The position numbers and the translations under genes were made by a program. DNA of 64,000 nucleotides from a virus: IMG/VR virus record IMGVR_UViG_3300025137_004926; one strand, given 5' to 3'. Positions within the stretch are counted from its first letter, which is position 1; the number at the start of each line of letters is the position of its first letter. The notes below the pieces were generated by a model that was not told the origin of the DNA, searched no databases, and worked only from the letters and a program-made list of their open reading frames with translations. Below are positions 1 through 64,000 of this stretch, one piece after another.

Positions 1-663
1 TAATTCGTCTTTATAATAACCTTCGCCTTGTTTTATTAAACTTGCTAAGTCTTCACCTGGGTGTGCATCAATCCAATGCATTATATCAGCAATGATATCG
101 CCTGGAGCATCAGCCCCCATTTTTACTAAAATATTGTCAATGTTTTTTACACTTTCGTCTCTGCCTCTAGCAACACTACCACCTTTTTCTTCTGTCTTCA
201 TGCCAGTATAGTCATTGTCAAGTTTTTGAAAGTCTTCATAAGAAATATACATGTCAGTGTCAGGGTCATAGTATGAACCTTCTTTTGGATCATAGTAAAC
301 TACTTTACCACTTAGTGTAGAGAAAGGACCTTCTAGTCCATCACGTGCTTGATACTTTTCTTTATCCATTGCTGGAAGAACTTTGTAACCTTCGTCTACT
401 TGTTGACCGTCCATGTAATCTGCGACATTTTGTAAGTAGTCTTCTGCCATAGTTAATTTAGATGCAACCCAACCTTCAAGACCGTCTTGTTCTGATAAAT
501 CTTTAATATGTTTTGCTATTCTTACTGAACTTTTAACAGATGATAATAATTGTGATTTTGCCATACTGACTTCATGGTCTGTATGATTTGCATCTTCCAT
601 ATCGTGTTCTATTACTTTCATAGCATTTTCAACGATATTCTTCCATTTTTTTACATTTGACAT
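1..663 (-). CDS. Hypothetical late protein, possibly an internal head protein (partial, runs off the window)
   Basis: Open frame from ATG at 663 to the window edge (MSNVKKWKNIVENAM...DHEVSMAKSQL...LEGWVASKLTMAEDYL). AAGGA RBS and a minus-strand TAAATA at 716-721. Confidence 0.7.
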   Translation of the reverse strand, partial: MSNVKKWKNIVENAMKVIEHDMEDANHTDHEVSMAKSQLLSSVKSSVRIAKHIKDLSEQDGLEGWVASKLTMAEDYLQNVADYMDGQQVDEGYKVLPAMDKEKYQARDGLEGPFSTLSGKVVYYDPKEGSYYDPDTDMYISYEDFQKLDNDYTGMKTEEKGGSVARGRDESVKNIDNILVKMGADAPGDIIADIMHWIDAHPGEDLASLIKQGEGYYKDEL

Positions 664-685
664 AACGAATTCCTTTAATAAAACC

Positions 686-714
686 TTGACTTTTGGTTTA
701 TATTGTAATATAAT
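686..714 (+). promoter_or_regulatory. Sigma70-type early promoter
   Basis: TTGACT-17 nt-TATAAT upstream of the ORF at 750. Confidence 0.7.
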
Positions 715-749
715 GTATTTATCATTATTGTAAAGGAAGTAGACAGGTT

Positions 750-1034
750 ATGACACACGAATTTAAATTTAAGTTTAGCACACGTGAACAATTCTATGGT
801 ATTGTTAGACTGCTTAATGCTGAATGTGGAAAAGGTAACTGGACTATTAAAGGTAAAGTACTTAAAGGATTGAAACGAATTGAGACTACATGGGGTGGTT
901 GGGGTACGTCCTCACATAATACTGCGTATACTCCATATATAGAAAAAACTGTAGTCGTGCCTGAGAAGTACAAACATGTAGAATCTATGCTACTTTTCAT
1001 ATACAAAGATGAACGAATTAAATCTAATGACTAA
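750..1034 (+). CDS. Hypothetical protein
   Basis: 94 aa ORF downstream of a promoter, first of an overlapping gene run. Confidence 0.7.
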   Translation: MTHEFKFKFSTREQFYGIVRLLNAECGKGNWTIKGKVLKGLKRIETTWGGWGTSSHNTAYTPYIEKTVVVPEKYKHVESMLLFIYKDERIKSND

Positions 1035-1431
1035 GACTTTACTTACAATAGAAAAAGCACTACATAGTAGACTGAAAGCGGAAGATATATCTCCCGTTAG
1101 TGTACAAGTATTCCCATCATGGGAAGAGGGCTTTAAAGGACACAAAAGAAAAAGAGGTGTCTATGTTATTTTTGATGAAGAAGAAATGATTTATGTAGGG
1201 AAGGGCTTTTTCTCTGCACGTAATAAAAGTCATTATGACAAAGCAACAAATAAAGCAAATTATAATCCAAAAGGCTGGATATGGTTTAAAGAAAATTATA
1301 ATTATAGTATTGACAACTGGCACCTATTTCTGATAGAATTGAGTAGTGAAATAGATATAACTTTTATGGAAGGCGCATTGATTAAAGATTTGCGTCCAAT
1401 CGCAAACGATGAGGTATACATTGACAGGTAA
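1027..1431 (+). CDS. GIY-YIG nuclease family protein
   Basis: GVYVIF...IYVGKG...R motif with a downstream E and N; start chosen at ATG 1027. Confidence 0.7.
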   Translation: MTKTLLTIEKALHSRLKAEDISPVSVQVFPSWEEGFKGHKRKRGVYVIFDEEEMIYVGKGFFSARNKSHYDKATNKANYNPKGWIWFKENYNYSIDNWHLFLIELSSEIDITFMEGALIKDLRPIANDEVYIDR

Positions 1432-2434
1432 AGTTGGGTTTGCATGTAAATTCATGCATGAAAATCAAAGTCTCAAACCTAAAGAGTTGAAGGAGATTCA
1501 ACAGCCACTAAACTTTCGTGGTACAACTATTAGATGGTTACGAGAACATAAGGAACAATCACAAGAAAAAGTTTACGAACTTGTAGAACATAACTTGAAT
1601 GCTACAGAAAATCTTATTGACTACGTAAGCACACTTCCATTGGAGCAACGTATGTTGCGACTAGGTAGTGATATGTTACCTGCATATACAGAAGTTAATC
1701 ATCAGCATCTAACAAAAACTAATTATATCACTAATTTGATAGCAGATAGACTAAATACAATTGGTGAGAAGGCTAGGGCAAACAATGTTCGTTTATCTAT
1801 GCACCCTGGACAATTTACTGTTCTTGCATCAGACAGACCTGATGTTGTAGAAAATAGTATAAAGGAGTTCGAATACCATGCAGATATCATCAGGTGGATG
1901 GGCTATGGCAAGTCGTTTCAAGATTTCAAATGCAACGTCCATATATCGGGTAGAAAAGGTCCAGAAGGCATCAAAGCAATCCTCCCAAGATTATCCCAAG
2001 AAGCGAGAAACACAATCACAATCGAAAACGAAGAAATGTCGTGGGGTCTCGATTCTTGCTTAGAACTAGAAAAAGATGTAGCACTAGTGCTAGACATACA
2101 TCATCACTGGATACACAGTGCAGGTGAATACATAGGAATAAACGATGATAGAGTTAAACGAGTTATTGATAGTTGGCGGGGTGTTAGGCCTGCTATGCAT
2201 TATAGTGTTAGTCGGGAAGATTATATCCCGGAGCATCGACAAGATGTTAGACCAGACTTTCAAAAACTTTTAGAGACTGGACACAAAAAAGCTAAACTAC
2301 GGGCTCACAGTGACTATATGTGGAATGATGCAGTAAATGAATGGGCAGGTACATTCCGTAAAGATTTCGATATCATGGTAGAAGCCAAATGTAAAAATTT
2401 AGCAAGTATTCCTTTTGAGGAGAGTACAAGATGA
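1409..2434 (+). CDS. uvsE: UV DNA damage repair endonuclease UvsE
   Basis: GFAC, RLGSD, RLSMHPGQF, TIENEE, LDIHHH, RAHSD and MVEAK motifs. Confidence 0.92.
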   Translation: MRYTLTGKVGFACKFMHENQSLKPKELKEIQQPLNFRGTTIRWLREHKEQSQEKVYELVEHNLNATENLIDYVSTLPLEQRMLRLGSDMLPAYTEVNHQHLTKTNYITNLIADRLNTIGEKARANNVRLSMHPGQFTVLASDRPDVVENSIKEFEYHADIIRWMGYGKSFQDFKCNVHISGRKGPEGIKAILPRLSQEARNTITIENEEMSWGLDSCLELEKDVALVLDIHHHWIHSAGEYIGINDDRVKRVIDSWRGVRPAMHYSVSREDYIPEHRQDVRPDFQKLLETGHKKAKLRAHSDYMWNDAVNEWAGTFRKDFDIMVEAKCKNLASIPFEESTR

Positions 2435-2571
2435 ATAAAGAAAACATTATGAAAGAAATTGAGAAACTAACAGAAATGTTGCATATTTCAGAAATTGAAA
2501 AAGTACAACACAAATATTTGGAAGGGATTAGGGAAAAGATAATGGCGTTGAGTACCAAATTAAATAAATGA
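2431..2571 (+). CDS. Small hypothetical protein (46 aa)
   Basis: GAGGAG RBS; ATGA overlaps with both neighbours; translated by hand. Confidence 0.55.
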   Translation: MNKENIMKEIEKLTEMLHISEIEKVQHKYLEGIREKIMALSTKLNK

Positions 2572-2747
2572 AATCATTCACAATAGAATTAAAAGTTGGT
2601 GATAAAATCGATTTGGGTCGGTTCAAAAACGTGCGGTCCGAAATAAAAGACATTAAACTTGACGACCATGGTCAACCAGTAATCATTACAAGTAAAGGTG
2701 AGAAGAAAGCATTAAGTTTTAGACTTAGAAAATTGGATACTAAATGA
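2568..2747 (+). CDS. Small hypothetical protein (59 aa, LKVGDKIDLGRFKN...DDHGQP)
   Basis: ATGA coupling at both ends; translated by hand. Confidence 0.6.
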   Translation: MKSFTIELKVGDKIDLGRFKNVRSEIKDIKLDDHGQPVIITSKGEKKALSFRLRKLDTK

Positions 2748-2983
2748 GACCTACGTTACAACAATTAGTAGAATTAGCAAAAGAATCAAAGATAACAGAT
2801 CCAATAGACTGGTCAAACTTAAATGTATCAGAAGATACTGTTTATGATATGATTGGTCTTAGTGTTATTGAAATGTTAGATAAAGTAGAAGGTGAGAATG
2901 CTGAGATAATTATGTCTGCCTCTATACTTAAACTAACGGTTGAAAACTTTGTATTAAACTTACGTTTACAAGGTAAGGTATGA
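2744..2983 (+). CDS. Hypothetical protein
   Basis: 79 aa ORF with ATGA coupling. Confidence 0.65.
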   Translation: MRPTLQQLVELAKESKITDPIDWSNLNVSEDTVYDMIGLSVIEMLDKVEGENAEIIMSASILKLTVENFVLNLRLQGKV

Positions 2984-3141
2984 GCCAAGGGTGTTGCAAT
3001 GACGTTACTATTACTCAAAAGAACGTAACAGTTGAAATAGAAGATTTTTCATTTATCGTCAGAATTCAATTTTGTAGCAACTGTGGTAGTAAGAAATCTG
3101 GAGGAACTGGAATAAGTGATGGCAAAAAAATACGGAATTAA
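2980..3141 (+). CDS. Small Cys-containing protein (CC...CSNCG, possible zinc ribbon)
   Basis: 53 aa frame with an AAGG RBS; translated by hand. Confidence 0.5.
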   Translation: MSQGCCNDVTITQKNVTVEIEDFSFIVRIQFCSNCGSKKSGGTGISDGKKIRN

Positions 3142-3313
3142 GTTTTATAGTTTAGATGGTGATTCTATTTGGATAACAGAAGATAGTAAATATTGTATGG
3201 ATTTAAAAATAAGATTATTTGATACAGAAGAAGATGCTGATGAGACGGCAAATTTGTTTCGATTAAAAGGCAAAGAACATATGGTAAAGGTAGTAGAATA
3301 TGTCACTAAATAA
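3116..3313 (+). CDS. Hypothetical protein
   Basis: 65 aa ORF in the coupled gene run; GGAGG upstream. Confidence 0.6.
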   Translation: MMAKKYGIKFYSLDGDSIWITEDSKYCMDLKIRLFDTEEDADETANLFRLKGKEHMVKVVEYVTK

Positions 3314-3590
3314 TTTGCAAGAACTTATGACTATTACTATGGAAGAATGCGGTGAACTAACTCAAGTATGTAGTAAGATAATGAGAAAGTTTGACAATGT
3401 TGATGAAATAACAAGCAAGACACATACTGCACAATCTCAACGTAATAAGATTATCGAAGAAGCAGGCGATGTTTTGTGTATGTTAGAATTATTAGTTGAG
3501 AACGGATTAGTTGAGTGGAACGAACTTAAAGACCGTGTACAAGTTAAAAGAAATAAACTAGAGAAGTGGTCTACATTAATAAAGGAATGA
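3300..3590 (+). CDS. MazG-like NTP pyrophosphohydrolase
   Basis: EECGEL...EEAGDV acidic motifs. Confidence 0.75.
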   Translation: MSLNNLQELMTITMEECGELTQVCSKIMRKFDNVDEITSKTHTAQSQRNKIIEEAGDVLCMLELLVENGLVEWNELKDRVQVKRNKLEKWSTLIKE

Positions 3591-3594
3591 AGTA

Positions 3595-3795
3595 ATGTCA
3601 ACATCGTGGATGTCACCAATAAGAAAACAGTATTTTAAGATTATACAAAATCTTACAAACAATGCAGATATATTCAGTAGAATGTATTCGGAGACCGGTG
3701 ATAAAGGCGCATTTGAGGCTTACAAAAATTACGTAAAAGAAATAAAAGAAATAAAAGAGTTAATTATAACTAAAGAAAAAGAGGATAATAAGTGA
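3595..3795 (+). CDS. Hypothetical protein
   Basis: 66 aa ORF with an AAGGA RBS. Confidence 0.6.
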   Translation: MSTSWMSPIRKQYFKIIQNLTNNADIFSRMYSETGDKGAFEAYKNYVKEIKEIKELIITKEKEDNK

Positions 3796-3983
3796 TACGT
3801 TGGTACGATTACATAGCAAGTTTTTTGATGGCAGACTTTTTATTAGTCCAAATTAAAATTGCACTTATATCTCCTGTATGGTGGCAACAATCATTCGCCG
3901 TGTTTTGTGCTTGGGGTTTATACAATCTTTGGATAAACATATATTGCATATGGCGATTAAGACAGGAGAATGAAAGAATATGA
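3792..3983 (+). CDS. Small membrane protein
   Basis: Two hydrophobic segments; GAGGA RBS; GTGA overlap. Confidence 0.6.
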   Translation: MIRWYDYIASFLMADFLLVQIKIALISPVWWQQSFAVFCAWGLYNLWINIYCIWRLRQENERI

Positions 3984-4705
3984 TATTAATAGTTGGGTGC
4001 GGATTTGTAGGGGAAACGGTAGCAAAATCACTTGAAGAAAATGGAACAGTAGTTGTAAGAATTGATCCAAAGCTAAATGATAATAAGATACACGATTATC
4101 CAAAGGCTAAAGGTGCAGTGGTGTGTGTTCCTACACCAACAGTAGATGGTAAGTGTGATGATAGCATTATCAGAACTGTATTAGAAGAATTAAAAGATAC
4201 AAAGGTACTATTAAAATGTACAGTACCACCTGATATGTTAGCAACATATCCAGACAATGTAACATACAATCCTGAGTTTTTAAGAGCAAATACGGCTAAA
4301 GAAGATTGGGATAGACAGAAACACTTTATACTTGGTGGGTCTCCGCAAGGTTGTCATTATTGGAGAAACGTATTTTCATATCTCAATGTGTTCTTTTTCG
4401 ATGTAGATAGAGCAACAGCAAGTATGATAAAATATGTTCACAATTCTTGGTTAGCAACAAAAGTAGCATTTTTTCATGAAATGAAAAATAATCTTGACAA
4501 TTCCTATAATCATGATAAGATGATAGATATATTAGGCTTATTTGAGAATATAGGACCTAGTCATATGAAGGCACCTAATGAAGATGGTGGACTTGGTTAT
4601 GGAGGACATTGTTTTCCTAAAGATACTGAGGCATTCTATGATTACTCAAAAAGCGAAATATTAAAAACAGTAATAGAAGTAAACAATAAATTGAGAAAAG
4701 AGTAA
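3980..4705 (+). CDS. UDP-glucose/GDP-mannose dehydrogenase family protein (short form)
   Basis: GCGFVG Rossmann motif, CVPTP, NPEFLR, GYGGHCFPKD; at 241 aa it lacks the usual C-terminal domain. Confidence 0.85.
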   Translation: MILIVGCGFVGETVAKSLEENGTVVVRIDPKLNDNKIHDYPKAKGAVVCVPTPTVDGKCDDSIIRTVLEELKDTKVLLKCTVPPDMLATYPDNVTYNPEFLRANTAKEDWDRQKHFILGGSPQGCHYWRNVFSYLNVFFFDVDRATASMIKYVHNSWLATKVAFFHEMKNNLDNSYNHDKMIDILGLFENIGPSHMKAPNEDGGLGYGGHCFPKDTEAFYDYSKSEILKTVIEVNNKLRKE

Positions 4706-4707
4706 CT

Positions 4708-5244
4708 ATGCCAACACATGCAACAATCGACTTAGAAACATTAAGTACGAAACCTGAGGCAGTACTATTGACTATAGGTGCAATTAAGTTTGACCCTTTT
4801 ACAAATGATCCGCCTTATAAAGAATTTTACTATAGAGCAAACGTGGATGAACAAACTGCTATGGGCAGACATGTTGAAGATGGAACGTTGCAATGGTGGT
4901 CAAGACAGGCTCCCGAAATTGTTGAGGAAGCATTGTCAGATGAAAATAGACATTCAGTAAAAGATATTCTAATTAAATTAAACAAGTATCTTGTTGGGGT
5001 AGATAAGATTTGGTGTCAAGGACCAGTGTTTGATATTGCTATTTTAGAAAATTTATATAGACAATTAGGCTTACATTATAATTGGGCATTCTATAACATT
5101 AGGGATAGTAGAACATTGTTCAGTCTTATGCCAAGAGATCCTAGAAAAGATATATCTTTTGCCGCCCACAATGCATTAGAAGATTGTAGAATACAAAGTA
5201 TTTGTGTACAGAAATCACTAAGAAACTTAGGCGTTACTCAGTAA
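4708..5244 (+). CDS. DEDDh 3'-5' exonuclease
   Basis: IDLETL, FDIAIL, RDSRT and HNALED motifs. Confidence 0.85.
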   Translation: MPTHATIDLETLSTKPEAVLLTIGAIKFDPFTNDPPYKEFYYRANVDEQTAMGRHVEDGTLQWWSRQAPEIVEEALSDENRHSVKDILIKLNKYLVGVDKIWCQGPVFDIAILENLYRQLGLHYNWAFYNIRDSRTLFSLMPRDPRKDISFAAHNALEDCRIQSICVQKSLRNLGVTQ

Positions 5245-5727
5245 CTACCACCTGCCTTGGCCTTTACCTACAATCCAAACAATAAAAACAACAATGACTG
5301 ATAGTCCTATCGCAAGAGATAAACCTATAATCCATTCTAAGATTTTTTGTTTTTTTTCTTCTGCGGCGTAGACTGCCGCTTTACGTTCACTACGCATTCG
5401 TGCTTCTATTCCAACAATTTCTTTCCATGCCGAAGGTCCATAATATAAACTAATATGGGAACGTAATTCTTCACGCATTTCTTTTGCTTTTTGCTGGTGA
5501 CCCCAAACTTCTAGGGCATTTTGTTCTACTTTACTCGCTCCAAATAGTTTTTTAAACATAGGAGGATTTTCTGCTTGTCGATGTGCAAAGTCTAAATCAC
5601 TCATTGACGTTGCCCACGTTTGTAGGGTGCCTGCCATATCATGCAAACTTTTGCCTGTTTCTACTGCTGATTTGATGCCGCGATAGGCGGCTGTTGCCAT
5701 ACCAATGGCGGATACTGGATCAATCAT
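5245..5727 (-). CDS. Hypothetical membrane protein, late-expressed
   Basis: GAGGAGAGG RBS, C-terminal TM segment, perfect TATAAATA on the minus strand at 5760-5767. Confidence 0.75.
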   Translation of the reverse strand: MIDPVSAIGMATAAYRGIKSAVETGKSLHDMAGTLQTWATSMSDLDFAHRQAENPPMFKKLFGASKVEQNALEVWGHQQKAKEMREELRSHISLYYGPSAWKEIVGIEARMRSERKAAVYAAEEKKQKILEWIIGLSLAIGLSVIVVFIVWIVGKGQGRW

Positions 5728-5773
5728 ATACCTCTCCTCATATGAAGTGCCTATATCTTTATTTATAAAAAAC

Positions 5774-5802
5774 TTGACAAATCCTTTACTTTATGTTAAA
5801 GT
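5774..5802 (+). promoter_or_regulatory. Sigma70-type early promoter
   Basis: AAAAAC-TTGACA...TGT-TAAAGT. Confidence 0.6.
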
Positions 5803-5820
5803 AGTTCTTACAAATCAGGA

Positions 5821-6291
5821 GTGTATAGTATGACAATGCATTTAGTAGGTCCGTATATGACCACCAATAGTTATAAGAAGAAAAAACGCAGTAAGATTAC
5901 GGCTGGTAAAATGAAACAATTTGAGATTGATTTACGTGCATATAATAAAAATATGAAACGTGTCGGCAGTCATAATCTTCAAATGACTATGGATGAGTAT
6001 ATTGATTATCGACAAGGCTATTATAAGCCTAAGTCAGAACCACGTGCAGTACAAACACCGTGGCATTACTCAGGTGCTAATATACGTGAGACAGAGCATG
6101 TTGCTAGTCTATCTTCTGATTCAGGTATTGGTACTGCAACAAAGAAACCTGCGATGCAGTATTCAGGTGAACGTAAACTTGTAGGTATCGCAATGATGCA
6201 TAAATCTAATCTTGTTCCTGTATTTGCAGATGAAGATGATAAGACAGGTCAGAAACAGGCTACAGAAATTGCACAGATGAGGAGAAACTAA
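5821..6291 (+). CDS. Hypothetical phage protein (YSGERKLVGIAMMHKSNLVPVF)
   Basis: 156 aa ORF after a promoter; AGGAG RBS (true start probably ATG 5830). Confidence 0.75.
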   Translation: MYSMTMHLVGPYMTTNSYKKKKRSKITAGKMKQFEIDLRAYNKNMKRVGSHNLQMTMDEYIDYRQGYYKPKSEPRAVQTPWHYSGANIRETEHVASLSSDSGIGTATKKPAMQYSGERKLVGIAMMHKSNLVPVFADEDDKTGQKQATEIAQMRRN

Positions 6292-6417
6292 TGAATAGAA
6301 ACCAAATATTATTCACAGTAATCATTCTTGTAATGTTGACAGTTGTGTTATCTAGTTGCAGTAACATAGAAGACAACTGCACAGATGATGGCTGTCCTAG
6401 TTTTCATGAGTTAAACA

Positions 6418-6708
6418 ATGAATAAAGTTTGGAGTGTAACAATCAATGGACAAAACGATTGTGTTGTAATGACAGGTGAACAAGCAATGGTTATTACACT
6501 AAAGTTTTCACCAGATATTCAAATTATTGATATGACAGAAAAACACGGTATGACACCTGAGCATATGCAAAAGGCAGACCGTCAACAACAACTAGAAGAA
6601 TATGGAAGAGACATGTTTTTTGAAAAATGGGAAGGTGTTGGTGGCTTTAATCATTATGTAAAAGCAGACTGGACTTTCGAAAAATTATTAGCAATGGAGG
6701 CAATATGA
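6418..6708 (+). CDS. Hypothetical protein
   Basis: 96 aa ORF. Confidence 0.6.
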   Translation: MNKVWSVTINGQNDCVVMTGEQAMVITLKFSPDIQIIDMTEKHGMTPEHMQKADRQQQLEEYGRDMFFEKWEGVGGFNHYVKADWTFEKLLAMEAI

Positions 6709-6811
6709 GTAAAAAACTATCAGCAAAAGGCAGAATTAGAAACATTAAAACTGCCGCAAAAAAGTTTAAAAGAAAATTATCTTTTAAAGCAAAGAAAAAA
6801 GCGGGTCAATA

Positions 6812-7225
6812 ATGCGACATTCACTCAACACAAAAATTCATGGTATAGGTGTAGATATCGTTGAAGTAAAACGAATGAAAGATGCTATAGATAAACATGG
6901 CGATAAGTTTGCTATGAGAATTTTAAGCAAGTTAGAGCATGATAATTATATTGTGTCTCCAAATAAAGCACAGTATCTTGCAAAGTGTTGGGCGGTAAAA
7001 GAAGCCTTTGTAAAAGCAATAGGTACAGGCTTTAAAGGAAACTTTCTTTGGAAGAATATAACATATTTTTCTCCTGCAGGAAGTTTAGGATTAGGTCATC
7101 CTCAAGTTAGATATAGTGATGAAATCAAAAATGATTCATTAATGAATGGAAAAACTGTTCATCTAAGTGTAAGCGATGAACAATCAATAGTAATTGCGTA
7201 TGTAACTATAGAGGCAAGAACATGA
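6812..7225 (+). CDS. acpS: Holo-[acyl-carrier-protein] synthase (phosphopantetheinyl transferase)
   Basis: GIGVDIVE, WAVKEAFVKAIGTG, GHP and HLSVSD motifs. Confidence 0.9.
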   Translation: MRHSLNTKIHGIGVDIVEVKRMKDAIDKHGDKFAMRILSKLEHDNYIVSPNKAQYLAKCWAVKEAFVKAIGTGFKGNFLWKNITYFSPAGSLGLGHPQVRYSDEIKNDSLMNGKTVHLSVSDEQSIVIAYVTIEART

Positions 7226-7521
7226 CAGACAATATAATACAATTAAGCAAATATAAAAAAGACTTATGGGAACCACCTAGTACAGTGGAAGATGAAGTTG
7301 AAGAAATTACAATAGAATTCATTCAACAAGCTATCGAACTACTAAATGAATATGGTATGGATCCATATGATACAAGTCTTGGAAATGAAATGGTTGCGGT
7401 ATCAATGTTGTTTAGAGCAATGCTTGACAGACAATACGGTAGAGAGAATCATTTACAAACTATGTTAGATGTAATGACTAAAGATATGAAAACAACAGGA
7501 GAGGGTAAAGATGATGAATAA
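7222..7521 (+). CDS. Hypothetical protein
   Basis: 99 aa ORF with a GAGG RBS. Confidence 0.65.
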   Translation: MTDNIIQLSKYKKDLWEPPSTVEDEVEEITIEFIQQAIELLNEYGMDPYDTSLGNEMVAVSMLFRAMLDRQYGRENHLQTMLDVMTKDMKTTGEGKDDE

Positions 7522-7597
7522 TACTATTATGGGATTTAAGGTACAACAAACTGATAAATATGCAAGTCAAAATAATAAAAGTGAGAATAAAAATAAT

Positions 7598-8065
7598 ATG
7601 GACTTAATAAGTGCAAAAGGCAGAGACGATTTATACAGGAAGATTTTAGAAACACAAGATAAGAGACCTGAAATTACTGACCGTATTCAAGCCGCAAGAC
7701 TACAAGGTGGCTTAGAAGAAAATGAGGAACTTTTGGTTGCATTGGAAGATATGCAACGAGTAGATATGGAAGTTCATAGATTACAACAGATGCTTGAAAA
7801 AGTTACTGTAATGGATCCACTCCCAAAAGGGAAGTATAAAAAAGTGTGTTTCGGTGCAACTGTAAAGATTGAAAACTGTGATACTGGCAAACAAATACAA
7901 TATAAGATTGGTGGAGAATTCGACTCAGATCCAAATAATGGCATCATTTCCTTCAAATCTCCTTTAGGAGCCGAGTTAATTGGTTCAGAAAAAGGGGATA
8001 TTATCGCACTTATGCGACCTGCAGGTGACATAGAGTACGAAGTACTTAGAATTTTTGTACCTTAA
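7598..8065 (+). CDS. greA: GreA/GreB family transcription elongation factor
   Basis: RPEI..IQAARLQGGLEENEE coiled coil, V.FGATV, ISFKSPLGAELIG; start at ATG 7598 after TAAATA at 7555-7560. Confidence 0.88.
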   Translation: MDLISAKGRDDLYRKILETQDKRPEITDRIQAARLQGGLEENEELLVALEDMQRVDMEVHRLQQMLEKVTVMDPLPKGKYKKVCFGATVKIENCDTGKQIQYKIGGEFDSDPNNGIISFKSPLGAELIGSEKGDIIALMRPAGDIEYEVLRIFVP

Positions 8066-8069
8066 AAAC

Positions 8070-8097
8070 TTGACAAATCTGCGAATCATGTTATAGT
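8070..8097 (+). promoter_or_regulatory. Early promoter with a GANTC site in the spacer
   Basis: TTGACA-aatctgcGAATCatgt-TATAGT. Confidence 0.75.
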
Positions 8098-8129
8098 ATA
8101 TACATAATCAAAAGAAAGAGGCAGTATAA

Positions 8130-8810
8130 ATGTTAAGATTTCTAAAGATGATGGGTAACGGTATTGTTACTTTAATGAATATAACTACCATAGGTGTATT
8201 AATGGCGTTCGCCGCCTTAGCTACAGGTACAACAATCATGTCAGATGAAACAAAACATGATGATTCTGTTGAGATAGTTATCCCTGTACAAATAGACCCA
8301 ACATCACGTATTGATATGGAATATTTCTTAATCGATCCTTATAAATTTAAAGATGAATTTTGTTTAGCACAAAATATCTTTTTTGAATCAAGTGTTGATA
8401 ACAAAGCAGGAATGGCCGCAGTAGCAGACGTTGTTCTCAATCGTGTAAAACATTCTTACTATCCTAATACTATTTGTGAAGTAGTATATCAAGCTAAAAT
8501 GAAAGAAAGCTGGAAAACAAAACAGTTTCCTGATTTACAGGATAGTGAACGTAAGTATATTCCAGTTAAACACAGATGTCAATTTAGTTGGTACTGTGAT
8601 GGTAAATCAGACGATATTCCATTAGGCTCAGAGAATTGGGTTAAAGCACAGATGATTGCTTGGGACATTATGCACAATGATGGACTACGAGGTATCACAG
8701 AAGGTGCAACACACTATCATGCTACATATGTTAAGCCACGTTGGGCTAGTCAACATAATATGGACTTAGTTGGTCGAATTGGTCTACACATTTTTTATCG
8801 TTGGAACTAA
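8130..8810 (+). CDS. SleB-like cell wall hydrolase (Hydrolase_2)
   Basis: CLAQNIFFES, AVADVVLNRV, CQFSWYCDG, GATHYHA, IGLHIFY; N-terminal TM segment. Confidence 0.9.
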   Translation: MLRFLKMMGNGIVTLMNITTIGVLMAFAALATGTTIMSDETKHDDSVEIVIPVQIDPTSRIDMEYFLIDPYKFKDEFCLAQNIFFESSVDNKAGMAAVADVVLNRVKHSYYPNTICEVVYQAKMKESWKTKQFPDLQDSERKYIPVKHRCQFSWYCDGKSDDIPLGSENWVKAQMIAWDIMHNDGLRGITEGATHYHATYVKPRWASQHNMDLVGRIGLHIFYRWN

Positions 8811-8930
8811 AAAACTCTTGCAATTTTATCTAATCTGATGTATACTAATATCAGTTTAAATGAAAACTAAACACCGAAATGTGATTAAACTAAAACGCAA
8901 TTTTGTCAACTACAGAAGAGGATTTATGAA

Positions 8931-9179
8931 GTGGCAAACAAAATTCAACGAGGTCGTAAGCCTCGTAAAATGTCTGCATCGATGGAGGAAGCAGTTAGTC
9001 TTCTGAAACCGATGAAAGGTCGTAGTGGGCTGTATGGTTGTTTTAGTAAAAACGACAACGGCGAGTACACTGAGGTAGGTGTATATAATTACTCAACCAA
9101 GAAATATGTAATATTTCGAAGTGAGCATGTTGATGGTACAGCCGTCGATGAAATTAGGGAAGTTATCAAGGGGCTTTAG
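8931..9179 (+). CDS. Hypothetical protein
   Basis: 82 aa ORF with a GAAGAGGA RBS. Confidence 0.65.
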   Translation: MANKIQRGRKPRKMSASMEEAVSLLKPMKGRSGLYGCFSKNDNGEYTEVGVYNYSTKKYVIFRSEHVDGTAVDEIREVIKGL

Positions 9180-9189
9180 GCCCTTTGAT
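9165..9189 (+). terminator. Hairpin at gene end (weak terminator or processing stem)
   Basis: ATCAAGGGGC-tttag-GCCCTTTGAT; no strong U-tract. Confidence 0.45.
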
Positions 9190-9207
9190 TACTATTAAGG
9201 TAGCTAA

Positions 9208-10380
9208 ATGCATATTGAGAATGAAATAAAATTAAACTACGATGATGTTCTAATTAGACCTAAACGTAGTACCTTAGGTTCACGTAAAGCAGTTGATTTA
9301 GAACGTGGATTTACTTTCCGTAACTACAAACCATACGTATCACCCGATGTATTACCAGATGGATATCCAGTAGTACAAGAACAATATAGACACTATCGTG
9401 GTACACCTATTATGGCAAGTAACATGGACGGTGTTGGGACATTTGAAATGGCAGATGAGTTAGCTGAACAAAATATCATGACTTGCTTAGTTAAAACTTA
9501 TTCAACTAATCAGCTTGTTAGTTTTTTTGATGGTGATATAGATAGTAAAAGAACAAACTATGTAGCTTATTCAATGGGCATCACTGAAAAAGATGAACAA
9601 AAATTTAGATTAGTTTATGAACAAGCACCTGGTATTAAGTATGTTTGTATTGATGTTGCAAACGGATATTCAGAAAGATTTACTGATTTCGTAAGAGAGT
9701 TTAGAAGTCACTATCCAAATGTTGTTATAATTGCTGGTAACGTAGTTACTGCGGATCAAACACAAGAATTAATTTTGAATGGGGCAGATGTTGTTAAAGT
9801 TGGCATCGGTCCTGGTAGTGTATGCACTACTAGAATACAAACTGGTGTGGGCTATCCTCAACTTTCGGCTGTCATTGAATGTGCAGATGCGGCTCATGGC
9901 CTTGGTGGACATATTATTGCTGATGGTGGGTGTAACTGCCCTGGAGATATAGCAAAGGCATTTGCTGGTGGCGCCGATTATGTAATGTTAGGAGGTATGT
10001 TAGCAGGACATGATGAAGGTGGTGGCGAAGTAATTACTAAACACTACGCCAACAGTGAAGCAACACTGTTAGACAATGGCAACTACATGCCGCACTATGA
10101 ACAAAAGCAATTTGTACAATTCTACGGCATGAGTTCAAATGCGGCTAATACAAAGCACTTTGGTGGATTAAAAGATTATCGTGCTAGTGAAGGTCGTGAA
10201 GTACTTGTACCATATAGAGGAAAAGTAGAAAATACAATACAAACTATTTTAGGCGGCATTCGCTCTACGTGTACATATGCAGGTGCAAAAAGGTTGAAAC
10301 ATTTATCAAAATGTGCTACATTTATTAGAACAAATAGTCAGTTTAATAAAACATATGAATCAACAACAACAAAGATGTGA
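9208..10380 (+). CDS. guaC: GMP reductase
   Basis: DDVLIRPKRSTLGSR, CIDVANGYSE, KVGIGPGSVCTTR, FYGMSS and YRASEG motifs. Confidence 0.95.
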   Translation: MHIENEIKLNYDDVLIRPKRSTLGSRKAVDLERGFTFRNYKPYVSPDVLPDGYPVVQEQYRHYRGTPIMASNMDGVGTFEMADELAEQNIMTCLVKTYSTNQLVSFFDGDIDSKRTNYVAYSMGITEKDEQKFRLVYEQAPGIKYVCIDVANGYSERFTDFVREFRSHYPNVVIIAGNVVTADQTQELILNGADVVKVGIGPGSVCTTRIQTGVGYPQLSAVIECADAAHGLGGHIIADGGCNCPGDIAKAFAGGADYVMLGGMLAGHDEGGGEVITKHYANSEATLLDNGNYMPHYEQKQFVQFYGMSSNAANTKHFGGLKDYRASEGREVLVPYRGKVENTIQTILGGIRSTCTYAGAKRLKHLSKCATFIRTNSQFNKTYESTTTKM

Positions 10381-10628
10381 TGGCTAAATATAAAATAAAC
10401 ATTGCTAAATCGAACACAGATATAGGGGTAGGGCTTCCATATTCTGTCATAGCACAGATATTACCAGAAAGTAATACCGATGGTGATATAGTAAAGTTGT
10501 TTAGAACAGATTTATCAGGGAGTTATTCACAAAAAGATATCTCTTGTCATATTGATAATTATACAAGAATTGCCACAATACGATTTAGAAATGAAAAAGA
10601 TTGTGCAGATTTCTTAATGAGATATTAA
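10377..10628 (+). CDS. Hypothetical protein
   Basis: 83 aa coupled ORF. Confidence 0.55.
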   Translation: MMAKYKINIAKSNTDIGVGLPYSVIAQILPESNTDGDIVKLFRTDLSGSYSQKDISCHIDNYTRIATIRFRNEKDCADFLMRY

Positions 10629-10651
10629 TAACTAACATAGAAAGGACCATA

Positions 10652-10882
10652 ATGGAATTTAATGACGGAATATTTAAGACATTAAAAGATTTAGCAGTAA
10701 AAAGTGATTCAATAACCCTTGCATTAATATATACTTTAGGACACATTATCATAGCAATGACAGTTGTTAGTCTAATGACAGGTGCAAGTTTATGGGAAGC
10801 AGGTTCAGTTGCATTAGTAGAACCAGCAATTAACGGTGTTTGGTTTTTTGTATTACATAAACTTTGGAAAAAGTTTGCATGA
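10652..10882 (+). CDS. DUF2061-like membrane protein
   Basis: IYTLGH..IAM.V...TGA..W.AG.VAL.EP..N.VWFFVLH.LW pattern; AAGGA RBS. Confidence 0.7.
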   Translation: MEFNDGIFKTLKDLAVKSDSITLALIYTLGHIIIAMTVVSLMTGASLWEAGSVALVEPAINGVWFFVLHKLWKKFA

Positions 10883-11274
10883 AAATAAATGAATGGGCCG
10901 ATAATTTAAGTCTGTTTGAAGACGGGACTGATAGATTAACCTATCTTATAGAACTTGCAAGAAAGTCTACTACTTTGCCACAAGAATTAAGAACAAAAGA
11001 TAGATTAGTAGGCGGATGTATGTCACAGATATGGATTGATGTAGGTGTTGTAGAAGATAAAGTGAAAGTATATTACGATAGTGATGCAATGATAACAAAA
11101 GGTATTACAAGTATTGTTGCAGATTGTTTCTCTGATATTCCAGTTGCAGAAGCAAAACAAATTACACATGATGATTTTCAAAGTCTAAATATTCAGCAGT
11201 TGTTATCACAACAACGTAGAAACGGATTAGGAAATTTAATCGAAACTATAAGAAAAAAGGTACACGTACTATGA
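10879..11274 (+). CDS. sufE: SufE family sulfur acceptor
   Basis: VGGCMSQIW, DSDAMITKG and LS.QRRNG motifs. Confidence 0.88.
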   Translation: MKINEWADNLSLFEDGTDRLTYLIELARKSTTLPQELRTKDRLVGGCMSQIWIDVGVVEDKVKVYYDSDAMITKGITSIVADCFSDIPVAEAKQITHDDFQSLNIQQLLSQQRRNGLGNLIETIRKKVHVL

Positions 11275-11594
11275 AATATGTAATAGATATAGATGGAACT
11301 ATTTGCACAGAAGTTCTATTAGCAAATGGCAGTAAAGATTATGCCAATCATATTCCTATGCCAGAACGCATTGACAAAGTAAATGAATTATATGATGCCG
11401 GTCATACTATCAAGTATATGACTGCACGTGGAGCCGTAAGTGGTGTGGACTATCACAACTTAACAAACAATCAATTAGTCAAATGGGGAGCTAAATTCCA
11501 TGAACTAAGTGTTGGTAAAAAAGAACACTATGATGTTTGGATTGATGATAAAGCATTTTGGAGTGAAGATTTTTTTCGAAAAGGCACATCATGA
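11271..11594 (+). CDS. HAD phosphatase (capsule biosynthesis phosphatase-like)
   Basis: DIDGTIC, YMTARG and IDDKA motifs. Confidence 0.8.
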   Translation: MKYVIDIDGTICTEVLLANGSKDYANHIPMPERIDKVNELYDAGHTIKYMTARGAVSGVDYHNLTNNQLVKWGAKFHELSVGKKEHYDVWIDDKAFWSEDFFRKGTS

Positions 11595-12001
11595 AGATAG
11601 GATTTACATGTAGTTCGTTTGACTTGTTACACGCAGGTCATACATTGATGTTAGAAGAAGCAAAAGCACAATGCGATTATCTTATTGTAGGATTACAAAC
11701 AGACCCTTCAATAGATAGACCAACAAAGAACAAACCCGTACAGACAGTTGTTGAAAGATATTTACAACTACGTGCATGTAAATACGTAGATGAGATTATT
11801 CCATATGGTACTGAACAAGACTTAGAAGATATTCTTTCAGGTATGGATATTGATGTAAGGATTTTAGGTGTAGAATACAGAGACAAAGATTTTACAGGTC
11901 ATGATATCTGTAAAAAACGTGAGATAGAAATACATTTTAATGAACGAGACCATAGGTTTAGTTCAAGTGACTTACGTATGAGGGTAGCTAAATGCAAATG
12001 A
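11591..12001 (+). CDS. Glycerol-3-phosphate cytidylyltransferase-like nucleotidyltransferase
   Basis: FDLLHAGH (HxGH) and R.H.FSSS motifs. Confidence 0.88.
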   Translation: MKIGFTCSSFDLLHAGHTLMLEEAKAQCDYLIVGLQTDPSIDRPTKNKPVQTVVERYLQLRACKYVDEIIPYGTEQDLEDILSGMDIDVRILGVEYRDKDFTGHDICKKREIEIHFNERDHRFSSSDLRMRVAKCK

Positions 12002-12321
12002 ATTTGTGGGAAATTGACGGACAGATAGTAAAAGAAGATGATAGATATACAGTAAAAGATAATACTTTATTAAAAAATTTAATAGTTAGTTCAACTACAT
12101 TACATTCAGGGAAATCTACCAGCGGACATAAACATGAAGGACAAGAAGAAGTTTATATGTTTTTAAAAGGTCATGGCACTATGGAACTTGATGATAAACT
12201 ATTACATGTCATTGAAGGTGATTGTGTATTAATCGAAGATGGTGTTTTTCACCGTGTGAACAATAATGGTAACGGTGATTTATATTTTGTGTGCGTTTTC
12301 GATGGAAGCAGAAATCATTAA
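11992..12321 (+). CDS. Cupin domain protein
   Basis: GHKHEGQEEVY...G.FHRV motif. Confidence 0.85.
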   Translation: MQMNLWEIDGQIVKEDDRYTVKDNTLLKNLIVSSTTLHSGKSTSGHKHEGQEEVYMFLKGHGTMELDDKLLHVIEGDCVLIEDGVFHRVNNNGNGDLYFVCVFDGSRNH

Positions 12322-12485
12322 TGAGAATCATACTAGTGATGTTAATGCTTTTATTAACCTCTTGCGCCAGCAATCCAACAGAAAAACAAAAAGAGGACAG
12401 AAAAAAATTGACAATTATACGTACAATTGGTTGTGTAGTAGTACCTACTTTACCTACATGTATAATACCAATACCAGGTAAGTGA
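12321..12485 (+). CDS. Small lipoprotein
   Basis: MRIILVMLMLLLTSC lipobox. Confidence 0.55.
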   Translation: MRIILVMLMLLLTSCASNPTEKQKEDRKKLTIIRTIGCVVVPTLPTCIIPIPGK

Positions 12486-12486
12486 T

Positions 12487-13401
12487 ATGAAAGTTTATAT
12501 AAATTATAGAGCAGGTAGTGGTGGTGATTTCTTAAAAGTAGCATTATGGTTATTGATGCATCCAGAAATTAAAATAGATTGGAATAAGACTGTTAAGTGG
12601 AAACCAGCACCAGTAAATCATGTAAAACCAGTACCAGGTTCAATAATATTTGCTGAACATGGTTCTACAAGATATCGATTATGTGGGTTACTAGAAGATG
12701 GATCTATAAAGCCTGCAACTATATTATCTAATGAAAGTGTAATTCAGTTTGGTAATACTTATGGATTTAAAGATAATACTATATCTAATATGTCATTTCT
12801 TTATGCACATAAGCATAATATACCAGTAAAAGATGCACTTGTAAAAATAGCAAAAGCCCAAATAAAAAATAAGTGGGTAGAAGATGAAGAAGATTTTGAG
12901 CATACAGTTATAGGTTCACATTATACATTTAACAATGAGTTGTTTGATATTGAAGAATTATATAAAAGTGTTAGTGGTTTATCATTTGACAAAATCATTT
13001 CTATTATACCTAAAAAACCAAGTGAGTCGCTTTTAATAAGACATTTAGATGTTATAAAAAACCATGGTATAAATCATGACCAAACAATAAATGAAACATA
13101 TAATAACTTACAAAAAATTGCACAAGTTATGAATAATGATATAAAAGCAAGAAATATTGCTGAACAACGTGGTTATGGTATTATATCATTTGAAGAACTA
13201 CATTGTTCAACTGATTTAGAACTAGTAACTGTACTAAGCGAACATGTAGAAGGGTTAGAAGTCAGCGATGCATACTTAAGTTTTCATAAAAAGTATACAG
13301 ATTTGAACAATATAAAAACACGACTAAACAGTAATAAACTAAAAATATGTAATGAAACTATTGAAGAATATATGAAAGAGGTAGATAAGTGGGTATTATA
13401 A
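12487..13401 (+). CDS. Hypothetical protein, possible sulfotransferase/P-loop-like fold
   Basis: N-terminal YRAGSGGDFL motif; 304 aa. Confidence 0.55.
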   Translation: MKVYINYRAGSGGDFLKVALWLLMHPEIKIDWNKTVKWKPAPVNHVKPVPGSIIFAEHGSTRYRLCGLLEDGSIKPATILSNESVIQFGNTYGFKDNTISNMSFLYAHKHNIPVKDALVKIAKAQIKNKWVEDEEDFEHTVIGSHYTFNNELFDIEELYKSVSGLSFDKIISIIPKKPSESLLIRHLDVIKNHGINHDQTINETYNNLQKIAQVMNNDIKARNIAEQRGYGIISFEELHCSTDLELVTVLSEHVEGLEVSDAYLSFHKKYTDLNNIKTRLNSNKLKICNETIEEYMKEVDKWVL

Positions 13402-14174
13402 AAGAAAAGGTATTAGAAGTAAAACATTATACAGATAACTTAATGCATTTTAAAACTACACGTGCCTCTGGGACGAGGTTTCGTGATGGAGAGTTCTTAA
13501 TGATTGGGTTAGATAATTGGTCAGAGAAATTACAAAAGAACAAACCAATTATGAGAGCATATTCGGTTGCATCACCAAACTATGAAGAATATATGGAATG
13601 GTACTCAATTAAGGTACCAGATGGCCCATTAACGAGTAGATTACAACATATAAAACCAGGTGATGAAATACTTGTCAATGATAAATCAGTTGGCACATTA
13701 GTCATGCCTAATCTTAAACCAGGCAGAAATTTATATCTACTTGCTACTGGTACTGGTGTTGCACCATTTATGAGTTTAGTAAGAGGATTAGAAACGTATG
13801 AAGATTTTGATAATGTAATCTTAGTATGGGGAACTAGAACAGTAAAAGAACTTGCATATAAAGAATTCTTGGAAGGGTTGAATGAACATGAGATATGGGG
13901 AGAAATAACTCAAGGTAAGTTTAAATTTTATCCTACAGTAACACGTGAAGAATTCGAAAATACAGGCAGAGTAACTACTGCTATGTATGAAAACAAAGTA
14001 CAAGATAAATTAGGATTACCTAAATTAGACAAAGAACAAGATAGAATTATGATATGTGGCTCAATGCCGATGAATGTTGAATTAAAAGAATACTTAGAAG
14101 GATTAGGTTTTACAGAAGGAAGTAATAGGGTCCAAGGTGAGTATGTATTAGAAAAAGCATTTGTAGAAAAATGA
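13389..14174 (+). CDS. fpr: Ferredoxin/flavodoxin--NADP+ reductase
   Basis: RAYSVAS, GPLTSRL, ATGTGVAPF, TVTRE, MICGS and EKAF motifs. Confidence 0.95.
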   Translation: MGIIKEKVLEVKHYTDNLMHFKTTRASGTRFRDGEFLMIGLDNWSEKLQKNKPIMRAYSVASPNYEEYMEWYSIKVPDGPLTSRLQHIKPGDEILVNDKSVGTLVMPNLKPGRNLYLLATGTGVAPFMSLVRGLETYEDFDNVILVWGTRTVKELAYKEFLEGLNEHEIWGEITQGKFKFYPTVTREEFENTGRVTTAMYENKVQDKLGLPKLDKEQDRIMICGSMPMNVELKEYLEGLGFTEGSNRVQGEYVLEKAFVEK

Positions 14175-14208
14175 TAAGTACATACATTAGAAAGGAATTA
14201 AGGAACTT

Positions 14209-14451
14209 ATGAAAGCAACAGTATACAGTAAAAATGCATGTGGGTATTGTGTTCAAGCAAAATCTTTACTAAAGATGAAAGGTATAGAAATTCAAGAATT
14301 TAATATACAACTTGATAACGATGCACGTGTGAGATTATTTGAAGAATGTAGTAAAATTAATGTAGTACCAAGAACTGCACCTCAGATATGGTTAGACGAT
14401 GAATATATCGGCGGATATCACGAACTACAGAAACATTTCGACAATGCATGA
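14209..14451 (+). CDS. Glutaredoxin
   Basis: CGYC, TAPQI and IGG motifs. Confidence 0.92.
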   Translation: MKATVYSKNACGYCVQAKSLLKMKGIEIQEFNIQLDNDARVRLFEECSKINVVPRTAPQIWLDDEYIGGYHELQKHFDNA

Positions 14452-15067
14452 TTATACTTTTTTAACAGGTGCACCAGGATCAAGATGGTCTGGTATTGCA
14501 CAAATCATTTCACAGAACTTCAATTATAACAATTCAGATGAAACAGACTGGAGAGTTTACAAGCATGGAGAATTCTCAGGACATAGAGGCGCTTATTGGG
14601 GTCCCCATATGGAATTAGGTCAAAACTTTCATAGTCTTGAAAGAAATTACAGTAATGATATCGTAGGATTTAAGAAAGCATGTGATATAGGATTTATAGA
14701 ACCTATTTCAGCAAAACCAAAGATGATTAAGTGTCACCAATTTGCTTACAGTTTAGATTGGTTAAATCAAAATATAGAAAATTCACAGATACTAATAGTC
14801 AAAAGAGGAAACCAAGAATGCTTTGATTGGTGGCATGAAGCAGGTGGTTGGAATATATACTATCCAAAATATACATGGTATGTAGATGATAATCATATGA
14901 TGCATTATATTGAAGCAGAAAATAAACTATTAAATGAATTCGTTAAAAGAAATGGTGAATGGGAAGATTTCAATGAAGAATGGTTGACAGAAGAATATGG
15001 TGAACATAATATTGAAATTAGTAAAGACAAGTACAAAGACCTAAAAGTTTGCCTAATTAAAACTTGA
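14444..15067 (+). CDS. Hypothetical protein, sulfotransferase/P-loop-like
   Basis: FLTGAPGSRWSG and IKCH motifs. Confidence 0.55.
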   Translation: MHDYTFLTGAPGSRWSGIAQIISQNFNYNNSDETDWRVYKHGEFSGHRGAYWGPHMELGQNFHSLERNYSNDIVGFKKACDIGFIEPISAKPKMIKCHQFAYSLDWLNQNIENSQILIVKRGNQECFDWWHEAGGWNIYYPKYTWYVDDNHMMHYIEAENKLLNEFVKRNGEWEDFNEEWLTEEYGEHNIEISKDKYKDLKVCLIKT

Positions 15068-15091
15068 CATCATACAAAAATGTGCTATATT
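15064..15091 (+). promoter_or_regulatory. Sigma70-type early promoter
   Basis: TTGACA...TGC-TATATT, overlapping the upstream stop codon. Confidence 0.65.
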
Positions 15092-15114
15092 AATATATAA
15101 TTACAAGGAGTATT

Positions 15115-15447
15115 ATGTACGAGTTTGAAAATGATGATATGATAGATGTTGAAGGTGTTGACCTTCAAGGGTATGTATCTACTACATACCAAAAACTAGT
15201 AGACACATTCGGCGATCCTACAATAGGAAGTGATATGTCTGATGCTGAATGGGTTTTACAATTTAAAGTGCCTCATAATGACGAGGGGTACAGTGAAGAA
15301 GTTGAATACGTTTCGGCTACTGTACATAAGGTAGACGAATGGGACGAAGATAATATTCCTGATGGAATTTACAAATGGCATGTAAGTGGATTTGATGAAG
15401 ATGCACTTGAATGTGTCAAGGAAGTACTAGGCGAAGAAGATGAGTAA
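15115..15447 (+). CDS. Hypothetical acidic protein
   Basis: AAGGAG RBS; LQGYV.TTY..LV..FG.P motif. Confidence 0.7.
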   Translation: MYEFENDDMIDVEGVDLQGYVSTTYQKLVDTFGDPTIGSDMSDAEWVLQFKVPHNDEGYSEEVEYVSATVHKVDEWDEDNIPDGIYKWHVSGFDEDALECVKEVLGEEDE

Positions 15448-15619
15448 AAAGAAAGCACATTTTTTATATCTTATTGACCATGGTGATGGCAATGATGAAA
15501 TGAAATTAATGACAGAAGCCGAAGCGGCTCACTATTCACTTATACATGAAAGAGAAGTTTGGAATGTCCATAGTGCATTAGATATGGATCCAGAAATGCT
15601 TGATACTAAAATATTGTAA
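15440..15619 (+). CDS. Small hypothetical protein (59 aa)
   Basis: Translated by hand; overlaps the upstream gene end. Confidence 0.55.
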   Translation: MSKKKAHFLYLIDHGDGNDEMKLMTEAEAAHYSLIHEREVWNVHSALDMDPEMLDTKIL

Positions 15620-15667
15620 ATACAATATATTGTAAGTAAACTAAACCACAAATTGTAGTAAATACTT

Positions 15668-15770
15668 ATGCAGGCTTTTAGCCTGCACTTTAGTACGGTG
15701 CTCCCTGCACCGTTCTCTAGTCCTCTTCGCCAACTGACCCGGTAGTAGCAATACTATCGGGTCTTTTTTT
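15668..15770 (+). ncRNA. Candidate small RNA of about 100 nt (two hairpins, CU-rich linker, intrinsic terminator)
   Basis: TAAATA at 15659-15664; hairpins TGCAGGCT/AGCCTGCA and ACGGTGC/GCACCGT; GC-rich relative to the genome. Confidence 0.65.
15736..15770 (+). terminator. Intrinsic terminator
   Basis: GACCCGGTAGTA-gcaa-TACTATCGGGTC followed by T7. Confidence 0.9.
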
Positions 15771-16036
15771 GCTTGTTTTGAAACGGATTTTAATTAAAAT
15801 ACTAAATATTTGTATGGAAAAGACAAGTAGTTTTCTGTTTTACAGTTTACTATCGCAAACCAACTGATATCGCAAAGAAGCGATTAATATGAATTATTGC
15901 GAAGTCCCTTCTATTTGTGAGGTGCAAAAGGTTCGAACCGAGATTTGCATTGCAACAGCAACATAGAGGTCTTCTATTCAGAATAAAGGGTTGCACTTTT
16001 GGGTGCAACCCACTGAAACATAATCAGTGCGGTAGA

Positions 16037-16042
16037 TAAATA
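16037..16042 (+). promoter_or_regulatory. T4-like late promoter core (TAAATA) upstream of putA
   Basis: GATAAATA ending 25 nt before the ATG; the same motif precedes many structural genes. Confidence 0.6.
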
Positions 16043-16067
16043 CATACATAAGTAAAGCAGGGAAAAT

Positions 16068-18914
16068 ATGAAGTGCTATCCACATAACGACTATTATAGA
16101 TATGATGAATTAGAAATCATTCCAAGACTTCTAATTGCATCTAAGGCATCTACTGAGATTCTTCAATCAATTATGATTGAGGCAGAGACCATTCAATCCA
16201 AAATTACGGACGAACATTACTTGACTCATATAATGAAGTCATATGATATGAGTGCGCCTGAAGGTATGGCACTTATGACTCTTTGTGAATCTCTTTTGCG
16301 TACACCAGATACAGAAACACAGGATAGTCTTATTAAAGATAAACTATCAAATGCACAATGGTATAAATTATCTAATAATAGTTTTTATTCTAAAGCGGCC
16401 AGTATTGCACTAACACAAGCACAAATGCTTTCAGCGTATGAAGGTGTGGTAGCAAGACTAGGATGGCCAGCAGTAAGAAAAATAACAAAAACTATAGTAA
16501 AACAAATGGGTACTCTATTTGTTATGGGACGTAATATAGAATCTGCAATAAAAAACAAGAAACAAGGTTATACATATTCATTTGATATGTTAGGAGAGGC
16601 CGCAACAAATTGGGAAGATGCTAATTTGTATTATGAAAGATATCTTAGTGCGGCTATTAAGTCAAAAGAATCTATATCAATAAAACTGAGTGCAATACAC
16701 CCTAGATATGAATTACATAACCATATAGACGTTTTACAGACGTTAGTGCCTAAACTAGCCGCTATAGCTAGAGTATGCGAAGAAAACGATACTACAATGT
16801 TTATTGATGCAGAAGAGGCACGTAGACTTGATATAAGCATTATGGTACTTGAAGAAATGCTTAAAACATACAAATTTAAAGATTTTACTATTGGATTTGC
16901 TTTACAGGCTTATCAGAAACGTTCTTTTTTCGTTATAGACACACTTGAGACAATAGCAGAGAACAGTAGAGCCAAACTAGCTATACGGCTTGTTAAAGGC
17001 GCATATTGGGACACTGAGATAAAGTATGCACAACAAGAAGGACTAGATTATCCAGTATTCACTAGAAAAGAGAATACTGATATATCTTATCTAGCATGTG
17101 CTAAAAAGCTAATGCACAGTGAAAGATTAAAAACTGCTTATGCTACACATAATCCATATACAGTTGCCGCAATACAATGTGCAGGTAAATGTAGTAAACA
17201 AGACTATGAGTTTCAAAAATTATATGGTATGGGTGACAGTTTATTCAGTCAGATAAAAGATGATGTAAAAGTTAGAGTATATGCACCAGTTGGTGAATAT
17301 AAAGATTTGTTAGCATATCTGATAAGAAGACTATTAGAAAATGGTGCTAACACTAGTTTTGTTCATACGAATGAAATTGTAGATCCTTTTAAAGAAGTTA
17401 AAAAGAAAAAGAAATCACTTAAGTCATGGAAAGATTTATATCCTGGAAGAAAGAATAGTAAAGGATATGATTTAACTGATCCAGCTATGGTTGATTATAT
17501 GTTAGACTCTGCGGTTCACCCTCACCATGATGAAGAAATAATTTCAGTAGAAAGTACTATAGAACATTTATATAATTATCAAGAACAATGGGCTAGTACA
17601 ACATTTGAACATAGAAAAAAGATTTTATTGGCATGTGCAGATAGTTTAGAAGAAGAAATGATTCCTGCGGCAAACAGATTAGTAAAATATTCTTTTAAAA
17701 CATATCCAAATGCAGTTGCAGAAATTAGAGAGTCAGTTGATTTTATTCGTTACTACGTAGAACAAGCTGAATTAATGTATGGAGAAAATATCAAAATAGG
17801 TTATACCGGTGAATATAATTCTACAGTTTTTAATCCTAGAGGAACTTGGATGGTAATAGCACCTTGGAATTTTCCTTATGCAATTTTCTTAGGACCAATC
17901 GTAGCCGCATTGATTACAGGAAATACCGTATTGGCAAAACCCGCACCACAGACCCTAGAAATTGCAAAAGTTGTATTGGGTGCAATGCATCACGTTGGTG
18001 TACCAATAGATGCACTACGTATGTGTGACCCTGATATTGAAGAGGCTTCTAAAGCAATCAAAGATGAACGTATATCAGGTATAACGTTCACAGGCTCTCA
18101 TAAGAGTGCTAAGACTATACAGAGGCTTATTGCTGAACGTGATGGGCCTATTATACCTTTCATTGCAGAAACAGGTGGTATAAATTCTATGATTGCAGAT
18201 TCTACATGTTTGCCTGAACAATTAGTACAAGATGTATCGTATGGTGCATTTGATAGTGCAGGACAAAGATGTTCAGCAACTAGATTTTTATTCATTCAAA
18301 AAGAAAACAGTGACGAAGTTATTCGTATGTTAACTCATAAAATTAAAGTAATATCACTTGGTAATGCAGATGATTTAAATACAGACGTATCACGTGTTAT
18401 TGATGGTGTGGCATATGCAAAGATACAAGAAAGAATTGCAGTACTTGAAGAAAACGAAACATTAATTGCAACGAAATCTCGTAATGGAAAAGAGTTACCA
18501 AAATTAATTATCCCACCAAGTGCTTATCTTGTAACAGACTACAAAAAGTATTTTGATGAAGAAATATTTGGTCCATTGTTACATGTTTATGTTTATGAAA
18601 AAGATGAATTAGATGAAATAGTATCTTTTATAAATGAAAGTAAATTTGGACTAACATTGAGTATACATTCACGTGTCACTAGTTTCTATGATAACATAGC
18701 CAAGAAAATGAAGATAGGTAACATTTATATAAACAGAAACCAAATAGGTGCAGTTGTAGAAACTCAACCATTTGGTGGATACGGTCTAAGTGGGACAGGA
18801 CCTAAAGCAGGTGGCCCAGATTATCTAACTCCTTATGTATGGGAAAAACATATAAGTATCAATACTTCTGCTATCGGCGGAGACACTTTACTATTGACTT
18901 CTAATAACGAATAG
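16068..18914 (+). CDS. putA: Bifunctional proline dehydrogenase / P5C dehydrogenase PutA
   Basis: PRODH motifs DMLGE, IKLSA.HPRY, DAEE, RLVKGAYWDTEIK, ATHN, RRLLENGANTSF; ALDH motifs PWNFP, FTGS, ETGG, SAGQRCSA, EEIFGP, QPFGG. Confidence 0.96.
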   Translation: MKCYPHNDYYRYDELEIIPRLLIASKASTEILQSIMIEAETIQSKITDEHYLTHIMKSYDMSAPEGMALMTLCESLLRTPDTETQDSLIKDKLSNAQWYKLSNNSFYSKAASIALTQAQMLSAYEGVVARLGWPAVRKITKTIVKQMGTLFVMGRNIESAIKNKKQGYTYSFDMLGEAATNWEDANLYYERYLSAAIKSKESISIKLSAIHPRYELHNHIDVLQTLVPKLAAIARVCEENDTTMFIDAEEARRLDISIMVLEEMLKTYKFKDFTIGFALQAYQKRSFFVIDTLETIAENSRAKLAIRLVKGAYWDTEIKYAQQEGLDYPVFTRKENTDISYLACAKKLMHSERLKTAYATHNPYTVAAIQCAGKCSKQDYEFQKLYGMGDSLFSQIKDDVKVRVYAPVGEYKDLLAYLIRRLLENGANTSFVHTNEIVDPFKEVKKKKKSLKSWKDLYPGRKNSKGYDLTDPAMVDYMLDSAVHPHHDEEIISVESTIEHLYNYQEQWASTTFEHRKKILLACADSLEEEMIPAANRLVKYSFKTYPNAVAEIRESVDFIRYYVEQAELMYGENIKIGYTGEYNSTVFNPRGTWMVIAPWNFPYAIFLGPIVAALITGNTVLAKPAPQTLEIAKVVLGAMHHVGVPIDALRMCDPDIEEASKAIKDERISGITFTGSHKSAKTIQRLIAERDGPIIPFIAETGGINSMIADSTCLPEQLVQDVSYGAFDSAGQRCSATRFLFIQKENSDEVIRMLTHKIKVISLGNADDLNTDVSRVIDGVAYAKIQERIAVLEENETLIATKSRNGKELPKLIIPPSAYLVTDYKKYFDEEIFGPLLHVYVYEKDELDEIVSFINESKFGLTLSIHSRVTSFYDNIAKKMKIGNIYINRNQIGAVVETQPFGGYGLSGTGPKAGGPDYLTPYVWEKHISINTSAIGGDTLLLTSNNE

Positions 18915-18922
18915 TATATAAT
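18894..18922 (+). promoter_or_regulatory. Sigma70-type promoter
   Basis: TTGACT-17 nt-TATAAT. Confidence 0.7.
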
Positions 18923-18955
18923 CATACTATATCAATGCTAGAAGAGGATCAATAA

Positions 18956-19366
18956 ATGAAGCAAGTAGACTTAAATAAATATACAGACTTTGTAAAGGAA
19001 GTCACATCGGTACAGTCAGGCGATACACATGCATTAGCATCGACACTTAAGGTTTTAGATGAAGAAACAGGCGTCAACATGGCGTTGCTTATGACAGGTG
19101 CGATAGGTATTGCATCAGAAGGAGGCGAGTTTGCAGAAATTGTTAAGAAATGTGTGTTTCAAGGTAAACCACTTGATAGTGAAACTATCTTTCATGCTAA
19201 ACGAGAACTTGGCGATATTATGTGGTATTGGGTTAATAGTTGTCGTGCATTGGGTTTGGATCCTAATGACGTAATGACAGAGAATGTTGAAAAACTAAAA
19301 GCACGTTATCCAGGTGGTGAGTTTGATGTTCACTACAGCGAAAACAGAAAAGAAGGAGATTTGTAA
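18956..19366 (+). CDS. mazG: MazG family nucleoside triphosphate pyrophosphohydrolase
   Basis: SEGGEFAEIVKK, RELGDIMWY and NVEKLKARYP motifs. Confidence 0.9.
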   Translation: MKQVDLNKYTDFVKEVTSVQSGDTHALASTLKVLDEETGVNMALLMTGAIGIASEGGEFAEIVKKCVFQGKPLDSETIFHAKRELGDIMWYWVNSCRALGLDPNDVMTENVEKLKARYPGGEFDVHYSENRKEGDL

Positions 19367-19472
19367 TGGACTTTTTATTATGGCATGCGATTGCAATGAT
19401 ATCTGTAATAGCAGTAAGTTTTAGTGCAGGTTATTATACTGCATTACACGTTAAACGCAAAAAAGACGAGAT

Positions 19473-19958
19473 TTGATTGAAAGTATTAAGAAATGGATTG
19501 AGGATTTTGTGTCAATACACAATGAGCCTATTGGGCACGTGCCATGTCCTTTTGCGAAACAGGCAATGCTCAAAGAGAGAATCAACTATGTATCAGGAGG
19601 AAAGCATACTATAACACCTCTGCTTGATTCTCTCGCTGAGAATTGGAATGACAAATATGAAGTTGTGGTTATTTACTGTCCTACAGAAGATTATACGCCA
19701 GAAGAACTTTCAAAAACTGTAAAAGATTTTAATGATGTTGCTATGAGTAAAGATATAGTGGCACTTGAAGACCATCCCAATGACCCTGAAATACTTAGCG
19801 GTGAAAAGATGAACTATGGTAAAGCTATATTAGTCTTAGTACAGAGGTTATCAAAATTAAACCAAGCAAGTAAAATACTAAAGAAACAAGGGTATTATGA
19901 TAAATGGCCTGATGAGAATTATGAAGATGTTGTAAAGTGGCGTTTTGATAAGGAATAA
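19473..19958 (+). CDS. DUF1415-like protein
   Basis: W.E.F......CPFAK, DHP and LVQRL motifs. Confidence 0.6.
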   Translation: MIESIKKWIEDFVSIHNEPIGHVPCPFAKQAMLKERINYVSGGKHTITPLLDSLAENWNDKYEVVVIYCPTEDYTPEELSKTVKDFNDVAMSKDIVALEDHPNDPEILSGEKMNYGKAILVLVQRLSKLNQASKILKKQGYYDKWPDENYEDVVKWRFDKE

Positions 19959-19986
19959 ATAGATGTAACTAACAAGGAGTTACAAC

Positions 19987-20412
19987 ATGACAACTTATGC
20001 TCGGATAGACCTATCACAGACTAATTATTCTGTTTTAACAAATTGTAAACTTTTAAAAAATCCAAACATTGATGAACTTAATGAAATCTATAAAAAGTAT
20101 TGTAGATACAAAGGTTTTAAAAGTGTAATGCCAATGTTCGATAATGATTATTTGCAAAATGATATTATTGGATACTATGATGAAGAAGATAAACTTGTTG
20201 CATTTAGTTGTATTATGATACAAGACCATGAAAGTGTTGAAGCATTACAGTTTGCTTGGGATTACGAAACTCCTAAATTGCATTTAGGTATAAAAAGTTT
20301 AAGAAATGAATGTGCAATATATAAAAATAAAGGCTATAGATATTTGTATTTAGGTGAAGCACACACTTATAAAAAACAAATCAAAGGCTTTGAGATATTA
20401 GGACCTATCTAA
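19987..20412 (+). CDS. Aminoacyl-tRNA--protein transferase C-terminal (ATE/Bpt)-like GNAT protein
   Basis: KLVAFS, FAWDY..PKLHLG..SL.NE, YLYLG...YK pattern. Confidence 0.6.
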   Translation: MTTYARIDLSQTNYSVLTNCKLLKNPNIDELNEIYKKYCRYKGFKSVMPMFDNDYLQNDIIGYYDEEDKLVAFSCIMIQDHESVEALQFAWDYETPKLHLGIKSLRNECAIYKNKGYRYLYLGEAHTYKKQIKGFEILGPI

Positions 20413-21657
20413 ATGAGTTATCGAATAAACAAAATTAATTCTTATAATGGTTGGGATCCATTGAAACAAGTTATGCTTGGTAATGTGTTTGAACCTGAAT
20501 TTTTTGAAGATTTACCAGACACCAAAACAAGAGATTTACTGCAACAACTTCTTTATGAAACACATGAAGATTTAGACGGTATTCAAAAAACTTTAGAAGA
20601 CATGGGAGTTGATGTTGTTAGAACTCCTGCTAATGCTACTATGTTAGCAGACTTATCAGACGGTCTACCTGCTCAATCTGAATTCACCTCAGTGATGGAT
20701 TGGGTAGAAGGTACAGGTGGGGCTAATGTAAAATTTCAAGGTAGTGGTATTCCTAAACCTTGTTTATCTCCTAGAGACTTTTTCATAGCTATGGGAGATA
20801 AGTTATTATATACAAATGGATTTCATCAATCATCACAGTTAACAGAAGATGGCCAAAAGTTAATTAATCCTGATGTACTAGATATGAGATTAAAAGGCAA
20901 AGACGAGAAGTTTGGTAGATTTCTTCCTTCTCAAAATCTTATGGAAGAAAATGAACTTCCAGTAGAATGGCTTTCATGGGATGCTAAAACACGCAAAGAA
21001 ATGGAAACTGCCTCTGGAATGAATCTAAGAAAATTTAAAGGTCTTACACAAATGTTCTGGGCACCTACTGTTACACGTGTAGGCGATACAATGGTGGTAG
21101 ACTCATATGATATTTCTAACTTACCAAGAGTTATAAATGATTTGTATCCACAATTTAAAATTCCTCATGTTGCTGTTGGTGGACACAATGATGGAACATT
21201 TTGTACTCCTAAACCTGGTCTAGTAGTTTGTGCACCTTGGATTGACAAAGAATCTTTTAAGAAAACATTTCCAGGATGGGATGTAATGAAAATTGAAAAC
21301 CCAGGAACTATGACCTCAGATTGGGGTAATTGGCATAACGATAAGTCAAAGACACAAGGAAAATGGTGGCATCCACAAAGTACATCTAATCCCGAATTCA
21401 GTAATTTTGTAGAAACATGGATGAATAAGTGGGTTGGATATTCAGAAGAAACAGTATTTGAAGTTAATATGTTAAGTGTAAATGAAAGTACAATTTTATC
21501 TATGAACTATCAAAAAGAAGTGAATGACAAATTGAAGCAACATGGAATAGAACCCGTCTATTGTCGTTTTAGACATAGAAATTTTTGGGATGGCGGACTA
21601 CATTGTTTGACAGTTGATACGGTCAGAGAAGGTGGAATGCAGAATTATTTTGAATAA
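20413..21657 (+). CDS. Amidinotransferase (glycine/inosamine amidinotransferase-like)
   Basis: WDPLKQVMLG, PRD, HNDG and DGGLHC.T.D..R motifs. Confidence 0.85.
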   Translation: MSYRINKINSYNGWDPLKQVMLGNVFEPEFFEDLPDTKTRDLLQQLLYETHEDLDGIQKTLEDMGVDVVRTPANATMLADLSDGLPAQSEFTSVMDWVEGTGGANVKFQGSGIPKPCLSPRDFFIAMGDKLLYTNGFHQSSQLTEDGQKLINPDVLDMRLKGKDEKFGRFLPSQNLMEENELPVEWLSWDAKTRKEMETASGMNLRKFKGLTQMFWAPTVTRVGDTMVVDSYDISNLPRVINDLYPQFKIPHVAVGGHNDGTFCTPKPGLVVCAPWIDKESFKKTFPGWDVMKIENPGTMTSDWGNWHNDKSKTQGKWWHPQSTSNPEFSNFVETWMNKWVGYSEETVFEVNMLSVNESTILSMNYQKEVNDKLKQHGIEPVYCRFRHRNFWDGGLHCLTVDTVREGGMQNYFE

Positions 21658-21681
21658 ATAATAGTATAGAGAGTAAAAATT

Positions 21682-21978
21682 ATGTATACAGATTATAATA
21701 GTCTTTCCGAAGAGGACCTAGATAAGAAGATAACTGATTTACAATCTAAGATGGAAATCGCTTATCGCTTGGGACAGGAACATGTTCTGGAACAGTTACA
21801 ACACCATTTAGGGGAGTTGAAACTAGAATACTCAGAACGGTTTGATAAAATGAGATTTGATTTAATAAATCAGAAAACACCCAATTCTATGGTCATAGGA
21901 GAAGAAGATGAATCAACAGACGGAGACGGAGAATCTACCGGCGAAGAAAATACAAAGGATAGTAAACGTATATCATAG
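21682..21978 (+). CDS. Hypothetical protein
   Basis: TAAATA at 21655-21660 upstream; coiled-coil character. Confidence 0.65.
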   Translation: MYTDYNSLSEEDLDKKITDLQSKMEIAYRLGQEHVLEQLQHHLGELKLEYSERFDKMRFDLINQKTPNSMVIGEEDESTDGDGESTGEENTKDSKRIS

Positions 21979-22300
21979 CTTGACATGTGACTGCGATGAT
22001 GTTACAATTACTAAGTTTGTAGAATACATGGACACAAAATGGCACAGTCAATGGCATCCATTGTTCAATATTAAAACTATGAAATTTGATATCGGACATG
22101 ACATAATGCATTTTGAAACATTCAGTGCTAAACTAGATTTGATAAAATATATTTTAAAACTAAGTCAGGAATTTCCTAGAATGTTTTTCATGTATGACTT
22201 CTACACGATAAATGAAGCAGAACATAAACAGGGAACATACTTTGTTATGGACGGAAAAATAACTGACCAAAATATGATAGCTAATAAAACAGAGGTATAA
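21908..22300 (+). CDS. Hypothetical protein
   Basis: 130 aa ORF. Confidence 0.6.
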   Translation: MNQQTETENLPAKKIQRIVNVYHSLTCDCDDVTITKFVEYMDTKWHSQWHPLFNIKTMKFDIGHDIMHFETFSAKLDLIKYILKLSQEFPRMFFMYDFYTINEAEHKQGTYFVMDGKITDQNMIANKTEV

Positions 22301-22301
22301 A

Positions 22302-22964
22302 TTGACAGACGAATATATAAACAGTTACACTACATACGAAGCAAAATTTAGTGTAACAATGCTACAAGCAGACCCTTTCATTCTAAGTGATACATTTGAA
22401 ATAAAAATAGATTTTGCTTGGAATTCAGCAGATTTGGCCAAGGGGAATGCGGCTTTTCTAAAAATGAAATATTTTATTGAAGATACACTACATCAGTCAA
22501 TTTTTACACATAAATCTGCAACAATAGATATGATGCATTTGAAGAACAAAATTGTAGTTTTTCCTTTTGTTCCTACAAGTGATATCATTGCAATGACAAT
22601 ACACTCAAAACTAAATGCTATATGTGGAGAGTTTATTGAGATAGTATCAGTTACTATCGGAAGTAATTACACCAATCCTAAGATGTCTTATACATATTCA
22701 GACATAACTTATCCAGCATTACCAACATTAAAAGACTGGATTGGCCAAGAAAAGTACTACTATGATTCACCATGGTGGGGCAGAGGAACCGTAGAAACAC
22801 AAGATTATGAAGTAAATGAAAATACGGACTTGACAAACCCTCCAAAATTTGATAATATATTAGATAATATTGATAAATTAACAATGGGCGAATTAACACT
22901 TAAACCCGAAGGCGGAGAAGTTGTAGACATAAATGGCTGGAAACCTAAAATCATCAAAGATTGA
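22302..22964 (+). CDS. Hypothetical protein
   Basis: 220 aa ORF with a GAGG RBS and TTG start. Confidence 0.7.
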   Translation: MTDEYINSYTTYEAKFSVTMLQADPFILSDTFEIKIDFAWNSADLAKGNAAFLKMKYFIEDTLHQSIFTHKSATIDMMHLKNKIVVFPFVPTSDIIAMTIHSKLNAICGEFIEIVSVTIGSNYTNPKMSYTYSDITYPALPTLKDWIGQEKYYYDSPWWGRGTVETQDYEVNENTDLTNPPKFDNILDNIDKLTMGELTLKPEGGEVVDINGWKPKIIKD

Positions 22965-23487
22965 CGGTCTTAAAGACCAATATGGAAGAATCGTATATAA
23001 TCGACAAGATTTATACGAAATGCTTTATAATGGCGAAGATATATCTAAAGTCACTGAAATGGAATGGCATGATGATATTGAAAAATATAATAAAGCATTA
23101 TCATTAAATAATGTTGAAAAAGACTTAATTGCACCCATACAAAAATTATCAAAAGAAATAGCTGAATTTGATGATGATAATCAGAAAGAATGGTTTATAC
23201 CGGATGAATATAAAAACTTAGATATTTGGAATTATGTCTTAGATAAATGTCCTGATGATTTGCCCGAAATGAATAGAACGTGCAATGAGTTACATTTATA
23301 TGATAAATACGGTATAATAGACGTACTTAAAGTGTGTGTCTATATTGTTGATACTCTACGTAAACATAATATTATATGGGGTGTTGGCAGAGGCAGTAGT
23401 GTTTCAAGCTATGTATTATACTTAATAGGAATACATAAAGTTGATAGCATTAAATACGAGTTGGATATAAATGAGTTTTTAAAATGA
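22933..23487 (+). CDS. Stand-alone fragment of DNA polymerase III alpha (DnaE-like)
   Basis: R...EL......., YIVD, WGVGRGSSVSSYVLYLIGIHKVDSIKYEL matches the DnaE GPGRGSAAGSLVAY.LGIT.VDP..Y.L motif. Confidence 0.8.
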   Translation: MAGNLKSSKIDGLKDQYGRIVYNRQDLYEMLYNGEDISKVTEMEWHDDIEKYNKALSLNNVEKDLIAPIQKLSKEIAEFDDDNQKEWFIPDEYKNLDIWNYVLDKCPDDLPEMNRTCNELHLYDKYGIIDVLKVCVYIVDTLRKHNIIWGVGRGSSVSSYVLYLIGIHKVDSIKYELDINEFLK

Positions 23488-23708
23488 CAAATGATACTAT
23501 AGTTAGATTCCCAAACAGTAAGCGTTGTTTAACGACTGATGAGGAACGTCTAGTGAAAAGTACTACAAACATTATACATAATTCGTATCAACATACTAAT
23601 CCTTTCGTTAACCAAAACGATAAGACGAATTTTGTTGAACTGCAAATTAAAACTTTGTTAAGAAAAGTTTTTGAAATAAACGAAGACATAAACGAGGATA
23701 TACAATGA
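23484..23708 (+). CDS. Hypothetical protein
   Basis: 74 aa coupled ORF. Confidence 0.5.
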   Translation: MTNDTIVRFPNSKRCLTTDEERLVKSTTNIIHNSYQHTNPFVNQNDKTNFVELQIKTLLRKVFEINEDINEDIQ

Positions 23709-24169
23709 AACAATATAAAAGTATGCGTGGCGTAAGTATAGACCTTGCTAAACTAATGGCAAAATCTGAAAAGAATATTTCTGTAGGAAATACTTCTACA
23801 AATGCTAGAGGTGACCAACTAGGTCGTGGCGGTAGAGTAGTTAAAAGCGCCGATGCGATAGCACGTGAACATTATAATGTAAACAATCCACGTGCAGTAG
23901 TTAAGTCATCCATTAAGGTTGATAATGACGTTGATATGTCAGGCAAGGATCAGGCTGTTGTGCAAGAAGCACCTGCCAAAAAGCAAACAGAAGATGATTG
24001 GAAAGAACCAGTATCTACTCCTGTTGAAGAACCAAAAGAAGAAGTCAAAGAAACTGCACCAGTAACAGAAGAAGCAGTAGAAGACGATTGGGTTGAAGAT
24101 GATGAAGGCAATTTTGTTAAAGCATCTGAAATAAAAAAGACTACGAAGAAAACATCTAAAAAGAAATAG
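23705..24169 (+). CDS. Hypothetical protein (AVGN...NARGD-like motif, acidic tail)
   Basis: GAGGA RBS; 154 aa. Confidence 0.75.
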   Translation: MKQYKSMRGVSIDLAKLMAKSEKNISVGNTSTNARGDQLGRGGRVVKSADAIAREHYNVNNPRAVVKSSIKVDNDVDMSGKDQAVVQEAPAKKQTEDDWKEPVSTPVEEPKEEVKETAPVTEEAVEDDWVEDDEGNFVKASEIKKTTKKTSKKK

Positions 24170-24177
24170 AGGATAAC

Positions 24178-24501
24178 ATGGCAAGTTTAAGACCAATCAG
24201 GGACCGAGTTCTATTAATGAATTTGGAAAAAGGGGAAAAGACAACAAAAGGCGGAGTCATTGTACTTGATGATTCTAAAATGTCCGCAGGAGAACGAGGT
24301 ATCAGACCACGTTGGGCACAGATTTATGCAGTAGGACCAGAACAAGAATCAGTAGTTGCAGGGCAATGGGTTTTAATGGAACATGCAAGATGGACAGATT
24401 CAATGACTGTCGATATCGATGGTGAAGAAACTGAGATTTGGATGGGTGATCCAGAAGCAATGTTAGGAATAAGTGAGACAAAGCCAGCCGATGTAGCTTA
24501 G
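24178..24501 (+). CDS. groES: Co-chaperonin GroES
   Basis: LRPIRDRVL, TTKGGVIV and AVGP motifs. Confidence 0.85.
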   Translation: MASLRPIRDRVLLMNLEKGEKTTKGGVIVLDDSKMSAGERGIRPRWAQIYAVGPEQESVVAGQWVLMEHARWTDSMTVDIDGEETEIWMGDPEAMLGISETKPADVA

Positions 24502-24503
24502 AC

Positions 24504-26108
24504 ATGCAACCTTTACTGGATATTTTTTATCTAACATATAAAAATGATTTTTCACAAAAAAACCTTGACAGACTAAAAGAGAAGGCAGGGTTCCCACAAC
24601 GTGTGGTCAATGTAGCAGACATTGATGGCATTTATAATGCACACAAAGAATGTGCAAGACAATCAAAAACAGAACACTTTTTTGTAGTAGACGGCGATGC
24701 CTGGATTGCTGATGATTTCGATTTCTCTTATGTACCTAGTACAAGTGATGAAGTTTATCCTGAAACATGTTCGGCTCAATGTACACATGTATGGAGAGCG
24801 ATTAATCCTGCTACAGGAAAAACTTATGGGTATGGTGGTGTAAAGTTATTTGCAAGAGAGGCATTCTTTGATAAAGCATGGGCTCATGTAGAGTTTCCAG
24901 GTGTTGATGTAACATCAGAAGTTGCTAGACGAGGTTTTCCATATTTACCAATAGAACAAGTATCCAACGAAACACGTTTTAATACAACAGCCTTTAATGC
25001 TTGGAAAGGTGCATTTAGAGAAACCACTAAACTTGCAAGTGGAATTGCTACCCAAGATAGAAGAAAGAAATTACAAGAGTGGAAGACACCATTAGAAGAT
25101 GTAGGGTTTCGTGCAGAAATCTTATTAGGGTCTATCATGGGAGAAAATTATGGTACTGTTAACGTAGGTAAAGGTGACAAGTTACATAGGATTAATAATT
25201 GGAAATGGTTGAACACTTGGTTCAAACAAAGAAAGAATTGGAAAGCACAGCCGATAGTTGAATTTGATACAACATATCCTGATGGTAGATATATGCTAAA
25301 CGGTATCCAACGATATGCTGAATGGACAAATCATCCAAATGTAGAAGATTTAGATACTATGAGATTAGCTGTTATCGATAGCAACCAAGACCATGTATTC
25401 AATGCAGTTGAAAAACTTATATGGGATAAAAAATATAAGTCAGAGCATTTACAAATATTCTTACAATATCTTTATAGTGGAATAAAGAATAGATTTAATC
25501 CAGAAAGATGCATTCATTTTATGTATGAGTATTTTAATACAGAACAAGACCCATATTTTGGTATGCTAATGGGAGCATTCAAGGAAGCACCAGAAGTAAA
25601 CATTGTAGATGCACATTCTAATTATCAAGTAGAAAGCAAAACATGGTTAATTGATAATCTAGTTAAGCTGGATAAACGATTTGACGATGCAGTATTCATT
25701 GGTGGTTGGTTAGGTATATCAACATTCTGGACGCACAAAAGAAATATTGTACATCGTATTACAAATATTGATATGGACCCAGAAGCAATAAAGTTTAGTA
25801 ATAAACTTAATCAATTCAATGATACGTACTCAGGCTTAGTAGGAGACGCATATGACTACGATTATGATAAACATGACCTAGTTATCAATACGAGTGCAGA
25901 ACACATGACAGAAGAATGGTTTGATAAAGTTAAACCAGGTACCACAGTAGCAATACAAACAAATGATTTTCATGAAATAGATGAACATATAAACACAGTT
26001 AATGACTTGACAGAGTTAGAAAAAAAGTATACTATGTCTAAAGTACTATTTTTAGGAACTAAAGATTGTGACAGATACAATAGGTTTATGTTAGTAGGTA
26101 TAAAATAA
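24504..26108 (+). CDS. Glycosyltransferase-like domain fused to a class I SAM-dependent methyltransferase-like domain
   Basis: N-terminal VVDGD (DxD) and YGYGGVKLF; C-terminal FIGGWLG, NIDMD and VINTSAEH. Confidence 0.6.
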   Translation: MQPLLDIFYLTYKNDFSQKNLDRLKEKAGFPQRVVNVADIDGIYNAHKECARQSKTEHFFVVDGDAWIADDFDFSYVPSTSDEVYPETCSAQCTHVWRAINPATGKTYGYGGVKLFAREAFFDKAWAHVEFPGVDVTSEVARRGFPYLPIEQVSNETRFNTTAFNAWKGAFRETTKLASGIATQDRRKKLQEWKTPLEDVGFRAEILLGSIMGENYGTVNVGKGDKLHRINNWKWLNTWFKQRKNWKAQPIVEFDTTYPDGRYMLNGIQRYAEWTNHPNVEDLDTMRLAVIDSNQDHVFNAVEKLIWDKKYKSEHLQIFLQYLYSGIKNRFNPERCIHFMYEYFNTEQDPYFGMLMGAFKEAPEVNIVDAHSNYQVESKTWLIDNLVKLDKRFDDAVFIGGWLGISTFWTHKRNIVHRITNIDMDPEAIKFSNKLNQFNDTYSGLVGDAYDYDYDKHDLVINTSAEHMTEEWFDKVKPGTTVAIQTNDFHEIDEHINTVNDLTELEKKYTMSKVLFLGTKDCDRYNRFMLVGIK

Positions 26109-27004
26109 TGAAATCAATTTATATAATTGCATATCACGGACATCGTGCTAATGCAGAGACTAGACAGAAAAGAAGTGATAATCATAACAAACAAATAGAT
26201 TGGTGGTTAAATTATGATAAAGAAATTGAAATTAGAATACTCGCTATGGACTTTGATGAAGTTGAGTATTGGGATAATGATAGGGTTCATTATATCGACA
26301 GGCTTGATGGTCCTACTCCTCCTGCAAGTGCAAGAAATATATTATTCAATCACTTCTATGACACCAAAGATGAGTGGGCTATTTTTGCAGATAGTGATGC
26401 AATTCTTAATCTTCACCCTAATTTCCCTCACACTCATATCAACATTTGCGATATCTTTCGTAAAAGTCCGGGAAAGTTTAAGGACATTACGTTATTCGCA
26501 CCGCACAACGACCAAAGACCGGGCGATGGGGCATTCTATGACAAGTTTAATGGAGTAGATAAAGAATATAAGGATGTAGACTGGAATACAGATTTTGTAT
26601 TCGATAGAAAACTTACTCATATGAAAGGTACACTTTTCTTTCTTAGAAACAATAAAGAAAGATTAATGATGGACGAATACTTTAATGTTCATCCATTGGG
26701 CACGAAGCCTATACTAGGTGGAGAAGATGATGAATTTATTGTGTCATGTGTAATGGCAAATAAAGGAACATATATGTTACGAAACATTATGTTAAAAGAA
26801 ATGACTGCTGGTTCAACTTGGAGCGATACAGAAACACGCAAAGACGATGAAAACATGCGTGATGATTATATTGCAAAAAAATATAATTTACCAAGTGACA
26901 AGAGTAAATGGACACAGATAATCAAAAAAGAAAGAACAGGTTATCCAAAGCAGTTACGTATTAACCCTAACCAGACAGATGCTTTTGGCAGTCTGTTTGA
27001 CTAA
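26108..27004 (+). CDS. GT-A fold glycosyltransferase-like protein
   Basis: ARN, FADSD and GGED motifs. Confidence 0.6.
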   Translation: MKSIYIIAYHGHRANAETRQKRSDNHNKQIDWWLNYDKEIEIRILAMDFDEVEYWDNDRVHYIDRLDGPTPPASARNILFNHFYDTKDEWAIFADSDAILNLHPNFPHTHINICDIFRKSPGKFKDITLFAPHNDQRPGDGAFYDKFNGVDKEYKDVDWNTDFVFDRKLTHMKGTLFFLRNNKERLMMDEYFNVHPLGTKPILGGEDDEFIVSCVMANKGTYMLRNIMLKEMTAGSTWSDTETRKDDENMRDDYIAKKYNLPSDKSKWTQIIKKERTGYPKQLRINPNQTDAFGSLFD

Positions 27005-27015
27005 AGAGATAGCTA

Positions 27016-27504
27016 GTGAAAATAGTAAAAGATAAAATCAATGATTATTTTAGATGGGTTAAAGGAACAGAATTAGTTGAGTTAGACGATATAGATGTAT
27101 CCGAAGATCCAGTCAGACCAGAGTTAACCTTAGGCTGGCGAATTACAAATGGACGTAAAATTTACGGACTGCAATATGAAAACAATGTAGAAGCAATTAT
27201 TTGTATTGCATACACAAGTGATATCCCAACAAGTGTAAGAGAATTAGATATGATGAGTGAACTTGCACATTTAAAAAAGGATAGAAAAGTAGCTATTGCT
27301 TATACAGTATGGTCAAGAAAAAGAGGTGCTGGTAAAGAAATAGTTAATAAAGTAATTGAATTTGCAAAGAAACAAGGAATAACTAGAGTTGTTACTTTGT
27401 CTCCACTTACACCAATGGCTACACATTTTCATATTAGTAATGGTGCTAAACAAATTAGCATTAATGATGATACTCAAAATTTTGAATACACCTCAAAAAC
27501 TTGA
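27016..27504 (+). CDS. GNAT-fold protein resembling the malonyl-CoA decarboxylase catalytic domain
   Basis: AIAYTVWS...GAG..IV..V......TRVVTLSP motif. Confidence 0.55.
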   Translation: MKIVKDKINDYFRWVKGTELVELDDIDVSEDPVRPELTLGWRITNGRKIYGLQYENNVEAIICIAYTSDIPTSVRELDMMSELAHLKKDRKVAIAYTVWSRKRGAGKEIVNKVIEFAKKQGITRVVTLSPLTPMATHFHISNGAKQISINDDTQNFEYTSKT

Positions 27505-27528
27505 CAAACTAGCGAATCGTGTTATAGT
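27501..27528 (+). promoter_or_regulatory. Early promoter with a GANTC site in the spacer
   Basis: TTGACA-aactagcGAATCgtgt-TATAGT. Confidence 0.75.
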
Positions 27529-27557
27529 ATAAACATACTCAGAGAAAAGGACTTAGT

Positions 27558-28163
27558 ATGTCAGATTTGGAAACAATTAAAGTTCCTCATACATTCTGTA
27601 TTTTTGCAAATGATACTCGTAAAATGTATCATATTTGGCAAACTTCACAAGAAAATTATAAGCAGAACGTAACAGTTACAAATGCTTTTTCAAAAGCCGC
27701 ATATGCTCTTTCAGGAAAAGATTCTGCACAAGCAGGTTCTACTACAACTTTCTTACGAATTCTTAGCAGTACTAACAAAAACGAATGGGCTGTTTCTTAT
27801 GAAGAATTAGGTGATGTTGATAAAGAAGATTTGCAATCTGAATATCAGTTATTTTCTGAAATCTATGAATCAGAAGGATATACTTGTATCACACGTGACC
27901 CAAAAGTACGTATGCAGACAGGACGTTATGCAGGTAAAAAGTGGACTGTACGTAAACTAGAAAACATGCGTTATGTACAAGTAAAAGAATGTGTCACAAA
28001 AATGCTTGAAGATTGTTTAATAGATGAAATTGACTACAATTCTGTATCAAATCAGATTTCAACACATGCTCTAAAGTTAGGTTCAGAAATTGAGAATATT
28101 AGCCAACTTTGGAACTATGTTTTTCACAATTACTCCGAATTCGGAGACAACGTAGCACAATAA
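27558..28163 (+). CDS. Hypothetical early protein
   Basis: 201 aa ORF with an AAGGA RBS. Confidence 0.75.
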   Translation: MSDLETIKVPHTFCIFANDTRKMYHIWQTSQENYKQNVTVTNAFSKAAYALSGKDSAQAGSTTTFLRILSSTNKNEWAVSYEELGDVDKEDLQSEYQLFSEIYESEGYTCITRDPKVRMQTGRYAGKKWTVRKLENMRYVQVKECVTKMLEDCLIDEIDYNSVSNQISTHALKLGSEIENISQLWNYVFHNYSEFGDNVAQ

Positions 28164-28215
28164 TCTACGTACTTAACACTGCACATATCCTAGTAAATAT
28201 CAATGAGAGAAAAAT

Positions 28216-28647
28216 ATGTACTATTCTATAAAAGGCGGGTTGAAAAAAGAGAAAGAATTGGTAATAAAGGCCTTATGGTTTGCCAAAGATTTTCTTCTAC
28301 CTAGACATAAACACATAGAAATAGATATAGAACTAAGAAAGAACATCAAATGTGATGCAGACGTAGTAAGCGGTGATGAATACCGTGAATATATCATGCG
28401 AGTAAGACGTGGTCTTAATGAAGACGATATATTAACTAGTGTTTTCCACGAATTTGTTCATATTAAGCAAGATGTACGAAAAGAACACCCATTATTTGAG
28501 TGTTCAGATACTCCATACTTAGAACGCCCGTGGGAAGTAGAAGCATTTGACCTGCAAGAAATCATGCTCACTGCTTATCGTAAAGAAGAAAAGCAGGTTG
28601 CGGCTAAAAAATTCAAAAAAATATCAGCGAAAAACTTGACAAAATAG
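28216..28647 (+). CDS. Zinc metallopeptidase-like protein
   Basis: HEFVH (HExxH) and PWEVEA motifs. Confidence 0.75.
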   Translation: MYYSIKGGLKKEKELVIKALWFAKDFLLPRHKHIEIDIELRKNIKCDADVVSGDEYREYIMRVRRGLNEDDILTSVFHEFVHIKQDVRKEHPLFECSDTPYLERPWEVEAFDLQEIMLTAYRKEEKQVAAKKFKKISAKNLTK

Positions 28648-28663
28648 CATTCCATGTTATTAT
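28636..28663 (+). promoter_or_regulatory. Sigma70-type early promoter
   Basis: TTGACA...TGT-TATTAT, followed by TAATCAGGAG. Confidence 0.65.
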
Positions 28664-28687
28664 ATATACATAATCAGGAGAAAATGT

Positions 28688-29815
28688 ATGCAAAATATCA
28701 CAAGTTTAGCAAGTTTATATAAAAGAGATACAAAAGGCAAATTAAGAATTTGGACTGTAGAATACGGTTTTGATTCTGATGATGTTGCTGGTACAAGAAC
28801 TATTGCCGGATTAATTGATGGACAAAAAGTTACAAGTGAATGGAATATATCCATTGCTAAGAATGTTGGTAAAGTGAATGGTACAACTTCCAAAACACAA
28901 TCTATTTCAGAAGCACAATCTAGTTGGGACCAAAAAGTAGATAAAGAATATTTTGAGAACATAGATGATGTTGATAGTTATGAACTATTCAAACCTATGT
29001 TAGCTAATGACTTTACAAAGAAGCCAGTCACTAGCGGTTACACACAACCGAAACTAGATGGTATTAGATGTTTAGTTGATAAGCATGGTATGAATTCAAG
29101 AAGTGGAAAACCAATTAATAGTTGTCCACATATTATGAAAACTTTACAAACTGTGATTGATAATAATCCTAGTGTTGTTTTAGATGGCGAACTTTATAAT
29201 CATAATCTTAAAGCAGACTTTCAAAAGATTGTTTCTCTAGTTAGAAAAGTAAAGTGTAGACCAGAAGAAATTGCCGAGAGTGCAGAATTAGTTGAGTATC
29301 ATGTTTATGATATGTTTGATAAAAATAATCCAGATATGACATTTACTGAAAGAAGTAAATGGTTAGAAGATAATGTTGGAAAGTTTGCTAATCCATTAAT
29401 GGTTGTTTTAGTTGAAACTGCGAAAACAGATACTACTGCCGAAATTGATAAAATGTATGGCGAATACACAGAGGCAGGGTATGAAGGTCAAATGGTAAGA
29501 CAAGATACTCCTTATGAATGTAAGAGAAGTAAAAATCTTTTAAAGAGAAAAGAATTCATTACAGAAGAATTTAAAGTAGTAAGTGTCGAAGAAGGAAATG
29601 GTAACTGGTCAGGTTATGCAAAAAGATTTAATCTTCAACTTTCTAATGGTACAAAATTTAGTTCAGGTGTTAGAGGCTCACAAGATAAATTAAAAGAACT
29701 TCTAAATGCTGAAACTCCTACTTGGGCAACTTGTAGATATTTTGAATTATCGAATGATGGAGTTCCAAGATTTCCAGTTGTTATCGATTATGGATACGGC
29801 GAAAGGGATGACTAA
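28688..29815 (+). CDS. ATP-dependent DNA ligase
   Basis: PMLA, QPKLDGIRC, DGELY, YEGQMVR, LLKRK and PRFP motifs. Confidence 0.93.
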   Translation: MQNITSLASLYKRDTKGKLRIWTVEYGFDSDDVAGTRTIAGLIDGQKVTSEWNISIAKNVGKVNGTTSKTQSISEAQSSWDQKVDKEYFENIDDVDSYELFKPMLANDFTKKPVTSGYTQPKLDGIRCLVDKHGMNSRSGKPINSCPHIMKTLQTVIDNNPSVVLDGELYNHNLKADFQKIVSLVRKVKCRPEEIAESAELVEYHVYDMFDKNNPDMTFTERSKWLEDNVGKFANPLMVVLVETAKTDTTAEIDKMYGEYTEAGYEGQMVRQDTPYECKRSKNLLKRKEFITEEFKVVSVEEGNGNWSGYAKRFNLQLSNGTKFSSGVRGSQDKLKELLNAETPTWATCRYFELSNDGVPRFPVVIDYGYGERDD

Positions 29816-30671
29816 TATAGATTTAACATCTACTGGTCTTAAATCATATAGCGACACAAAGTACTTTGACGATAATGAAAAGGTAGTAGTGGAGCATATG
29901 AGAAATGATGATTCACTGTCTGACTCATTTAGTATAAACCAACTTGGATATTCATTAGACAGATTTTTAAACTTTGGTTATACTAAAAACTCTTACGGTT
30001 TTAGAGATTACAAAAGCAGAGAATATGTATTAGAAAATTCTGAAAATGAAATATGGTGTTTTGGGTGTAGTTGGACTGAAGGCTATGGTGTACCTGCTGA
30101 GTATTCTTGGCCTTCTCGTATTGAAGAAAAGACAGGCGCTATTGTAAAGAACTTTGGTGTATCTAATTCTGGTCCCTTTACTGCACACAGAATAATGAAA
30201 TCATGGTTAGAGAATGTAAAACATAAACCTAATAAAATATATATGTTAGGTTGGTGGCCTGGGCGATTTGAATACAAATTCAAAGACACATACATTATGA
30301 TTAATGTTAGGCTTCTATCTAGCGACATGCTTTCTAAAACTCATGGAGTAACTAAAAAAGATTTAAGACAAATACAAGATATATTTCTATCACTTAATAA
30401 TTATAATGAAATTAATAATAGTATAAAAGAATTATGCAATTATCACAATATAGAAGTGAAACACGTATCCAATATCATAGATAAAAACTTCTCAAATGAT
30501 TGGGATAGTAAAATGTTAATGGATTTAAAGATAAAGCAATCTAACTTTAAAGACTATTCGCATCTGAAAGATTGGGGCAGGGATGTGGACAACATTAATG
30601 ATAACAATCCTAAGTGTCACCCTGGAATAAAATATCACAATATTATCGCAGAAACGTTCTTAAAAACTTGA
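29808..30671 (+). CDS. SGNH/GDSL hydrolase-like protein
   Basis: FGCSWTEG, NFGVSNSG and D...HPG motifs. Confidence 0.65.
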   Translation: MTNIDLTSTGLKSYSDTKYFDDNEKVVVEHMRNDDSLSDSFSINQLGYSLDRFLNFGYTKNSYGFRDYKSREYVLENSENEIWCFGCSWTEGYGVPAEYSWPSRIEEKTGAIVKNFGVSNSGPFTAHRIMKSWLENVKHKPNKIYMLGWWPGRFEYKFKDTYIMINVRLLSSDMLSKTHGVTKKDLRQIQDIFLSLNNYNEINNSIKELCNYHNIEVKHVSNIIDKNFSNDWDSKMLMDLKIKQSNFKDYSHLKDWGRDVDNINDNNPKCHPGIKYHNIIAETFLKT

Positions 30672-30695
30672 CAAATTAGCGAATCGTGTTATATT
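30668..30695 (+). promoter_or_regulatory. Early promoter with a GANTC site in the spacer
   Basis: TTGACA-aattagcGAATCgtgt-TATATT. Confidence 0.75.
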
Positions 30696-30724
30696 AATTA
30701 TATAATCAAGAGAGAGAGAGTTAA

Positions 30725-30886
30725 ATGATAGAGCAATATGAAAACGAAATTAAAAAGTTGGAAAAATATCTAACTACTTTTTATGGTAACACTTCATCAG
30801 TAAAAATGAAGAAGTATGCGATTGAAAAAAAGATACAAACATACAAAGATATTGTTAACGAAATGAAGTTAATACTTGCTATATAA
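30725..30886 (+). CDS. Small early protein (53 aa)
   Basis: Translated by hand; lies between two early promoters. Confidence 0.6.
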   Translation: MIEQYENEIKKLEKYLTTFYGNTSSVKMKKYAIEKKIQTYKDIVNEMKLILAI

Positions 30887-30889
30887 AAC

Positions 30890-30917
30890 TTGACAATATC
30901 ACGAATCGTGCTATATT
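30890..30917 (+). promoter_or_regulatory. Early promoter with a GANTC site in the spacer
   Basis: TTGACA-atatcacGAATCgtgc-TATATT. Confidence 0.75.
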
Positions 30918-30947
30918 AATTAAGTAATCAAGAGAAAGAGAATCACT

Positions 30948-31271
30948 ATGACAAATCAAGATATCTATTCAAACCTTAACGAAATTCGCATGGTATTCGA
31001 TTGTGAATCAAACAAAGCAATGAGTATACCTGACGGTGAATATGAATTGCGTACTGATATGGCTGATTATCGTTTGAACACTGACGATTTCTTTATGATG
31101 CAATGGGCATCAGGCCACAAGGTTAAAGTGGTTAATGGAGAATGGGATATTCCTTCTGTTCTTAAGGCTTCACAACATCTTATGGATGCTTGTGGGTATT
31201 GGGGTGTCTACGTTGAACAACTAGATTACAATGCAGAAAATGATTTTATTGAGTTGACAGTAGGCTCATAA
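30948..31271 (+). CDS. Hypothetical early protein
   Basis: 107 aa ORF after a promoter. Confidence 0.7.
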   Translation: MTNQDIYSNLNEIRMVFDCESNKAMSIPDGEYELRTDMADYRLNTDDFFMMQWASGHKVKVVNGEWDIPSVLKASQHLMDACGYWGVYVEQLDYNAENDFIELTVGS

Positions 31272-31273
31272 TC

Positions 31274-31552
31274 ATGTATACTGTATTTCACAGTAATCAT
31301 AAATCTGAAAATCTTAAAGCAGAGATTGATATGGACATGTGTCCAAATATAATCGAAGCAGGTGGTTCATCTGGATACTGTTTTGGAGATTTAGAAACGA
31401 TTGGTTATGCAGTTAGAGAAAAAGAAAGTGCCGGTGGTATGTGCATGAATGTACGTTGGAAGTATACCGGACCAAATTGTATTAATACGCATCACTATGG
31501 TATAATGAATACAGGTGACGCAACTGAGTGGATTGAAAAGGATTACTCATGA
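31274..31552 (+). CDS. Hypothetical protein
   Basis: 92 aa ORF. Confidence 0.65.
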   Translation: MYTVFHSNHKSENLKAEIDMDMCPNIIEAGGSSGYCFGDLETIGYAVREKESAGGMCMNVRWKYTGPNCINTHHYGIMNTGDATEWIEKDYS

Positions 31553-31722
31553 TAGACCTATTGAATGACATTGAAAGTTTAGAGAATGCACTTATTCTTA
31601 TCACAGAAGGTGCAAGTGATGAAAAACGTAGTGGCTATGCAATCATTGAACGAATGATTGAAGATAAGAAAATGGTCGTTGAACAGTTTGAGCGTGACAT
31701 GGCACCTAACTATAATGCTTAA
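31549..31722 (+). CDS. Small hypothetical protein (57 aa)
   Basis: AAGGA RBS; ATGA overlap; translated by hand. Confidence 0.6.
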   Translation: MIDLLNDIESLENALILITEGASDEKRSGYAIIERMIEDKKMVVEQFERDMAPNYNA

Positions 31723-32008
31723 ATCTCGTTTAAAATTTAGTGACCTAACATTTAAATCAGATAGTTCTGGTCTCATAATGCGTACTCGTATTAACTTTGG
31801 TTCTAAATATGCATTAAGTGTCATTAAAGAATCTCATAAACCACTTTATGAAATTGGTGCAATGGTGAACAATGAATTAACTGAACTACCAGGTATTACA
31901 GAACAAGATAATACAGTTCGACAAGGATTGACACCTGACGATATAGACTTCATCATTATGAAGATGCATACGATTTCAACTGAACAACCAATGGAGGAAG
32001 ATGTTTAA
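31715..32008 (+). CDS. Hypothetical protein
   Basis: F...Y.LSV....LYEI pattern; start at ATG 31715. Confidence 0.65.
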   Translation: MLKSRLKFSDLTFKSDSSGLIMRTRINFGSKYALSVIKESHKPLYEIGAMVNNELTELPGITEQDNTVRQGLTPDDIDFIIMKMHTISTEQPMEEDV

Positions 32009-32013
32009 GTCTA

Positions 32014-32100
32014 GCCTCCTTGGTGGAATAGGTAGACACAAGAGACTTAAAATCTCTCGCCTTTAAAAGCGTCCCGGTTCGAGTCCGGGAGGAGGCACCA
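32014..32100 (+). tRNA. tRNA-Leu(TAA)
   Basis: GCCTCCT/AGGAGGC acceptor stem, AGAGA-cttaaaa-TCTCT anticodon arm, long variable arm, encoded CCA. Confidence 0.95.
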
Positions 32101-32108
32101 ATCATCAC

Positions 32109-32183
32109 GCACCCTTCGTCTATCGGTTAGGACGCCAGGTTTTCAACCTGGAAAGACGAGTTCGATTCTCGTAGGGTGTACCA
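32109..32183 (+). tRNA. tRNA-Glu(TTC)
   Basis: CCAGG-ttttcaa-CCTGG anticodon arm, GTTCGATT T-loop, CCA. Confidence 0.93.
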
Positions 32184-32191
32184 TTTAAAAT

Positions 32192-32269
32192 CTCCACTTA
32201 GCTCAGTTGGATTAGAGCAAGTGCCTTCTAAGCACTAGGTCAGAGGTTCGAGTCCTCTAGTGGAGGCCA
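32192..32269 (+). tRNA. tRNA-Arg(TCT)
   Basis: AGTGC-cttctaa-GCACT anticodon arm, TAGCTCAG D-arm, CCA. Confidence 0.95.
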
Positions 32270-32295
32270 ACATTATATATCAAGAAAGAAAAAAA

Positions 32296-32457
32296 ATGGG
32301 AAAACATTTAAAAACACGAATGGATTATGATATGATTAATGAGTTTGCAAAAGAGATTGTAAAACTTGATAGTATTGAAAATCCTGTACTTACAAAGTAT
32401 CTTGCTATGCAAAACTTTGAAGGTGCTGAATTGCGTAAGGAATTAAAAAATGAGTGA
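32296..32457 (+). CDS. Small hypothetical protein
   Basis: Start at ATG 32296; the upstream part of the ORF overlaps the tRNA. Confidence 0.55.
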   Translation: MGKHLKTRMDYDMINEFAKEIVKLDSIENPVLTKYLAMQNFEGAELRKELKNE

Positions 32458-32605
32458 AAATTATTGTACAACTAAAGGACTTGGTTGGGCAGTTTTAATT
32501 ATTATTATCGGTATGGTAGGTATGCCCATTCTTGGATCAGCGATTGCTTACCCAGATAATTGCAAACAATCTATTCTTATTCCTTGTTTAGGATTATCAA
32601 AATGA
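32450..32605 (+). CDS. Small membrane protein (51 aa, MSENYCTTKGLGWAVLIIII...)
   Basis: AAGGA RBS, one TM segment, three Cys; translated by hand. Confidence 0.6.
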   Translation: MSENYCTTKGLGWAVLIIIIGMVGMPILGSAIAYPDNCKQSILIPCLGLSK

Positions 32606-32808
32606 CACCAAGAGAAGAAGCTGAAATTGAAGCACAGAAAACTTATGTTGGATTCTTAAAAGCAAGTAAGTATACATTTTATGGTGCTCTTGTTTTTTTA
32701 CTTGCAGTAGCATCATGTAACTTTGGTGTTGAAGATGGTCCTAAGAAAACAGGATCAGGATATAACGGTGAACAATATAATCCAAGTAATATTCAGTTAG
32801 AGAAGTGA
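32602..32808 (+). CDS. Small membrane protein resembling aa3-type cytochrome c oxidase subunit IV
   Basis: EAQKTYVGFLKASKY followed by a TM segment; ATGA overlap. Confidence 0.45.
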   Translation: MTPREEAEIEAQKTYVGFLKASKYTFYGALVFLLAVASCNFGVEDGPKKTGSGYNGEQYNPSNIQLEK

Positions 32809-32817
32809 TACTAAAAT

Positions 32818-32895
32818 CGGGGTGTAGCTTAGTCTGGCTAAAGCGCCTGGTTTGGGACCAGGAGAGCATAGGTTCGAATCCTATCACCCCGACCA
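32818..32895 (+). tRNA. tRNA-Pro(TGG)
   Basis: CGGGGTG/CACCCCG acceptor stem, CCTGG-tttggga-CCAGG anticodon arm, CCA. Confidence 0.95.
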
Positions 32896-32899
32896 ATAA

Positions 32900-33409
32900 T
32901 TAGTTTGCTAGTGGATTGTCTAACGCTCTTTGTAAACGTTTATTCAATCTGCCTTCAAGTTCTTTAAGTTTTAAATCAGTACTAGTCCTTAAGCTATCTG
33001 CTTTTTGTTCATAGTCTGTAAGTAACTGGTCACGTTTATTTTCAAAACGTTGGTCAGCTAAATCAATCTGTTCACGTACATTGTCCTCTACTTTGTTAAC
33101 ATCATCTTCCACTGAATCTACAATACGTTCTAATCTAACGATATCATCACGTAATCCGTTTTTAATATCTTTTGTATATTCTAACGTTTCATCTAGTTTT
33201 GTGTTAACTACTGCTAGTTCGGATCTGATTCCGCTTAGGTCTGGTGCTTGATAACTTTCAATCTTAGCTTTCATATTTCTATAATCATTATAAAATTCGA
33301 AGCCTCCCCATGCGGCGCCACCAAGTGTACTCAGAATTGTTATAATCAAAAATAACTTTCCACCAGTGAATTTAACTCCACCAACTTCTACTGTTGTTTT
33401 TTCACTCAT
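32900..33409 (-). CDS. Membrane-anchored coiled-coil protein
   Basis: N-terminal TM segment, long heptad region, AGGAG RBS. Confidence 0.8.
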   Translation of the reverse strand: MSEKTTVEVGGVKFTGGKLFLIITILSTLGGAAWGGFEFYNDYRNMKAKIESYQAPDLSGIRSELAVVNTKLDETLEYTKDIKNGLRDDIVRLERIVDSVEDDVNKVEDNVREQIDLADQRFENKRDQLLTDYEQKADSLRTSTDLKLKELEGRLNKRLQRALDNPLAN

Positions 33410-33418
33410 AAGTTGCTC

Positions 33419-33748
33419 CTATTTTAATTCAAACTGTATGCCAAAAACGACACCAGTTCTTTCTTCATCTTCAATCGTTGGCATAACGAAAAAGTTTTTA
33501 TATCTTAATCTAGCCATTGGTACAACATCATAGTCATATCCAGTGGCAACGCCAATATCTAATGACAGGTCTTTATTAAGACTATATTTATACGCCCCAA
33601 TAAGACTCCATCGGTCTAAACTATTATAGTAAGTTCCTACAATAGTCTTTTCGGTTTCACACATTGCATATGGGTGAAGATTGTTATATTTCCCTTCTAA
33701 TCCCACATGTGCTGAAAGTGCCAAACCCAATACTAAACAATTTAACAT
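33419..33748 (-). CDS. Putative small outer-membrane beta-barrel protein (PagP-like pattern)
   Basis: Signal-like N-terminus, YNNLHP, GTYYNS, GVATGY, alternating strands, C-terminal GIQFELK. Confidence 0.5.
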   Translation of the reverse strand: MLNCLVLGLALSAHVGLEGKYNNLHPYAMCETEKTIVGTYYNSLDRWSLIGAYKYSLNKDLSLDIGVATGYDYDVVPMARLRYKNFFVMPTIEDEERTGVVFGIQFELK

Positions 33749-36567
33749 TATTCCATCCCCTCATATTGCATATCAACCATTTTCTCATGTAATATTTCAC
33801 TTGCTAAACCATTACGTAATCCTCTCTGATTTTCAGGAATCTTTTTATCTTTATAAATTTCTTCATATTGATAAAACTCTACACCTGGTATATAATATTC
33901 ACCATATGCTTTGAAGCCTGGTACGTAATTTATAAGTGCAGATATTTGAGCCTGTAAAGCCTGTTGCTGTTCTAGTGATACGGCTCTGCCCATAACATCT
34001 GCTAATTCTTTCAATTTGTTTTTGATGATTTCTTTCATCTTTTTTAATTTTGCTTTTCGTTTTTCTTCTTTAGTCATTTTCTTTTTTGAAGGTTTATTTG
34101 AAGTAACCTCTTTATCATCAGAAGATTTTTCACTTGATTTTTCTTCTTTCTTTTCTTTTTTATCTGACTTTTCTTCTTTTTCTTCTTTTTCTTCTACTTC
34201 TTCTGACTCTTCTTCACTTTCTTCATTCTCAGATTCATCAGTATCTTCCTCGGATTCATTTTCTTCGTCACTACTTTCATCCTCAGTTGATTCTTCTTCT
34301 GTACTTTCTTCTTCTGTACTTTCTTCGTCACTACTTTCTTCTGTTTCTGTAGACTCCTCATTAGCGTCCTCATTTTCTGTACTTTCCTCTGCTATATCCT
34401 CTATTGATTCTGACTCACTTTCTTCTGTCTCTACTTCTAATTCTAATTCCATTGTATCATCTGATGTGTCTTGTGTTGGAATTTCTATATCGATTTCCAT
34501 TTCTGCTTCAATTTCCATCTCTAGTTCCATCTCAATTTCTAATTCAAGTTCTTCTACAACATCTGGGACGGGAACCTCAATCACTTCTGGTTCAACTGGT
34601 GTAACTGGTAAAATCTCAACTTCTGGCATAGAAGGTACTTCAATTTCTACACCAGGTATTATTCCAGGAATAGTAACTTCTGGTGCCTCAATAATGTTGT
34701 CAACAACTGAATCACCAGTACCTGTACCATCATCAATAAGGTCGTCTATATCTGTTTCTACTACAGGTGCAACATAGCCTGGACACATATCATCATATTG
34801 TGGGTTTTGTTGACATTGTTGATTAAAGTATGCATCCTGATATCCTGTACATTGAAAGTTGTAAAGTGGATCTAAATCACATTGCTGATTAAAATATGCA
34901 TCTGCATATCCTGTACAACTTTCATCATACAATGGATTCTGTTCACATTGATATGTTAAGAAAGCCTCTGCATATCCAGTACATGAACTATCATATAATG
35001 GATTAGATTCACATTGAAGTATTAAATATGCCGCATCATAACCTGTACATTCTGAATCATATAAAGGATTGGCAGTACAAGCCTGATTGAATATGTATGT
35101 TGCATATGCATCTGCATAACCTGTACACATTTGATTGAATAGTGTATTGGAATTGCATTGTGTAGTCATGTATGAAGTTTTAAAAAATCTATAAGTTTTA
35201 CCATTGTCTGGTTGAACAGTATTTCCACTTGCATTTTTTGTATACAAGAACATATGAGTTCCAGTTCCACTACCTTGAACAGAAATATTACTGATAGTAC
35301 CATAATCGTCAGTACAACTTGTACCTGTACATTCCCATTTCCAACCACCTGCGTTTATTTCTGCTTGGTTATAATATAATATCCAATAAAGTGTTGGGTC
35401 ATTTGCTTTAGTTACTTCAACAAAGTCACTGCCGGCTCCTGCAACGTTTGTACCATTGTTAGTTAATTCTGTAATTGCATTACTGTAACCTGTGCATGAA
35501 CTATCATAGTGTGCATCTAAAGAACATTGTTGTGCTAAGTAGGCCGCGGCATAACCCGTACACCCACTATCATAAAGAGGGTTAGCAGTACATTGTTGAG
35601 TATAGATTGCATCTGCGTAACCAGGACAAGACGCATCGTGTGTTGCATCTAAACTACATTGCTGATTAAGATAAGCAGTAGCATAGCCTGGACAACCGGT
35701 ATCATATAAAGCATTAGCGGCACAATTTTGGTCATACTGTTGGGCCGCATATGCAGTAGCATATCCTGGACAACTTGGATCATATAGTGCAGTATCATTA
35801 CATGGATTTGCTCTATAAGTAAACCAAGTTTTTAAATCTTTTACGATAGGTCCGTAATACCCGTCCCAATTACCTTTATCGTAACCACTAATTCTAAAAC
35901 GAACATCACCTACTGAATTTGGTGTACGTATTGTTCCTATTTTATCTATATGATTGTAAATTTCTATATTGTCTTCGTGTATCTGCCAGACAGTTGCGCC
36001 TTCACTAACTTCATTATTACTGTAACTATTACTTGATGTCCAATCATACCATGTATCCATAGTCCAAGTTTTAGTTTCAACTACGTTACCACTAGAATCT
36101 GTGACTTCTACAACTACAACTAGTTCATCCCAATATGTATCATCGGTAATCTCACCTGTTGTAGTGTTTACTCTATCTTCAATATCAATACTACAGAATT
36201 TCCCAGGTTCATTAAAGCAATGTATATACTTCCACTGATAATGAACTTTGTCTATGCTAACGCCAGTGCCTTGTAGTGCTTGATTAATTGCGTAAGAAAT
36301 AGCAAATGTATTTTGACACTCTCCCCACCTTATAGAACTTCCGTTTGAATATACATATGCCGCAGAGGTACCTGCAGGGCAATTACCAAATGGTTGGTTT
36401 ATTGTACCATCACCTAAATCTAAGGTGTTTGGACTAGTAGTTGTTGGATTATCTGGTGCAGTAGTATCGGTTGCGTATACTGTGCTACAAAGCGAAAGCC
36501 AGAATAGCAAGAATACCGCCGATAGTAAGCCCTTCACGCATCCCTTCTTTAGCAAGTTTCTTCTCAT
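33748..36567 (-). CDS. Exported Cys-repeat protein with acidic and basic low-complexity tail
   Basis: Signal peptide; 11 copies of C-x9-C-[PT]GY; Glu-rich then Lys-rich tracts. Confidence 0.85.
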   Translation of the reverse strand: MRRNLLKKGCVKGLLSAVFLLFWLSLCSTVYATDTTAPDNPTTTSPNTLDLGDGTINQPFGNCPAGTSAAYVYSNGSSIRWGECQNTFAISYAINQALQGTGVSIDKVHYQWKYIHCFNEPGKFCSIDIEDRVNTTTGEITDDTYWDELVVVVEVTDSSGNVVETKTWTMDTWYDWTSSNSYSNNEVSEGATVWQIHEDNIEIYNHIDKIGTIRTPNSVGDVRFRISGYDKGNWDGYYGPIVKDLKTWFTYRANPCNDTALYDPSCPGYATAYAAQQYDQNCAANALYDTGCPGYATAYLNQQCSLDATHDASCPGYADAIYTQQCTANPLYDSGCTGYAAAYLAQQCSLDAHYDSSCTGYSNAITELTNNGTNVAGAGSDFVEVTKANDPTLYWILYYNQAEINAGGWKWECTGTSCTDDYGTISNISVQGSGTGTHMFLYTKNASGNTVQPDNGKTYRFFKTSYMTTQCNSNTLFNQMCTGYADAYATYIFNQACTANPLYDSECTGYDAAYLILQCESNPLYDSSCTGYAEAFLTYQCEQNPLYDESCTGYADAYFNQQCDLDPLYNFQCTGYQDAYFNQQCQQNPQYDDMCPGYVAPVVETDIDDLIDDGTGTGDSVVDNIIEAPEVTIPGIIPGVEIEVPSMPEVEILPVTPVEPEVIEVPVPDVVEELELEIEMELEMEIEAEMEIDIEIPTQDTSDDTMELELEVETEESESESIEDIAEESTENEDANEESTETEESSDEESTEEESTEEESTEDESSDEENESEEDTDESENEESEEESEEVEEKEEKEEKSDKKEKKEEKSSEKSSDDKEVTSNKPSKKKMTKEEKRKAKLKKMKEIIKNKLKELADVMGRAVSLEQQQALQAQISALINYVPGFKAYGEYYIPGVEFYQYEEIYKDKKIPENQRGLRNGLASEILHEKMVDMQYEGME
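34775..35805 (-). repeat. Coding tandem repeats of about 22 aa (66 bp), CxxNPLYDxxCxGY, in a 5+6 arrangement
   Basis: Visible in the translation; coordinates approximate. Confidence 0.8.
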
Positions 36568-37075
36568 TATCTACATCAACCTTTATAGGCATTTCTTGAG
36601 GATTTTTCTTCCACAATTCGTATGCTTCTTCACCAATTTTACCGTTATATGGACAGGGTGTTCCTGCCATAGACATTGCATCAAATACTCTTCGGTCTTG
36701 ACACATAACAGACACCGCCGCTACCTTCATGCCCATATCATACAATGTTTTGGATAATTTTAATCTTTCACAATTGGCATCCCTATATGTTTGTCCTGTA
36801 GATACTCCTAAAATCTGCGTTTGCACTGCACCACTAACACCAACAGTACATAAATCAGAATTACTTCCATTAATGGAAGGTGATATTGCACTAGGTGGCG
36901 GGCTTTTTACAGTTGTTTTAGTATCCGAATCAGATTTGACTGTACTATTACTAGTAGAATCAGTAACGATAGGATCTGCCGCAATCGCAGGTGTAAATAA
37001 CATAAATCCCAACAACAATGCAATGACAAAGGTCATGGTGGTATTGTGGGAAAGATATTTCCTTTTTAGGGTCAT
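36485..37075 (-). CDS. Exported protein with four Cys and a C-terminal membrane anchor
   Basis: GAGGAG RBS before ATG 37075; signal peptide; PPPSAISP...DLC...NCERLK...MCQD...PCP. Confidence 0.8.
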   Translation of the reverse strand: MTLKRKYLSHNTTMTFVIALLLGFMLFTPAIAADPIVTDSTSNSTVKSDSDTKTTVKSPPPSAISPSINGSNSDLCTVGVSGAVQTQILGVSTGQTYRDANCERLKLSKTLYDMGMKVAAVSVMCQDRRVFDAMSMAGTPCPYNGKIGEEAYELWKKNPQEMPIKVDVDNEKKLAKEGMREGLTIGGILAILAFAL

Positions 37076-37142
37076 AAGTGTCTCCTCGAATTTTCTCTTC
37101 AACCATATACAATTAATTTTAATTAATTATACTCAATGTTAA

Positions 37143-37148
37143 TATTTA
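37143..37148 (-). promoter_or_regulatory. Late promoter core (TAAATA) driving the minus-strand operon
   Basis: GATAAATA on the minus strand. Confidence 0.6.
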
Positions 37149-37272
37149 TCTAATTGGTTCAAAAATTTGACATGGGGTATTGACTTTTTGATAAAAATCG
37201 CTTATATTAGTAAAAGATAATTTGACACACGAATCAGTTCAAAAAATTGACACCGTCAAATAGTTGTTGCGA

Positions 37273-37350
37273 GGAGGTGCCGTGAAGTTGGAGTTTCACA
37301 CTGGTCTCCAAAACTAGTATTAGTAGGTTCGAATCCTATCACCTCTGCCA
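37273..37350 (+). tRNA. tRNA-Trp(CCA), atypical core
   Basis: CTGGT-ctccaaa-ACTAG anticodon arm, G73, CCA; C8, C9, U21, G1-U72. Confidence 0.85.
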
Positions 37351-37396
37351 ACAAATACCTATTATTGTATAAATACGACTATAATGGGAGACACAA

Positions 37397-37825
37397 ATGA
37401 CAGACCTTAATTCACTAAGCATGAACCTATCTGATATGTTACTACCATGGATTGGTGTTCTGATATCTTTAGTCGTTGCTATTTGGTTTAAAGATTTTGC
37501 TACAGGATTAGCAAAAGGCTTAAAATTTAAAATGGATCCTGCATTCAATGAAGGCGATGAAGTATTACTTGATGGTGAACTAGCAATGATTGTAAAGATT
37601 GGTGTTAGACAAACAGTATTTGGTGTATATTCTGAGAGAGGATATACTTGGAGATACGTTCCAAATGAAAGAATTCCAGTATTAAAACTAGAGAAAGTTA
37701 TCAAAAAAGACTTGCACGTTGACACGGATGAGGAAAAAGCAAAAAAGATGAAGACACTTATCGACCAAGTACAAGATGATAAGATAGCCGCTAATTCACA
37801 AGCAATAAAAAACTTGAAAAAATAA
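37397..37825 (+). CDS. Minimal MscS-like mechanosensitive channel domain protein
   Basis: One TM segment, then FNEGDEVLLDG...IG.RQT.F...VPN; TATAAATA at 37368-37375. Confidence 0.6.
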   Translation: MTDLNSLSMNLSDMLLPWIGVLISLVVAIWFKDFATGLAKGLKFKMDPAFNEGDEVLLDGELAMIVKIGVRQTVFGVYSERGYTWRYVPNERIPVLKLEKVIKKDLHVDTDEEKAKKMKTLIDQVQDDKIAANSQAIKNLKK

Positions 37826-37828
37826 CAC

Positions 37829-37857
37829 TTGACACCGCATGTGTTTAATGTTATTAT
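37829..37857 (+). promoter_or_regulatory. Sigma70-type promoter
   Basis: TTGACA-17 nt-TATTAT. Confidence 0.65.
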
Positions 37858-37886
37858 TATCTATATAAACTCACTAGGAGGTACTT

Positions 37887-38099
37887 ATGGACTTAGGTAT
37901 AAACCCAGGATACATTGCCGTTTTTTTCGGTTTAGTGTTATTCTACATGGGATATTTAAAAGGTAAGGATGTAGGCAGAGAGCAAGGCGCTGGTGGTATG
38001 GTTGACATGCTACATACAAACGGCTATCTAAAAGTAAAAGGTCATACTATGGATGAGCATGGTAAACCACAAATAGAATTTGCAAAAATAGACGAATAG
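37887..38099 (+). CDS. Small membrane protein
   Basis: AGGAGG RBS; N-terminal TM segment. Confidence 0.7.
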   Translation: MDLGINPGYIAVFFGLVLFYMGYLKGKDVGREQGAGGMVDMLHTNGYLKVKGHTMDEHGKPQIEFAKIDE

Positions 38100-38108
38100 G
38101 AATATAAA

Positions 38109-38306
38109 ATGTCTTTTGAAATTGTATACACACCAAGGGTTCAAAGTGAGGTAATAGTTGCTAAATTTGAAACATTAGAAGAAGCAACTGACCACTTAGA
38201 AACAATTAAACAAACAAGACCCAAAGCATATCGACATCATAGAATTGAAGAAGTTAAAGAACAAGAATGGTTAGGGCAAGATAGTGGAATAGAAGATTAC
38301 GTATGA
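38109..38306 (+). CDS. Hypothetical protein
   Basis: 65 aa ORF with an AGGA RBS. Confidence 0.65.
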   Translation: MSFEIVYTPRVQSEVIVAKFETLEEATDHLETIKQTRPKAYRHHRIEEVKEQEWLGQDSGIEDYV

Positions 38307-38722
38307 GTGACAATAAAGAATCTGAGAATTTAGATGCTCTTTTTGAGCGAATGGATAAGTTCTCAAAACAATTCGATTATATCAAACCTTTTGATAGTGA
38401 TATCAAAATATATTATTTCAAACATAGAGAACGTTTAAAAATGACTGTAAAAGTTTCTGATAACTTTGCTATGACATATTATTGGGATAAAGCAGAGTTT
38501 GAAGATATGATTGAACATTGGCAAAACGAGTGGGTTGGTAAAGCAAAAGGTATAGAAATGTTTGTTGGTCCAAAGAATAGAGACGGACAACGATTTGTAC
38601 GTATGTCAGCCGCACATGCGGCCTGTTTTGAACATCGTCTTCCATATCGTGCAATGATGCATATGAAAAAAGAATACTACAATCAACGTGACAATCCCAT
38701 GCCATGGGATAAAGAAGAATAG
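38303..38722 (+). CDS. Hypothetical protein
   Basis: 139 aa coupled ORF. Confidence 0.65.
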   Translation: MSDNKESENLDALFERMDKFSKQFDYIKPFDSDIKIYYFKHRERLKMTVKVSDNFAMTYYWDKAEFEDMIEHWQNEWVGKAKGIEMFVGPKNRDGQRFVRMSAAHAACFEHRLPYRAMMHMKKEYYNQRDNPMPWDKEE

Positions 38723-38778
38723 GTCTTGACAATGACATTAAAAAATGTTAAATTAAAAGATATTACACGGAGAATAAC

Positions 38779-39705
38779 TTGAAAGAATTATGGGTAGAAA
38801 AATACAGACCAAGTAATATAGGTCAGTATGTTTTCAGGGACGATAAACAAAAACATCAGGTACAAAGTTGGGTAGAAAGTGGTGCTATACCACATCTATT
38901 ATTTTCAGGCTCAGCAGGAACAGGTAAAACTACATTAGCAAAAGTTCTTTTAAAAGAATTGCAAGTTGATGAAGGCGATGTAATGATTATCAATGCATCA
39001 AGTGAAAATAATGTAGATACAATGCGTACAAAGATTAATGGATTCTCTAGTTCACTTCCTTTTTCAGGTGATTTCAAATATGTCTTATTAGATGAGGCAG
39101 ATTATCTATCTCAAAACGCACAAGCAATTCTACGTAATATGATGGAGACATATTCTTCAACATGTAGATTTATTCTGACATGTAATTATCCAAATAAAGT
39201 TATTCCAGCAATACATTCACGTTGTCAAGGGTATCATATTGAAAAACTAGATACAAATGAATTTACAGCCCGTATTGCAGAAATTCTTATTACAGAAAAT
39301 ATTCAACCAGACTTAGAAATACTTGATGTATATGTTAGGTCAGCATATCCTGACTTACGTAAATGTATCAATATGGTTCAACAGAATATTGTTGATGGTG
39401 CTTTACAACAACCTGGTCAAGGTGAAAGTGGTGAAAGTGATTGGATACTTGAATATGTGGCATTGTTTCAATTAGGTAAAGTAGCAGAAGCACGTAAACT
39501 AATCGTAGATAAAGCACGTGCAGAAGAATATGAAGGAGTGTATCGTAAACTATATGAGAATTTAGATTGGTTTGGTGATGATGAAATGAAAAAAGGCAAA
39601 GCATTAATGTGTATACGTGATGGCTTAGTAAATCACTCACTAGTTGCTGACCCTGAAATTAATCTAAGTGCAACATTATTAGAGTTACAATACATAGCAA
39701 AGTAA
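38779..39705 (+). CDS. Clamp loader small subunit (RFC/gp44-like AAA+)
   Basis: LWVEKYRP, GSAGTGKTT, LDEAD, SRC and DLRK motifs. Confidence 0.93.
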   Translation: MKELWVEKYRPSNIGQYVFRDDKQKHQVQSWVESGAIPHLLFSGSAGTGKTTLAKVLLKELQVDEGDVMIINASSENNVDTMRTKINGFSSSLPFSGDFKYVLLDEADYLSQNAQAILRNMMETYSSTCRFILTCNYPNKVIPAIHSRCQGYHIEKLDTNEFTARIAEILITENIQPDLEILDVYVRSAYPDLRKCINMVQQNIVDGALQQPGQGESGESDWILEYVALFQLGKVAEARKLIVDKARAEEYEGVYRKLYENLDWFGDDEMKKGKALMCIRDGLVNHSLVADPEINLSATLLELQYIAK

Positions 39706-40106
39706 TGTACACACCAAAAGTAATTATTCCGGAAGGAATGCAGTCACAATATAAATTAATATTATACAGAGAAGTTATTAAATTATGCGAAGACAATGAA
39801 CCAGTTAATCCATTCAAATCTGTTTATGACACAGTTGAAGGATTAAGGATAGCATTGAATACTACTAACGATTTGCCTGGTGCTATAAAACATTGGGATA
39901 CAGAAGTATCAGAAGGCAGATATAATTATATTATTCTAGGAGACCCCAATCCTTCTAGTTATAAAGAAAGTGTTTTAGAAAGAGTTATGAACGAATGTGT
40001 AAATTCAAGTAGCTATTCAATTTCAGATGAATGGTTCCTGGCAAAGATAAATATTACTGATAAAAATAAGTTAGTAGTTAACAAATCAAAGATTACGATA
40101 GAATAA
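39705..40106 (+). CDS. Hypothetical protein
   Basis: 133 aa coupled ORF. Confidence 0.65.
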   Translation: MYTPKVIIPEGMQSQYKLILYREVIKLCEDNEPVNPFKSVYDTVEGLRIALNTTNDLPGAIKHWDTEVSEGRYNYIILGDPNPSSYKESVLERVMNECVNSSSYSISDEWFLAKINITDKNKLVVNKSKITIE

Positions 40107-40107
40107 T

Positions 40108-40446
40108 ATGGCAAAAAAAGCATACATAGTAATAGCCCACTCGTTTAAACCCGCTGAAGGTGAAAATACTTCTATGAAGGACTTCGGTAAAAAAGGCAAA
40201 TGGATGATGATGGAAGATTGTTATTTCGTCACTAGACTGCGTAAACGTTATTGGGATCATTCAACAACAATTATCAATCTTACAGACGCTAAGATTGAAA
40301 AGAATTCCGCTGAAACAAGGGACTATAATAAGATAGTTCAACATGTTATGATTAAATATCCTCAACATTTTAATGCATTCGTTAAAGAGTGCAAAGAGGG
40401 TGGATTAATTAATAAGGGAGTTGCAGAGGAACAACCTACAGAGTAG
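40108..40446 (+). CDS. Hypothetical protein
   Basis: 112 aa ORF. Confidence 0.7.
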   Translation: MAKKAYIVIAHSFKPAEGENTSMKDFGKKGKWMMMEDCYFVTRLRKRYWDHSTTIINLTDAKIEKNSAETRDYNKIVQHVMIKYPQHFNAFVKECKEGGLINKGVAEEQPTE

Positions 40447-40449
40447 TAA

Positions 40450-40896
40450 ATGGCTAGTATACATATATTTGACTATGAAGACGGTATTCAAGACTTCATC
40501 GGTAGTATGTTGCCGTACGAATACAAAACATTCGATTGGGATAAAGATGGTTTCTTTCAATTCGATAAACTAAACCCATTTGGTGATTATAATATAGTTT
40601 GCTTAACTAAGCCTTATGACTGTTTACATAACGGGACTAACAAAGGTAAGTATAATGAAGAATCTGCTAAGGAAATGAAGATATGGAGCAGGAGAAACTG
40701 GAGATATAACACACAAGATATCAATGAAGAAATATATAAGTTTCTAACTAAAATGAACGGTAATTATATTTGTATTCACCCTGATATGATTGAAGAAAAA
40801 GTCACAGACCTTTGTGCATACTTAATGACTAACCAAGTAAATTTTAAAAAAAGAGAATACAATAAATTTTATAAAGAACATATTAACATAAGATGA
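40450..40896 (+). CDS. Hypothetical protein
   Basis: 148 aa ORF. Confidence 0.65.
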   Translation: MASIHIFDYEDGIQDFIGSMLPYEYKTFDWDKDGFFQFDKLNPFGDYNIVCLTKPYDCLHNGTNKGKYNEESAKEMKIWSRRNWRYNTQDINEEIYKFLTKMNGNYICIHPDMIEEKVTDLCAYLMTNQVNFKKREYNKFYKEHINIR

Positions 40897-41333
40897 GTAA
40901 ATTAATAAGAGATAAATTCGATAAAGAACATATGATGCCTACTACAAAAATTATGGGCACAATATCTGATGATATCTCTATGAAAGTTAATCAAATGGTT
41001 GTATCAGGCGATACAAGTCAAGCAAAAATAATTGTAGACCATATCAACAAAATATTAAAAACTAACATATCTGATATTAATGCAGATACTTTTCCAGAAC
41101 CTTTTCAAACTGAATCTAAGATGAACGTAGATTATTCAACCCCAACAGGTTTGTTTTTTCTAGTTACATCTGGAATAGCAGAAATAAGAGTAGAGGGAAA
41201 AAGTTTTCAACTGAATCCTAAAAAGATATTCTTTGTTAACGAAAGATTATCGTATGTTATCTTATCACCAGATAGTAGTAGACTAAATATGTTGTCTGCC
41301 AAGTTTATGTGGGATAAGAATCTTCATGCATAG
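40893..41333 (+). CDS. Hypothetical protein (possible cupin-like C-terminus)
   Basis: 146 aa coupled ORF. Confidence 0.6.
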   Translation: MSKLIRDKFDKEHMMPTTKIMGTISDDISMKVNQMVVSGDTSQAKIIVDHINKILKTNISDINADTFPEPFQTESKMNVDYSTPTGLFFLVTSGIAEIRVEGKSFQLNPKKIFFVNERLSYVILSPDSSRLNMLSAKFMWDKNLHA

Positions 41334-41565
41334 TACTAAAGTAGACTTACACGGACTTATTGTTCACGAAGGTTGGAAACGTTTTCGTCAATCAACACAA
41401 GAGGCGCACTTATATGGACATAGACAAATTGTTGTTATCGTTGGACATGGAGAAATGTCAAAAGAATTTGAAAGATGGTGTGAAGCGGATCCTTACGTGA
41501 AGGAAGCAAGACGTTTAGATAGAAACACAGGTGCATTTAGAGTAATATTAAAGAAGAAGAAATAA
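41326..41565 (+). CDS. Stand-alone Smr domain protein
   Basis: VDLHG, VIVGHG and N.GAF.V motifs. Confidence 0.75.
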   Translation: MHSTKVDLHGLIVHEGWKRFRQSTQEAHLYGHRQIVVIVGHGEMSKEFERWCEADPYVKEARRLDRNTGAFRVILKKKK

Positions 41566-42923
41566 TGTCTATATCATCTAAAACTTATTGTAAATATTTC
41601 TTTAACCATGTTGCATTATGGAATGGCAGATTAGGTAATCCGTGTTGTAGATATAATAATAAATCAGGATCACACGGAAACGACCTCCCTACTGTTTATC
41701 CAATGGAACCTGTAAAGTCTTTTAAAGAAACTTTTAATTCAGATAAATGGAAAGAGTTAAGAAGAAAGTCAATCTCAGGAGAAAAAGAGAATGGCTGTTG
41801 GAAATGCTATGAGGAAGAAGAAAACGGAATAACATCATTAAGACAACAAGCAAATGAAATAATGCTTGAACAAAAAGCTGATGCAGGTTTAACACATGAT
41901 AGCCAAGGTGATTGGGCAGAAGTAATAGATTACATACAAACACCTAAATTAACTTATATTGAAATGAATTTAGGAAATTATTGTAATCTTGCATGTAATA
42001 TATGTTCTTCTGCATTGAGTACAAAGTGGGAAGAAGATGATAGATGGTTAAATGATGAAAAGGGGTTTGGTAGAGGAGTGTTTGGTACAGATACAAAACT
42101 ACAAATCGAATATAACAAAGAAGATTATGAACATGTTAATAGAATAAAGTTCGTTGGTGGTGAGCCAATGTTGCATCCAAAGTTTGGAAGTATTGTAGAC
42201 TTTATTATTGAAACAGGTTACGCAAAGAATATTGCTTTGCATATTTTTACAAATGCAAGTTGGATACCAAAGGATAAAATTATCAATAGGTTGAAACAAT
42301 TTAAAGAAGTAAAAATATCGTTGAGCATTGACGGAACCGAGGAAGTAAATGACTATACGAGACATTTAAGTTCTTGGGAAACTGTAAACGCAACAGCCAG
42401 AAGTTGGCTAGAACTATCAATGAAATATGAAGGTTTTCAAGTAAAATGGGAACCCACTTTGAGTGTGTATAACGCCAATCACATTCCTAAAATGTTTCAA
42501 TGGTGGGTAGACTTATGCCTAGAAATAAGAGGTGAAAATATACAAAAAGCCTTATTAATTAATGGTGGTGATACTATCAACATTTATCTTAATAATGTAA
42601 TATATCCTGCTTATCTACAACCAAAACTTTTCCCTCATGAAAAGAACGGTGAAGGAGATAAAGATTTGTTTAGAAGAATCGAAAAATGGTTAAATGACCT
42701 CACAGATAAACATTATGAAAAGGGCAATCATTGGAATATGGCTACGATACGTATGTTGAAAGAAACTGTTCGTAAAGGAAAGTCATTAATAGCACAAGAA
42801 CCAAGTAGAACAGAAATATTAGATTTTTACAAGTATTCTATTTTATTGGACAAACGTAGAGGTAAAGATATTAAGACTGCTTTACCTGATGTTTGGAGAT
42901 TAGTTACTAAAGAAAAAGTGTGA
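41565..42923 (+). CDS. Radical SAM protein with an N-terminal twitch/SPASM-like Cys cluster
   Basis: CNLACNIC, GGEP, TNAS, SIDG; N-terminal C...PCC...CWKC. Confidence 0.9.
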   Translation: MSISSKTYCKYFFNHVALWNGRLGNPCCRYNNKSGSHGNDLPTVYPMEPVKSFKETFNSDKWKELRRKSISGEKENGCWKCYEEEENGITSLRQQANEIMLEQKADAGLTHDSQGDWAEVIDYIQTPKLTYIEMNLGNYCNLACNICSSALSTKWEEDDRWLNDEKGFGRGVFGTDTKLQIEYNKEDYEHVNRIKFVGGEPMLHPKFGSIVDFIIETGYAKNIALHIFTNASWIPKDKIINRLKQFKEVKISLSIDGTEEVNDYTRHLSSWETVNATARSWLELSMKYEGFQVKWEPTLSVYNANHIPKMFQWWVDLCLEIRGENIQKALLINGGDTINIYLNNVIYPAYLQPKLFPHEKNGEGDKDLFRRIEKWLNDLTDKHYEKGNHWNMATIRMLKETVRKGKSLIAQEPSRTEILDFYKYSILLDKRRGKDIKTALPDVWRLVTKEKV

Positions 42924-42929
42924 TTTTAC

Positions 42930-42958
42930 TTGACAAATCACACAGACAGTGCTATACT
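42930..42958 (+). promoter_or_regulatory. Sigma70-type early promoter
   Basis: TTGACA-17 nt-TATACT with extended TG. Confidence 0.7.
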
Positions 42959-42986
42959 GTTTAAGTAATCAGAAAGAAAATCAAAC

Positions 42987-43571
42987 ATGAATAAAATTAT
43001 TGTGACAGACTGTGACGGAGTCCTCCTTGATTGGGAAAACTCTTTCTATGAATGGATGAAATCAAAAGGATATGATGCACAGAATATAGGTGTCTACGAC
43101 ATGGCAGATGTGTTTGCTATGGAAAAAGTTGAAGTCAAAAAACTTATTAAAGAATTTAATAACAGTTCATGGATGGCTACTCTACCTGTTTTACGTGATG
43201 CACGAAGTGGTGTTGCTAAATTAGTAGAAGCAGGATATGAATTTCATTGTGTTACTTCATTGAGTTTAGATGAAAACACAAAGATGCTAAGACAACAAAA
43301 TTTAGATAATGTATTTGGAAAAGATGTATTTACTAAACTTGTTTGTTTAGATACTGGTGCAGATAAAGATGAAGGACTTGAGCCTTACACTGATACTAAT
43401 TACTTCTGGATAGAAGATAAAACTGAAAACGCACTTTGCGGACTAAAATATGGTTTACAACCAATTCTTATCAGTCATGAACATAATTCAGATATGCAAA
43501 AAGATGGAATGATCCCAGTTGTTGATACTTGGGATGATATCGTAAATATTATTATACCAAATCATAGGTAA
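42987..43571 (+). CDS. HAD family 5'(3')-deoxyribonucleotidase-like hydrolase
   Basis: DCDGVLLDW, VTS and WIEDK..N motifs. Confidence 0.8.
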   Translation: MNKIIVTDCDGVLLDWENSFYEWMKSKGYDAQNIGVYDMADVFAMEKVEVKKLIKEFNNSSWMATLPVLRDARSGVAKLVEAGYEFHCVTSLSLDENTKMLRQQNLDNVFGKDVFTKLVCLDTGADKDEGLEPYTDTNYFWIEDKTENALCGLKYGLQPILISHEHNSDMQKDGMIPVVDTWDDIVNIIIPNHR

Positions 43572-43597
43572 TAATGAGGGAGCGAACTCCCTCATTA
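43572..43597. terminator. Hairpin between convergent genes (probable bidirectional terminator)
   Basis: TAATGAGGGAG-cgaa-CTCCCTCATTA, a perfect 11 bp stem. Confidence 0.8.
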
Positions 43598-43600
43598 CTT

Positions 43601-44341
43601 TTAATCGTCTTCTCCGTAAATTTTTAGAACTTCTGTAACAGCAGGATGCCTCTCCACATCCATTAAATCAAATCGACTTACTGAAATATGATTTAACTTT
43701 GCTTTTTGATAATTGTTAACAAGTTCTACAAAATCTGAAAGACCGTTTTCTGAAAATCCTCTGTCATGTTGCTTTAGGTCTCCGGTTACTATCATCTTTG
43801 TATTATTGCCAATACGGGTTAGTAACATCTTCATTTGAGATTTAGTTGCATTTTGCATTTCGTCTGCAATGATCCACGAGTTCTCAAATGTACGACCACG
43901 CATATATGCCAGTGGGGCTATCTCAATCAAATTTTCTGTGAGCATCATTTCGATTTGTTGCATCGAAAAGTGCTTTTCAAATATATCAAATATAGGTCTA
44001 GTCCATGGTGACATCTTTTCGTTTAAATCACCGGGTAAGAACCCATGTTGCTCGTCAACTGATACTGCAGGACGAGTTATAACTATTTTTTTCACCTCTC
44101 TTTCCATGAATGCTTTTATTCCCATCTGCGTACACAGGAGCGTTTTACCTGTACCAGCAGGACCAATCGCAAATACAATATTATTGTCTGGATTAGCTAA
44201 CTGATATAGATAGTCTTCTTGTGATACGTTTCTGGGTAAAATAGTTGGAATTGTCTTCTTATGTAGTGGGATTACTCCGTAATCATTACTACGGTTGTGC
44301 GTCTTATTATTATGTTTTTCAACACGTTTTTTTCGTGCCAT
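43601..44341 (-). CDS. phoH: PhoH family ATPase
   Basis: GPAGTGKT, GFLPG, PLAYMRGRT, DEMQN, LTRIG and GD..Q.D motifs. Confidence 0.95.
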   Translation of the reverse strand: MARKKRVEKHNNKTHNRSNDYGVIPLHKKTIPTILPRNVSQEDYLYQLANPDNNIVFAIGPAGTGKTLLCTQMGIKAFMEREVKKIVITRPAVSVDEQHGFLPGDLNEKMSPWTRPIFDIFEKHFSMQQIEMMLTENLIEIAPLAYMRGRTFENSWIIADEMQNATKSQMKMLLTRIGNNTKMIVTGDLKQHDRGFSENGLSDFVELVNNYQKAKLNHISVSRFDLMDVERHPAVTEVLKIYGEDD

Positions 44342-44482
44342 GTGCTTTCCTCCTTAAAGAGGGATTTTCAGAATGAGCATTACACTCAATAGTACTTATC
44401 ATTTTTAGGTTGCAATTAAGTAAGAATACTGTTAAACTAAGAAGAAATAATTTTGTTATACAAAAAAGATAAATAGATATGT

Positions 44483-45013
44483 ATGAAGATTATGGAGAAA
44501 AGCATGTCAGATGTAAACTCAAATGATATTATCGATAATATAAGAAATGTCGATAAAAATGGCACATTGTTAGACGTTCTACTTGAATTTGAAAAAGTAT
44601 TGGACGATGTTGGCATGTACGCTTATAAAAACTGGTCAAAAGGCGAAGTTGCTATGGGACCTAAGCTATCACGTTATTGGTTGAACGTTAAAATAATGTA
44701 TCAATATAATGATATGCCTGATCCAAGAGCAGGTCTAAGACTAACTAAACTAGGCTGTGAAGTCAAGTATGAGCAAGGTGTACTAAAGACACCAGTTATT
44801 CCAAAAACACCAGAAGATTTAAACGATGAAGGTGAACCAAAACTAAAATCTGACACAGTTTGGTTAATCGACATCTTAATGCCACGTAAATTTGTAGATG
44901 AGTTTACAGATGAAGAAATGGCAGTTGGAGACATCAAGGTAGACCAAGAAGCTGTAGGTAATGCAGAAGCACAAGGTCTTGATGATGAAACCAATCAGCA
45001 ACAGGATATCTAA
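44483..45013 (+). CDS. Hypothetical late protein
   Basis: TAAATA at 44470-44475; LLEFE.VLD...YAYKNW motif. Confidence 0.75.
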   Translation: MKIMEKSMSDVNSNDIIDNIRNVDKNGTLLDVLLEFEKVLDDVGMYAYKNWSKGEVAMGPKLSRYWLNVKIMYQYNDMPDPRAGLRLTKLGCEVKYEQGVLKTPVIPKTPEDLNDEGEPKLKSDTVWLIDILMPRKFVDEFTDEEMAVGDIKVDQEAVGNAEAQGLDDETNQQQDI

Positions 45014-45015
45014 TT

Positions 45016-45423
45016 ATGAAATTTGAACAAATTAAAGAAGGCGTAGGCCATAATGATTTGAAATCACTAGTATCAAATAAGATTTCTATAGCAGAATTTG
45101 TTCCTAAAACGGGAAACGAAGAAGATGTTATTGTTCTAGCTTTTTATGTTAAAGACGATAGACCTGCACAAGATTTAGCCACATTTATGGAGAAGGGTGT
45201 TGTTGATATATTAGATACAGAAGTATCCCCTAATGCAGATGATGATGGTCATTACTTAGTTTTCGTTGAAATGAAAAATGAAAATGTAATGAAAACTACT
45301 TTAGAACTATTAGACGATGTTTCACGTATTTGTGAAGTTGAAGAATGGTCATTAGAATTCTATGGTGGTAAAACAGTTCCAGTAAAAGCAGATGAAATTG
45401 AAGGATATCTAAAAAAGAATTAA
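45016..45423 (+). CDS. Hypothetical protein
   Basis: 135 aa ORF. Confidence 0.75.
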   Translation: MKFEQIKEGVGHNDLKSLVSNKISIAEFVPKTGNEEDVIVLAFYVKDDRPAQDLATFMEKGVVDILDTEVSPNADDDGHYLVFVEMKNENVMKTTLELLDDVSRICEVEEWSLEFYGGKTVPVKADEIEGYLKKN

Positions 45424-45638
45424 TGGCAAAAGAACCCGCAATGGAATTTGAAGGTGATGTTACAGATATCACTCCTGGATGTTTTAAAATTAAGCTAGAT
45501 AATGGTCACACAGTTAATGGTACATTATCTGGAAAAATGAGAAAGAATAATATAAAAGTTATTCTACATGATAGGGTTAAAATTGAAATGAGCCCTTATG
45601 ATATTACAAAAGGGCGTATAACGTTTAGGTACAAATAA
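45423..45638 (+). CDS. infA: Translation initiation factor IF-1
   Basis: MAKE...EG.V, L.NGH, SGKMRK, D.V..E.SPYD.TKGRI.FR. Confidence 0.95.
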   Translation: MAKEPAMEFEGDVTDITPGCFKIKLDNGHTVNGTLSGKMRKNNIKVILHDRVKIEMSPYDITKGRITFRYK

Positions 45639-46114
45639 TGTTTTTTGTTAGAATTAAAAAATATCTAATCATCGCAGGTGTTTTAGCCGCAGTTGGATTT
45701 GGATTATTTAAATATTACGAATATACTCAAAATCAAATAAGAATATATGCTGAAAATGCCGCCAGAGCAGAAATGGCTCAACAAGAGACACAAGCGGCGT
45801 TAGAGCAAACCATGAAAGACTTACAGTTAGTACAAGAAAAATTTACTAAAGTTACTGAGCAATTTGCGACGGCTAATGGTCGTGTAAAAGGCTTGGAAAC
45901 TAAACTAAAAGAACACGATTTACCTTACTTGGCTGAACAAAAACCAGGATTAATCAATAAAATAGTTGACAAAGGTACTAAAGATATGTTAAGATGTTTA
46001 GAAATAGTAAGTGGTTCGCCACTAACCGAGGAAGAAATAAATGTTACTAAAAAAAGTAAAGCAAACACCACATGTTCTGATATTGCTAATCCTAACTACG
46101 TTCCTATTAACTAG
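45638..46114 (+). CDS. Putative i-spanin (Rz-like)
   Basis: N-terminal TM segment, periplasmic coiled coil, Cys near the C-terminus; overlaps a lipoprotein gene. Confidence 0.65.
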   Translation: MFFVRIKKYLIIAGVLAAVGFGLFKYYEYTQNQIRIYAENAARAEMAQQETQAALEQTMKDLQLVQEKFTKVTEQFATANGRVKGLETKLKEHDLPYLAEQKPGLINKIVDKGTKDMLRCLEIVSGSPLTEEEINVTKKSKANTTCSDIANPNYVPIN

Positions 46115-46499
46115 TTGTAGCACTACACCAAAATCAGTCATATATACGCCTAAACCAGTAGAGCGTCCTGAGTTAATTTTGCCTGAAACAAAAACTTTGA
46201 ATATGCGTAATGTTGACTTCATTGTAATGACAAGAAAAAATGTTGAAGAAGAATTCGCTAAGTTAGAAAAAGACGGTAAAGCTATTGTTATTTTTGGGTT
46301 AGATGCAGAAGACTATGAAAAGTTATCATTCAATATAGCGGACATCTTAGAGTTATTAGACCAACAACAGTCAGTAATAGTTGCATATAGAGAATACTAC
46401 GAAGAAGCAGATAAAACCCTTGAAGAAATCAATTTACAAAGCGAGATAGAAATTGAAGTCGATGAAGAAGGTGGCTTTCTTTCTAATTTTCTTAAATGA
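46041..46499 (+). CDS. Putative o-spanin (Rz1-like lipoprotein)
   Basis: LLTSC lipobox followed by a Pro-rich segment. Confidence 0.65.
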   Translation: MLLKKVKQTPHVLILLILTTFLLTSCSTTPKSVIYTPKPVERPELILPETKTLNMRNVDFIVMTRKNVEEEFAKLEKDGKAIVIFGLDAEDYEKLSFNIADILELLDQQQSVIVAYREYYEEADKTLEEINLQSEIEIEVDEEGGFLSNFLK

Positions 46500-46882
46500 C
46501 ATCCAGTCCATACGCAGTTCTAAAAATCGATAAATATTCTACAACAGATGATATCAGAAAGTCTTATAAAAGACTCATGAAGAAACATCATCCTGACACT
46601 GGAGACGGTGACAGAGAAACATTCGATAAGGTAAGACTTGCTTATATACAGTTAAAAGATAAAAAATCCAAAAATGGTGTTGTAAGGACACTCAGCATAA
46701 CAGTCCCTATAACAAAGCAAGACTTATCCTTAATTTTAGGCACTAAACAATCATTCATGTGCCAAGATGTTCCTTTTGATGTAATGGTTCCTTATGAGAC
46801 TAGGATTAATGATACCATAGTTGTTAAAAAAATACTAGGTGACTTGTCACTTAAAATAAAATTCAAGGAAGAAAATGAGTAA
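46496..46882 (+). CDS. J-domain (DnaJ-like) protein
   Basis: PYAVL...IRKSYKRL.KKHHPD motif. Confidence 0.85.
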   Translation: MTSSPYAVLKIDKYSTTDDIRKSYKRLMKKHHPDTGDGDRETFDKVRLAYIQLKDKKSKNGVVRTLSITVPITKQDLSLILGTKQSFMCQDVPFDVMVPYETRINDTIVVKKILGDLSLKIKFKEENE

Positions 46883-49094
46883 AGCAGATAGAGTAAATGT
46901 TTCGATTGAACGTGCCGTACAACATGCAAATTCTTTAGCACACGAATATGTGACACTAGAGCATCTTCTATATTCAATTATGGAAGAACCTGATGTTAGC
47001 AATATGCTTACTCAGATGAAATGTAATGTTAAGTTTATGTTAGATGAATTAGAAAAGTATCTTAATGAGCGTGATGATATTACAAAAGGTGAGGATAATA
47101 CCACACCAAGAAAAACGCTATCATTGGACCGTGTGTTTAATCGTGCAGTAACACAAGTAATTTTTAGTGGTCGTTCTAAACTTCAAGTAAGAGATATATT
47201 TGTTTCTCTATTAAGCGAGACTGGATCTGTTGCTTATTATATCTTAAAACAATCAGGTGTATCAAGAGAAAAAGCAATCGATATTCTAAGAAAAGAATAT
47301 TACGGAACTAGCCAAGGTAGAGATATGGTTGGTGGACCTCAAGGTCAAGGAGCACCAATAAAATTTGAAGATTATTGTTTAAATTTAAATCAACAAGCAT
47401 TAGACGGAATAATCGATCCTGTTATTGGACGTGAAGAAGAATTAATAGAATTAACAGAGGTACTAGCAAGACGTAAAAAGAACAATGCTATCATTGTAGG
47501 AGAACCTGGTGTAGGTAAAACTGCAATCGCAGAAGGTCTTGCATTAATGATTGGTGAAGGTCATGTACCAGATATATTAAAAGATAAAACAGTCTATTCA
47601 CTAGATGTTACATCACTTGTAGCAGGTACAAAGTACCGTGGTGAATTTGAAGAAAGAGCAAAAGCAGTATTTGACCAATTATCAAGTAAAGATGATGTAA
47701 TCTTATTCATTGATGAAATTCATATGATTATGGGTGCAGGTTCGGCAGGTGGATCTAACATAGATATTGCAAACTTATTAAAACCATTATTAGCAAGTGG
47801 TAAATTGCATTGTATTGGTGCAACAACAAGTGAAGAATACAGAGAAAACTTTGAAAAAGATAGAGCATTACAAAGACGTTTTCAGAAACTAGTTATTGAA
47901 CAACCAAGTGCAGAGAATACAAAATTAATTTTGAAAGGCTTGAAACAATATTACGAAGCATACCACGAAGTTGAATACACAAGTGAAGCGATAGAGTTAT
48001 CAGTTGATTTAGCAGAACGTTATATGCATGGTAAGTTTAACCCTGATAGAGCAATCGATGTTATTGATGTAGCAGGCGCAAGAGCAAAGCTACATAAACA
48101 TAAAGGTAAAATTACTAAAGAAGAAATACAACAAGCCGTAGCAAAAATTACAAGAATTCCTTTAGAAATGATAGATGCAAAACAAAATGCAAACTATGAA
48201 AAACTAGAAGAAAGTATCAAGACAAAACTATTTGGGCAAGACAAAGCAGTTAGTTCATTAGTCGAATCTATACTCGTATCTAAATCAGGTATGAGAGCAA
48301 GAAATAAACCAATTGGTTCATTCTTATTTGTAGGTCCGACAGGAACAGGTAAAACTGAATTGTGTAGACAATTAGCAGACAAACTTGATATTAAACTTAG
48401 AAAGTACGATATGTCAGAATATATGGAACAACATTCTGTATCAAAACTTATCGGTGCCCCTCCGGGCTATGTAGGACACGCCGAAGGCGGGGCTGGCGCA
48501 GGACAATTAATCAATGACATAGATGAAACACCTAACTGTGTTGTTCTATTAGATGAAGTTGAAAAAGCCCACCCAAGTGTAATGAACCTCTTATTACAAG
48601 TTATGGACGATGGTCGTTTGACTAGTTCAACTGGTAAAACAGCAGACTTTAGCAATGTTATTCTTATAATGACTAGTAACTTAGGAGCGGCACAACAATC
48701 TAAGAGTGCTATAGGGTTCACGAATTCAAATGAAGGCGCTTCATATGAAGCAGTTAAGAGATTCTTTTCACCAGAGTTTAGAAATAGACTTGATGCAATG
48801 GTTGAATTTACTTCATTAGAACGTGAACACATAGATATGATTGTTAAGAAAACAATCAAAGAAATTAATGAAATGTTATCAGATAAAAATGTAACTATTA
48901 AATTATCAGCAAAAGCAAAAACATGGCTGAGAAATAAAGGATATCAACCTGATATGGGAGCGAGACCTTTACAACGTGTAGTAAATGATTACATCAAAAA
49001 ACCATTGTCAAAAGAAATATTATTTGGTAAACTTGTTGATGGTGGACTGGTAACTATAAAAATTGTAAATGATGAGATTGAATTTGAATACTGA
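46875..49094 (+). CDS. clpA: ATP-dependent Clp protease ATP-binding subunit ClpA
   Basis: Clp N-domain, GEPGVGKT and GPTGTGKT Walker A motifs, IGF loop, no ClpB middle domain. Confidence 0.93.
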   Translation: MSKADRVNVSIERAVQHANSLAHEYVTLEHLLYSIMEEPDVSNMLTQMKCNVKFMLDELEKYLNERDDITKGEDNTTPRKTLSLDRVFNRAVTQVIFSGRSKLQVRDIFVSLLSETGSVAYYILKQSGVSREKAIDILRKEYYGTSQGRDMVGGPQGQGAPIKFEDYCLNLNQQALDGIIDPVIGREEELIELTEVLARRKKNNAIIVGEPGVGKTAIAEGLALMIGEGHVPDILKDKTVYSLDVTSLVAGTKYRGEFEERAKAVFDQLSSKDDVILFIDEIHMIMGAGSAGGSNIDIANLLKPLLASGKLHCIGATTSEEYRENFEKDRALQRRFQKLVIEQPSAENTKLILKGLKQYYEAYHEVEYTSEAIELSVDLAERYMHGKFNPDRAIDVIDVAGARAKLHKHKGKITKEEIQQAVAKITRIPLEMIDAKQNANYEKLEESIKTKLFGQDKAVSSLVESILVSKSGMRARNKPIGSFLFVGPTGTGKTELCRQLADKLDIKLRKYDMSEYMEQHSVSKLIGAPPGYVGHAEGGAGAGQLINDIDETPNCVVLLDEVEKAHPSVMNLLLQVMDDGRLTSSTGKTADFSNVILIMTSNLGAAQQSKSAIGFTNSNEGASYEAVKRFFSPEFRNRLDAMVEFTSLEREHIDMIVKKTIKEINEMLSDKNVTIKLSAKAKTWLRNKGYQPDMGARPLQRVVNDYIKKPLSKEILFGKLVDGGLVTIKIVNDEIEFEY

Positions 49095-49782
49095 GAAAGT
49101 AGCTAAATTATTCTATGGAACACACCCGTACAAAATATCATATAAAAGACTGTACGGATTTCCAGACAAAGATAGTTTGTTTTTCAAAAGACATTTTGAA
49201 AGCAACCCAAATGCAATTAATGAATGGTGGTTTGATATGCCAACGACAGATGAAGAAAAGTCTGTTAGAATTAACTGTTTTACTTTCTTAAGAAAATTTA
49301 AAGATATAAAATTCAATAATGGTGCGTATACACATGCGTATTTTAAGTACAAATCAGACTATGAAGAAGCGAAACAGAGATACGTAGAGTTACACAAATC
49401 TTATGCCGAACCATTAGTTGATAATCTTAAAGAAGTATTAGATAGTTTTGACCGCAGAGTAGAACTAAAAAATAACCTATGGTTCAAGCAATATAAGTAT
49501 AAGATAGTATTCAAGCCTAATAGAGATTTCATTGACCATACGGGACATGACCTATATAAAATGTATGCACATAATACAAATTATAGGCTTAACTCTAATA
49601 TGAAACGATTTGATCCTGAATACTTACTAAAACATCAAAAGAGAAGACATATTCATCACCAATATCAGCTATATGCTATATATTGCCTAGATAAAATTGA
49701 TACAGACTTGCTAACTTTCGTTGCAAGTGAGTGTATTGGTACCATAACTAAAGCTGTGCTATTAACTGATTTAGATAAATAA
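49069..49782 (+). CDS. Hypothetical protein
   Basis: 237 aa ORF. Confidence 0.7.
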   Translation: MMRLNLNTEKVAKLFYGTHPYKISYKRLYGFPDKDSLFFKRHFESNPNAINEWWFDMPTTDEEKSVRINCFTFLRKFKDIKFNNGAYTHAYFKYKSDYEEAKQRYVELHKSYAEPLVDNLKEVLDSFDRRVELKNNLWFKQYKYKIVFKPNRDFIDHTGHDLYKMYAHNTNYRLNSNMKRFDPEYLLKHQKRRHIHHQYQLYAIYCLDKIDTDLLTFVASECIGTITKAVLLTDLDK

Positions 49783-49839
49783 GTATAGTTATTATTGAAC
49801 ATAAACTATACAGGTTAATTACGAAGGGTTGAAGGATAT

Positions 49840-50211
49840 ATGGCACGTAAAACAGTTACACTCTTACCACAAACAGGTAGTCTTGAATTAAACACTACAG
49901 GTAGTGCAGTCCCAGGTGACAGTTATTATGGTTACACGGACGGAATACACACAGTTGCGATTTACGGTCAATCTTTGTCAGGTAGAGTAAAAATTCAAGG
50001 AACATTAGCAACTAATCCAACAGATGATGATTGGTTTGATGTACTATTTACTGGTTTACCATATAAAGATTACAACAATTTCACAGGAGTTGAAGGCTTC
50101 ACATTCGTGGCCAATTTAGTTTATTTAAGAGCATCTTTAGACAGGACTGCATTGGGTATATCAGATTTTACTCAAGCAGGATATATAGAGAAAATCTTTT
50201 TAAATTACTAA
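49840..50211 (+). CDS. Putative virion structural protein
   Basis: TAAATA at 49776-49781; beta-rich; precedes the fibre genes. Confidence 0.65.
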   Translation: MARKTVTLLPQTGSLELNTTGSAVPGDSYYGYTDGIHTVAIYGQSLSGRVKIQGTLATNPTDDDWFDVLFTGLPYKDYNNFTGVEGFTFVANLVYLRASLDRTALGISDFTQAGYIEKIFLNY

Positions 50212-50223
50212 AGGAACACAGAT

Positions 50224-53200
50224 ATGAGCATTAACGCACAACCATTTAGTCCTACATTTAAACTAGTTGGCAACTTGTCGGACAGCCAAATATTAGTTTA
50301 TGATGCAAGTGAAAATGCGTTTGTAAACGCAACTAATACGGGTGCATCTGGAGGCGCTGGTTTAACTTCTGTATCTAATACAGGTACTGGAGTTGGAGTA
50401 GGACAGGCAACAGGCACAGCCCTAGAATTAAAAAGTCTTATAGCCGGCACAAATTTAACAATTACAGATAATGGTCAAGCATTAGTATTTGACGTAACAG
50501 GATCTGCATCACCATCAGGTTTAACAGGCGGTACTAATTTAGGTTCTGGACTTGGTGTTATTAAAGGTGTTGATACAGGTGGAACTTCACTTGAAGCAAA
50601 AAGTATAGCAGTTGGTAGTGGACTTTCGATTGCAGAAGCAAACGATACGTTAACTATTACACTGACAGCCAGTATTAATGGCAAACTAGAAATATCAAAT
50701 AATTTAGCTGATGTGGCCGACGTTGCAACAGCAAGAACAAATCTAAGTGTATATTCAAAAGCAGAAGCAGACTCAAAATACTTAAGGGTTGACAATCATA
50801 GTGTTCCGACTGTTGATAACACATTTGATTTAGGTTCAACAACATACAGATTTAACGACATTTATGCGGAGACTTTTCAAGGTACAGCCGTACTAGCAGA
50901 AAATCTTTCTTTAACAGGTACTGCACAAGGCGATGTATTAACTTGGAACGGTTCTACTTGGGTTGCTTCACAACCTACAGGCGGTGGCGGAGGTGGAGGC
51001 GGAGGCGTCCCACAAACTCTTTCTTTAATAGGACAATCTCTTACTATATCAGGTGGGAACTCAATTACATTACCATCATATAATGATGATGACCCATTTA
51101 TAAGATTAGACCAATCAACTGTACCGACAGTAACAAATACTTTTGATATTGGTTCTTCGACATACAAATATAATGACATTTACGCTGAAACATTCCAAGG
51201 TACTGCGGTTGCGGCTGATACGCTTACAGTAACCGGTACAGCAGGACAGATTTTAACATATAACGGCAGTCAATGGATTGCGGCCGATAATGCAGGTTCA
51301 GGAGGTGGAGGAAACTCTGTACCACAAACACTTGCTTTAAACGGATCAACTCTAGCAATTTCTACAGGTAACTCTGTAGATTTATCAGGTATTGGTGGTA
51401 CAACAGATTATAACAATCTGTCAAATAAACCTACTATACCAACAGACTTATCAAACCTGACAGACACAACTAACTTGTTGACATCGGGTCAAGTAGCACA
51501 GAATTTAACATTAGCTGGAACACAACTTACGATATCAAGTGGTAACACTGTAGATTTCTCAGGTATGTTCACTGATACAGATAATCAAACATTATCTTTC
51601 GACACTAATAATAACAGATTAACCATAGCAAACGGTAACTATGTTGACCTATCATCACTATCAGGTGGTGGTGGTGGTGCATCAATACTAAACGACTTAA
51701 CAGACGTAGAAGTAGCATCAGCAGGTCACATCCCAACTAACGGTCAAGCATTAATTTGGTCGCAATCAATGGGACACTGGATGCCAGGTAGTGTATTCGA
51801 TGGAGACTATAATTCTCTATCAAATCAACCAACAATTCCTTCAAGCCAAACACTTCTATTTTCAGGTACGACCTTATCGATATCTGGAGGCAATGGAGTT
51901 GATTTATCAAGTTTATCGGGCGCAGGCGCTCAAGCACTATCTTTAGCTGGTACACAATTAAGTATCTCAGGGAGCAATACAGTAGATTTTTCTGGTATGT
52001 TCACAGATACAGATAATCAAACATTATCTTTTGATACAGGTACAAAATCATTAACAATAGCAAATGGTAACTCAGTAGACCTATCATCACTTGGTGGGTC
52101 TTCTGTGCAAACTATAGATGACTTAGATGACGTTACAGTAACAGGCACACAAGATGGTCAGTTCTTAATATACAATAATACATCAGGTGAATGGGAAAAT
52201 CAGACAGTAAATATACCTACATCTAACCAAGCACTTTCTACTACAGATAATGTACAGTTTGCAGGTATTCAATCGACAGGAACAGTTCAGGCTCAAGCAT
52301 TTGAAGGTAACATATATGATACTAACGGTAATGTTCTACTTGATAATACTAGTGGCAACGCAGGTTTCGGTGGTAATATTTCATCAAATGGTTCATCATC
52401 ATTCTCAGGTACAGTAAATTTCAATGGTGCTACAATCCAGAATTTAGATTTAGCGTTAAGTGACTTAACAAATGTAAGTTCAAGTGCTCCATCAACTGGT
52501 GAAGTTTTAAAATGGGACGGCTCGCAATGGGCGGCATCACCTGACTCAACTTCAAGTGGTGGTGCAGGAATAGCCTTAACAGATTTAAGTACTGGTGTAG
52601 GTTTACAATATAATAATGTAAGCGGCGAGTTTACATTAAATGCAGGTATAAATGACTTACTTGATGTAAGCACAGCAGGCTTAAGTGACGGACAAGTTCT
52701 AAAATGGAATGCATCAGCAAATAGATTTGAACCAGATGATGACTTAGTACTGACAAGCACAGATGCATTAGCAGAAGGTTCAACTAATCTTTACTACAGA
52801 GATTCACGTGTAGATTCAAGAATTCAAGCAACTACTAGTGATATAATCACTGAAGGTACAAACAATCTTTATTATACAGATACAAGAGTAGACCAAAGAC
52901 TAGGCTCACAACTATTACCAGGTGCAAATATTACTATCACACCAGGCGCAGGCGGTATATTAACTATCGCTTCAACAGGTGGTGGTTCAACTTATTCAGA
53001 CACAGACGCAAGAGCGGCGATTTCAGTTTCACAACAAAGTGCAAGTGGCAACGGTTCATTAACATATAGCGTAGCGACAGGTACATTCACATATACTCCA
53101 CCAAACTTATCTACTTTTAGTACGTTTAGTGGTAATTATACAGACTTGATTGGCAAACCAACAATGCCAACTAAAGTAAGTGATTTGACGAATGACACAG

Positions 53201-54654
53201 GATTTACTACATTCGATGGTAACTACGTATCTCTATCAAACAAACCAAGTATTCCAGCTGACTTAGGTGACTTAACTGATAACGCAAATTTATTAGGTAC
53301 TGCATCATCTATAGCATGGAATAACGTAACAAGCACACCATCAACATTAGCAGGCTACGGTATTACAGACTCATTCAGCGGTGCTTATAATGACTTGTCA
53401 GGTAAGCCTACAGCGATTACAGACATTAATCAGTTAACAGACTCAAACAGCTTGATACCAAGTGCATTAGGCGATTTGACTATGCCTTCTGGTAGTTCTG
53501 GGCAGGTTCTTACAACTGATGGTTCAGGCAACTTCACATTCTCTACAGTAAGTGGCGGTGGCGGATCATATGGTGACTCAGATGTTCAATCATACATGGG
53601 TGCTTTTGATTTTCATATCTTACCAGATACGACTGAGACATATGATATTGGTAGTGCAAATAAAAAGATTAGACACTTATTCTTAAGTGATACCTCATTA
53701 TACATTGGTAACAACACTCTTAATACAACAGGTTCAAACTTGATGTTTAATAGCCAAGACGTAATGGACTACACAAACATAAAGAATAAACCAACTATCC
53801 CTACAGATATCGATGACTTAGCAGATTCAGGAAACTTACTAGGTGGTACATCTTATACAGCAGGCACAGGATTACAACTAAACACTAATACATTTTCTTT
53901 AAATGCAAATTTAAGTGATTTACAAAACGTTTCATCTAACACTCCAAATACTGGTCAAATTCTTAAATGGTCAGGTTCAGAGTGGGCACCAGTTAATGAA
54001 ACAGGCGGTACACCAGACTTATCAGGTTCTTCCGTTGGAGATTTAAATGATGTTAATATTGCAGGTATCAGTACAGGCGAATTCTTAGCTTGGGATGGTA
54101 CTAAATTTGTAGCACAAGCAGGAAGTACAACTGATTTATCAAGCGAATCAATTACAGAATTATCTGATGTTTCTACAGATTCACCAAACAATGGTGATGT
54201 ACTAACATGGAATAGCAGTAATAGTGCATATGCACCAGCGGCACCGGCATCAGGCGGTGGAGGTGGCGGTGGAACTTCTACTGAGAAATTTAAATTAAAT
54301 TATGCAACTAACGGTAGTTTGAGTACAATATCAAACACTTCAAGTGGCGTAAGTGCAACAATTTTATCAACTACAGGCGGTGACGTAGAAATTACTTTCT
54401 CAGGTCATAGTTATCCGCCAGCTAATATATTAATATATGGTTATGCAAGAGGATCAAATGAATACCTTATCATGCCACTGAACAAAGATATATCAACTCG
54501 TAAAGTAGCGGGTGGTGGTTCAGCAGGTTCTCCGACAGCGTTCGGTTCACTAGGTTCGTCAGTGGTAACATTGAAACTTAGAGAAACAGATACAGGTGCT
54601 TCTCGTTCATTTGGTACTGATACTCATGCATGGATCATGTTTACAATGATGTAA
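50224..54654 (+). CDS. Long fibre protein with internal repeats
   Basis: 1476 aa Gly/Ser/Thr-rich; L.DL.DV...GQ.L.W repeats, Y..L..KP repeats, QTLSL repeats. Confidence 0.8.
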   Translation: MSINAQPFSPTFKLVGNLSDSQILVYDASENAFVNATNTGASGGAGLTSVSNTGTGVGVGQATGTALELKSLIAGTNLTITDNGQALVFDVTGSASPSGLTGGTNLGSGLGVIKGVDTGGTSLEAKSIAVGSGLSIAEANDTLTITLTASINGKLEISNNLADVADVATARTNLSVYSKAEADSKYLRVDNHSVPTVDNTFDLGSTTYRFNDIYAETFQGTAVLAENLSLTGTAQGDVLTWNGSTWVASQPTGGGGGGGGGVPQTLSLIGQSLTISGGNSITLPSYNDDDPFIRLDQSTVPTVTNTFDIGSSTYKYNDIYAETFQGTAVAADTLTVTGTAGQILTYNGSQWIAADNAGSGGGGNSVPQTLALNGSTLAISTGNSVDLSGIGGTTDYNNLSNKPTIPTDLSNLTDTTNLLTSGQVAQNLTLAGTQLTISSGNTVDFSGMFTDTDNQTLSFDTNNNRLTIANGNYVDLSSLSGGGGGASILNDLTDVEVASAGHIPTNGQALIWSQSMGHWMPGSVFDGDYNSLSNQPTIPSSQTLLFSGTTLSISGGNGVDLSSLSGAGAQALSLAGTQLSISGSNTVDFSGMFTDTDNQTLSFDTGTKSLTIANGNSVDLSSLGGSSVQTIDDLDDVTVTGTQDGQFLIYNNTSGEWENQTVNIPTSNQALSTTDNVQFAGIQSTGTVQAQAFEGNIYDTNGNVLLDNTSGNAGFGGNISSNGSSSFSGTVNFNGATIQNLDLALSDLTNVSSSAPSTGEVLKWDGSQWAASPDSTSSGGAGIALTDLSTGVGLQYNNVSGEFTLNAGINDLLDVSTAGLSDGQVLKWNASANRFEPDDDLVLTSTDALAEGSTNLYYRDSRVDSRIQATTSDIITEGTNNLYYTDTRVDQRLGSQLLPGANITITPGAGGILTIASTGGGSTYSDTDARAAISVSQQSASGNGSLTYSVATGTFTYTPPNLSTFSTFSGNYTDLIGKPTMPTKVSDLTNDTGFTTFDGNYVSLSNKPSIPADLGDLTDNANLLGTASSIAWNNVTSTPSTLAGYGITDSFSGAYNDLSGKPTAITDINQLTDSNSLIPSALGDLTMPSGSSGQVLTTDGSGNFTFSTVSGGGGSYGDSDVQSYMGAFDFHILPDTTETYDIGSANKKIRHLFLSDTSLYIGNNTLNTTGSNLMFNSQDVMDYTNIKNKPTIPTDIDDLADSGNLLGGTSYTAGTGLQLNTNTFSLNANLSDLQNVSSNTPNTGQILKWSGSEWAPVNETGGTPDLSGSSVGDLNDVNIAGISTGEFLAWDGTKFVAQAGSTTDLSSESITELSDVSTDSPNNGDVLTWNSSNSAYAPAAPASGGGGGGGTSTEKFKLNYATNGSLSTISNTSSGVSATILSTTGGDVEITFSGHSYPPANILIYGYARGSNEYLIMPLNKDISTRKVAGGGSAGSPTAFGSLGSSVVTLKLRETDTGASRSFGTDTHAWIMFTMM

Positions 54655-54671
54655 GAATAGGAATACTTTGA

Positions 54672-56717
54672 ATGGCGATTAATTATAAGACTAGTGCAAT
54701 CGACCTAAACGTCCCGGCTAAAGTTCTTCCCTGTAACGTCTTATCAGCAACTCCATTAGCTAATTGGGAGTATGATGATGGAAAAGGGGATCCGTGGTGG
54801 TCAGGTGGCGGTAACGCCAAATCCTATAGATGGGAAATAAGCATGACTGTAACAACAATACAGCATGGTTCTCATTTAACAAGAACACCAAGACAGTTTA
54901 ACGGTTATGATATTGTAGTAGGTGATTTTATCGCAGGTGCAACTGACGGTCGTGCATTGCAAATTGTAAGTATTTCATCAAAAACAGCATTCACAATAAC
55001 ATGTCAAGTAGAAGATAGACTAAGATACAATACATTTAGAAGTGCATCAGGTACAGGTATATTTAACGTACCAGGTGGTGCAGTAGTATTTCAAATTAAT
55101 GAAGAAGGTGATCCTATGTTGGATCCACTTCCAACTGGTATTGTTTCAAGTGACTTCTACGCAAATGTTAACTCACGTTTCAAATATCTAAACCCTCAGA
55201 TGAACTATGTACTTGAACAACCTAGTAATACATTCGAAGAAGGTGATGTAATTTGTATGAATTCATCAACAGGTGCATTTGAATTAGCGGCTCCAGGCAA
55301 TATTTCAAGATTAGTTGGAACTGTGACACATCCAGGTTTAGGTCCAAATAGATTTTTATTAAGACCAGCTAATGGTGTTATTGATTTTGTTCCAGGGTTA
55401 CCAGGAAATAAAGGTGACTTTGTTTATCCTGCAGTTGATGGTTCAGGAGATTTAACTCTAACAGATACAGGTGTTGCTATTTTTTTAAAATTAGTAGATG
55501 CAGTTCCTAGTATTACACGTGGTACTGTAATTAATGGACAAGCTACAGCAGGCGACACCATGAATGTTAACGGTGAAGATGTTGTTTTTATAACAAGTAG
55601 TCTAGGTAATGTATCAGTTCAAAATGCAGTTACAGATATTAATGCAAAAACATCAGACCATAAAGTAACAGCATCAGCAAGCCCAGCCCCAAATGAAATA
55701 ACATCAGATATTAACACATATGGTTCGGCATACGGTCTTATTGGTGGTTTTGCACCGTTCTCAGCTTCAATCAATGGCTCAGTAATAAACTTTAGTACGA
55801 CAGCGGCAGGACAAGCCGCATATGGTATGGCGGTTGCTATTGCAGACGATATGGCCGCAGATATTAATGCGGCAGGTATTACTGATATTACAGCATCAGT
55901 AAATTCAGGTAACTTAGTTATAAGTCAAGCACAAGGTAGTGCTATCACCATCGTTAATACAACACCGGATGCAAATAATAATAACTTTGCGGGCATGAAT
56001 TCATGTGCATCATTAGGACTAACTTATGCAGGTAGTTCTAACGTTTTTGTTCTTCAACTAGAAAGACAAGATGGTGGTGAAATTATAATACAAGACTCTG
56101 TAGGTTCAAGTACTACTGACTTTGGAATTTTAAGTGGACATACAGGTTCATATGCTGTTGGTCTTAATGTTGAACAAGGTGTTCGTAAAGCAGGAACTAC
56201 AGTTGTTTCTACTATAGCGGCACGTGACGCTATTCCAGTTAAATTGTCAGGTGATAGCGTTTATATTCTTGACACTGGACAAGGTGAATGGGCGATGCAC
56301 GTATGGGATGGGACACAATGGAATATTGTTGCCACACAAGATAGTGCGTCCACAGATGCAAACTCTTTATCACACACATATACAATGCCAAGTTCATCAT
56401 TTGGTACTACAGAAGTTGTAACTCTAGGTCGTATATCAGATAACTCTAGGGTTGTAAGCGTTCTTGTAGAAGTTGTTACACCATTAACAGGTTATGCTGG
56501 AGGACCTAATAATTTAGTACCATCATTAGAAATAGGTACAGTAGCAGAACCGGATAGATTTATGACAGAAGACCAGAATGATATCGAAGGTACAGGTTCA
56601 TATACTACAACTCCAGATTTTCATTATGCGGGCGCAACTGAATTAGAGATTAAATGTTCAATGGAACACTTAAATGCAACTGCTGGCCAAGTAAAAGTCA
56701 CAGTAACATACGTATAA
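54672..56717 (+). CDS. Putative virion structural protein
   Basis: 681 aa beta-rich protein in the late structural block. Confidence 0.7.
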   Translation: MAINYKTSAIDLNVPAKVLPCNVLSATPLANWEYDDGKGDPWWSGGGNAKSYRWEISMTVTTIQHGSHLTRTPRQFNGYDIVVGDFIAGATDGRALQIVSISSKTAFTITCQVEDRLRYNTFRSASGTGIFNVPGGAVVFQINEEGDPMLDPLPTGIVSSDFYANVNSRFKYLNPQMNYVLEQPSNTFEEGDVICMNSSTGAFELAAPGNISRLVGTVTHPGLGPNRFLLRPANGVIDFVPGLPGNKGDFVYPAVDGSGDLTLTDTGVAIFLKLVDAVPSITRGTVINGQATAGDTMNVNGEDVVFITSSLGNVSVQNAVTDINAKTSDHKVTASASPAPNEITSDINTYGSAYGLIGGFAPFSASINGSVINFSTTAAGQAAYGMAVAIADDMAADINAAGITDITASVNSGNLVISQAQGSAITIVNTTPDANNNNFAGMNSCASLGLTYAGSSNVFVLQLERQDGGEIIIQDSVGSSTTDFGILSGHTGSYAVGLNVEQGVRKAGTTVVSTIAARDAIPVKLSGDSVYILDTGQGEWAMHVWDGTQWNIVATQDSASTDANSLSHTYTMPSSSFGTTEVVTLGRISDNSRVVSVLVEVVTPLTGYAGGPNNLVPSLEIGTVAEPDRFMTEDQNDIEGTGSYTTTPDFHYAGATELEIKCSMEHLNATAGQVKVTVTYV

Positions 56718-56930
56718 ACTACGCATAAAACACACTTCACCAAACAGCTAAATACAATCAGTAAGAGTTTTACCGGTCTTAATGACTGATGTTCTTAATC
56801 TTTTACCATTACTGATGTTTCTTCCGGTAATCACATTTCAATAAAATTGAGAAAATATAGATGGGCGTATTGTATATTCAATATTATGCGTCTTAACCTT
56901 AAAAGCTAATATTTCTAAGGAGAAACTAAA

Positions 56931-59900
56931 ATGGCTGACATTAAAAACTTTGGTATCCGTGGTATTGGTGCTGACGTTCAGTTCGGTAAGTCGGGCGGTC
57001 GTGTTGTATATGATTCAGGTAATTCCCTGTTCAAAGTAACAACTGACGGTACTACACTTGGCAACATGAACGTGGCAACACCTACATCGGATAACCATGC
57101 GGCAAATAAAAGCTATGTTGACTCAGTAGCGGCCGGTCTTGACGTAAAAGACTCGGTACGTGTTGCGACAACTGGCTCCGTCACAATTGGAACTCCGGCG
57201 TCTACAATAGACGGCGTGAATCTAAGTGCTGGCGATAGAATCCTTGTAAAGGATCAAACAACTCAAAGCGAAAACGGCATTTACGCCTATGACTCAAGTG
57301 GACTAACAAGAACATCTGACATGGACGAAGCTGGCGAATTCGTAGGTGCATTCTTCTTTGTTGAAGAAGGTACTGTAAACTCAGACCAAGGTTACGTTAT
57401 GACTTCTGATGGCCCAATTACAGTTGGTTCATCAAACATCGTATTCACTAAATTTACTGGTACAGGCCAAATCACAGCTGGTGACGCCTTATCAAAATCA
57501 GGTAATACACTAAACGTAAACGTTGATGGTACTTACATTATGGTTAATGGTTCAGACGAACTAACAATCAAAGGTACTACAACAACTGGTCAATCACTAT
57601 TATCAGATGGTTCAGGCGGCGTAGCTTATGGCTCAGTTGACCTAACATCATCAGATGCAGTGTCAGGTGCTCTAGGCTTAGCCAATGGTGGCTTAGGTGT
57701 AGATGCATCACAAACATCAGGTAAAGGTACTGCAAGAACAAACTTGGGTCTTGGATCAATTTCAACTCAAGATGCTAACGCAGTAGCAATCACTGGTGGT
57801 ACTGTAGACCTATCAGGTGGTACATTAACTCTAGCAAACGACCAATTATCAGGTGACGTTATTTCTGGTGGTACAATCGACGGTGCTTCACTACAAGGTG
57901 GCGCTGGCGTAACTATCTCTCAGTTTGATGTAACTGTAGGTGCTGGTAAAACACTAGACGTTGACGGAACACTAGACGTAGACGGTGCGGCAGGTTCAGC
58001 AATGGACAACGTAATCATCGGTGCAACAACATCGGCGGCAGGTACATTCTCAACAATGGCAACTGATGCGGCTGATATTAACGGTGGTAACATTGATGCA
58101 ACAGTTATTGGTGCTACAACGGCGGCGAATGCCACTTTTGCAGATGCTAACGTAACTGGTACTCTAAAAGTTGACGAAATTGAAGCGTACACTACAAATG
58201 GCGACATTACTTTCAACTCACTAATCGTTACAACACAAGGTATTAACGTTGCTGGTGCAGGCATCTCAGGTGCAGGTTCAACAACAACTGATACTCTAAA
58301 CGTTGACACAATTAATGAAAAAACTGTAGGTAATGGTGTTACTGTAGATGGCGTAGTACTAAAAGATGCTGGCGTAGCCGCAACTGGTACTTCAACATTC
58401 TCAGACGCAACATTAACAACTGCCGATATTAACGGTGGTACAGTAGATGCAACTATTATTGGTGCAACTACATCAGCGGCTGGTACGTTCTCAACTATGA
58501 CTACAGCAGGTGCGGCAATTTCAGGCGGCACAATCGCAGGTACGGCAATCGATATGACTGGTCAAACTTTGACTTTTGATAACGATGCTATCTCAGGTGA
58601 TAAAATCGATGGCGGAACAATTTCAGACTTCGCTTCAACAGGTATCGATGACAACGCAACATCTACACAGGTAACTGTAGCAGATGCTGGTGTAACATTC
58701 GGTGCAGACGTTACAGTAACTGGTGACTTAACAGTTAACGGTACTTTAACATCAATCAATACAACAAACACTGAAATCACTGACAACTCAATCGTTTTAA
58801 ACAACGGTGAATCAGGTGCAGGCGTAACAGCCGGTACAGCTGGTCTTGAGATTGACAGAGGTACAGCCGACAATGCGACATTCCAGTGGAATGAGACAGA
58901 TGACGTTTTTGAACTAAAAGTAGGTACTGCACTAGCAGACTTGCGTATTGGTGCTCAAGCAATGGACTCAATCTCAGTTGATAACATCGGTGAACTAACA
59001 AATGGTGCAGGCATTACATTTGATAATGCTGTAACAGGTTCAGATGCAACGTTCTCTGGTTCAGTTTCAGTAGATACTATTAGTGAAAACTCAGTAGGTA
59101 ACGGTGTTGGAATCGATGGTGCATCTATTAAAGACGGTGTTCTAACTGGTGGCGTAACTCTAGGCGGATCGGACACAGCAGATTTATCAGCTGGTACGCT
59201 AACTCTAGCAAACGACCAAATCTCAGGTGACAAAATTGAAGGTGGTACAATTAATGCTATCACAATCAATACAATGACATCTGGTACAGTAGATATCGAC
59301 GGCGGTGCAATCGACGGAACAACAATCGGTGGTGGTACATCAGCGGCTGGTACGTTCTCAACATTAACTTCTGACTCAGTTGACTTAAATGGCGGTGCTA
59401 TTGACGGCGCAATAATTGGTGCAAACGCATCAGCGGCGGCAACTTTCACAACTATGGCAACAGACAGTGCAGATATCAACGGTGGCGCTATTGATGGTAC
59501 AATTATCGGTGGTACAACTCCAGCGGCAGTAACAGCTTCAACGCTAAATTCTGCTAACGCACAAATCACAGGTGGTGCAATTACAGGTGCAAACTTGACT
59601 TCATCAGTTGTTGATTTTGACGGTGGTAATATCGATGCAACAGTAATAGGTTCAGCAACTTCGGCGGCTGGTACTTTCTCTACTCTAACATCAAATAACG
59701 TAACACTAACAGGCGGTTCAGCTTCATTGGCTACAGTAACAGCGACAAACCTAAACTCAGGTAACGCTACAATTACTGGTGGTTCAGTTGCAGGTACGGA
59801 CGTTGACATGAGTGGTCAAACTCTAACATTAGATGCTGACTCAATCAATGGCGACAAAGTACACGGTGGCTCAATCTCAGCGGCTAACTTAGCTGGTACA

Positions 59901-61712
59901 ACAGGTAACACTATCGGCGGTTATGACATCACAGTTGGTGCAGGCAAAACTTTAGACGTATCTTCAGGTACTCTAACTCTTGCGGCTGACCAAATCTCTG
60001 GTGACTCTATCGACGGTGGAACTATCTCTGACTTTGCTTCAACAGGTATTGATGATAATGCTACAGCAACTAAAATCACATTAGATGATACAGATGCTAC
60101 ATTCGGTGTTAACATTGATGCAGGTGCAAATACGCTTGACGCAGGCGCTTCAACTCTAGCTTCATTGACAGTTACAGGCAATGCAGTTGTAAACGGTGAC
60201 TTAACAGTTTCAGGTTCAGTAACTACTACTCTATCAGAAACAGTAAACATCGAAGACAACACTATTGTTTTAAACTCAAATGAAACTGGTGCTCCATCAC
60301 AAGACGGTGGTATCGAAGTAAATCGTGGTACTTCTGACAATGCGGCTATCAACTGGAACGAAACAACAGACCGTTGGGAAGCAAAAGTTGGTTCAACACT
60401 AGCAGACGTATCAGTTAATGATATGGTAGTTAACGAAATCACACTAGCTAACGCTCTTCCATTAGACATGGGTGGTACGCATACTGATACTTCAAGTTTT
60501 GCGGCATCATCACTAATGACTATGGACGGCTCAGGTGGCGTGACTGAAATGGCTAAAGGCGCTAACTCAACAGTACTTAAAGTAAATGGTTCTGGTGCGT
60601 TAGGTTATGCTCAAGTTGATTTAACAACAGACGTTACTGGTACAATGCCAATCGCTAATGGTGGTACAGGTATAACTTCTGCAGGTTCAGACAACAAAGT
60701 AATGACATCAGACGGTTCAGCACTTGCAATGGAATACATCCAGCAAGTACGTAACTCATCAGGTGTTAAAGTTGTAGATGCGGCTAACGCCTCATCAGGA
60801 ACAGCAGAATTCCTAGACTTAACTAACGCGGCAGGCAAGTTAACACTTACAGCCAAAAACGCATCAGGTTCAGGCGCAGTAGATATGTATCTACAAGGTC
60901 AGAACGGTGGTGACGTATTCATCGTAGGTCAATCAGGTGAAGCCTTAATTCAAGGTGAAGCAGATACAGACTTAACAGTAGCAGGTGGTGATTCATCAGC
61001 TGGTGCGGCCGGTGACTTGGTACTTAAAGGTGGTAACGGTTCAGCTAACGGTGCCTCAGGTGCAGTTGTTATCAAAGGCGGTAACGGCGGTTCAGCAGAC
61101 GGTAACGTTCAACTTATGAGTGCAGATGACGAAGCTATCGCTACATTTACTGCTACAGCAAGTGCAGTTGATAACTTTGAATTCCACAATGGTACTGGCG
61201 GTGTAGAACTTCATTCAGAAGGTACTACAGCGGACATTAACATTACACTAGCACCAAAAGGTGACGGTCTTGTATTAGCTCCAGGTTCATACGACATGTC
61301 AGGTGGCGGAAACAAAGCATTCGCAACCAAAGACTATGTTGATGGCGCGGCGGCTGGTTCCGTTGACTTTGGTGTACGTAGAGTGGCATTCGCGGCGAAC
61401 GGTTCTTCATCGTTTGCTATCGGTACTGTAGCTAACGTTTCAGGCAAATCTTACTACGTTTCTAGAATCACTGTTAAAGTGACTACAGCATTCGTAGGTG
61501 CAGACGAACTAACTATCTCAGATGGTTCAGCTACACTAGTAGGAGTAAATGACGTGGATCTATCAGACGGTGGAATCTATGTTATGGATCTTGGTTTTGA
61601 AACAGCAACAGCAGGTGGTTCAACACTAACAGCATCTATCGGTAACGGTGGATCAAGTGCTTCACCATCAACTGGTAATGTTATCGTAACAGCGGAGTAC
61701 AAGCAAATCTAA
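56931..61712 (+). CDS. Long fibre or decoration protein with ADINGG.ID.T.IG repeats
   Basis: 1593 aa; NKSYVD, VRVATT and GDRILVKDQ...NGIY fibre motifs; AAGGAG RBS; own late promoter (56749-56754) and terminator. Confidence 0.8.
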   Translation: MADIKNFGIRGIGADVQFGKSGGRVVYDSGNSLFKVTTDGTTLGNMNVATPTSDNHAANKSYVDSVAAGLDVKDSVRVATTGSVTIGTPASTIDGVNLSAGDRILVKDQTTQSENGIYAYDSSGLTRTSDMDEAGEFVGAFFFVEEGTVNSDQGYVMTSDGPITVGSSNIVFTKFTGTGQITAGDALSKSGNTLNVNVDGTYIMVNGSDELTIKGTTTTGQSLLSDGSGGVAYGSVDLTSSDAVSGALGLANGGLGVDASQTSGKGTARTNLGLGSISTQDANAVAITGGTVDLSGGTLTLANDQLSGDVISGGTIDGASLQGGAGVTISQFDVTVGAGKTLDVDGTLDVDGAAGSAMDNVIIGATTSAAGTFSTMATDAADINGGNIDATVIGATTAANATFADANVTGTLKVDEIEAYTTNGDITFNSLIVTTQGINVAGAGISGAGSTTTDTLNVDTINEKTVGNGVTVDGVVLKDAGVAATGTSTFSDATLTTADINGGTVDATIIGATTSAAGTFSTMTTAGAAISGGTIAGTAIDMTGQTLTFDNDAISGDKIDGGTISDFASTGIDDNATSTQVTVADAGVTFGADVTVTGDLTVNGTLTSINTTNTEITDNSIVLNNGESGAGVTAGTAGLEIDRGTADNATFQWNETDDVFELKVGTALADLRIGAQAMDSISVDNIGELTNGAGITFDNAVTGSDATFSGSVSVDTISENSVGNGVGIDGASIKDGVLTGGVTLGGSDTADLSAGTLTLANDQISGDKIEGGTINAITINTMTSGTVDIDGGAIDGTTIGGGTSAAGTFSTLTSDSVDLNGGAIDGAIIGANASAAATFTTMATDSADINGGAIDGTIIGGTTPAAVTASTLNSANAQITGGAITGANLTSSVVDFDGGNIDATVIGSATSAAGTFSTLTSNNVTLTGGSASLATVTATNLNSGNATITGGSVAGTDVDMSGQTLTLDADSINGDKVHGGSISAANLAGTTGNTIGGYDITVGAGKTLDVSSGTLTLAADQISGDSIDGGTISDFASTGIDDNATATKITLDDTDATFGVNIDAGANTLDAGASTLASLTVTGNAVVNGDLTVSGSVTTTLSETVNIEDNTIVLNSNETGAPSQDGGIEVNRGTSDNAAINWNETTDRWEAKVGSTLADVSVNDMVVNEITLANALPLDMGGTHTDTSSFAASSLMTMDGSGGVTEMAKGANSTVLKVNGSGALGYAQVDLTTDVTGTMPIANGGTGITSAGSDNKVMTSDGSALAMEYIQQVRNSSGVKVVDAANASSGTAEFLDLTNAAGKLTLTAKNASGSGAVDMYLQGQNGGDVFIVGQSGEALIQGEADTDLTVAGGDSSAGAAGDLVLKGGNGSANGASGAVVIKGGNGGSADGNVQLMSADDEAIATFTATASAVDNFEFHNGTGGVELHSEGTTADINITLAPKGDGLVLAPGSYDMSGGGNKAFATKDYVDGAAAGSVDFGVRRVAFAANGSSSFAIGTVANVSGKSYYVSRITVKVTTAFVGADELTISDGSATLVGVNDVDLSDGGIYVMDLGFETATAGGSTLTASIGNGGSSASPSTGNVIVTAEYKQI

Positions 61713-61740
61713 TTTGTTTAATACTTAGTATACACATTGA

Positions 61741-61769
61741 GAGAGCCGAGAAATCGGCTCTCTTTTTTT
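61741..61769 (+). terminator. Intrinsic terminator
   Basis: GAGAGCCGA-gaaa-TCGGCTCTC followed by T7. Confidence 0.92.
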
Positions 61770-61868
61770 ACCTCTGCAATTCCACAATAAAGATAAATAG
61801 ATAAGTAACAATATAACTTAACGACAGTGAGAAATCACTGACTTTAAAAACAGAACGTTGAGGAAGAC

Positions 61869-62666
61869 ATGGCAGTAGTATTAAACGCAAAAGGTACCAG
61901 TGTACCTTACTTTAAAATAGGCAAATCTGGAATTACCCTCTACCAGGGCGGTAACGACCCTCATTCTTCATTAGGATATGCAGTAGCAGAACATGACATT
62001 TGGATTGATACAAATGACAAAACTGTTAAATTTAGAACAGCTTCTAATACATGGGATCCAATTGCAGATAATTTAGATGATTTAACAGACGTAGACTTAA
62101 CAGGTTTAGCTGATGGTAATTTTCTAAGATATAATTCAACATCATCAATGTGGGAAGTACACGAAGTTACTGGCGGACTTGCTAGTGATTGGGGTAGTAT
62201 AGCACAAAATCCAATAACATTTGATGGGTATAGTGGTGATATTTGGACAGTAAACACAGCATCAAGTACAGCGGCATATAGTGATAATGTGTCAATCGGT
62301 GGAAACCTTTCAGTAACAGGTAATGCAACTATATCTGGTAATCTTACATTCGGTAATGCAGATACAGATACAGTGGCGCTATCAGCCGAAATCGTTTCTA
62401 ATATTGTACCAGATGCAGATGCAACTTACGATTTAGGTTCAAGTACTAAAACTTGGAATGATGTTTATGCATCAGGAACAGTTGGTTCATCGGCTACAGG
62501 TGCTTTACAATTTCCAATAGGAACCACTGCACAGAGACCAGGTTCAGCAACATCAGGTATGGTTAGATTTAATTCGACTACTAGTAGATTTGAAGGCTAT
62601 AATGGTAGTGCATGGATTAACATCGATGTACCAGATGATTGGGGCTCAGTAGCGGATACTCCATAA
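61869..62666 (+). CDS. Putative virion fibre-associated protein
   Basis: TAAATA at 61794-61799; P.GTTAQRP...G.RFN...FEGY.G..W motif. Confidence 0.75.
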   Translation: MAVVLNAKGTSVPYFKIGKSGITLYQGGNDPHSSLGYAVAEHDIWIDTNDKTVKFRTASNTWDPIADNLDDLTDVDLTGLADGNFLRYNSTSSMWEVHEVTGGLASDWGSIAQNPITFDGYSGDIWTVNTASSTAAYSDNVSIGGNLSVTGNATISGNLTFGNADTDTVALSAEIVSNIVPDADATYDLGSSTKTWNDVYASGTVGSSATGALQFPIGTTAQRPGSATSGMVRFNSTTSRFEGYNGSAWINIDVPDDWGSVADTP

Positions 62667-63262
62667 TGATTTATCCAGTAGTCTTTTGGCCTGGGTCTTA
62701 TGGGAGTGTAGTTTGTCATTTTATAAATCTACACAGAAACTTCTATCAGTTACCTCATGCCTTTACTCCAACTCAATTCGGAATTGCAAGACAATTAGAT
62801 GGTCCTTTACACATTGATAAAGAAGGTAATTTTCTAATCAATAAAAAAGGTAGAAGACCCTTGAATGCACACGTTAAGAATATTATAGATACCTACGATA
62901 TTGCAGTAAAAACACCTGCTCCTCATGAAATACTTGATATAAATGATTTTACAAATATAAAACCTATAGTTATTATCCCAGATAAAGAAGATTTACTATG
63001 GCGTATAGAAGATAAAAATGAATATCTTCATCAACCTTTATCCATGCCTGCTACACATGAATATAATCAGTGGTTAGAAGATATTGGAAAATATAATCAT
63101 TATAAATTAGATATCAATGATTTTTGGTCTTGGGGCGATATGCGTGATGCTAAAGATTTAGATGAATCTTACTTAAAATTTTGTGAATATATTAATAGCG
63201 ACCCTAGACCTACTGTAGGTCTTGATATCTCAAGAATAGAGTGGTTCGTTAGAAATGAATAG
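62666..63262 (+). CDS. Hypothetical protein (sulfotransferase-like N-terminus)
   Basis: VFWPGSYGS motif; start at ATG 62666. Confidence 0.55.
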   Translation: MIYPVVFWPGSYGSVVCHFINLHRNFYQLPHAFTPTQFGIARQLDGPLHIDKEGNFLINKKGRRPLNAHVKNIIDTYDIAVKTPAPHEILDINDFTNIKPIVIIPDKEDLLWRIEDKNEYLHQPLSMPATHEYNQWLEDIGKYNHYKLDINDFWSWGDMRDAKDLDESYLKFCEYINSDPRPTVGLDISRIEWFVRNE

Positions 63263-63512
63263 TAAAGATATGTTTGAAATACTACAAGAGTGGTATAAAG
63301 AACGTAAACGTCATAAAGACAAATCCTTTAAAGAATGGCTTAAACATGTAGGCGGTCTATGGACGTCCAAAGAAGAATGGGCTAAATTAGGTCGTTGGGA
63401 AACATGGAAACAACCAGCAAAAGATACCGGAAAAGGCATCGGAAAGATGTTTTTAACTAAATTACTCACAGTAATAATCATTATAATTGTAGCTACCCTG
63501 TTCAATCTCTAA
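63255..63512 (+). CDS. Hypothetical membrane protein
   Basis: C-terminal TM segment. Confidence 0.6.
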   Translation: MNSKDMFEILQEWYKERKRHKDKSFKEWLKHVGGLWTSKEEWAKLGRWETWKQPAKDTGKGIGKMFLTKLLTVIIIIIVATLFNL

Positions 63513-63580
63513 TATTTTGTGTTTCTCAAATGATAAATACATATGATGAGAGCATTAATAACAAGGCAAGGGACATTATA

Positions 63581-63907
63581 ATGAAGATAGAAAGAGTAAT
63601 ATGGTATGCACCAGAGTATTTTAGTAGATGGAGATTATTTCCTAGAGCGTTTATTTCAATGTACATTTATCTTTTGTACGATGTTACGCAATGGTTTATG
63701 GCACTACCAGATCCTAATACTCAACAAGCAGGTCTTGTATCTGTAATCGTAGGTGCAGGAGCGGCATGGTTCGGATTATATGTAAATTCAAGTTCAAGTA
63801 AATTTGAACAAGTTGAAGTACGTAGCGGATCGACAATGATAAAAGCATCAGACACTAGAGATACAGTAAACGAAAAAGCAGAGGCTAAAGGCCCTAAAGA
63901 ATACTAG
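63581..63907 (+). CDS. Two-TM membrane protein, possible holin
   Basis: WRLFPR...WFMAL.DP..QQAGLVS..VGAGAAWFGLY; TAAATA at 63534-63539. Confidence 0.55.
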   Translation: MKIERVIWYAPEYFSRWRLFPRAFISMYIYLLYDVTQWFMALPDPNTQQAGLVSVIVGAGAAWFGLYVNSSSSKFEQVEVRSGSTMIKASDTRDTVNEKAEAKGPKEY

Positions 63908-63916
63908 GAAAAGATA

Positions 63917-64000
63917 ATGGCAAACTTTAAACATCACATAAGATTAATGATGAAAGAAGAATGGAATAAACACGATATTAAAGGTGTTATTACTGTTCTT
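63917..64000 (+). CDS. Partial CDS running off the window
   Basis: AGGA RBS and ATG at 63917; open to the edge. Confidence 0.5.
   Translation, partial: MANFKHHIRLMMKEEWNKHDIKGVITVL

Follow-up and report, generated by a model that had tools for sequence, protein, structure and literature searches.

Four promoters in a stretch of DNA from an uncultured marine phage (64 kb in all, hereafter the window) carry the word GAATC at one fixed place between the -35 and -10 hexamers. We asked whether this box could be a site read by a GcrA/CcrM-type methylation system of the host, or whether another protein, the polymerase itself or the mere spread of a promoter cassette accounts for it better.

Two promoter classes in the window

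The pattern TTGACA-N7-GAATC was found exactly four times in the window, on the + strand only (8070, 27501, 30668 and 30890; Table 1), against 0.06 expected by chance, and no dinucleotide shuffle reached four. These counts bear out the first-pass annotation, which had placed GAATC 13 nt after the first T of TTGACA in four promoters; the contexts it gave, CGAATCA (8070) or CGAATCG (27501, 30668 and 30890), were recovered at all four sites. The shared layout is AAAAC-TTGACA-N7-GAATC-R-TGn-TATAnT. The earlier proposal that the -10 hexamer begins at offset 22 also holds, but the elements are better read as a 16-bp spacer ahead of a classical extended -10: TG occupies offsets 19-20 and the hexamer itself, TATAGT or TATATT, offsets 22-27. 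TGT or TGC precedes the hexamer at 4/4 sites. Using an independent consensus scan, we found the boxed sites on top as predicted sigma70-type promoters, with 11/12 matches plus the TG. Finally, GAWTCRTGNTA has five matches in the window (0.69 expected), confined to the four boxed promoters; one of these counts twice because a palindrome (30897-30907) also matches when read in reverse. On promoter type, we infer that the boxed promoters form an early class.

Most genes near them have no known function by Pfam or PHROG. The product of the cell wall hydrolase gene behind the 8070 promoter also matches the PHROG endolysin family, while the 201-aa product behind the 27501 promoter is without a Pfam or PHROG match. 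The stop codon (TGA, 27502-27504) of an upstream ORF sits within the -35 hexamer of the 27501 promoter.

Table 1 Predicted promoters and neighbouring genes in the 64-kb window
Feature	Position	Strand	Details
Class I promoter 8070	8065..8104	+	AAAAC 8065-8069; -35 TTGACA 8070-8075; box CGAATCA 8082-8088 (GAATC 8083-8087); TG 8089-8090; -10 TATAGT 8092-8097; predicted start ~8104
Class I promoter 27501	27496..27535	+	-35 27501-27506; box CGAATCG 27513-27519; TG 27520-27521; -10 TATAGT 27523-27528
Class I promoter 30668	30663..30702	+	-35 30668-30673; box CGAATCG 30680-30686; -10 TATATT 30690-30695
Class I promoter 30890	30885..30924	+	-35 30890-30895; box inside 11-bp palindrome CACGAATCGTG (30900-30910); -10 TATATT 30912-30917
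Class II sister promoter 5774	5769..5802	+	17-bp spacer; no box
Class II sister promoter 15064	15059..15091	+	no box
Class II sister promoter 28636	28631..28663	+	AAAAC-TTGACA-N13-TGT-TATTAT; GCATTCC replaces box
Class II sister promoter 42930	42925..42958	+	17-bp spacer; TG; no box
GreA/GreB homologue, RNA-polymerase accessory factor	7511-8065		phage-encoded
SleB-type cell wall hydrolase / endolysin gene	8130..8810	+	behind 8070 promoter; Pfam PF07486, E 2e-23
201-aa gene	27558..28163	+	behind 27501 promoter
53-aa ORF	30725-30886		driven by 30668 promoter (predicted)
107-aa ORF	30948-31271		driven by 30890 promoter (predicted), then small ORFs

Four sister promoters (5774, 15064, 28636 and 42930) share the AAAAC-TTGACA frame but contain no GANTC, in agreement with the two classes proposed earlier; that at 28636 lies upstream of an ATP-dependent DNA ligase gene. 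The base 3' of the box position is R in box-less promoters as well, so the R flank may belong to a -16 element.

Conservation across a clade of giant marine phages

The four sites are members of a conserved sigma70-type extended -10 class in a clade of uncultured giant marine phages. In G002, a complete relative of 342.6 kb, we picked 19 promoters by criteria that ignored the spacer, and 16 of them have the box, as GAATC in 13 and as GATTC in 3, always at the same position; the positional enrichment that the first-pass annotation had proposed to look for is thus seen in a whole genome. Four other relatives carry 5-9 boxed promoters each; in these and in G002 all lie on one strand, with none found by a reversed-pattern control. 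The box also recurs in IMG/VR, where more than 118 marine viral stretches carry it. Of 103 comparably strong promoters from viral contigs outside the clade, only 2 have the box, and the promoter was not found in any cultured phage.

We compared the four promoters of the window with their G002 orthologues and counted 11 changes 3' of the -35 hexamer and none in GAATC, confirming that the spacer beside the -35 varies while the core is kept. The box is retained with 3/7 spacer bases changed in the 8070 orthologue (G002 317235) and 5/7 in the 27501 orthologue (337736); three spacer bases differ in that of 30668 (340307), and the 30890 orthologue lies at 340525. A clade-wide distribution and orthologues that keep the box amid spacer drift do not agree with just recent duplication of one promoter. 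Together, the spread of the box and its retention while the -35-proximal spacer drifts support the view that it is under selection. Strong conservation extends over the promoter as a whole, between about -40 and +8, and takes in a conserved leader, the TGn and the 16-bp spacer; the box does not stand out in this respect.

This broad conservation bears on two alternatives. The box could be a functionless passenger of a mobile promoter cassette propagated by duplication and recombination, as in T4, whose early promoters are very strong, conserved beyond the hexamers and placed beside small variable genes, in mobile cassettes with a stem-loop. The promoters studied here resemble them in predicted strength, in conservation past the hexamers and in their small variable gene neighbours, and the 27501-promoter gene is missing at the orthologous place in G002, where it has no tblastn hit. 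To our knowledge, T4 promoters have no GANTC element. We nevertheless consider a passenger role very improbable, as the adjacent six spacer bases diverge freely in orthologues and paralogues while GAWTC and its flanks do not, and the box persists in relatives of unlike GC content (35% versus 40%) whose proteins are in some cases no more than 25-60% identical.

Alternatively, the box could be an intrinsic promoter-strength element, acting through a sigma70/beta-prime spacer contact or a DNA shape suited to the host polymerase, with depletion of the word elsewhere in the genome (see below) due to avoidance of a TfiI- or HinfI-type restriction system of the host. Conservation from about -40 to +8, with a non-standard 16-bp spacer, TGn and leader, would suit such an element, as would the R that box-less promoters share. 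Against this, roughly one-fifth of otherwise identical promoters entirely lack the box, which argues that it is a module rather than a core part, and it is rare in comparable viral promoters, with none in those of the nearest cultured relative. Overall, we think this explanation unlikely.

That relative, Pseudomonas phage PA5oct (Lood 2020, PMC7318152), is likewise a giant phage that uses the host polymerase and TTGAC/TATAAT-type promoters, and it shares related replication proteins with the clade, among them a clamp loader (55% identity). It differs in having 0 matches to the GAWTC box in its promoters, as do other cultured relatives, and a GANTC observed/expected ratio of 1.11.

Likeness of the box to GcrA sites

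The box spans about -21 to -17, separated by 7 bp from TTGACA and by 4 bp from the -10 hexamer, with its centre at about -19 as counted from the -10 hexamer of predicted promoters rather than from a mapped start. In Caulobacter, GcrA boxes upstream of the start cluster at -20 +/- 1, and the cryo-EM scaffold of GcrA with RNA polymerase, TTGACA-N7-G(m6A)ATC-N5-TATAAT, has its box at -22 to -18 (PMC9976885); the distance from -35 to box is the same in the phage promoters. Other published GcrA box positions are -30 +/- 2 and +5 to +30, and no enrichment of GANTC was found downstream of the predicted phage start sites. Overall, the closest likeness is to the PcsM class of GcrA/CcrM promoters of Caulobacter crescentus (Haakonsen 2015, PMC4647560; Wu 2023, PMC9976885): both have sigma70-type -35 and -10 elements with a non-template GAATC 7 bp after TTGACA, a box centre near -20 (predicted in the phage), YGAKTCK flanks and a short site without an extended dyad. 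The Caulobacter spacer is 17 bp in length as opposed to 16 bp, which brings the phage box 1 bp nearer to the -10, and the centre base of the phage box is limited to A/T, with GcrA binding and methylation putative in the phage.

The 7-bp box itself is M-GA(A/T)TC-R, the bottom strand of which reads Y-GATTC-K, fitting the published GcrA preference YGAKTCK (PMC4647560). In the same frame in IMG/VR, GAATC accounts for the more than 118 stretches, GATTC for 15 distinct instances, GACTC occurs once and GAGTC never. The GANTC motif of the first-pass annotation is thereby narrowed to GAWTC, with G or C almost never at the centre. Its proposed fit to the GcrA consensus extends from the window (4/4 sites on the bottom strand) to 108 of 109 GAATC boxes in relatives. 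The base 5' of the box is C or A in 43/43 sites found with a search pattern that left the flanks free, and the 3' base is G or A, the R being partly imposed by the search pattern. CGAATCG makes up 55/109 boxes; around non-promoter GAWTC, C before and G after are each present in ~10%. A second GAWTC lies 7 bp upstream in 21% of 121 distinct class I promoters, its centre at about -26 falling just outside the published -30 +/- 2 class. The exchange of GAATC and GATTC at one position, together with this second copy, suggests that the word behaves as a unit.

We next consider whether the box is the site of another sequence-specific protein, either a clade-specific phage activator or shut-off factor (virion-delivered or made early) or an unrelated host factor, with the likeness to GcrA/CcrM coincidental. 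The box is specific to the clade, with none in PA5oct or other cultured relatives; the phage has an RNA-polymerase accessory factor of its own (the GreA/GreB homologue, 7511-8065), and the genes near boxed promoters are mostly without known function. An 11-bp palindromic subset, CACGAWTCGTG, is seen 17 times against 6.6 expected under independent positions. However, the palindromic extension is missing in 59 of 126 boxes and most show no extended dyad symmetry, so a monomeric reader of a small site fits better than a dimeric operator, and 5-7 bp is short for a typical dimeric regulator. Three coincidences would also be needed, namely in the YGAKTCK flanks, the GcrA position and the existence of a GAWTC-specific CcrM. 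We regard a different protein as unlikely.

It is also in favour of a different protein that the phages themselves seem to lack the machinery. A search for gcrA and ccrM homologues, suggested with the idea of a host- or phage-encoded GcrA, found neither in five related phage genomes: GcrA (PF07750) had no match, and for a CcrM-type gene there was one sub-threshold match to PF01555. Two ORFs with DPPY/NPPY motifs, considered as methylase candidates, were rejected, one being an Rv2179c-like exoribonuclease and the other a 181-aa protein of doubtful standing. The GcrA/CcrM reading thus depends wholly on the host.

Other systems offer partial parallels. The CtrA-box promoters of alphaproteobacterial phages with 'lytic deferment' (Mascolo 2022, PMC9437464) likewise place the site of a host cell-cycle regulator in phage promoters; their site is TTAA-N7-TTAA and CtrA binding was tested experimentally, whereas the GAWTC box is a predicted site. 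CtrA boxes and phage GcrA/CcrM homologues are described in the literature searched, in which no GcrA-box class of phage promoters is reported. Adenine methylation sites within promoters also make transcription respond to methylation state in the Dam GATC systems (P1 cre, Mu mom and IS10). The word, methylase and reader all differ from those considered here, making this an analogy only.

GAWTC depletion, candidate hosts and a possible mode of action

Outside the promoters, the same word is scarce. GANTC observed/expected ratios are 0.58-0.70 in five clade members, and GAATC is the first or second most depleted of 512 5-mers in the four that were ranked. Among clade members, GAWTC (0.55-0.66) is always below GASTC (0.68-0.88). 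For comparison, ten alphaproteobacterial phages have GANTC ratios of 0.09-0.93 and six phages of other hosts 0.87-1.25 (Mann-Whitney p = 0.005, with control phages that were hand-picked, few and not phylogenetically independent); the clade falls within the former range and below all six of the latter. In G002, non-coding DNA has 1.8 times the GANTC density of coding DNA, with control words showing the opposite, a pattern known for CcrM-bearing genomes (PMC3973325). A different protein at the box would leave this depletion, common to alphaproteobacterial phages, without explanation.

The A/T centre has a counterpart in the surface ocean, where TfiI/HinfI assays have shown GAWTC to be the site methylated by the CcrM homologues of SAR11 and marine Rhizobiales, and where GAWTC, as opposed to GASTC, is depleted in SAR11 genomes (Hiraoka 2022, PMC8919816). 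The word, its A/T centre, the order of GAWTC below GASTC and the surface-ocean habitat are shared; those are host enzymes and host genomes, as opposed to the phage DNA here. Depletion outside promoters is independent of flanks, and high-affinity flanks show no preferential depletion there, so TfiI- or HinfI-like restriction could equally be the cause, as the intrinsic-element explanation holds. Consistent with restriction, clade genomes also lack GCAGC altogether and avoid GAGCT, GATCT and GGATG, all of them restriction-like. On the other hand, a phage exposed to an enzyme cutting GAWTC would be expected to have lost the promoter copies too.

Taken together, the k-mer depletion points, indirectly, to an alphaproteobacterial host. 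PA5oct infects a gammaproteobacterium, which counts against such a host. An argument that 34% GC excludes one was dropped, given that PA5oct (33% GC) infects a 66% GC host and that SAR11-type hosts are AT-rich. No psbA was found, which makes a cyanophage unlikely. The phage PutA is uninformative on the host, since its identity to the Pseudomonadota PutA proteins sampled is no more than 41-44%, and the tRNA set (Leu-UAA, Glu-UUC, Arg-UCU, Pro-UGG and Trp-CCA) resembles that of PA5oct and was probably inherited. The promoter word had 19 matches in prokaryote genomes totalling 596 Gb, 18 of them chance and one a real phage contig binned in a Flavobacteriaceae MAG, a binning given little weight; two conserved phage proteins had no relatives among prokaryote genomes. 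Small marine alphaproteobacterial genomes showed no excess of the promoter architecture, and no such promoter class was found in the alphaproteobacterial phages HTVC008M, HTVC010P, HTVC019P, phiCbK, Cr30, DSS3phi2, SIO1, HMO-2011, Atu_ph07 and Phosso. Published surveys report no GANTC or GAWTC methylation among 163 marine viral genomes by SMRT sequencing (PMC8919816) and no signal in a GcrA-site scan of alphaproteobacterial phages (PMC9437464). GcrA is encoded in 261 of 401 sampled alphaproteobacterial genomes (a tally that includes two unpublished ones, G049 and G249, neither of which any specific claim depends on), among them an abundant low-GC marine lineage (HIMB59-type), and has a tblastn match in the MAG CM1_5m.P70, whose CcrM is experimentally GAWTC-specific. 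Hosts combining GcrA with GAWTC methylation therefore plausibly exist among marine alphaproteobacteria.

We favour the reading that the box is recognized through a host GcrA/CcrM-type system, which the phage would borrow to start infection, and put its chances at about even. A host CcrM-type methylase, GAWTC-specific as in SAR11 and marine Rhizobiales, would mark the box adenines. GcrA, riding on sigma70 region 2, would contact the methylated box through its small DNA-binding domain, on the spacer face opposite the polymerase, and this docking would stabilize polymerase binding and open-complex formation, yielding very strong promoters for the first genes. The box-less sister promoters would fire without help from GcrA. 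More speculatively, the methylation state could serve as a timer that distinguishes injected from newly replicated DNA, or tie expression to the host cell cycle. In its most specific form, the proposal would have an abundant clade of ~340-kb marine phages infecting GAWTC-methylating alphaproteobacteria and using the CcrM mark and GcrA as an epigenetic switch, in which fully methylated injected DNA fires the boxed early promoters and unmethylated progeny are silenced; we hold this to be distinctly unlikely as a whole. Candidate hosts under such a switch are broad-sense SAR11, HIMB59-type cells and marine Rhizobiales, and, in that case, the hosts of uncultured phages could also be assigned from the presence of the box in their sequence.

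If the box is indeed read by GcrA, a class of phage promoters built to recruit a methylation reader would represent a new form of transcription takeover. It would also supply a host clue, obtainable from sequence, for widespread uncultured giant marine phages, and the shift of marine CcrM enzymes to GAWTC would gain a biological read-out.

A box in the spacer of predicted early promoters

The four boxed promoters of the window (class I), named here by the position of the −35 box (8070, 27501, 30668 and 30890), all lie on the plus strand and read TTGACA-N7-GAATC, against an expectation of 0.06 sites from dinucleotide shuffles, none of which reached four. Their consensus, AAAAC-TTGACA-N6-C-GAATC-(A/G)-TG-N-TATA(G/T)T, is preferably parsed as a 16-bp spacer with a TGn extended −10, and an independent consensus scan ranked the same four sites at the top (11/12 matches plus TG). 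Sister promoters 5774, 15064, 28636 and 42930 (class II) share this frame and lack GANTC without exception. Both promoter classes are thus as the first-pass annotation described them. Downstream of each class I −10 lies a conserved leader (ATATACATAATCA or AATTAAGTAATCA), followed by a ribosome-binding site rich in purines and then an ATG; these conserved first bases of the predicted transcripts suggest that a 5' leader common to early mRNAs is functional.

Several features of the surrounding sequence were also recorded. At promoters 27501, 30668 and 15064, gene end and next promoter are packed very tightly, the upstream reading frame ending at the TGA within the −35 TTGACA. A 201-aa gene behind promoter 27501 is missing from behind the orthologous promoter (337736 onward) of G002 (3300020469_003050), a complete IMG/VR relative, indicating that these promoters flank variable gene cassettes. 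Upstream of tRNA-Trp, three TTGAC(A/T) boxes fall within 90 bp, one followed by CACGAATCAG in another register and with no clear −10; this cluster may be a degenerate or alternative promoter.

The pattern AAACTTGACA-N7-GAATCRTG was found in >118 IMG/VR stretches, often several times on the same marine contig (contig sizes 4 to 342 kb), while 596 Gb of prokaryote genomes yielded 19 stretches, of which 1 is a true family member. G002 carries 16 TTGACA-N7-GAATC sites, on one strand only, and four other relatives carry 5-9; a reversed control pattern gave 0. Among G002 promoters collected blind to the spacer (TTGACA-N13-TGnTAnnnT with AAAC upstream, n=19), the box position held GAATC in 13/19, GATTC in 3/19 and neither in 3/19. 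This positional enrichment (16/19 promoters, and the >118 stretches) disposes of recent duplication of one promoter as an explanation. Across four orthologous promoter pairs of the window and G002, 11 substitutions fell after the −35 box and 0 in GAATC; passive hitch-hiking of the box on a promoter cassette is accordingly very improbable. Strong promoters of similar type on unrelated viral contigs had GANTC at the box position in 2/103 cases, and a search of PA5oct promoters for such an element found none. Because orthologues keep GAATC while unrelated contigs and PA5oct promoters largely or wholly lack it, the box is a module under selection that is specific to the clade; that it is real and selected we regard as almost certain.

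In the same frame across IMG/VR, the centre base was A (GAATC) in >118 stretches, T (GATTC) in 15 separate instances, C (GACTC) in 1 and G (GAGTC) in 0. The word is therefore GAWTC rather than GANTC, with one orientation preferred roughly ten-fold. With a flank-free pattern, the base preceding the box was C or A in 43/43 sites; that following it is G or A, although an R in the corresponding place of box-less promoters means that this position may belong to a −16 element. The commonest form is CGAATCG (55/109 boxes), whereas around GAWTC elsewhere in the genome C precedes and G follows in ~10% each. The bottom strand reads Y-GATTC-K. In 25/121 distinct boxed promoters, a second GAWTC immediately follows the −35 box and precedes the main copy by 7 bp. 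Dyad symmetry past the core is absent from most boxes, a subset forming CACGAWTCGTG (17 versus 6.6 expected), and GANTC showed no enrichment downstream of the start site. Separately, in another phage group on unrelated IMG/VR contigs (loci L171, L181, L190, L200, L209 and L240), one orthologous promoter has GCGAATGC or GCGAACGC in the register where boxed promoters here have GCGAATCG; both resemble the box but are not GANTC sites.

Genomic setting

The window has a GC content of ~34-35% and is transcribed nearly all from one strand. Phage-like replication genes (for a clamp loader and an ATP-dependent DNA ligase) are present together with genes for large tail-fibre-like proteins, five tRNAs and enzymes of cellular type: PutA, an IMPDH/GMP-reductase-like enzyme, UvdE, a ClpA-like ATPase and a GreA/GreB homologue. 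The GreA/GreB-family gene sits directly upstream of promoter 8070; to our knowledge, a polymerase secondary-channel factor encoded by a phage is unusual. PutA reaches at most 41-44% identity to sampled bacterial PutA. Among cultured phages, the nearest relatives belong to the PA5oct group, giant phages of Pseudomonas (clamp loader 55% identity); giant phages infecting Ralstonia, Sinorhizobium, Agrobacterium, Salicola and others come next. G002 (342,607 bp, direct terminal repeats) shares synteny with the window, their proteins being roughly 90% identical, and served as the window's genome-wide proxy; the window spans the start/end point of the G002 record.

Features of the window by coordinate
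Feature	Coordinates	Strand	Remarks
Segment matching G002	750-32008		G002 309,757-341,632
Rv2179c-like 3'-5' exoribonuclease	4708-5244
GreA/GreB-family transcription factor	7511-8065	+	184 aa; both Pfam domains, E 8e-22 and 6e-10
Conserved leader	8098-8110, 27529-27541, 30696-30708, 30918-30930		Sub-types ATATACATAATCA and AATTAAGTAATCA; also in relatives
Stop codon TGA within −35 box	15065-15067, 27502-27504, 30669-30671
Bifunctional PutA	16068-18914		948 aa, full-length
Gene behind promoter 27501	27558-28163		201 aa
tRNA cluster Leu, Glu, Arg, Pro	32014-32895		At G002 record-end junction (32008-32900)
Segment matching G002	32,900-63,907		G002 544-31,683
TTGAC(A/T) cluster	37160-37270
ClpA-like double-AAA ATPase	46875-49094		739 aa

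Depletion of GAWTC across the genomes

Relative to a third-order Markov expectation, the GANTC observed/expected ratio was 0.67 in the window, 0.66 in G002, and 0.58, 0.70 and 0.62 in three other members of the clade. GAATC/GATTC ranked first or second of 512 5-mers for depletion in the four clade members ranked, and GAWTC (0.55-0.66) lay below GASTC (0.68-0.88) in every member tested. GANTC density in G002 was 3.05 per kb in non-coding versus 1.72 per kb in coding DNA, with control palindromes showing the opposite trend; a parallel pattern has been described for CcrM-bearing genomes (PMC3973325).

Among cultured phages taken as controls, those of alphaproteobacteria gave ratios of 0.09 (HTVC019P), 0.18 (HTVC008M), 0.48 (SIO1), 0.65 (phiCbK), 0.71 (HMO-2011), 0.79 (Atu_ph07), 0.82 (Cr30), 0.88 (DSS3phi2), 0.93 (HTVC010P) and 0.93 (Phosso), and those of other hosts 0.87 (KVP40), 0.90 (RsoM2USA), 1.02 (Syn9), 1.11 (PA5oct), 1.10 (P-SSM2) and 1.25 (SCTP-2). 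The two groups differ (n=10 versus n=6; Mann-Whitney p = 0.005). All six non-alphaproteobacterial controls lie above the marine clade; the control set as a whole is small and hand-picked. Of the Pelagibacter phages, HTVC008M (37 sites versus about 203 expected) and HTVC019P (6 versus 66; loci of the two phages L315-L320 and L474-L475) avoid GANTC to an extreme, and HTVC010P shows no avoidance.

Outside promoters the depletion is independent of flanks, and so restriction of the TfiI or HinfI type is another possible cause. This lends some weight to a reading in which the box belongs intrinsically to the spacer and the genomes avoid restriction sites, which we nonetheless consider unlikely.

Other words are also avoided. 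GCAGC/GCTGC is wholly missing from the window (0 versus 45 expected), G002 (0 versus 208) and the IMG/VR relative G005 (0 versus 111), and occurs at normal frequency in clade member G003 (317 versus 307 expected). The pattern resembles complete avoidance, within one subclade, of a BbvI-/TseI-type site or of a sequence cut by the phage's own nuclease. GAGCT, GATCT and GGATG are likewise depleted in the window, G002 and G005.

Likeness to GcrA and CcrM systems

The preferred target of GcrA is methylated YGAKTCK (consensus TGATTCG); the protein binds region 2 of sigma70 and boosts polymerase binding and open-complex formation (PMC4647560). GcrA boxes cluster at −20 +/- 1 and −30 +/- 2 upstream of start sites, and the cryo-EM scaffold, TTGACA-CCCGGGC-G(m6A)ATC-CCTGC-TATAAT, has its box at −22 to −18 (PMC9976885). 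The phage promoters equal this scaffold in word, strand and distance from the −35 box, but their box lies one base nearer the −10. Its A/T-only centre at first seemed a mismatch to the GANTC of CcrM, but fits the CcrM homologues of SAR11 and marine Rhizobiales, which methylate GAWTC in TfiI/HinfI protection assays; SAR11 genomes are depleted in GAWTC (log2 observed/expected about −1.3) and not in GASTC, and the viral genomes of that marine SMRT survey showed no GAWTC methylation (PMC8919816).

Searches of five related phage genomes for gcrA and ccrM homologues found neither GcrA (PF07750) nor a CcrM-type methylase (PF01555), so any methylation and its reading must be supplied by the host. Motif-based methylase candidates of the phage turned out not to be methylases and were rejected. 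The boxed architecture was not found in the cultured phages of alphaproteobacteria tested or in small marine alphaproteobacterial genomes, and a published search for GcrA sites in phages of alphaproteobacteria was negative (PMC9437464). Recognition by another clade-specific DNA-binding factor is doubtful. The cell-cycle gating and under-methylation timer suggested in the first-pass annotation are unsupported speculation, and the boxed promoters are at most candidate members of the GcrA-promoter family.

A scan of 596 Gb of prokaryote genomes, conserved phage proteins and a PutA comparison gave no host assignment; psbA was not found, which argues against a cyanobacterial host. GcrA occurs in 261/401 sampled alphaproteobacterial genomes (a tally including the unpublished G049 and G249), among them a 1.41-Mb lineage labelled HIMB59 or 'Pelagibacteraceae' with GC ~35% in the 20 kb sampled. 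The GcrA of this lineage has a tblastn match at 82% identity in MAG CM1_5m.P70, whose CcrM is GAWTC-specific by experiment (PMC8919816). Plausible hosts, namely GcrA-bearing marine alphaproteobacteria, do exist. The best-supported mechanism, to which we give an even chance, is that the box would function in the manner of GcrA boxes, at a site of CcrM-type (GAWTC) methylation in a putative alphaproteobacterial host.
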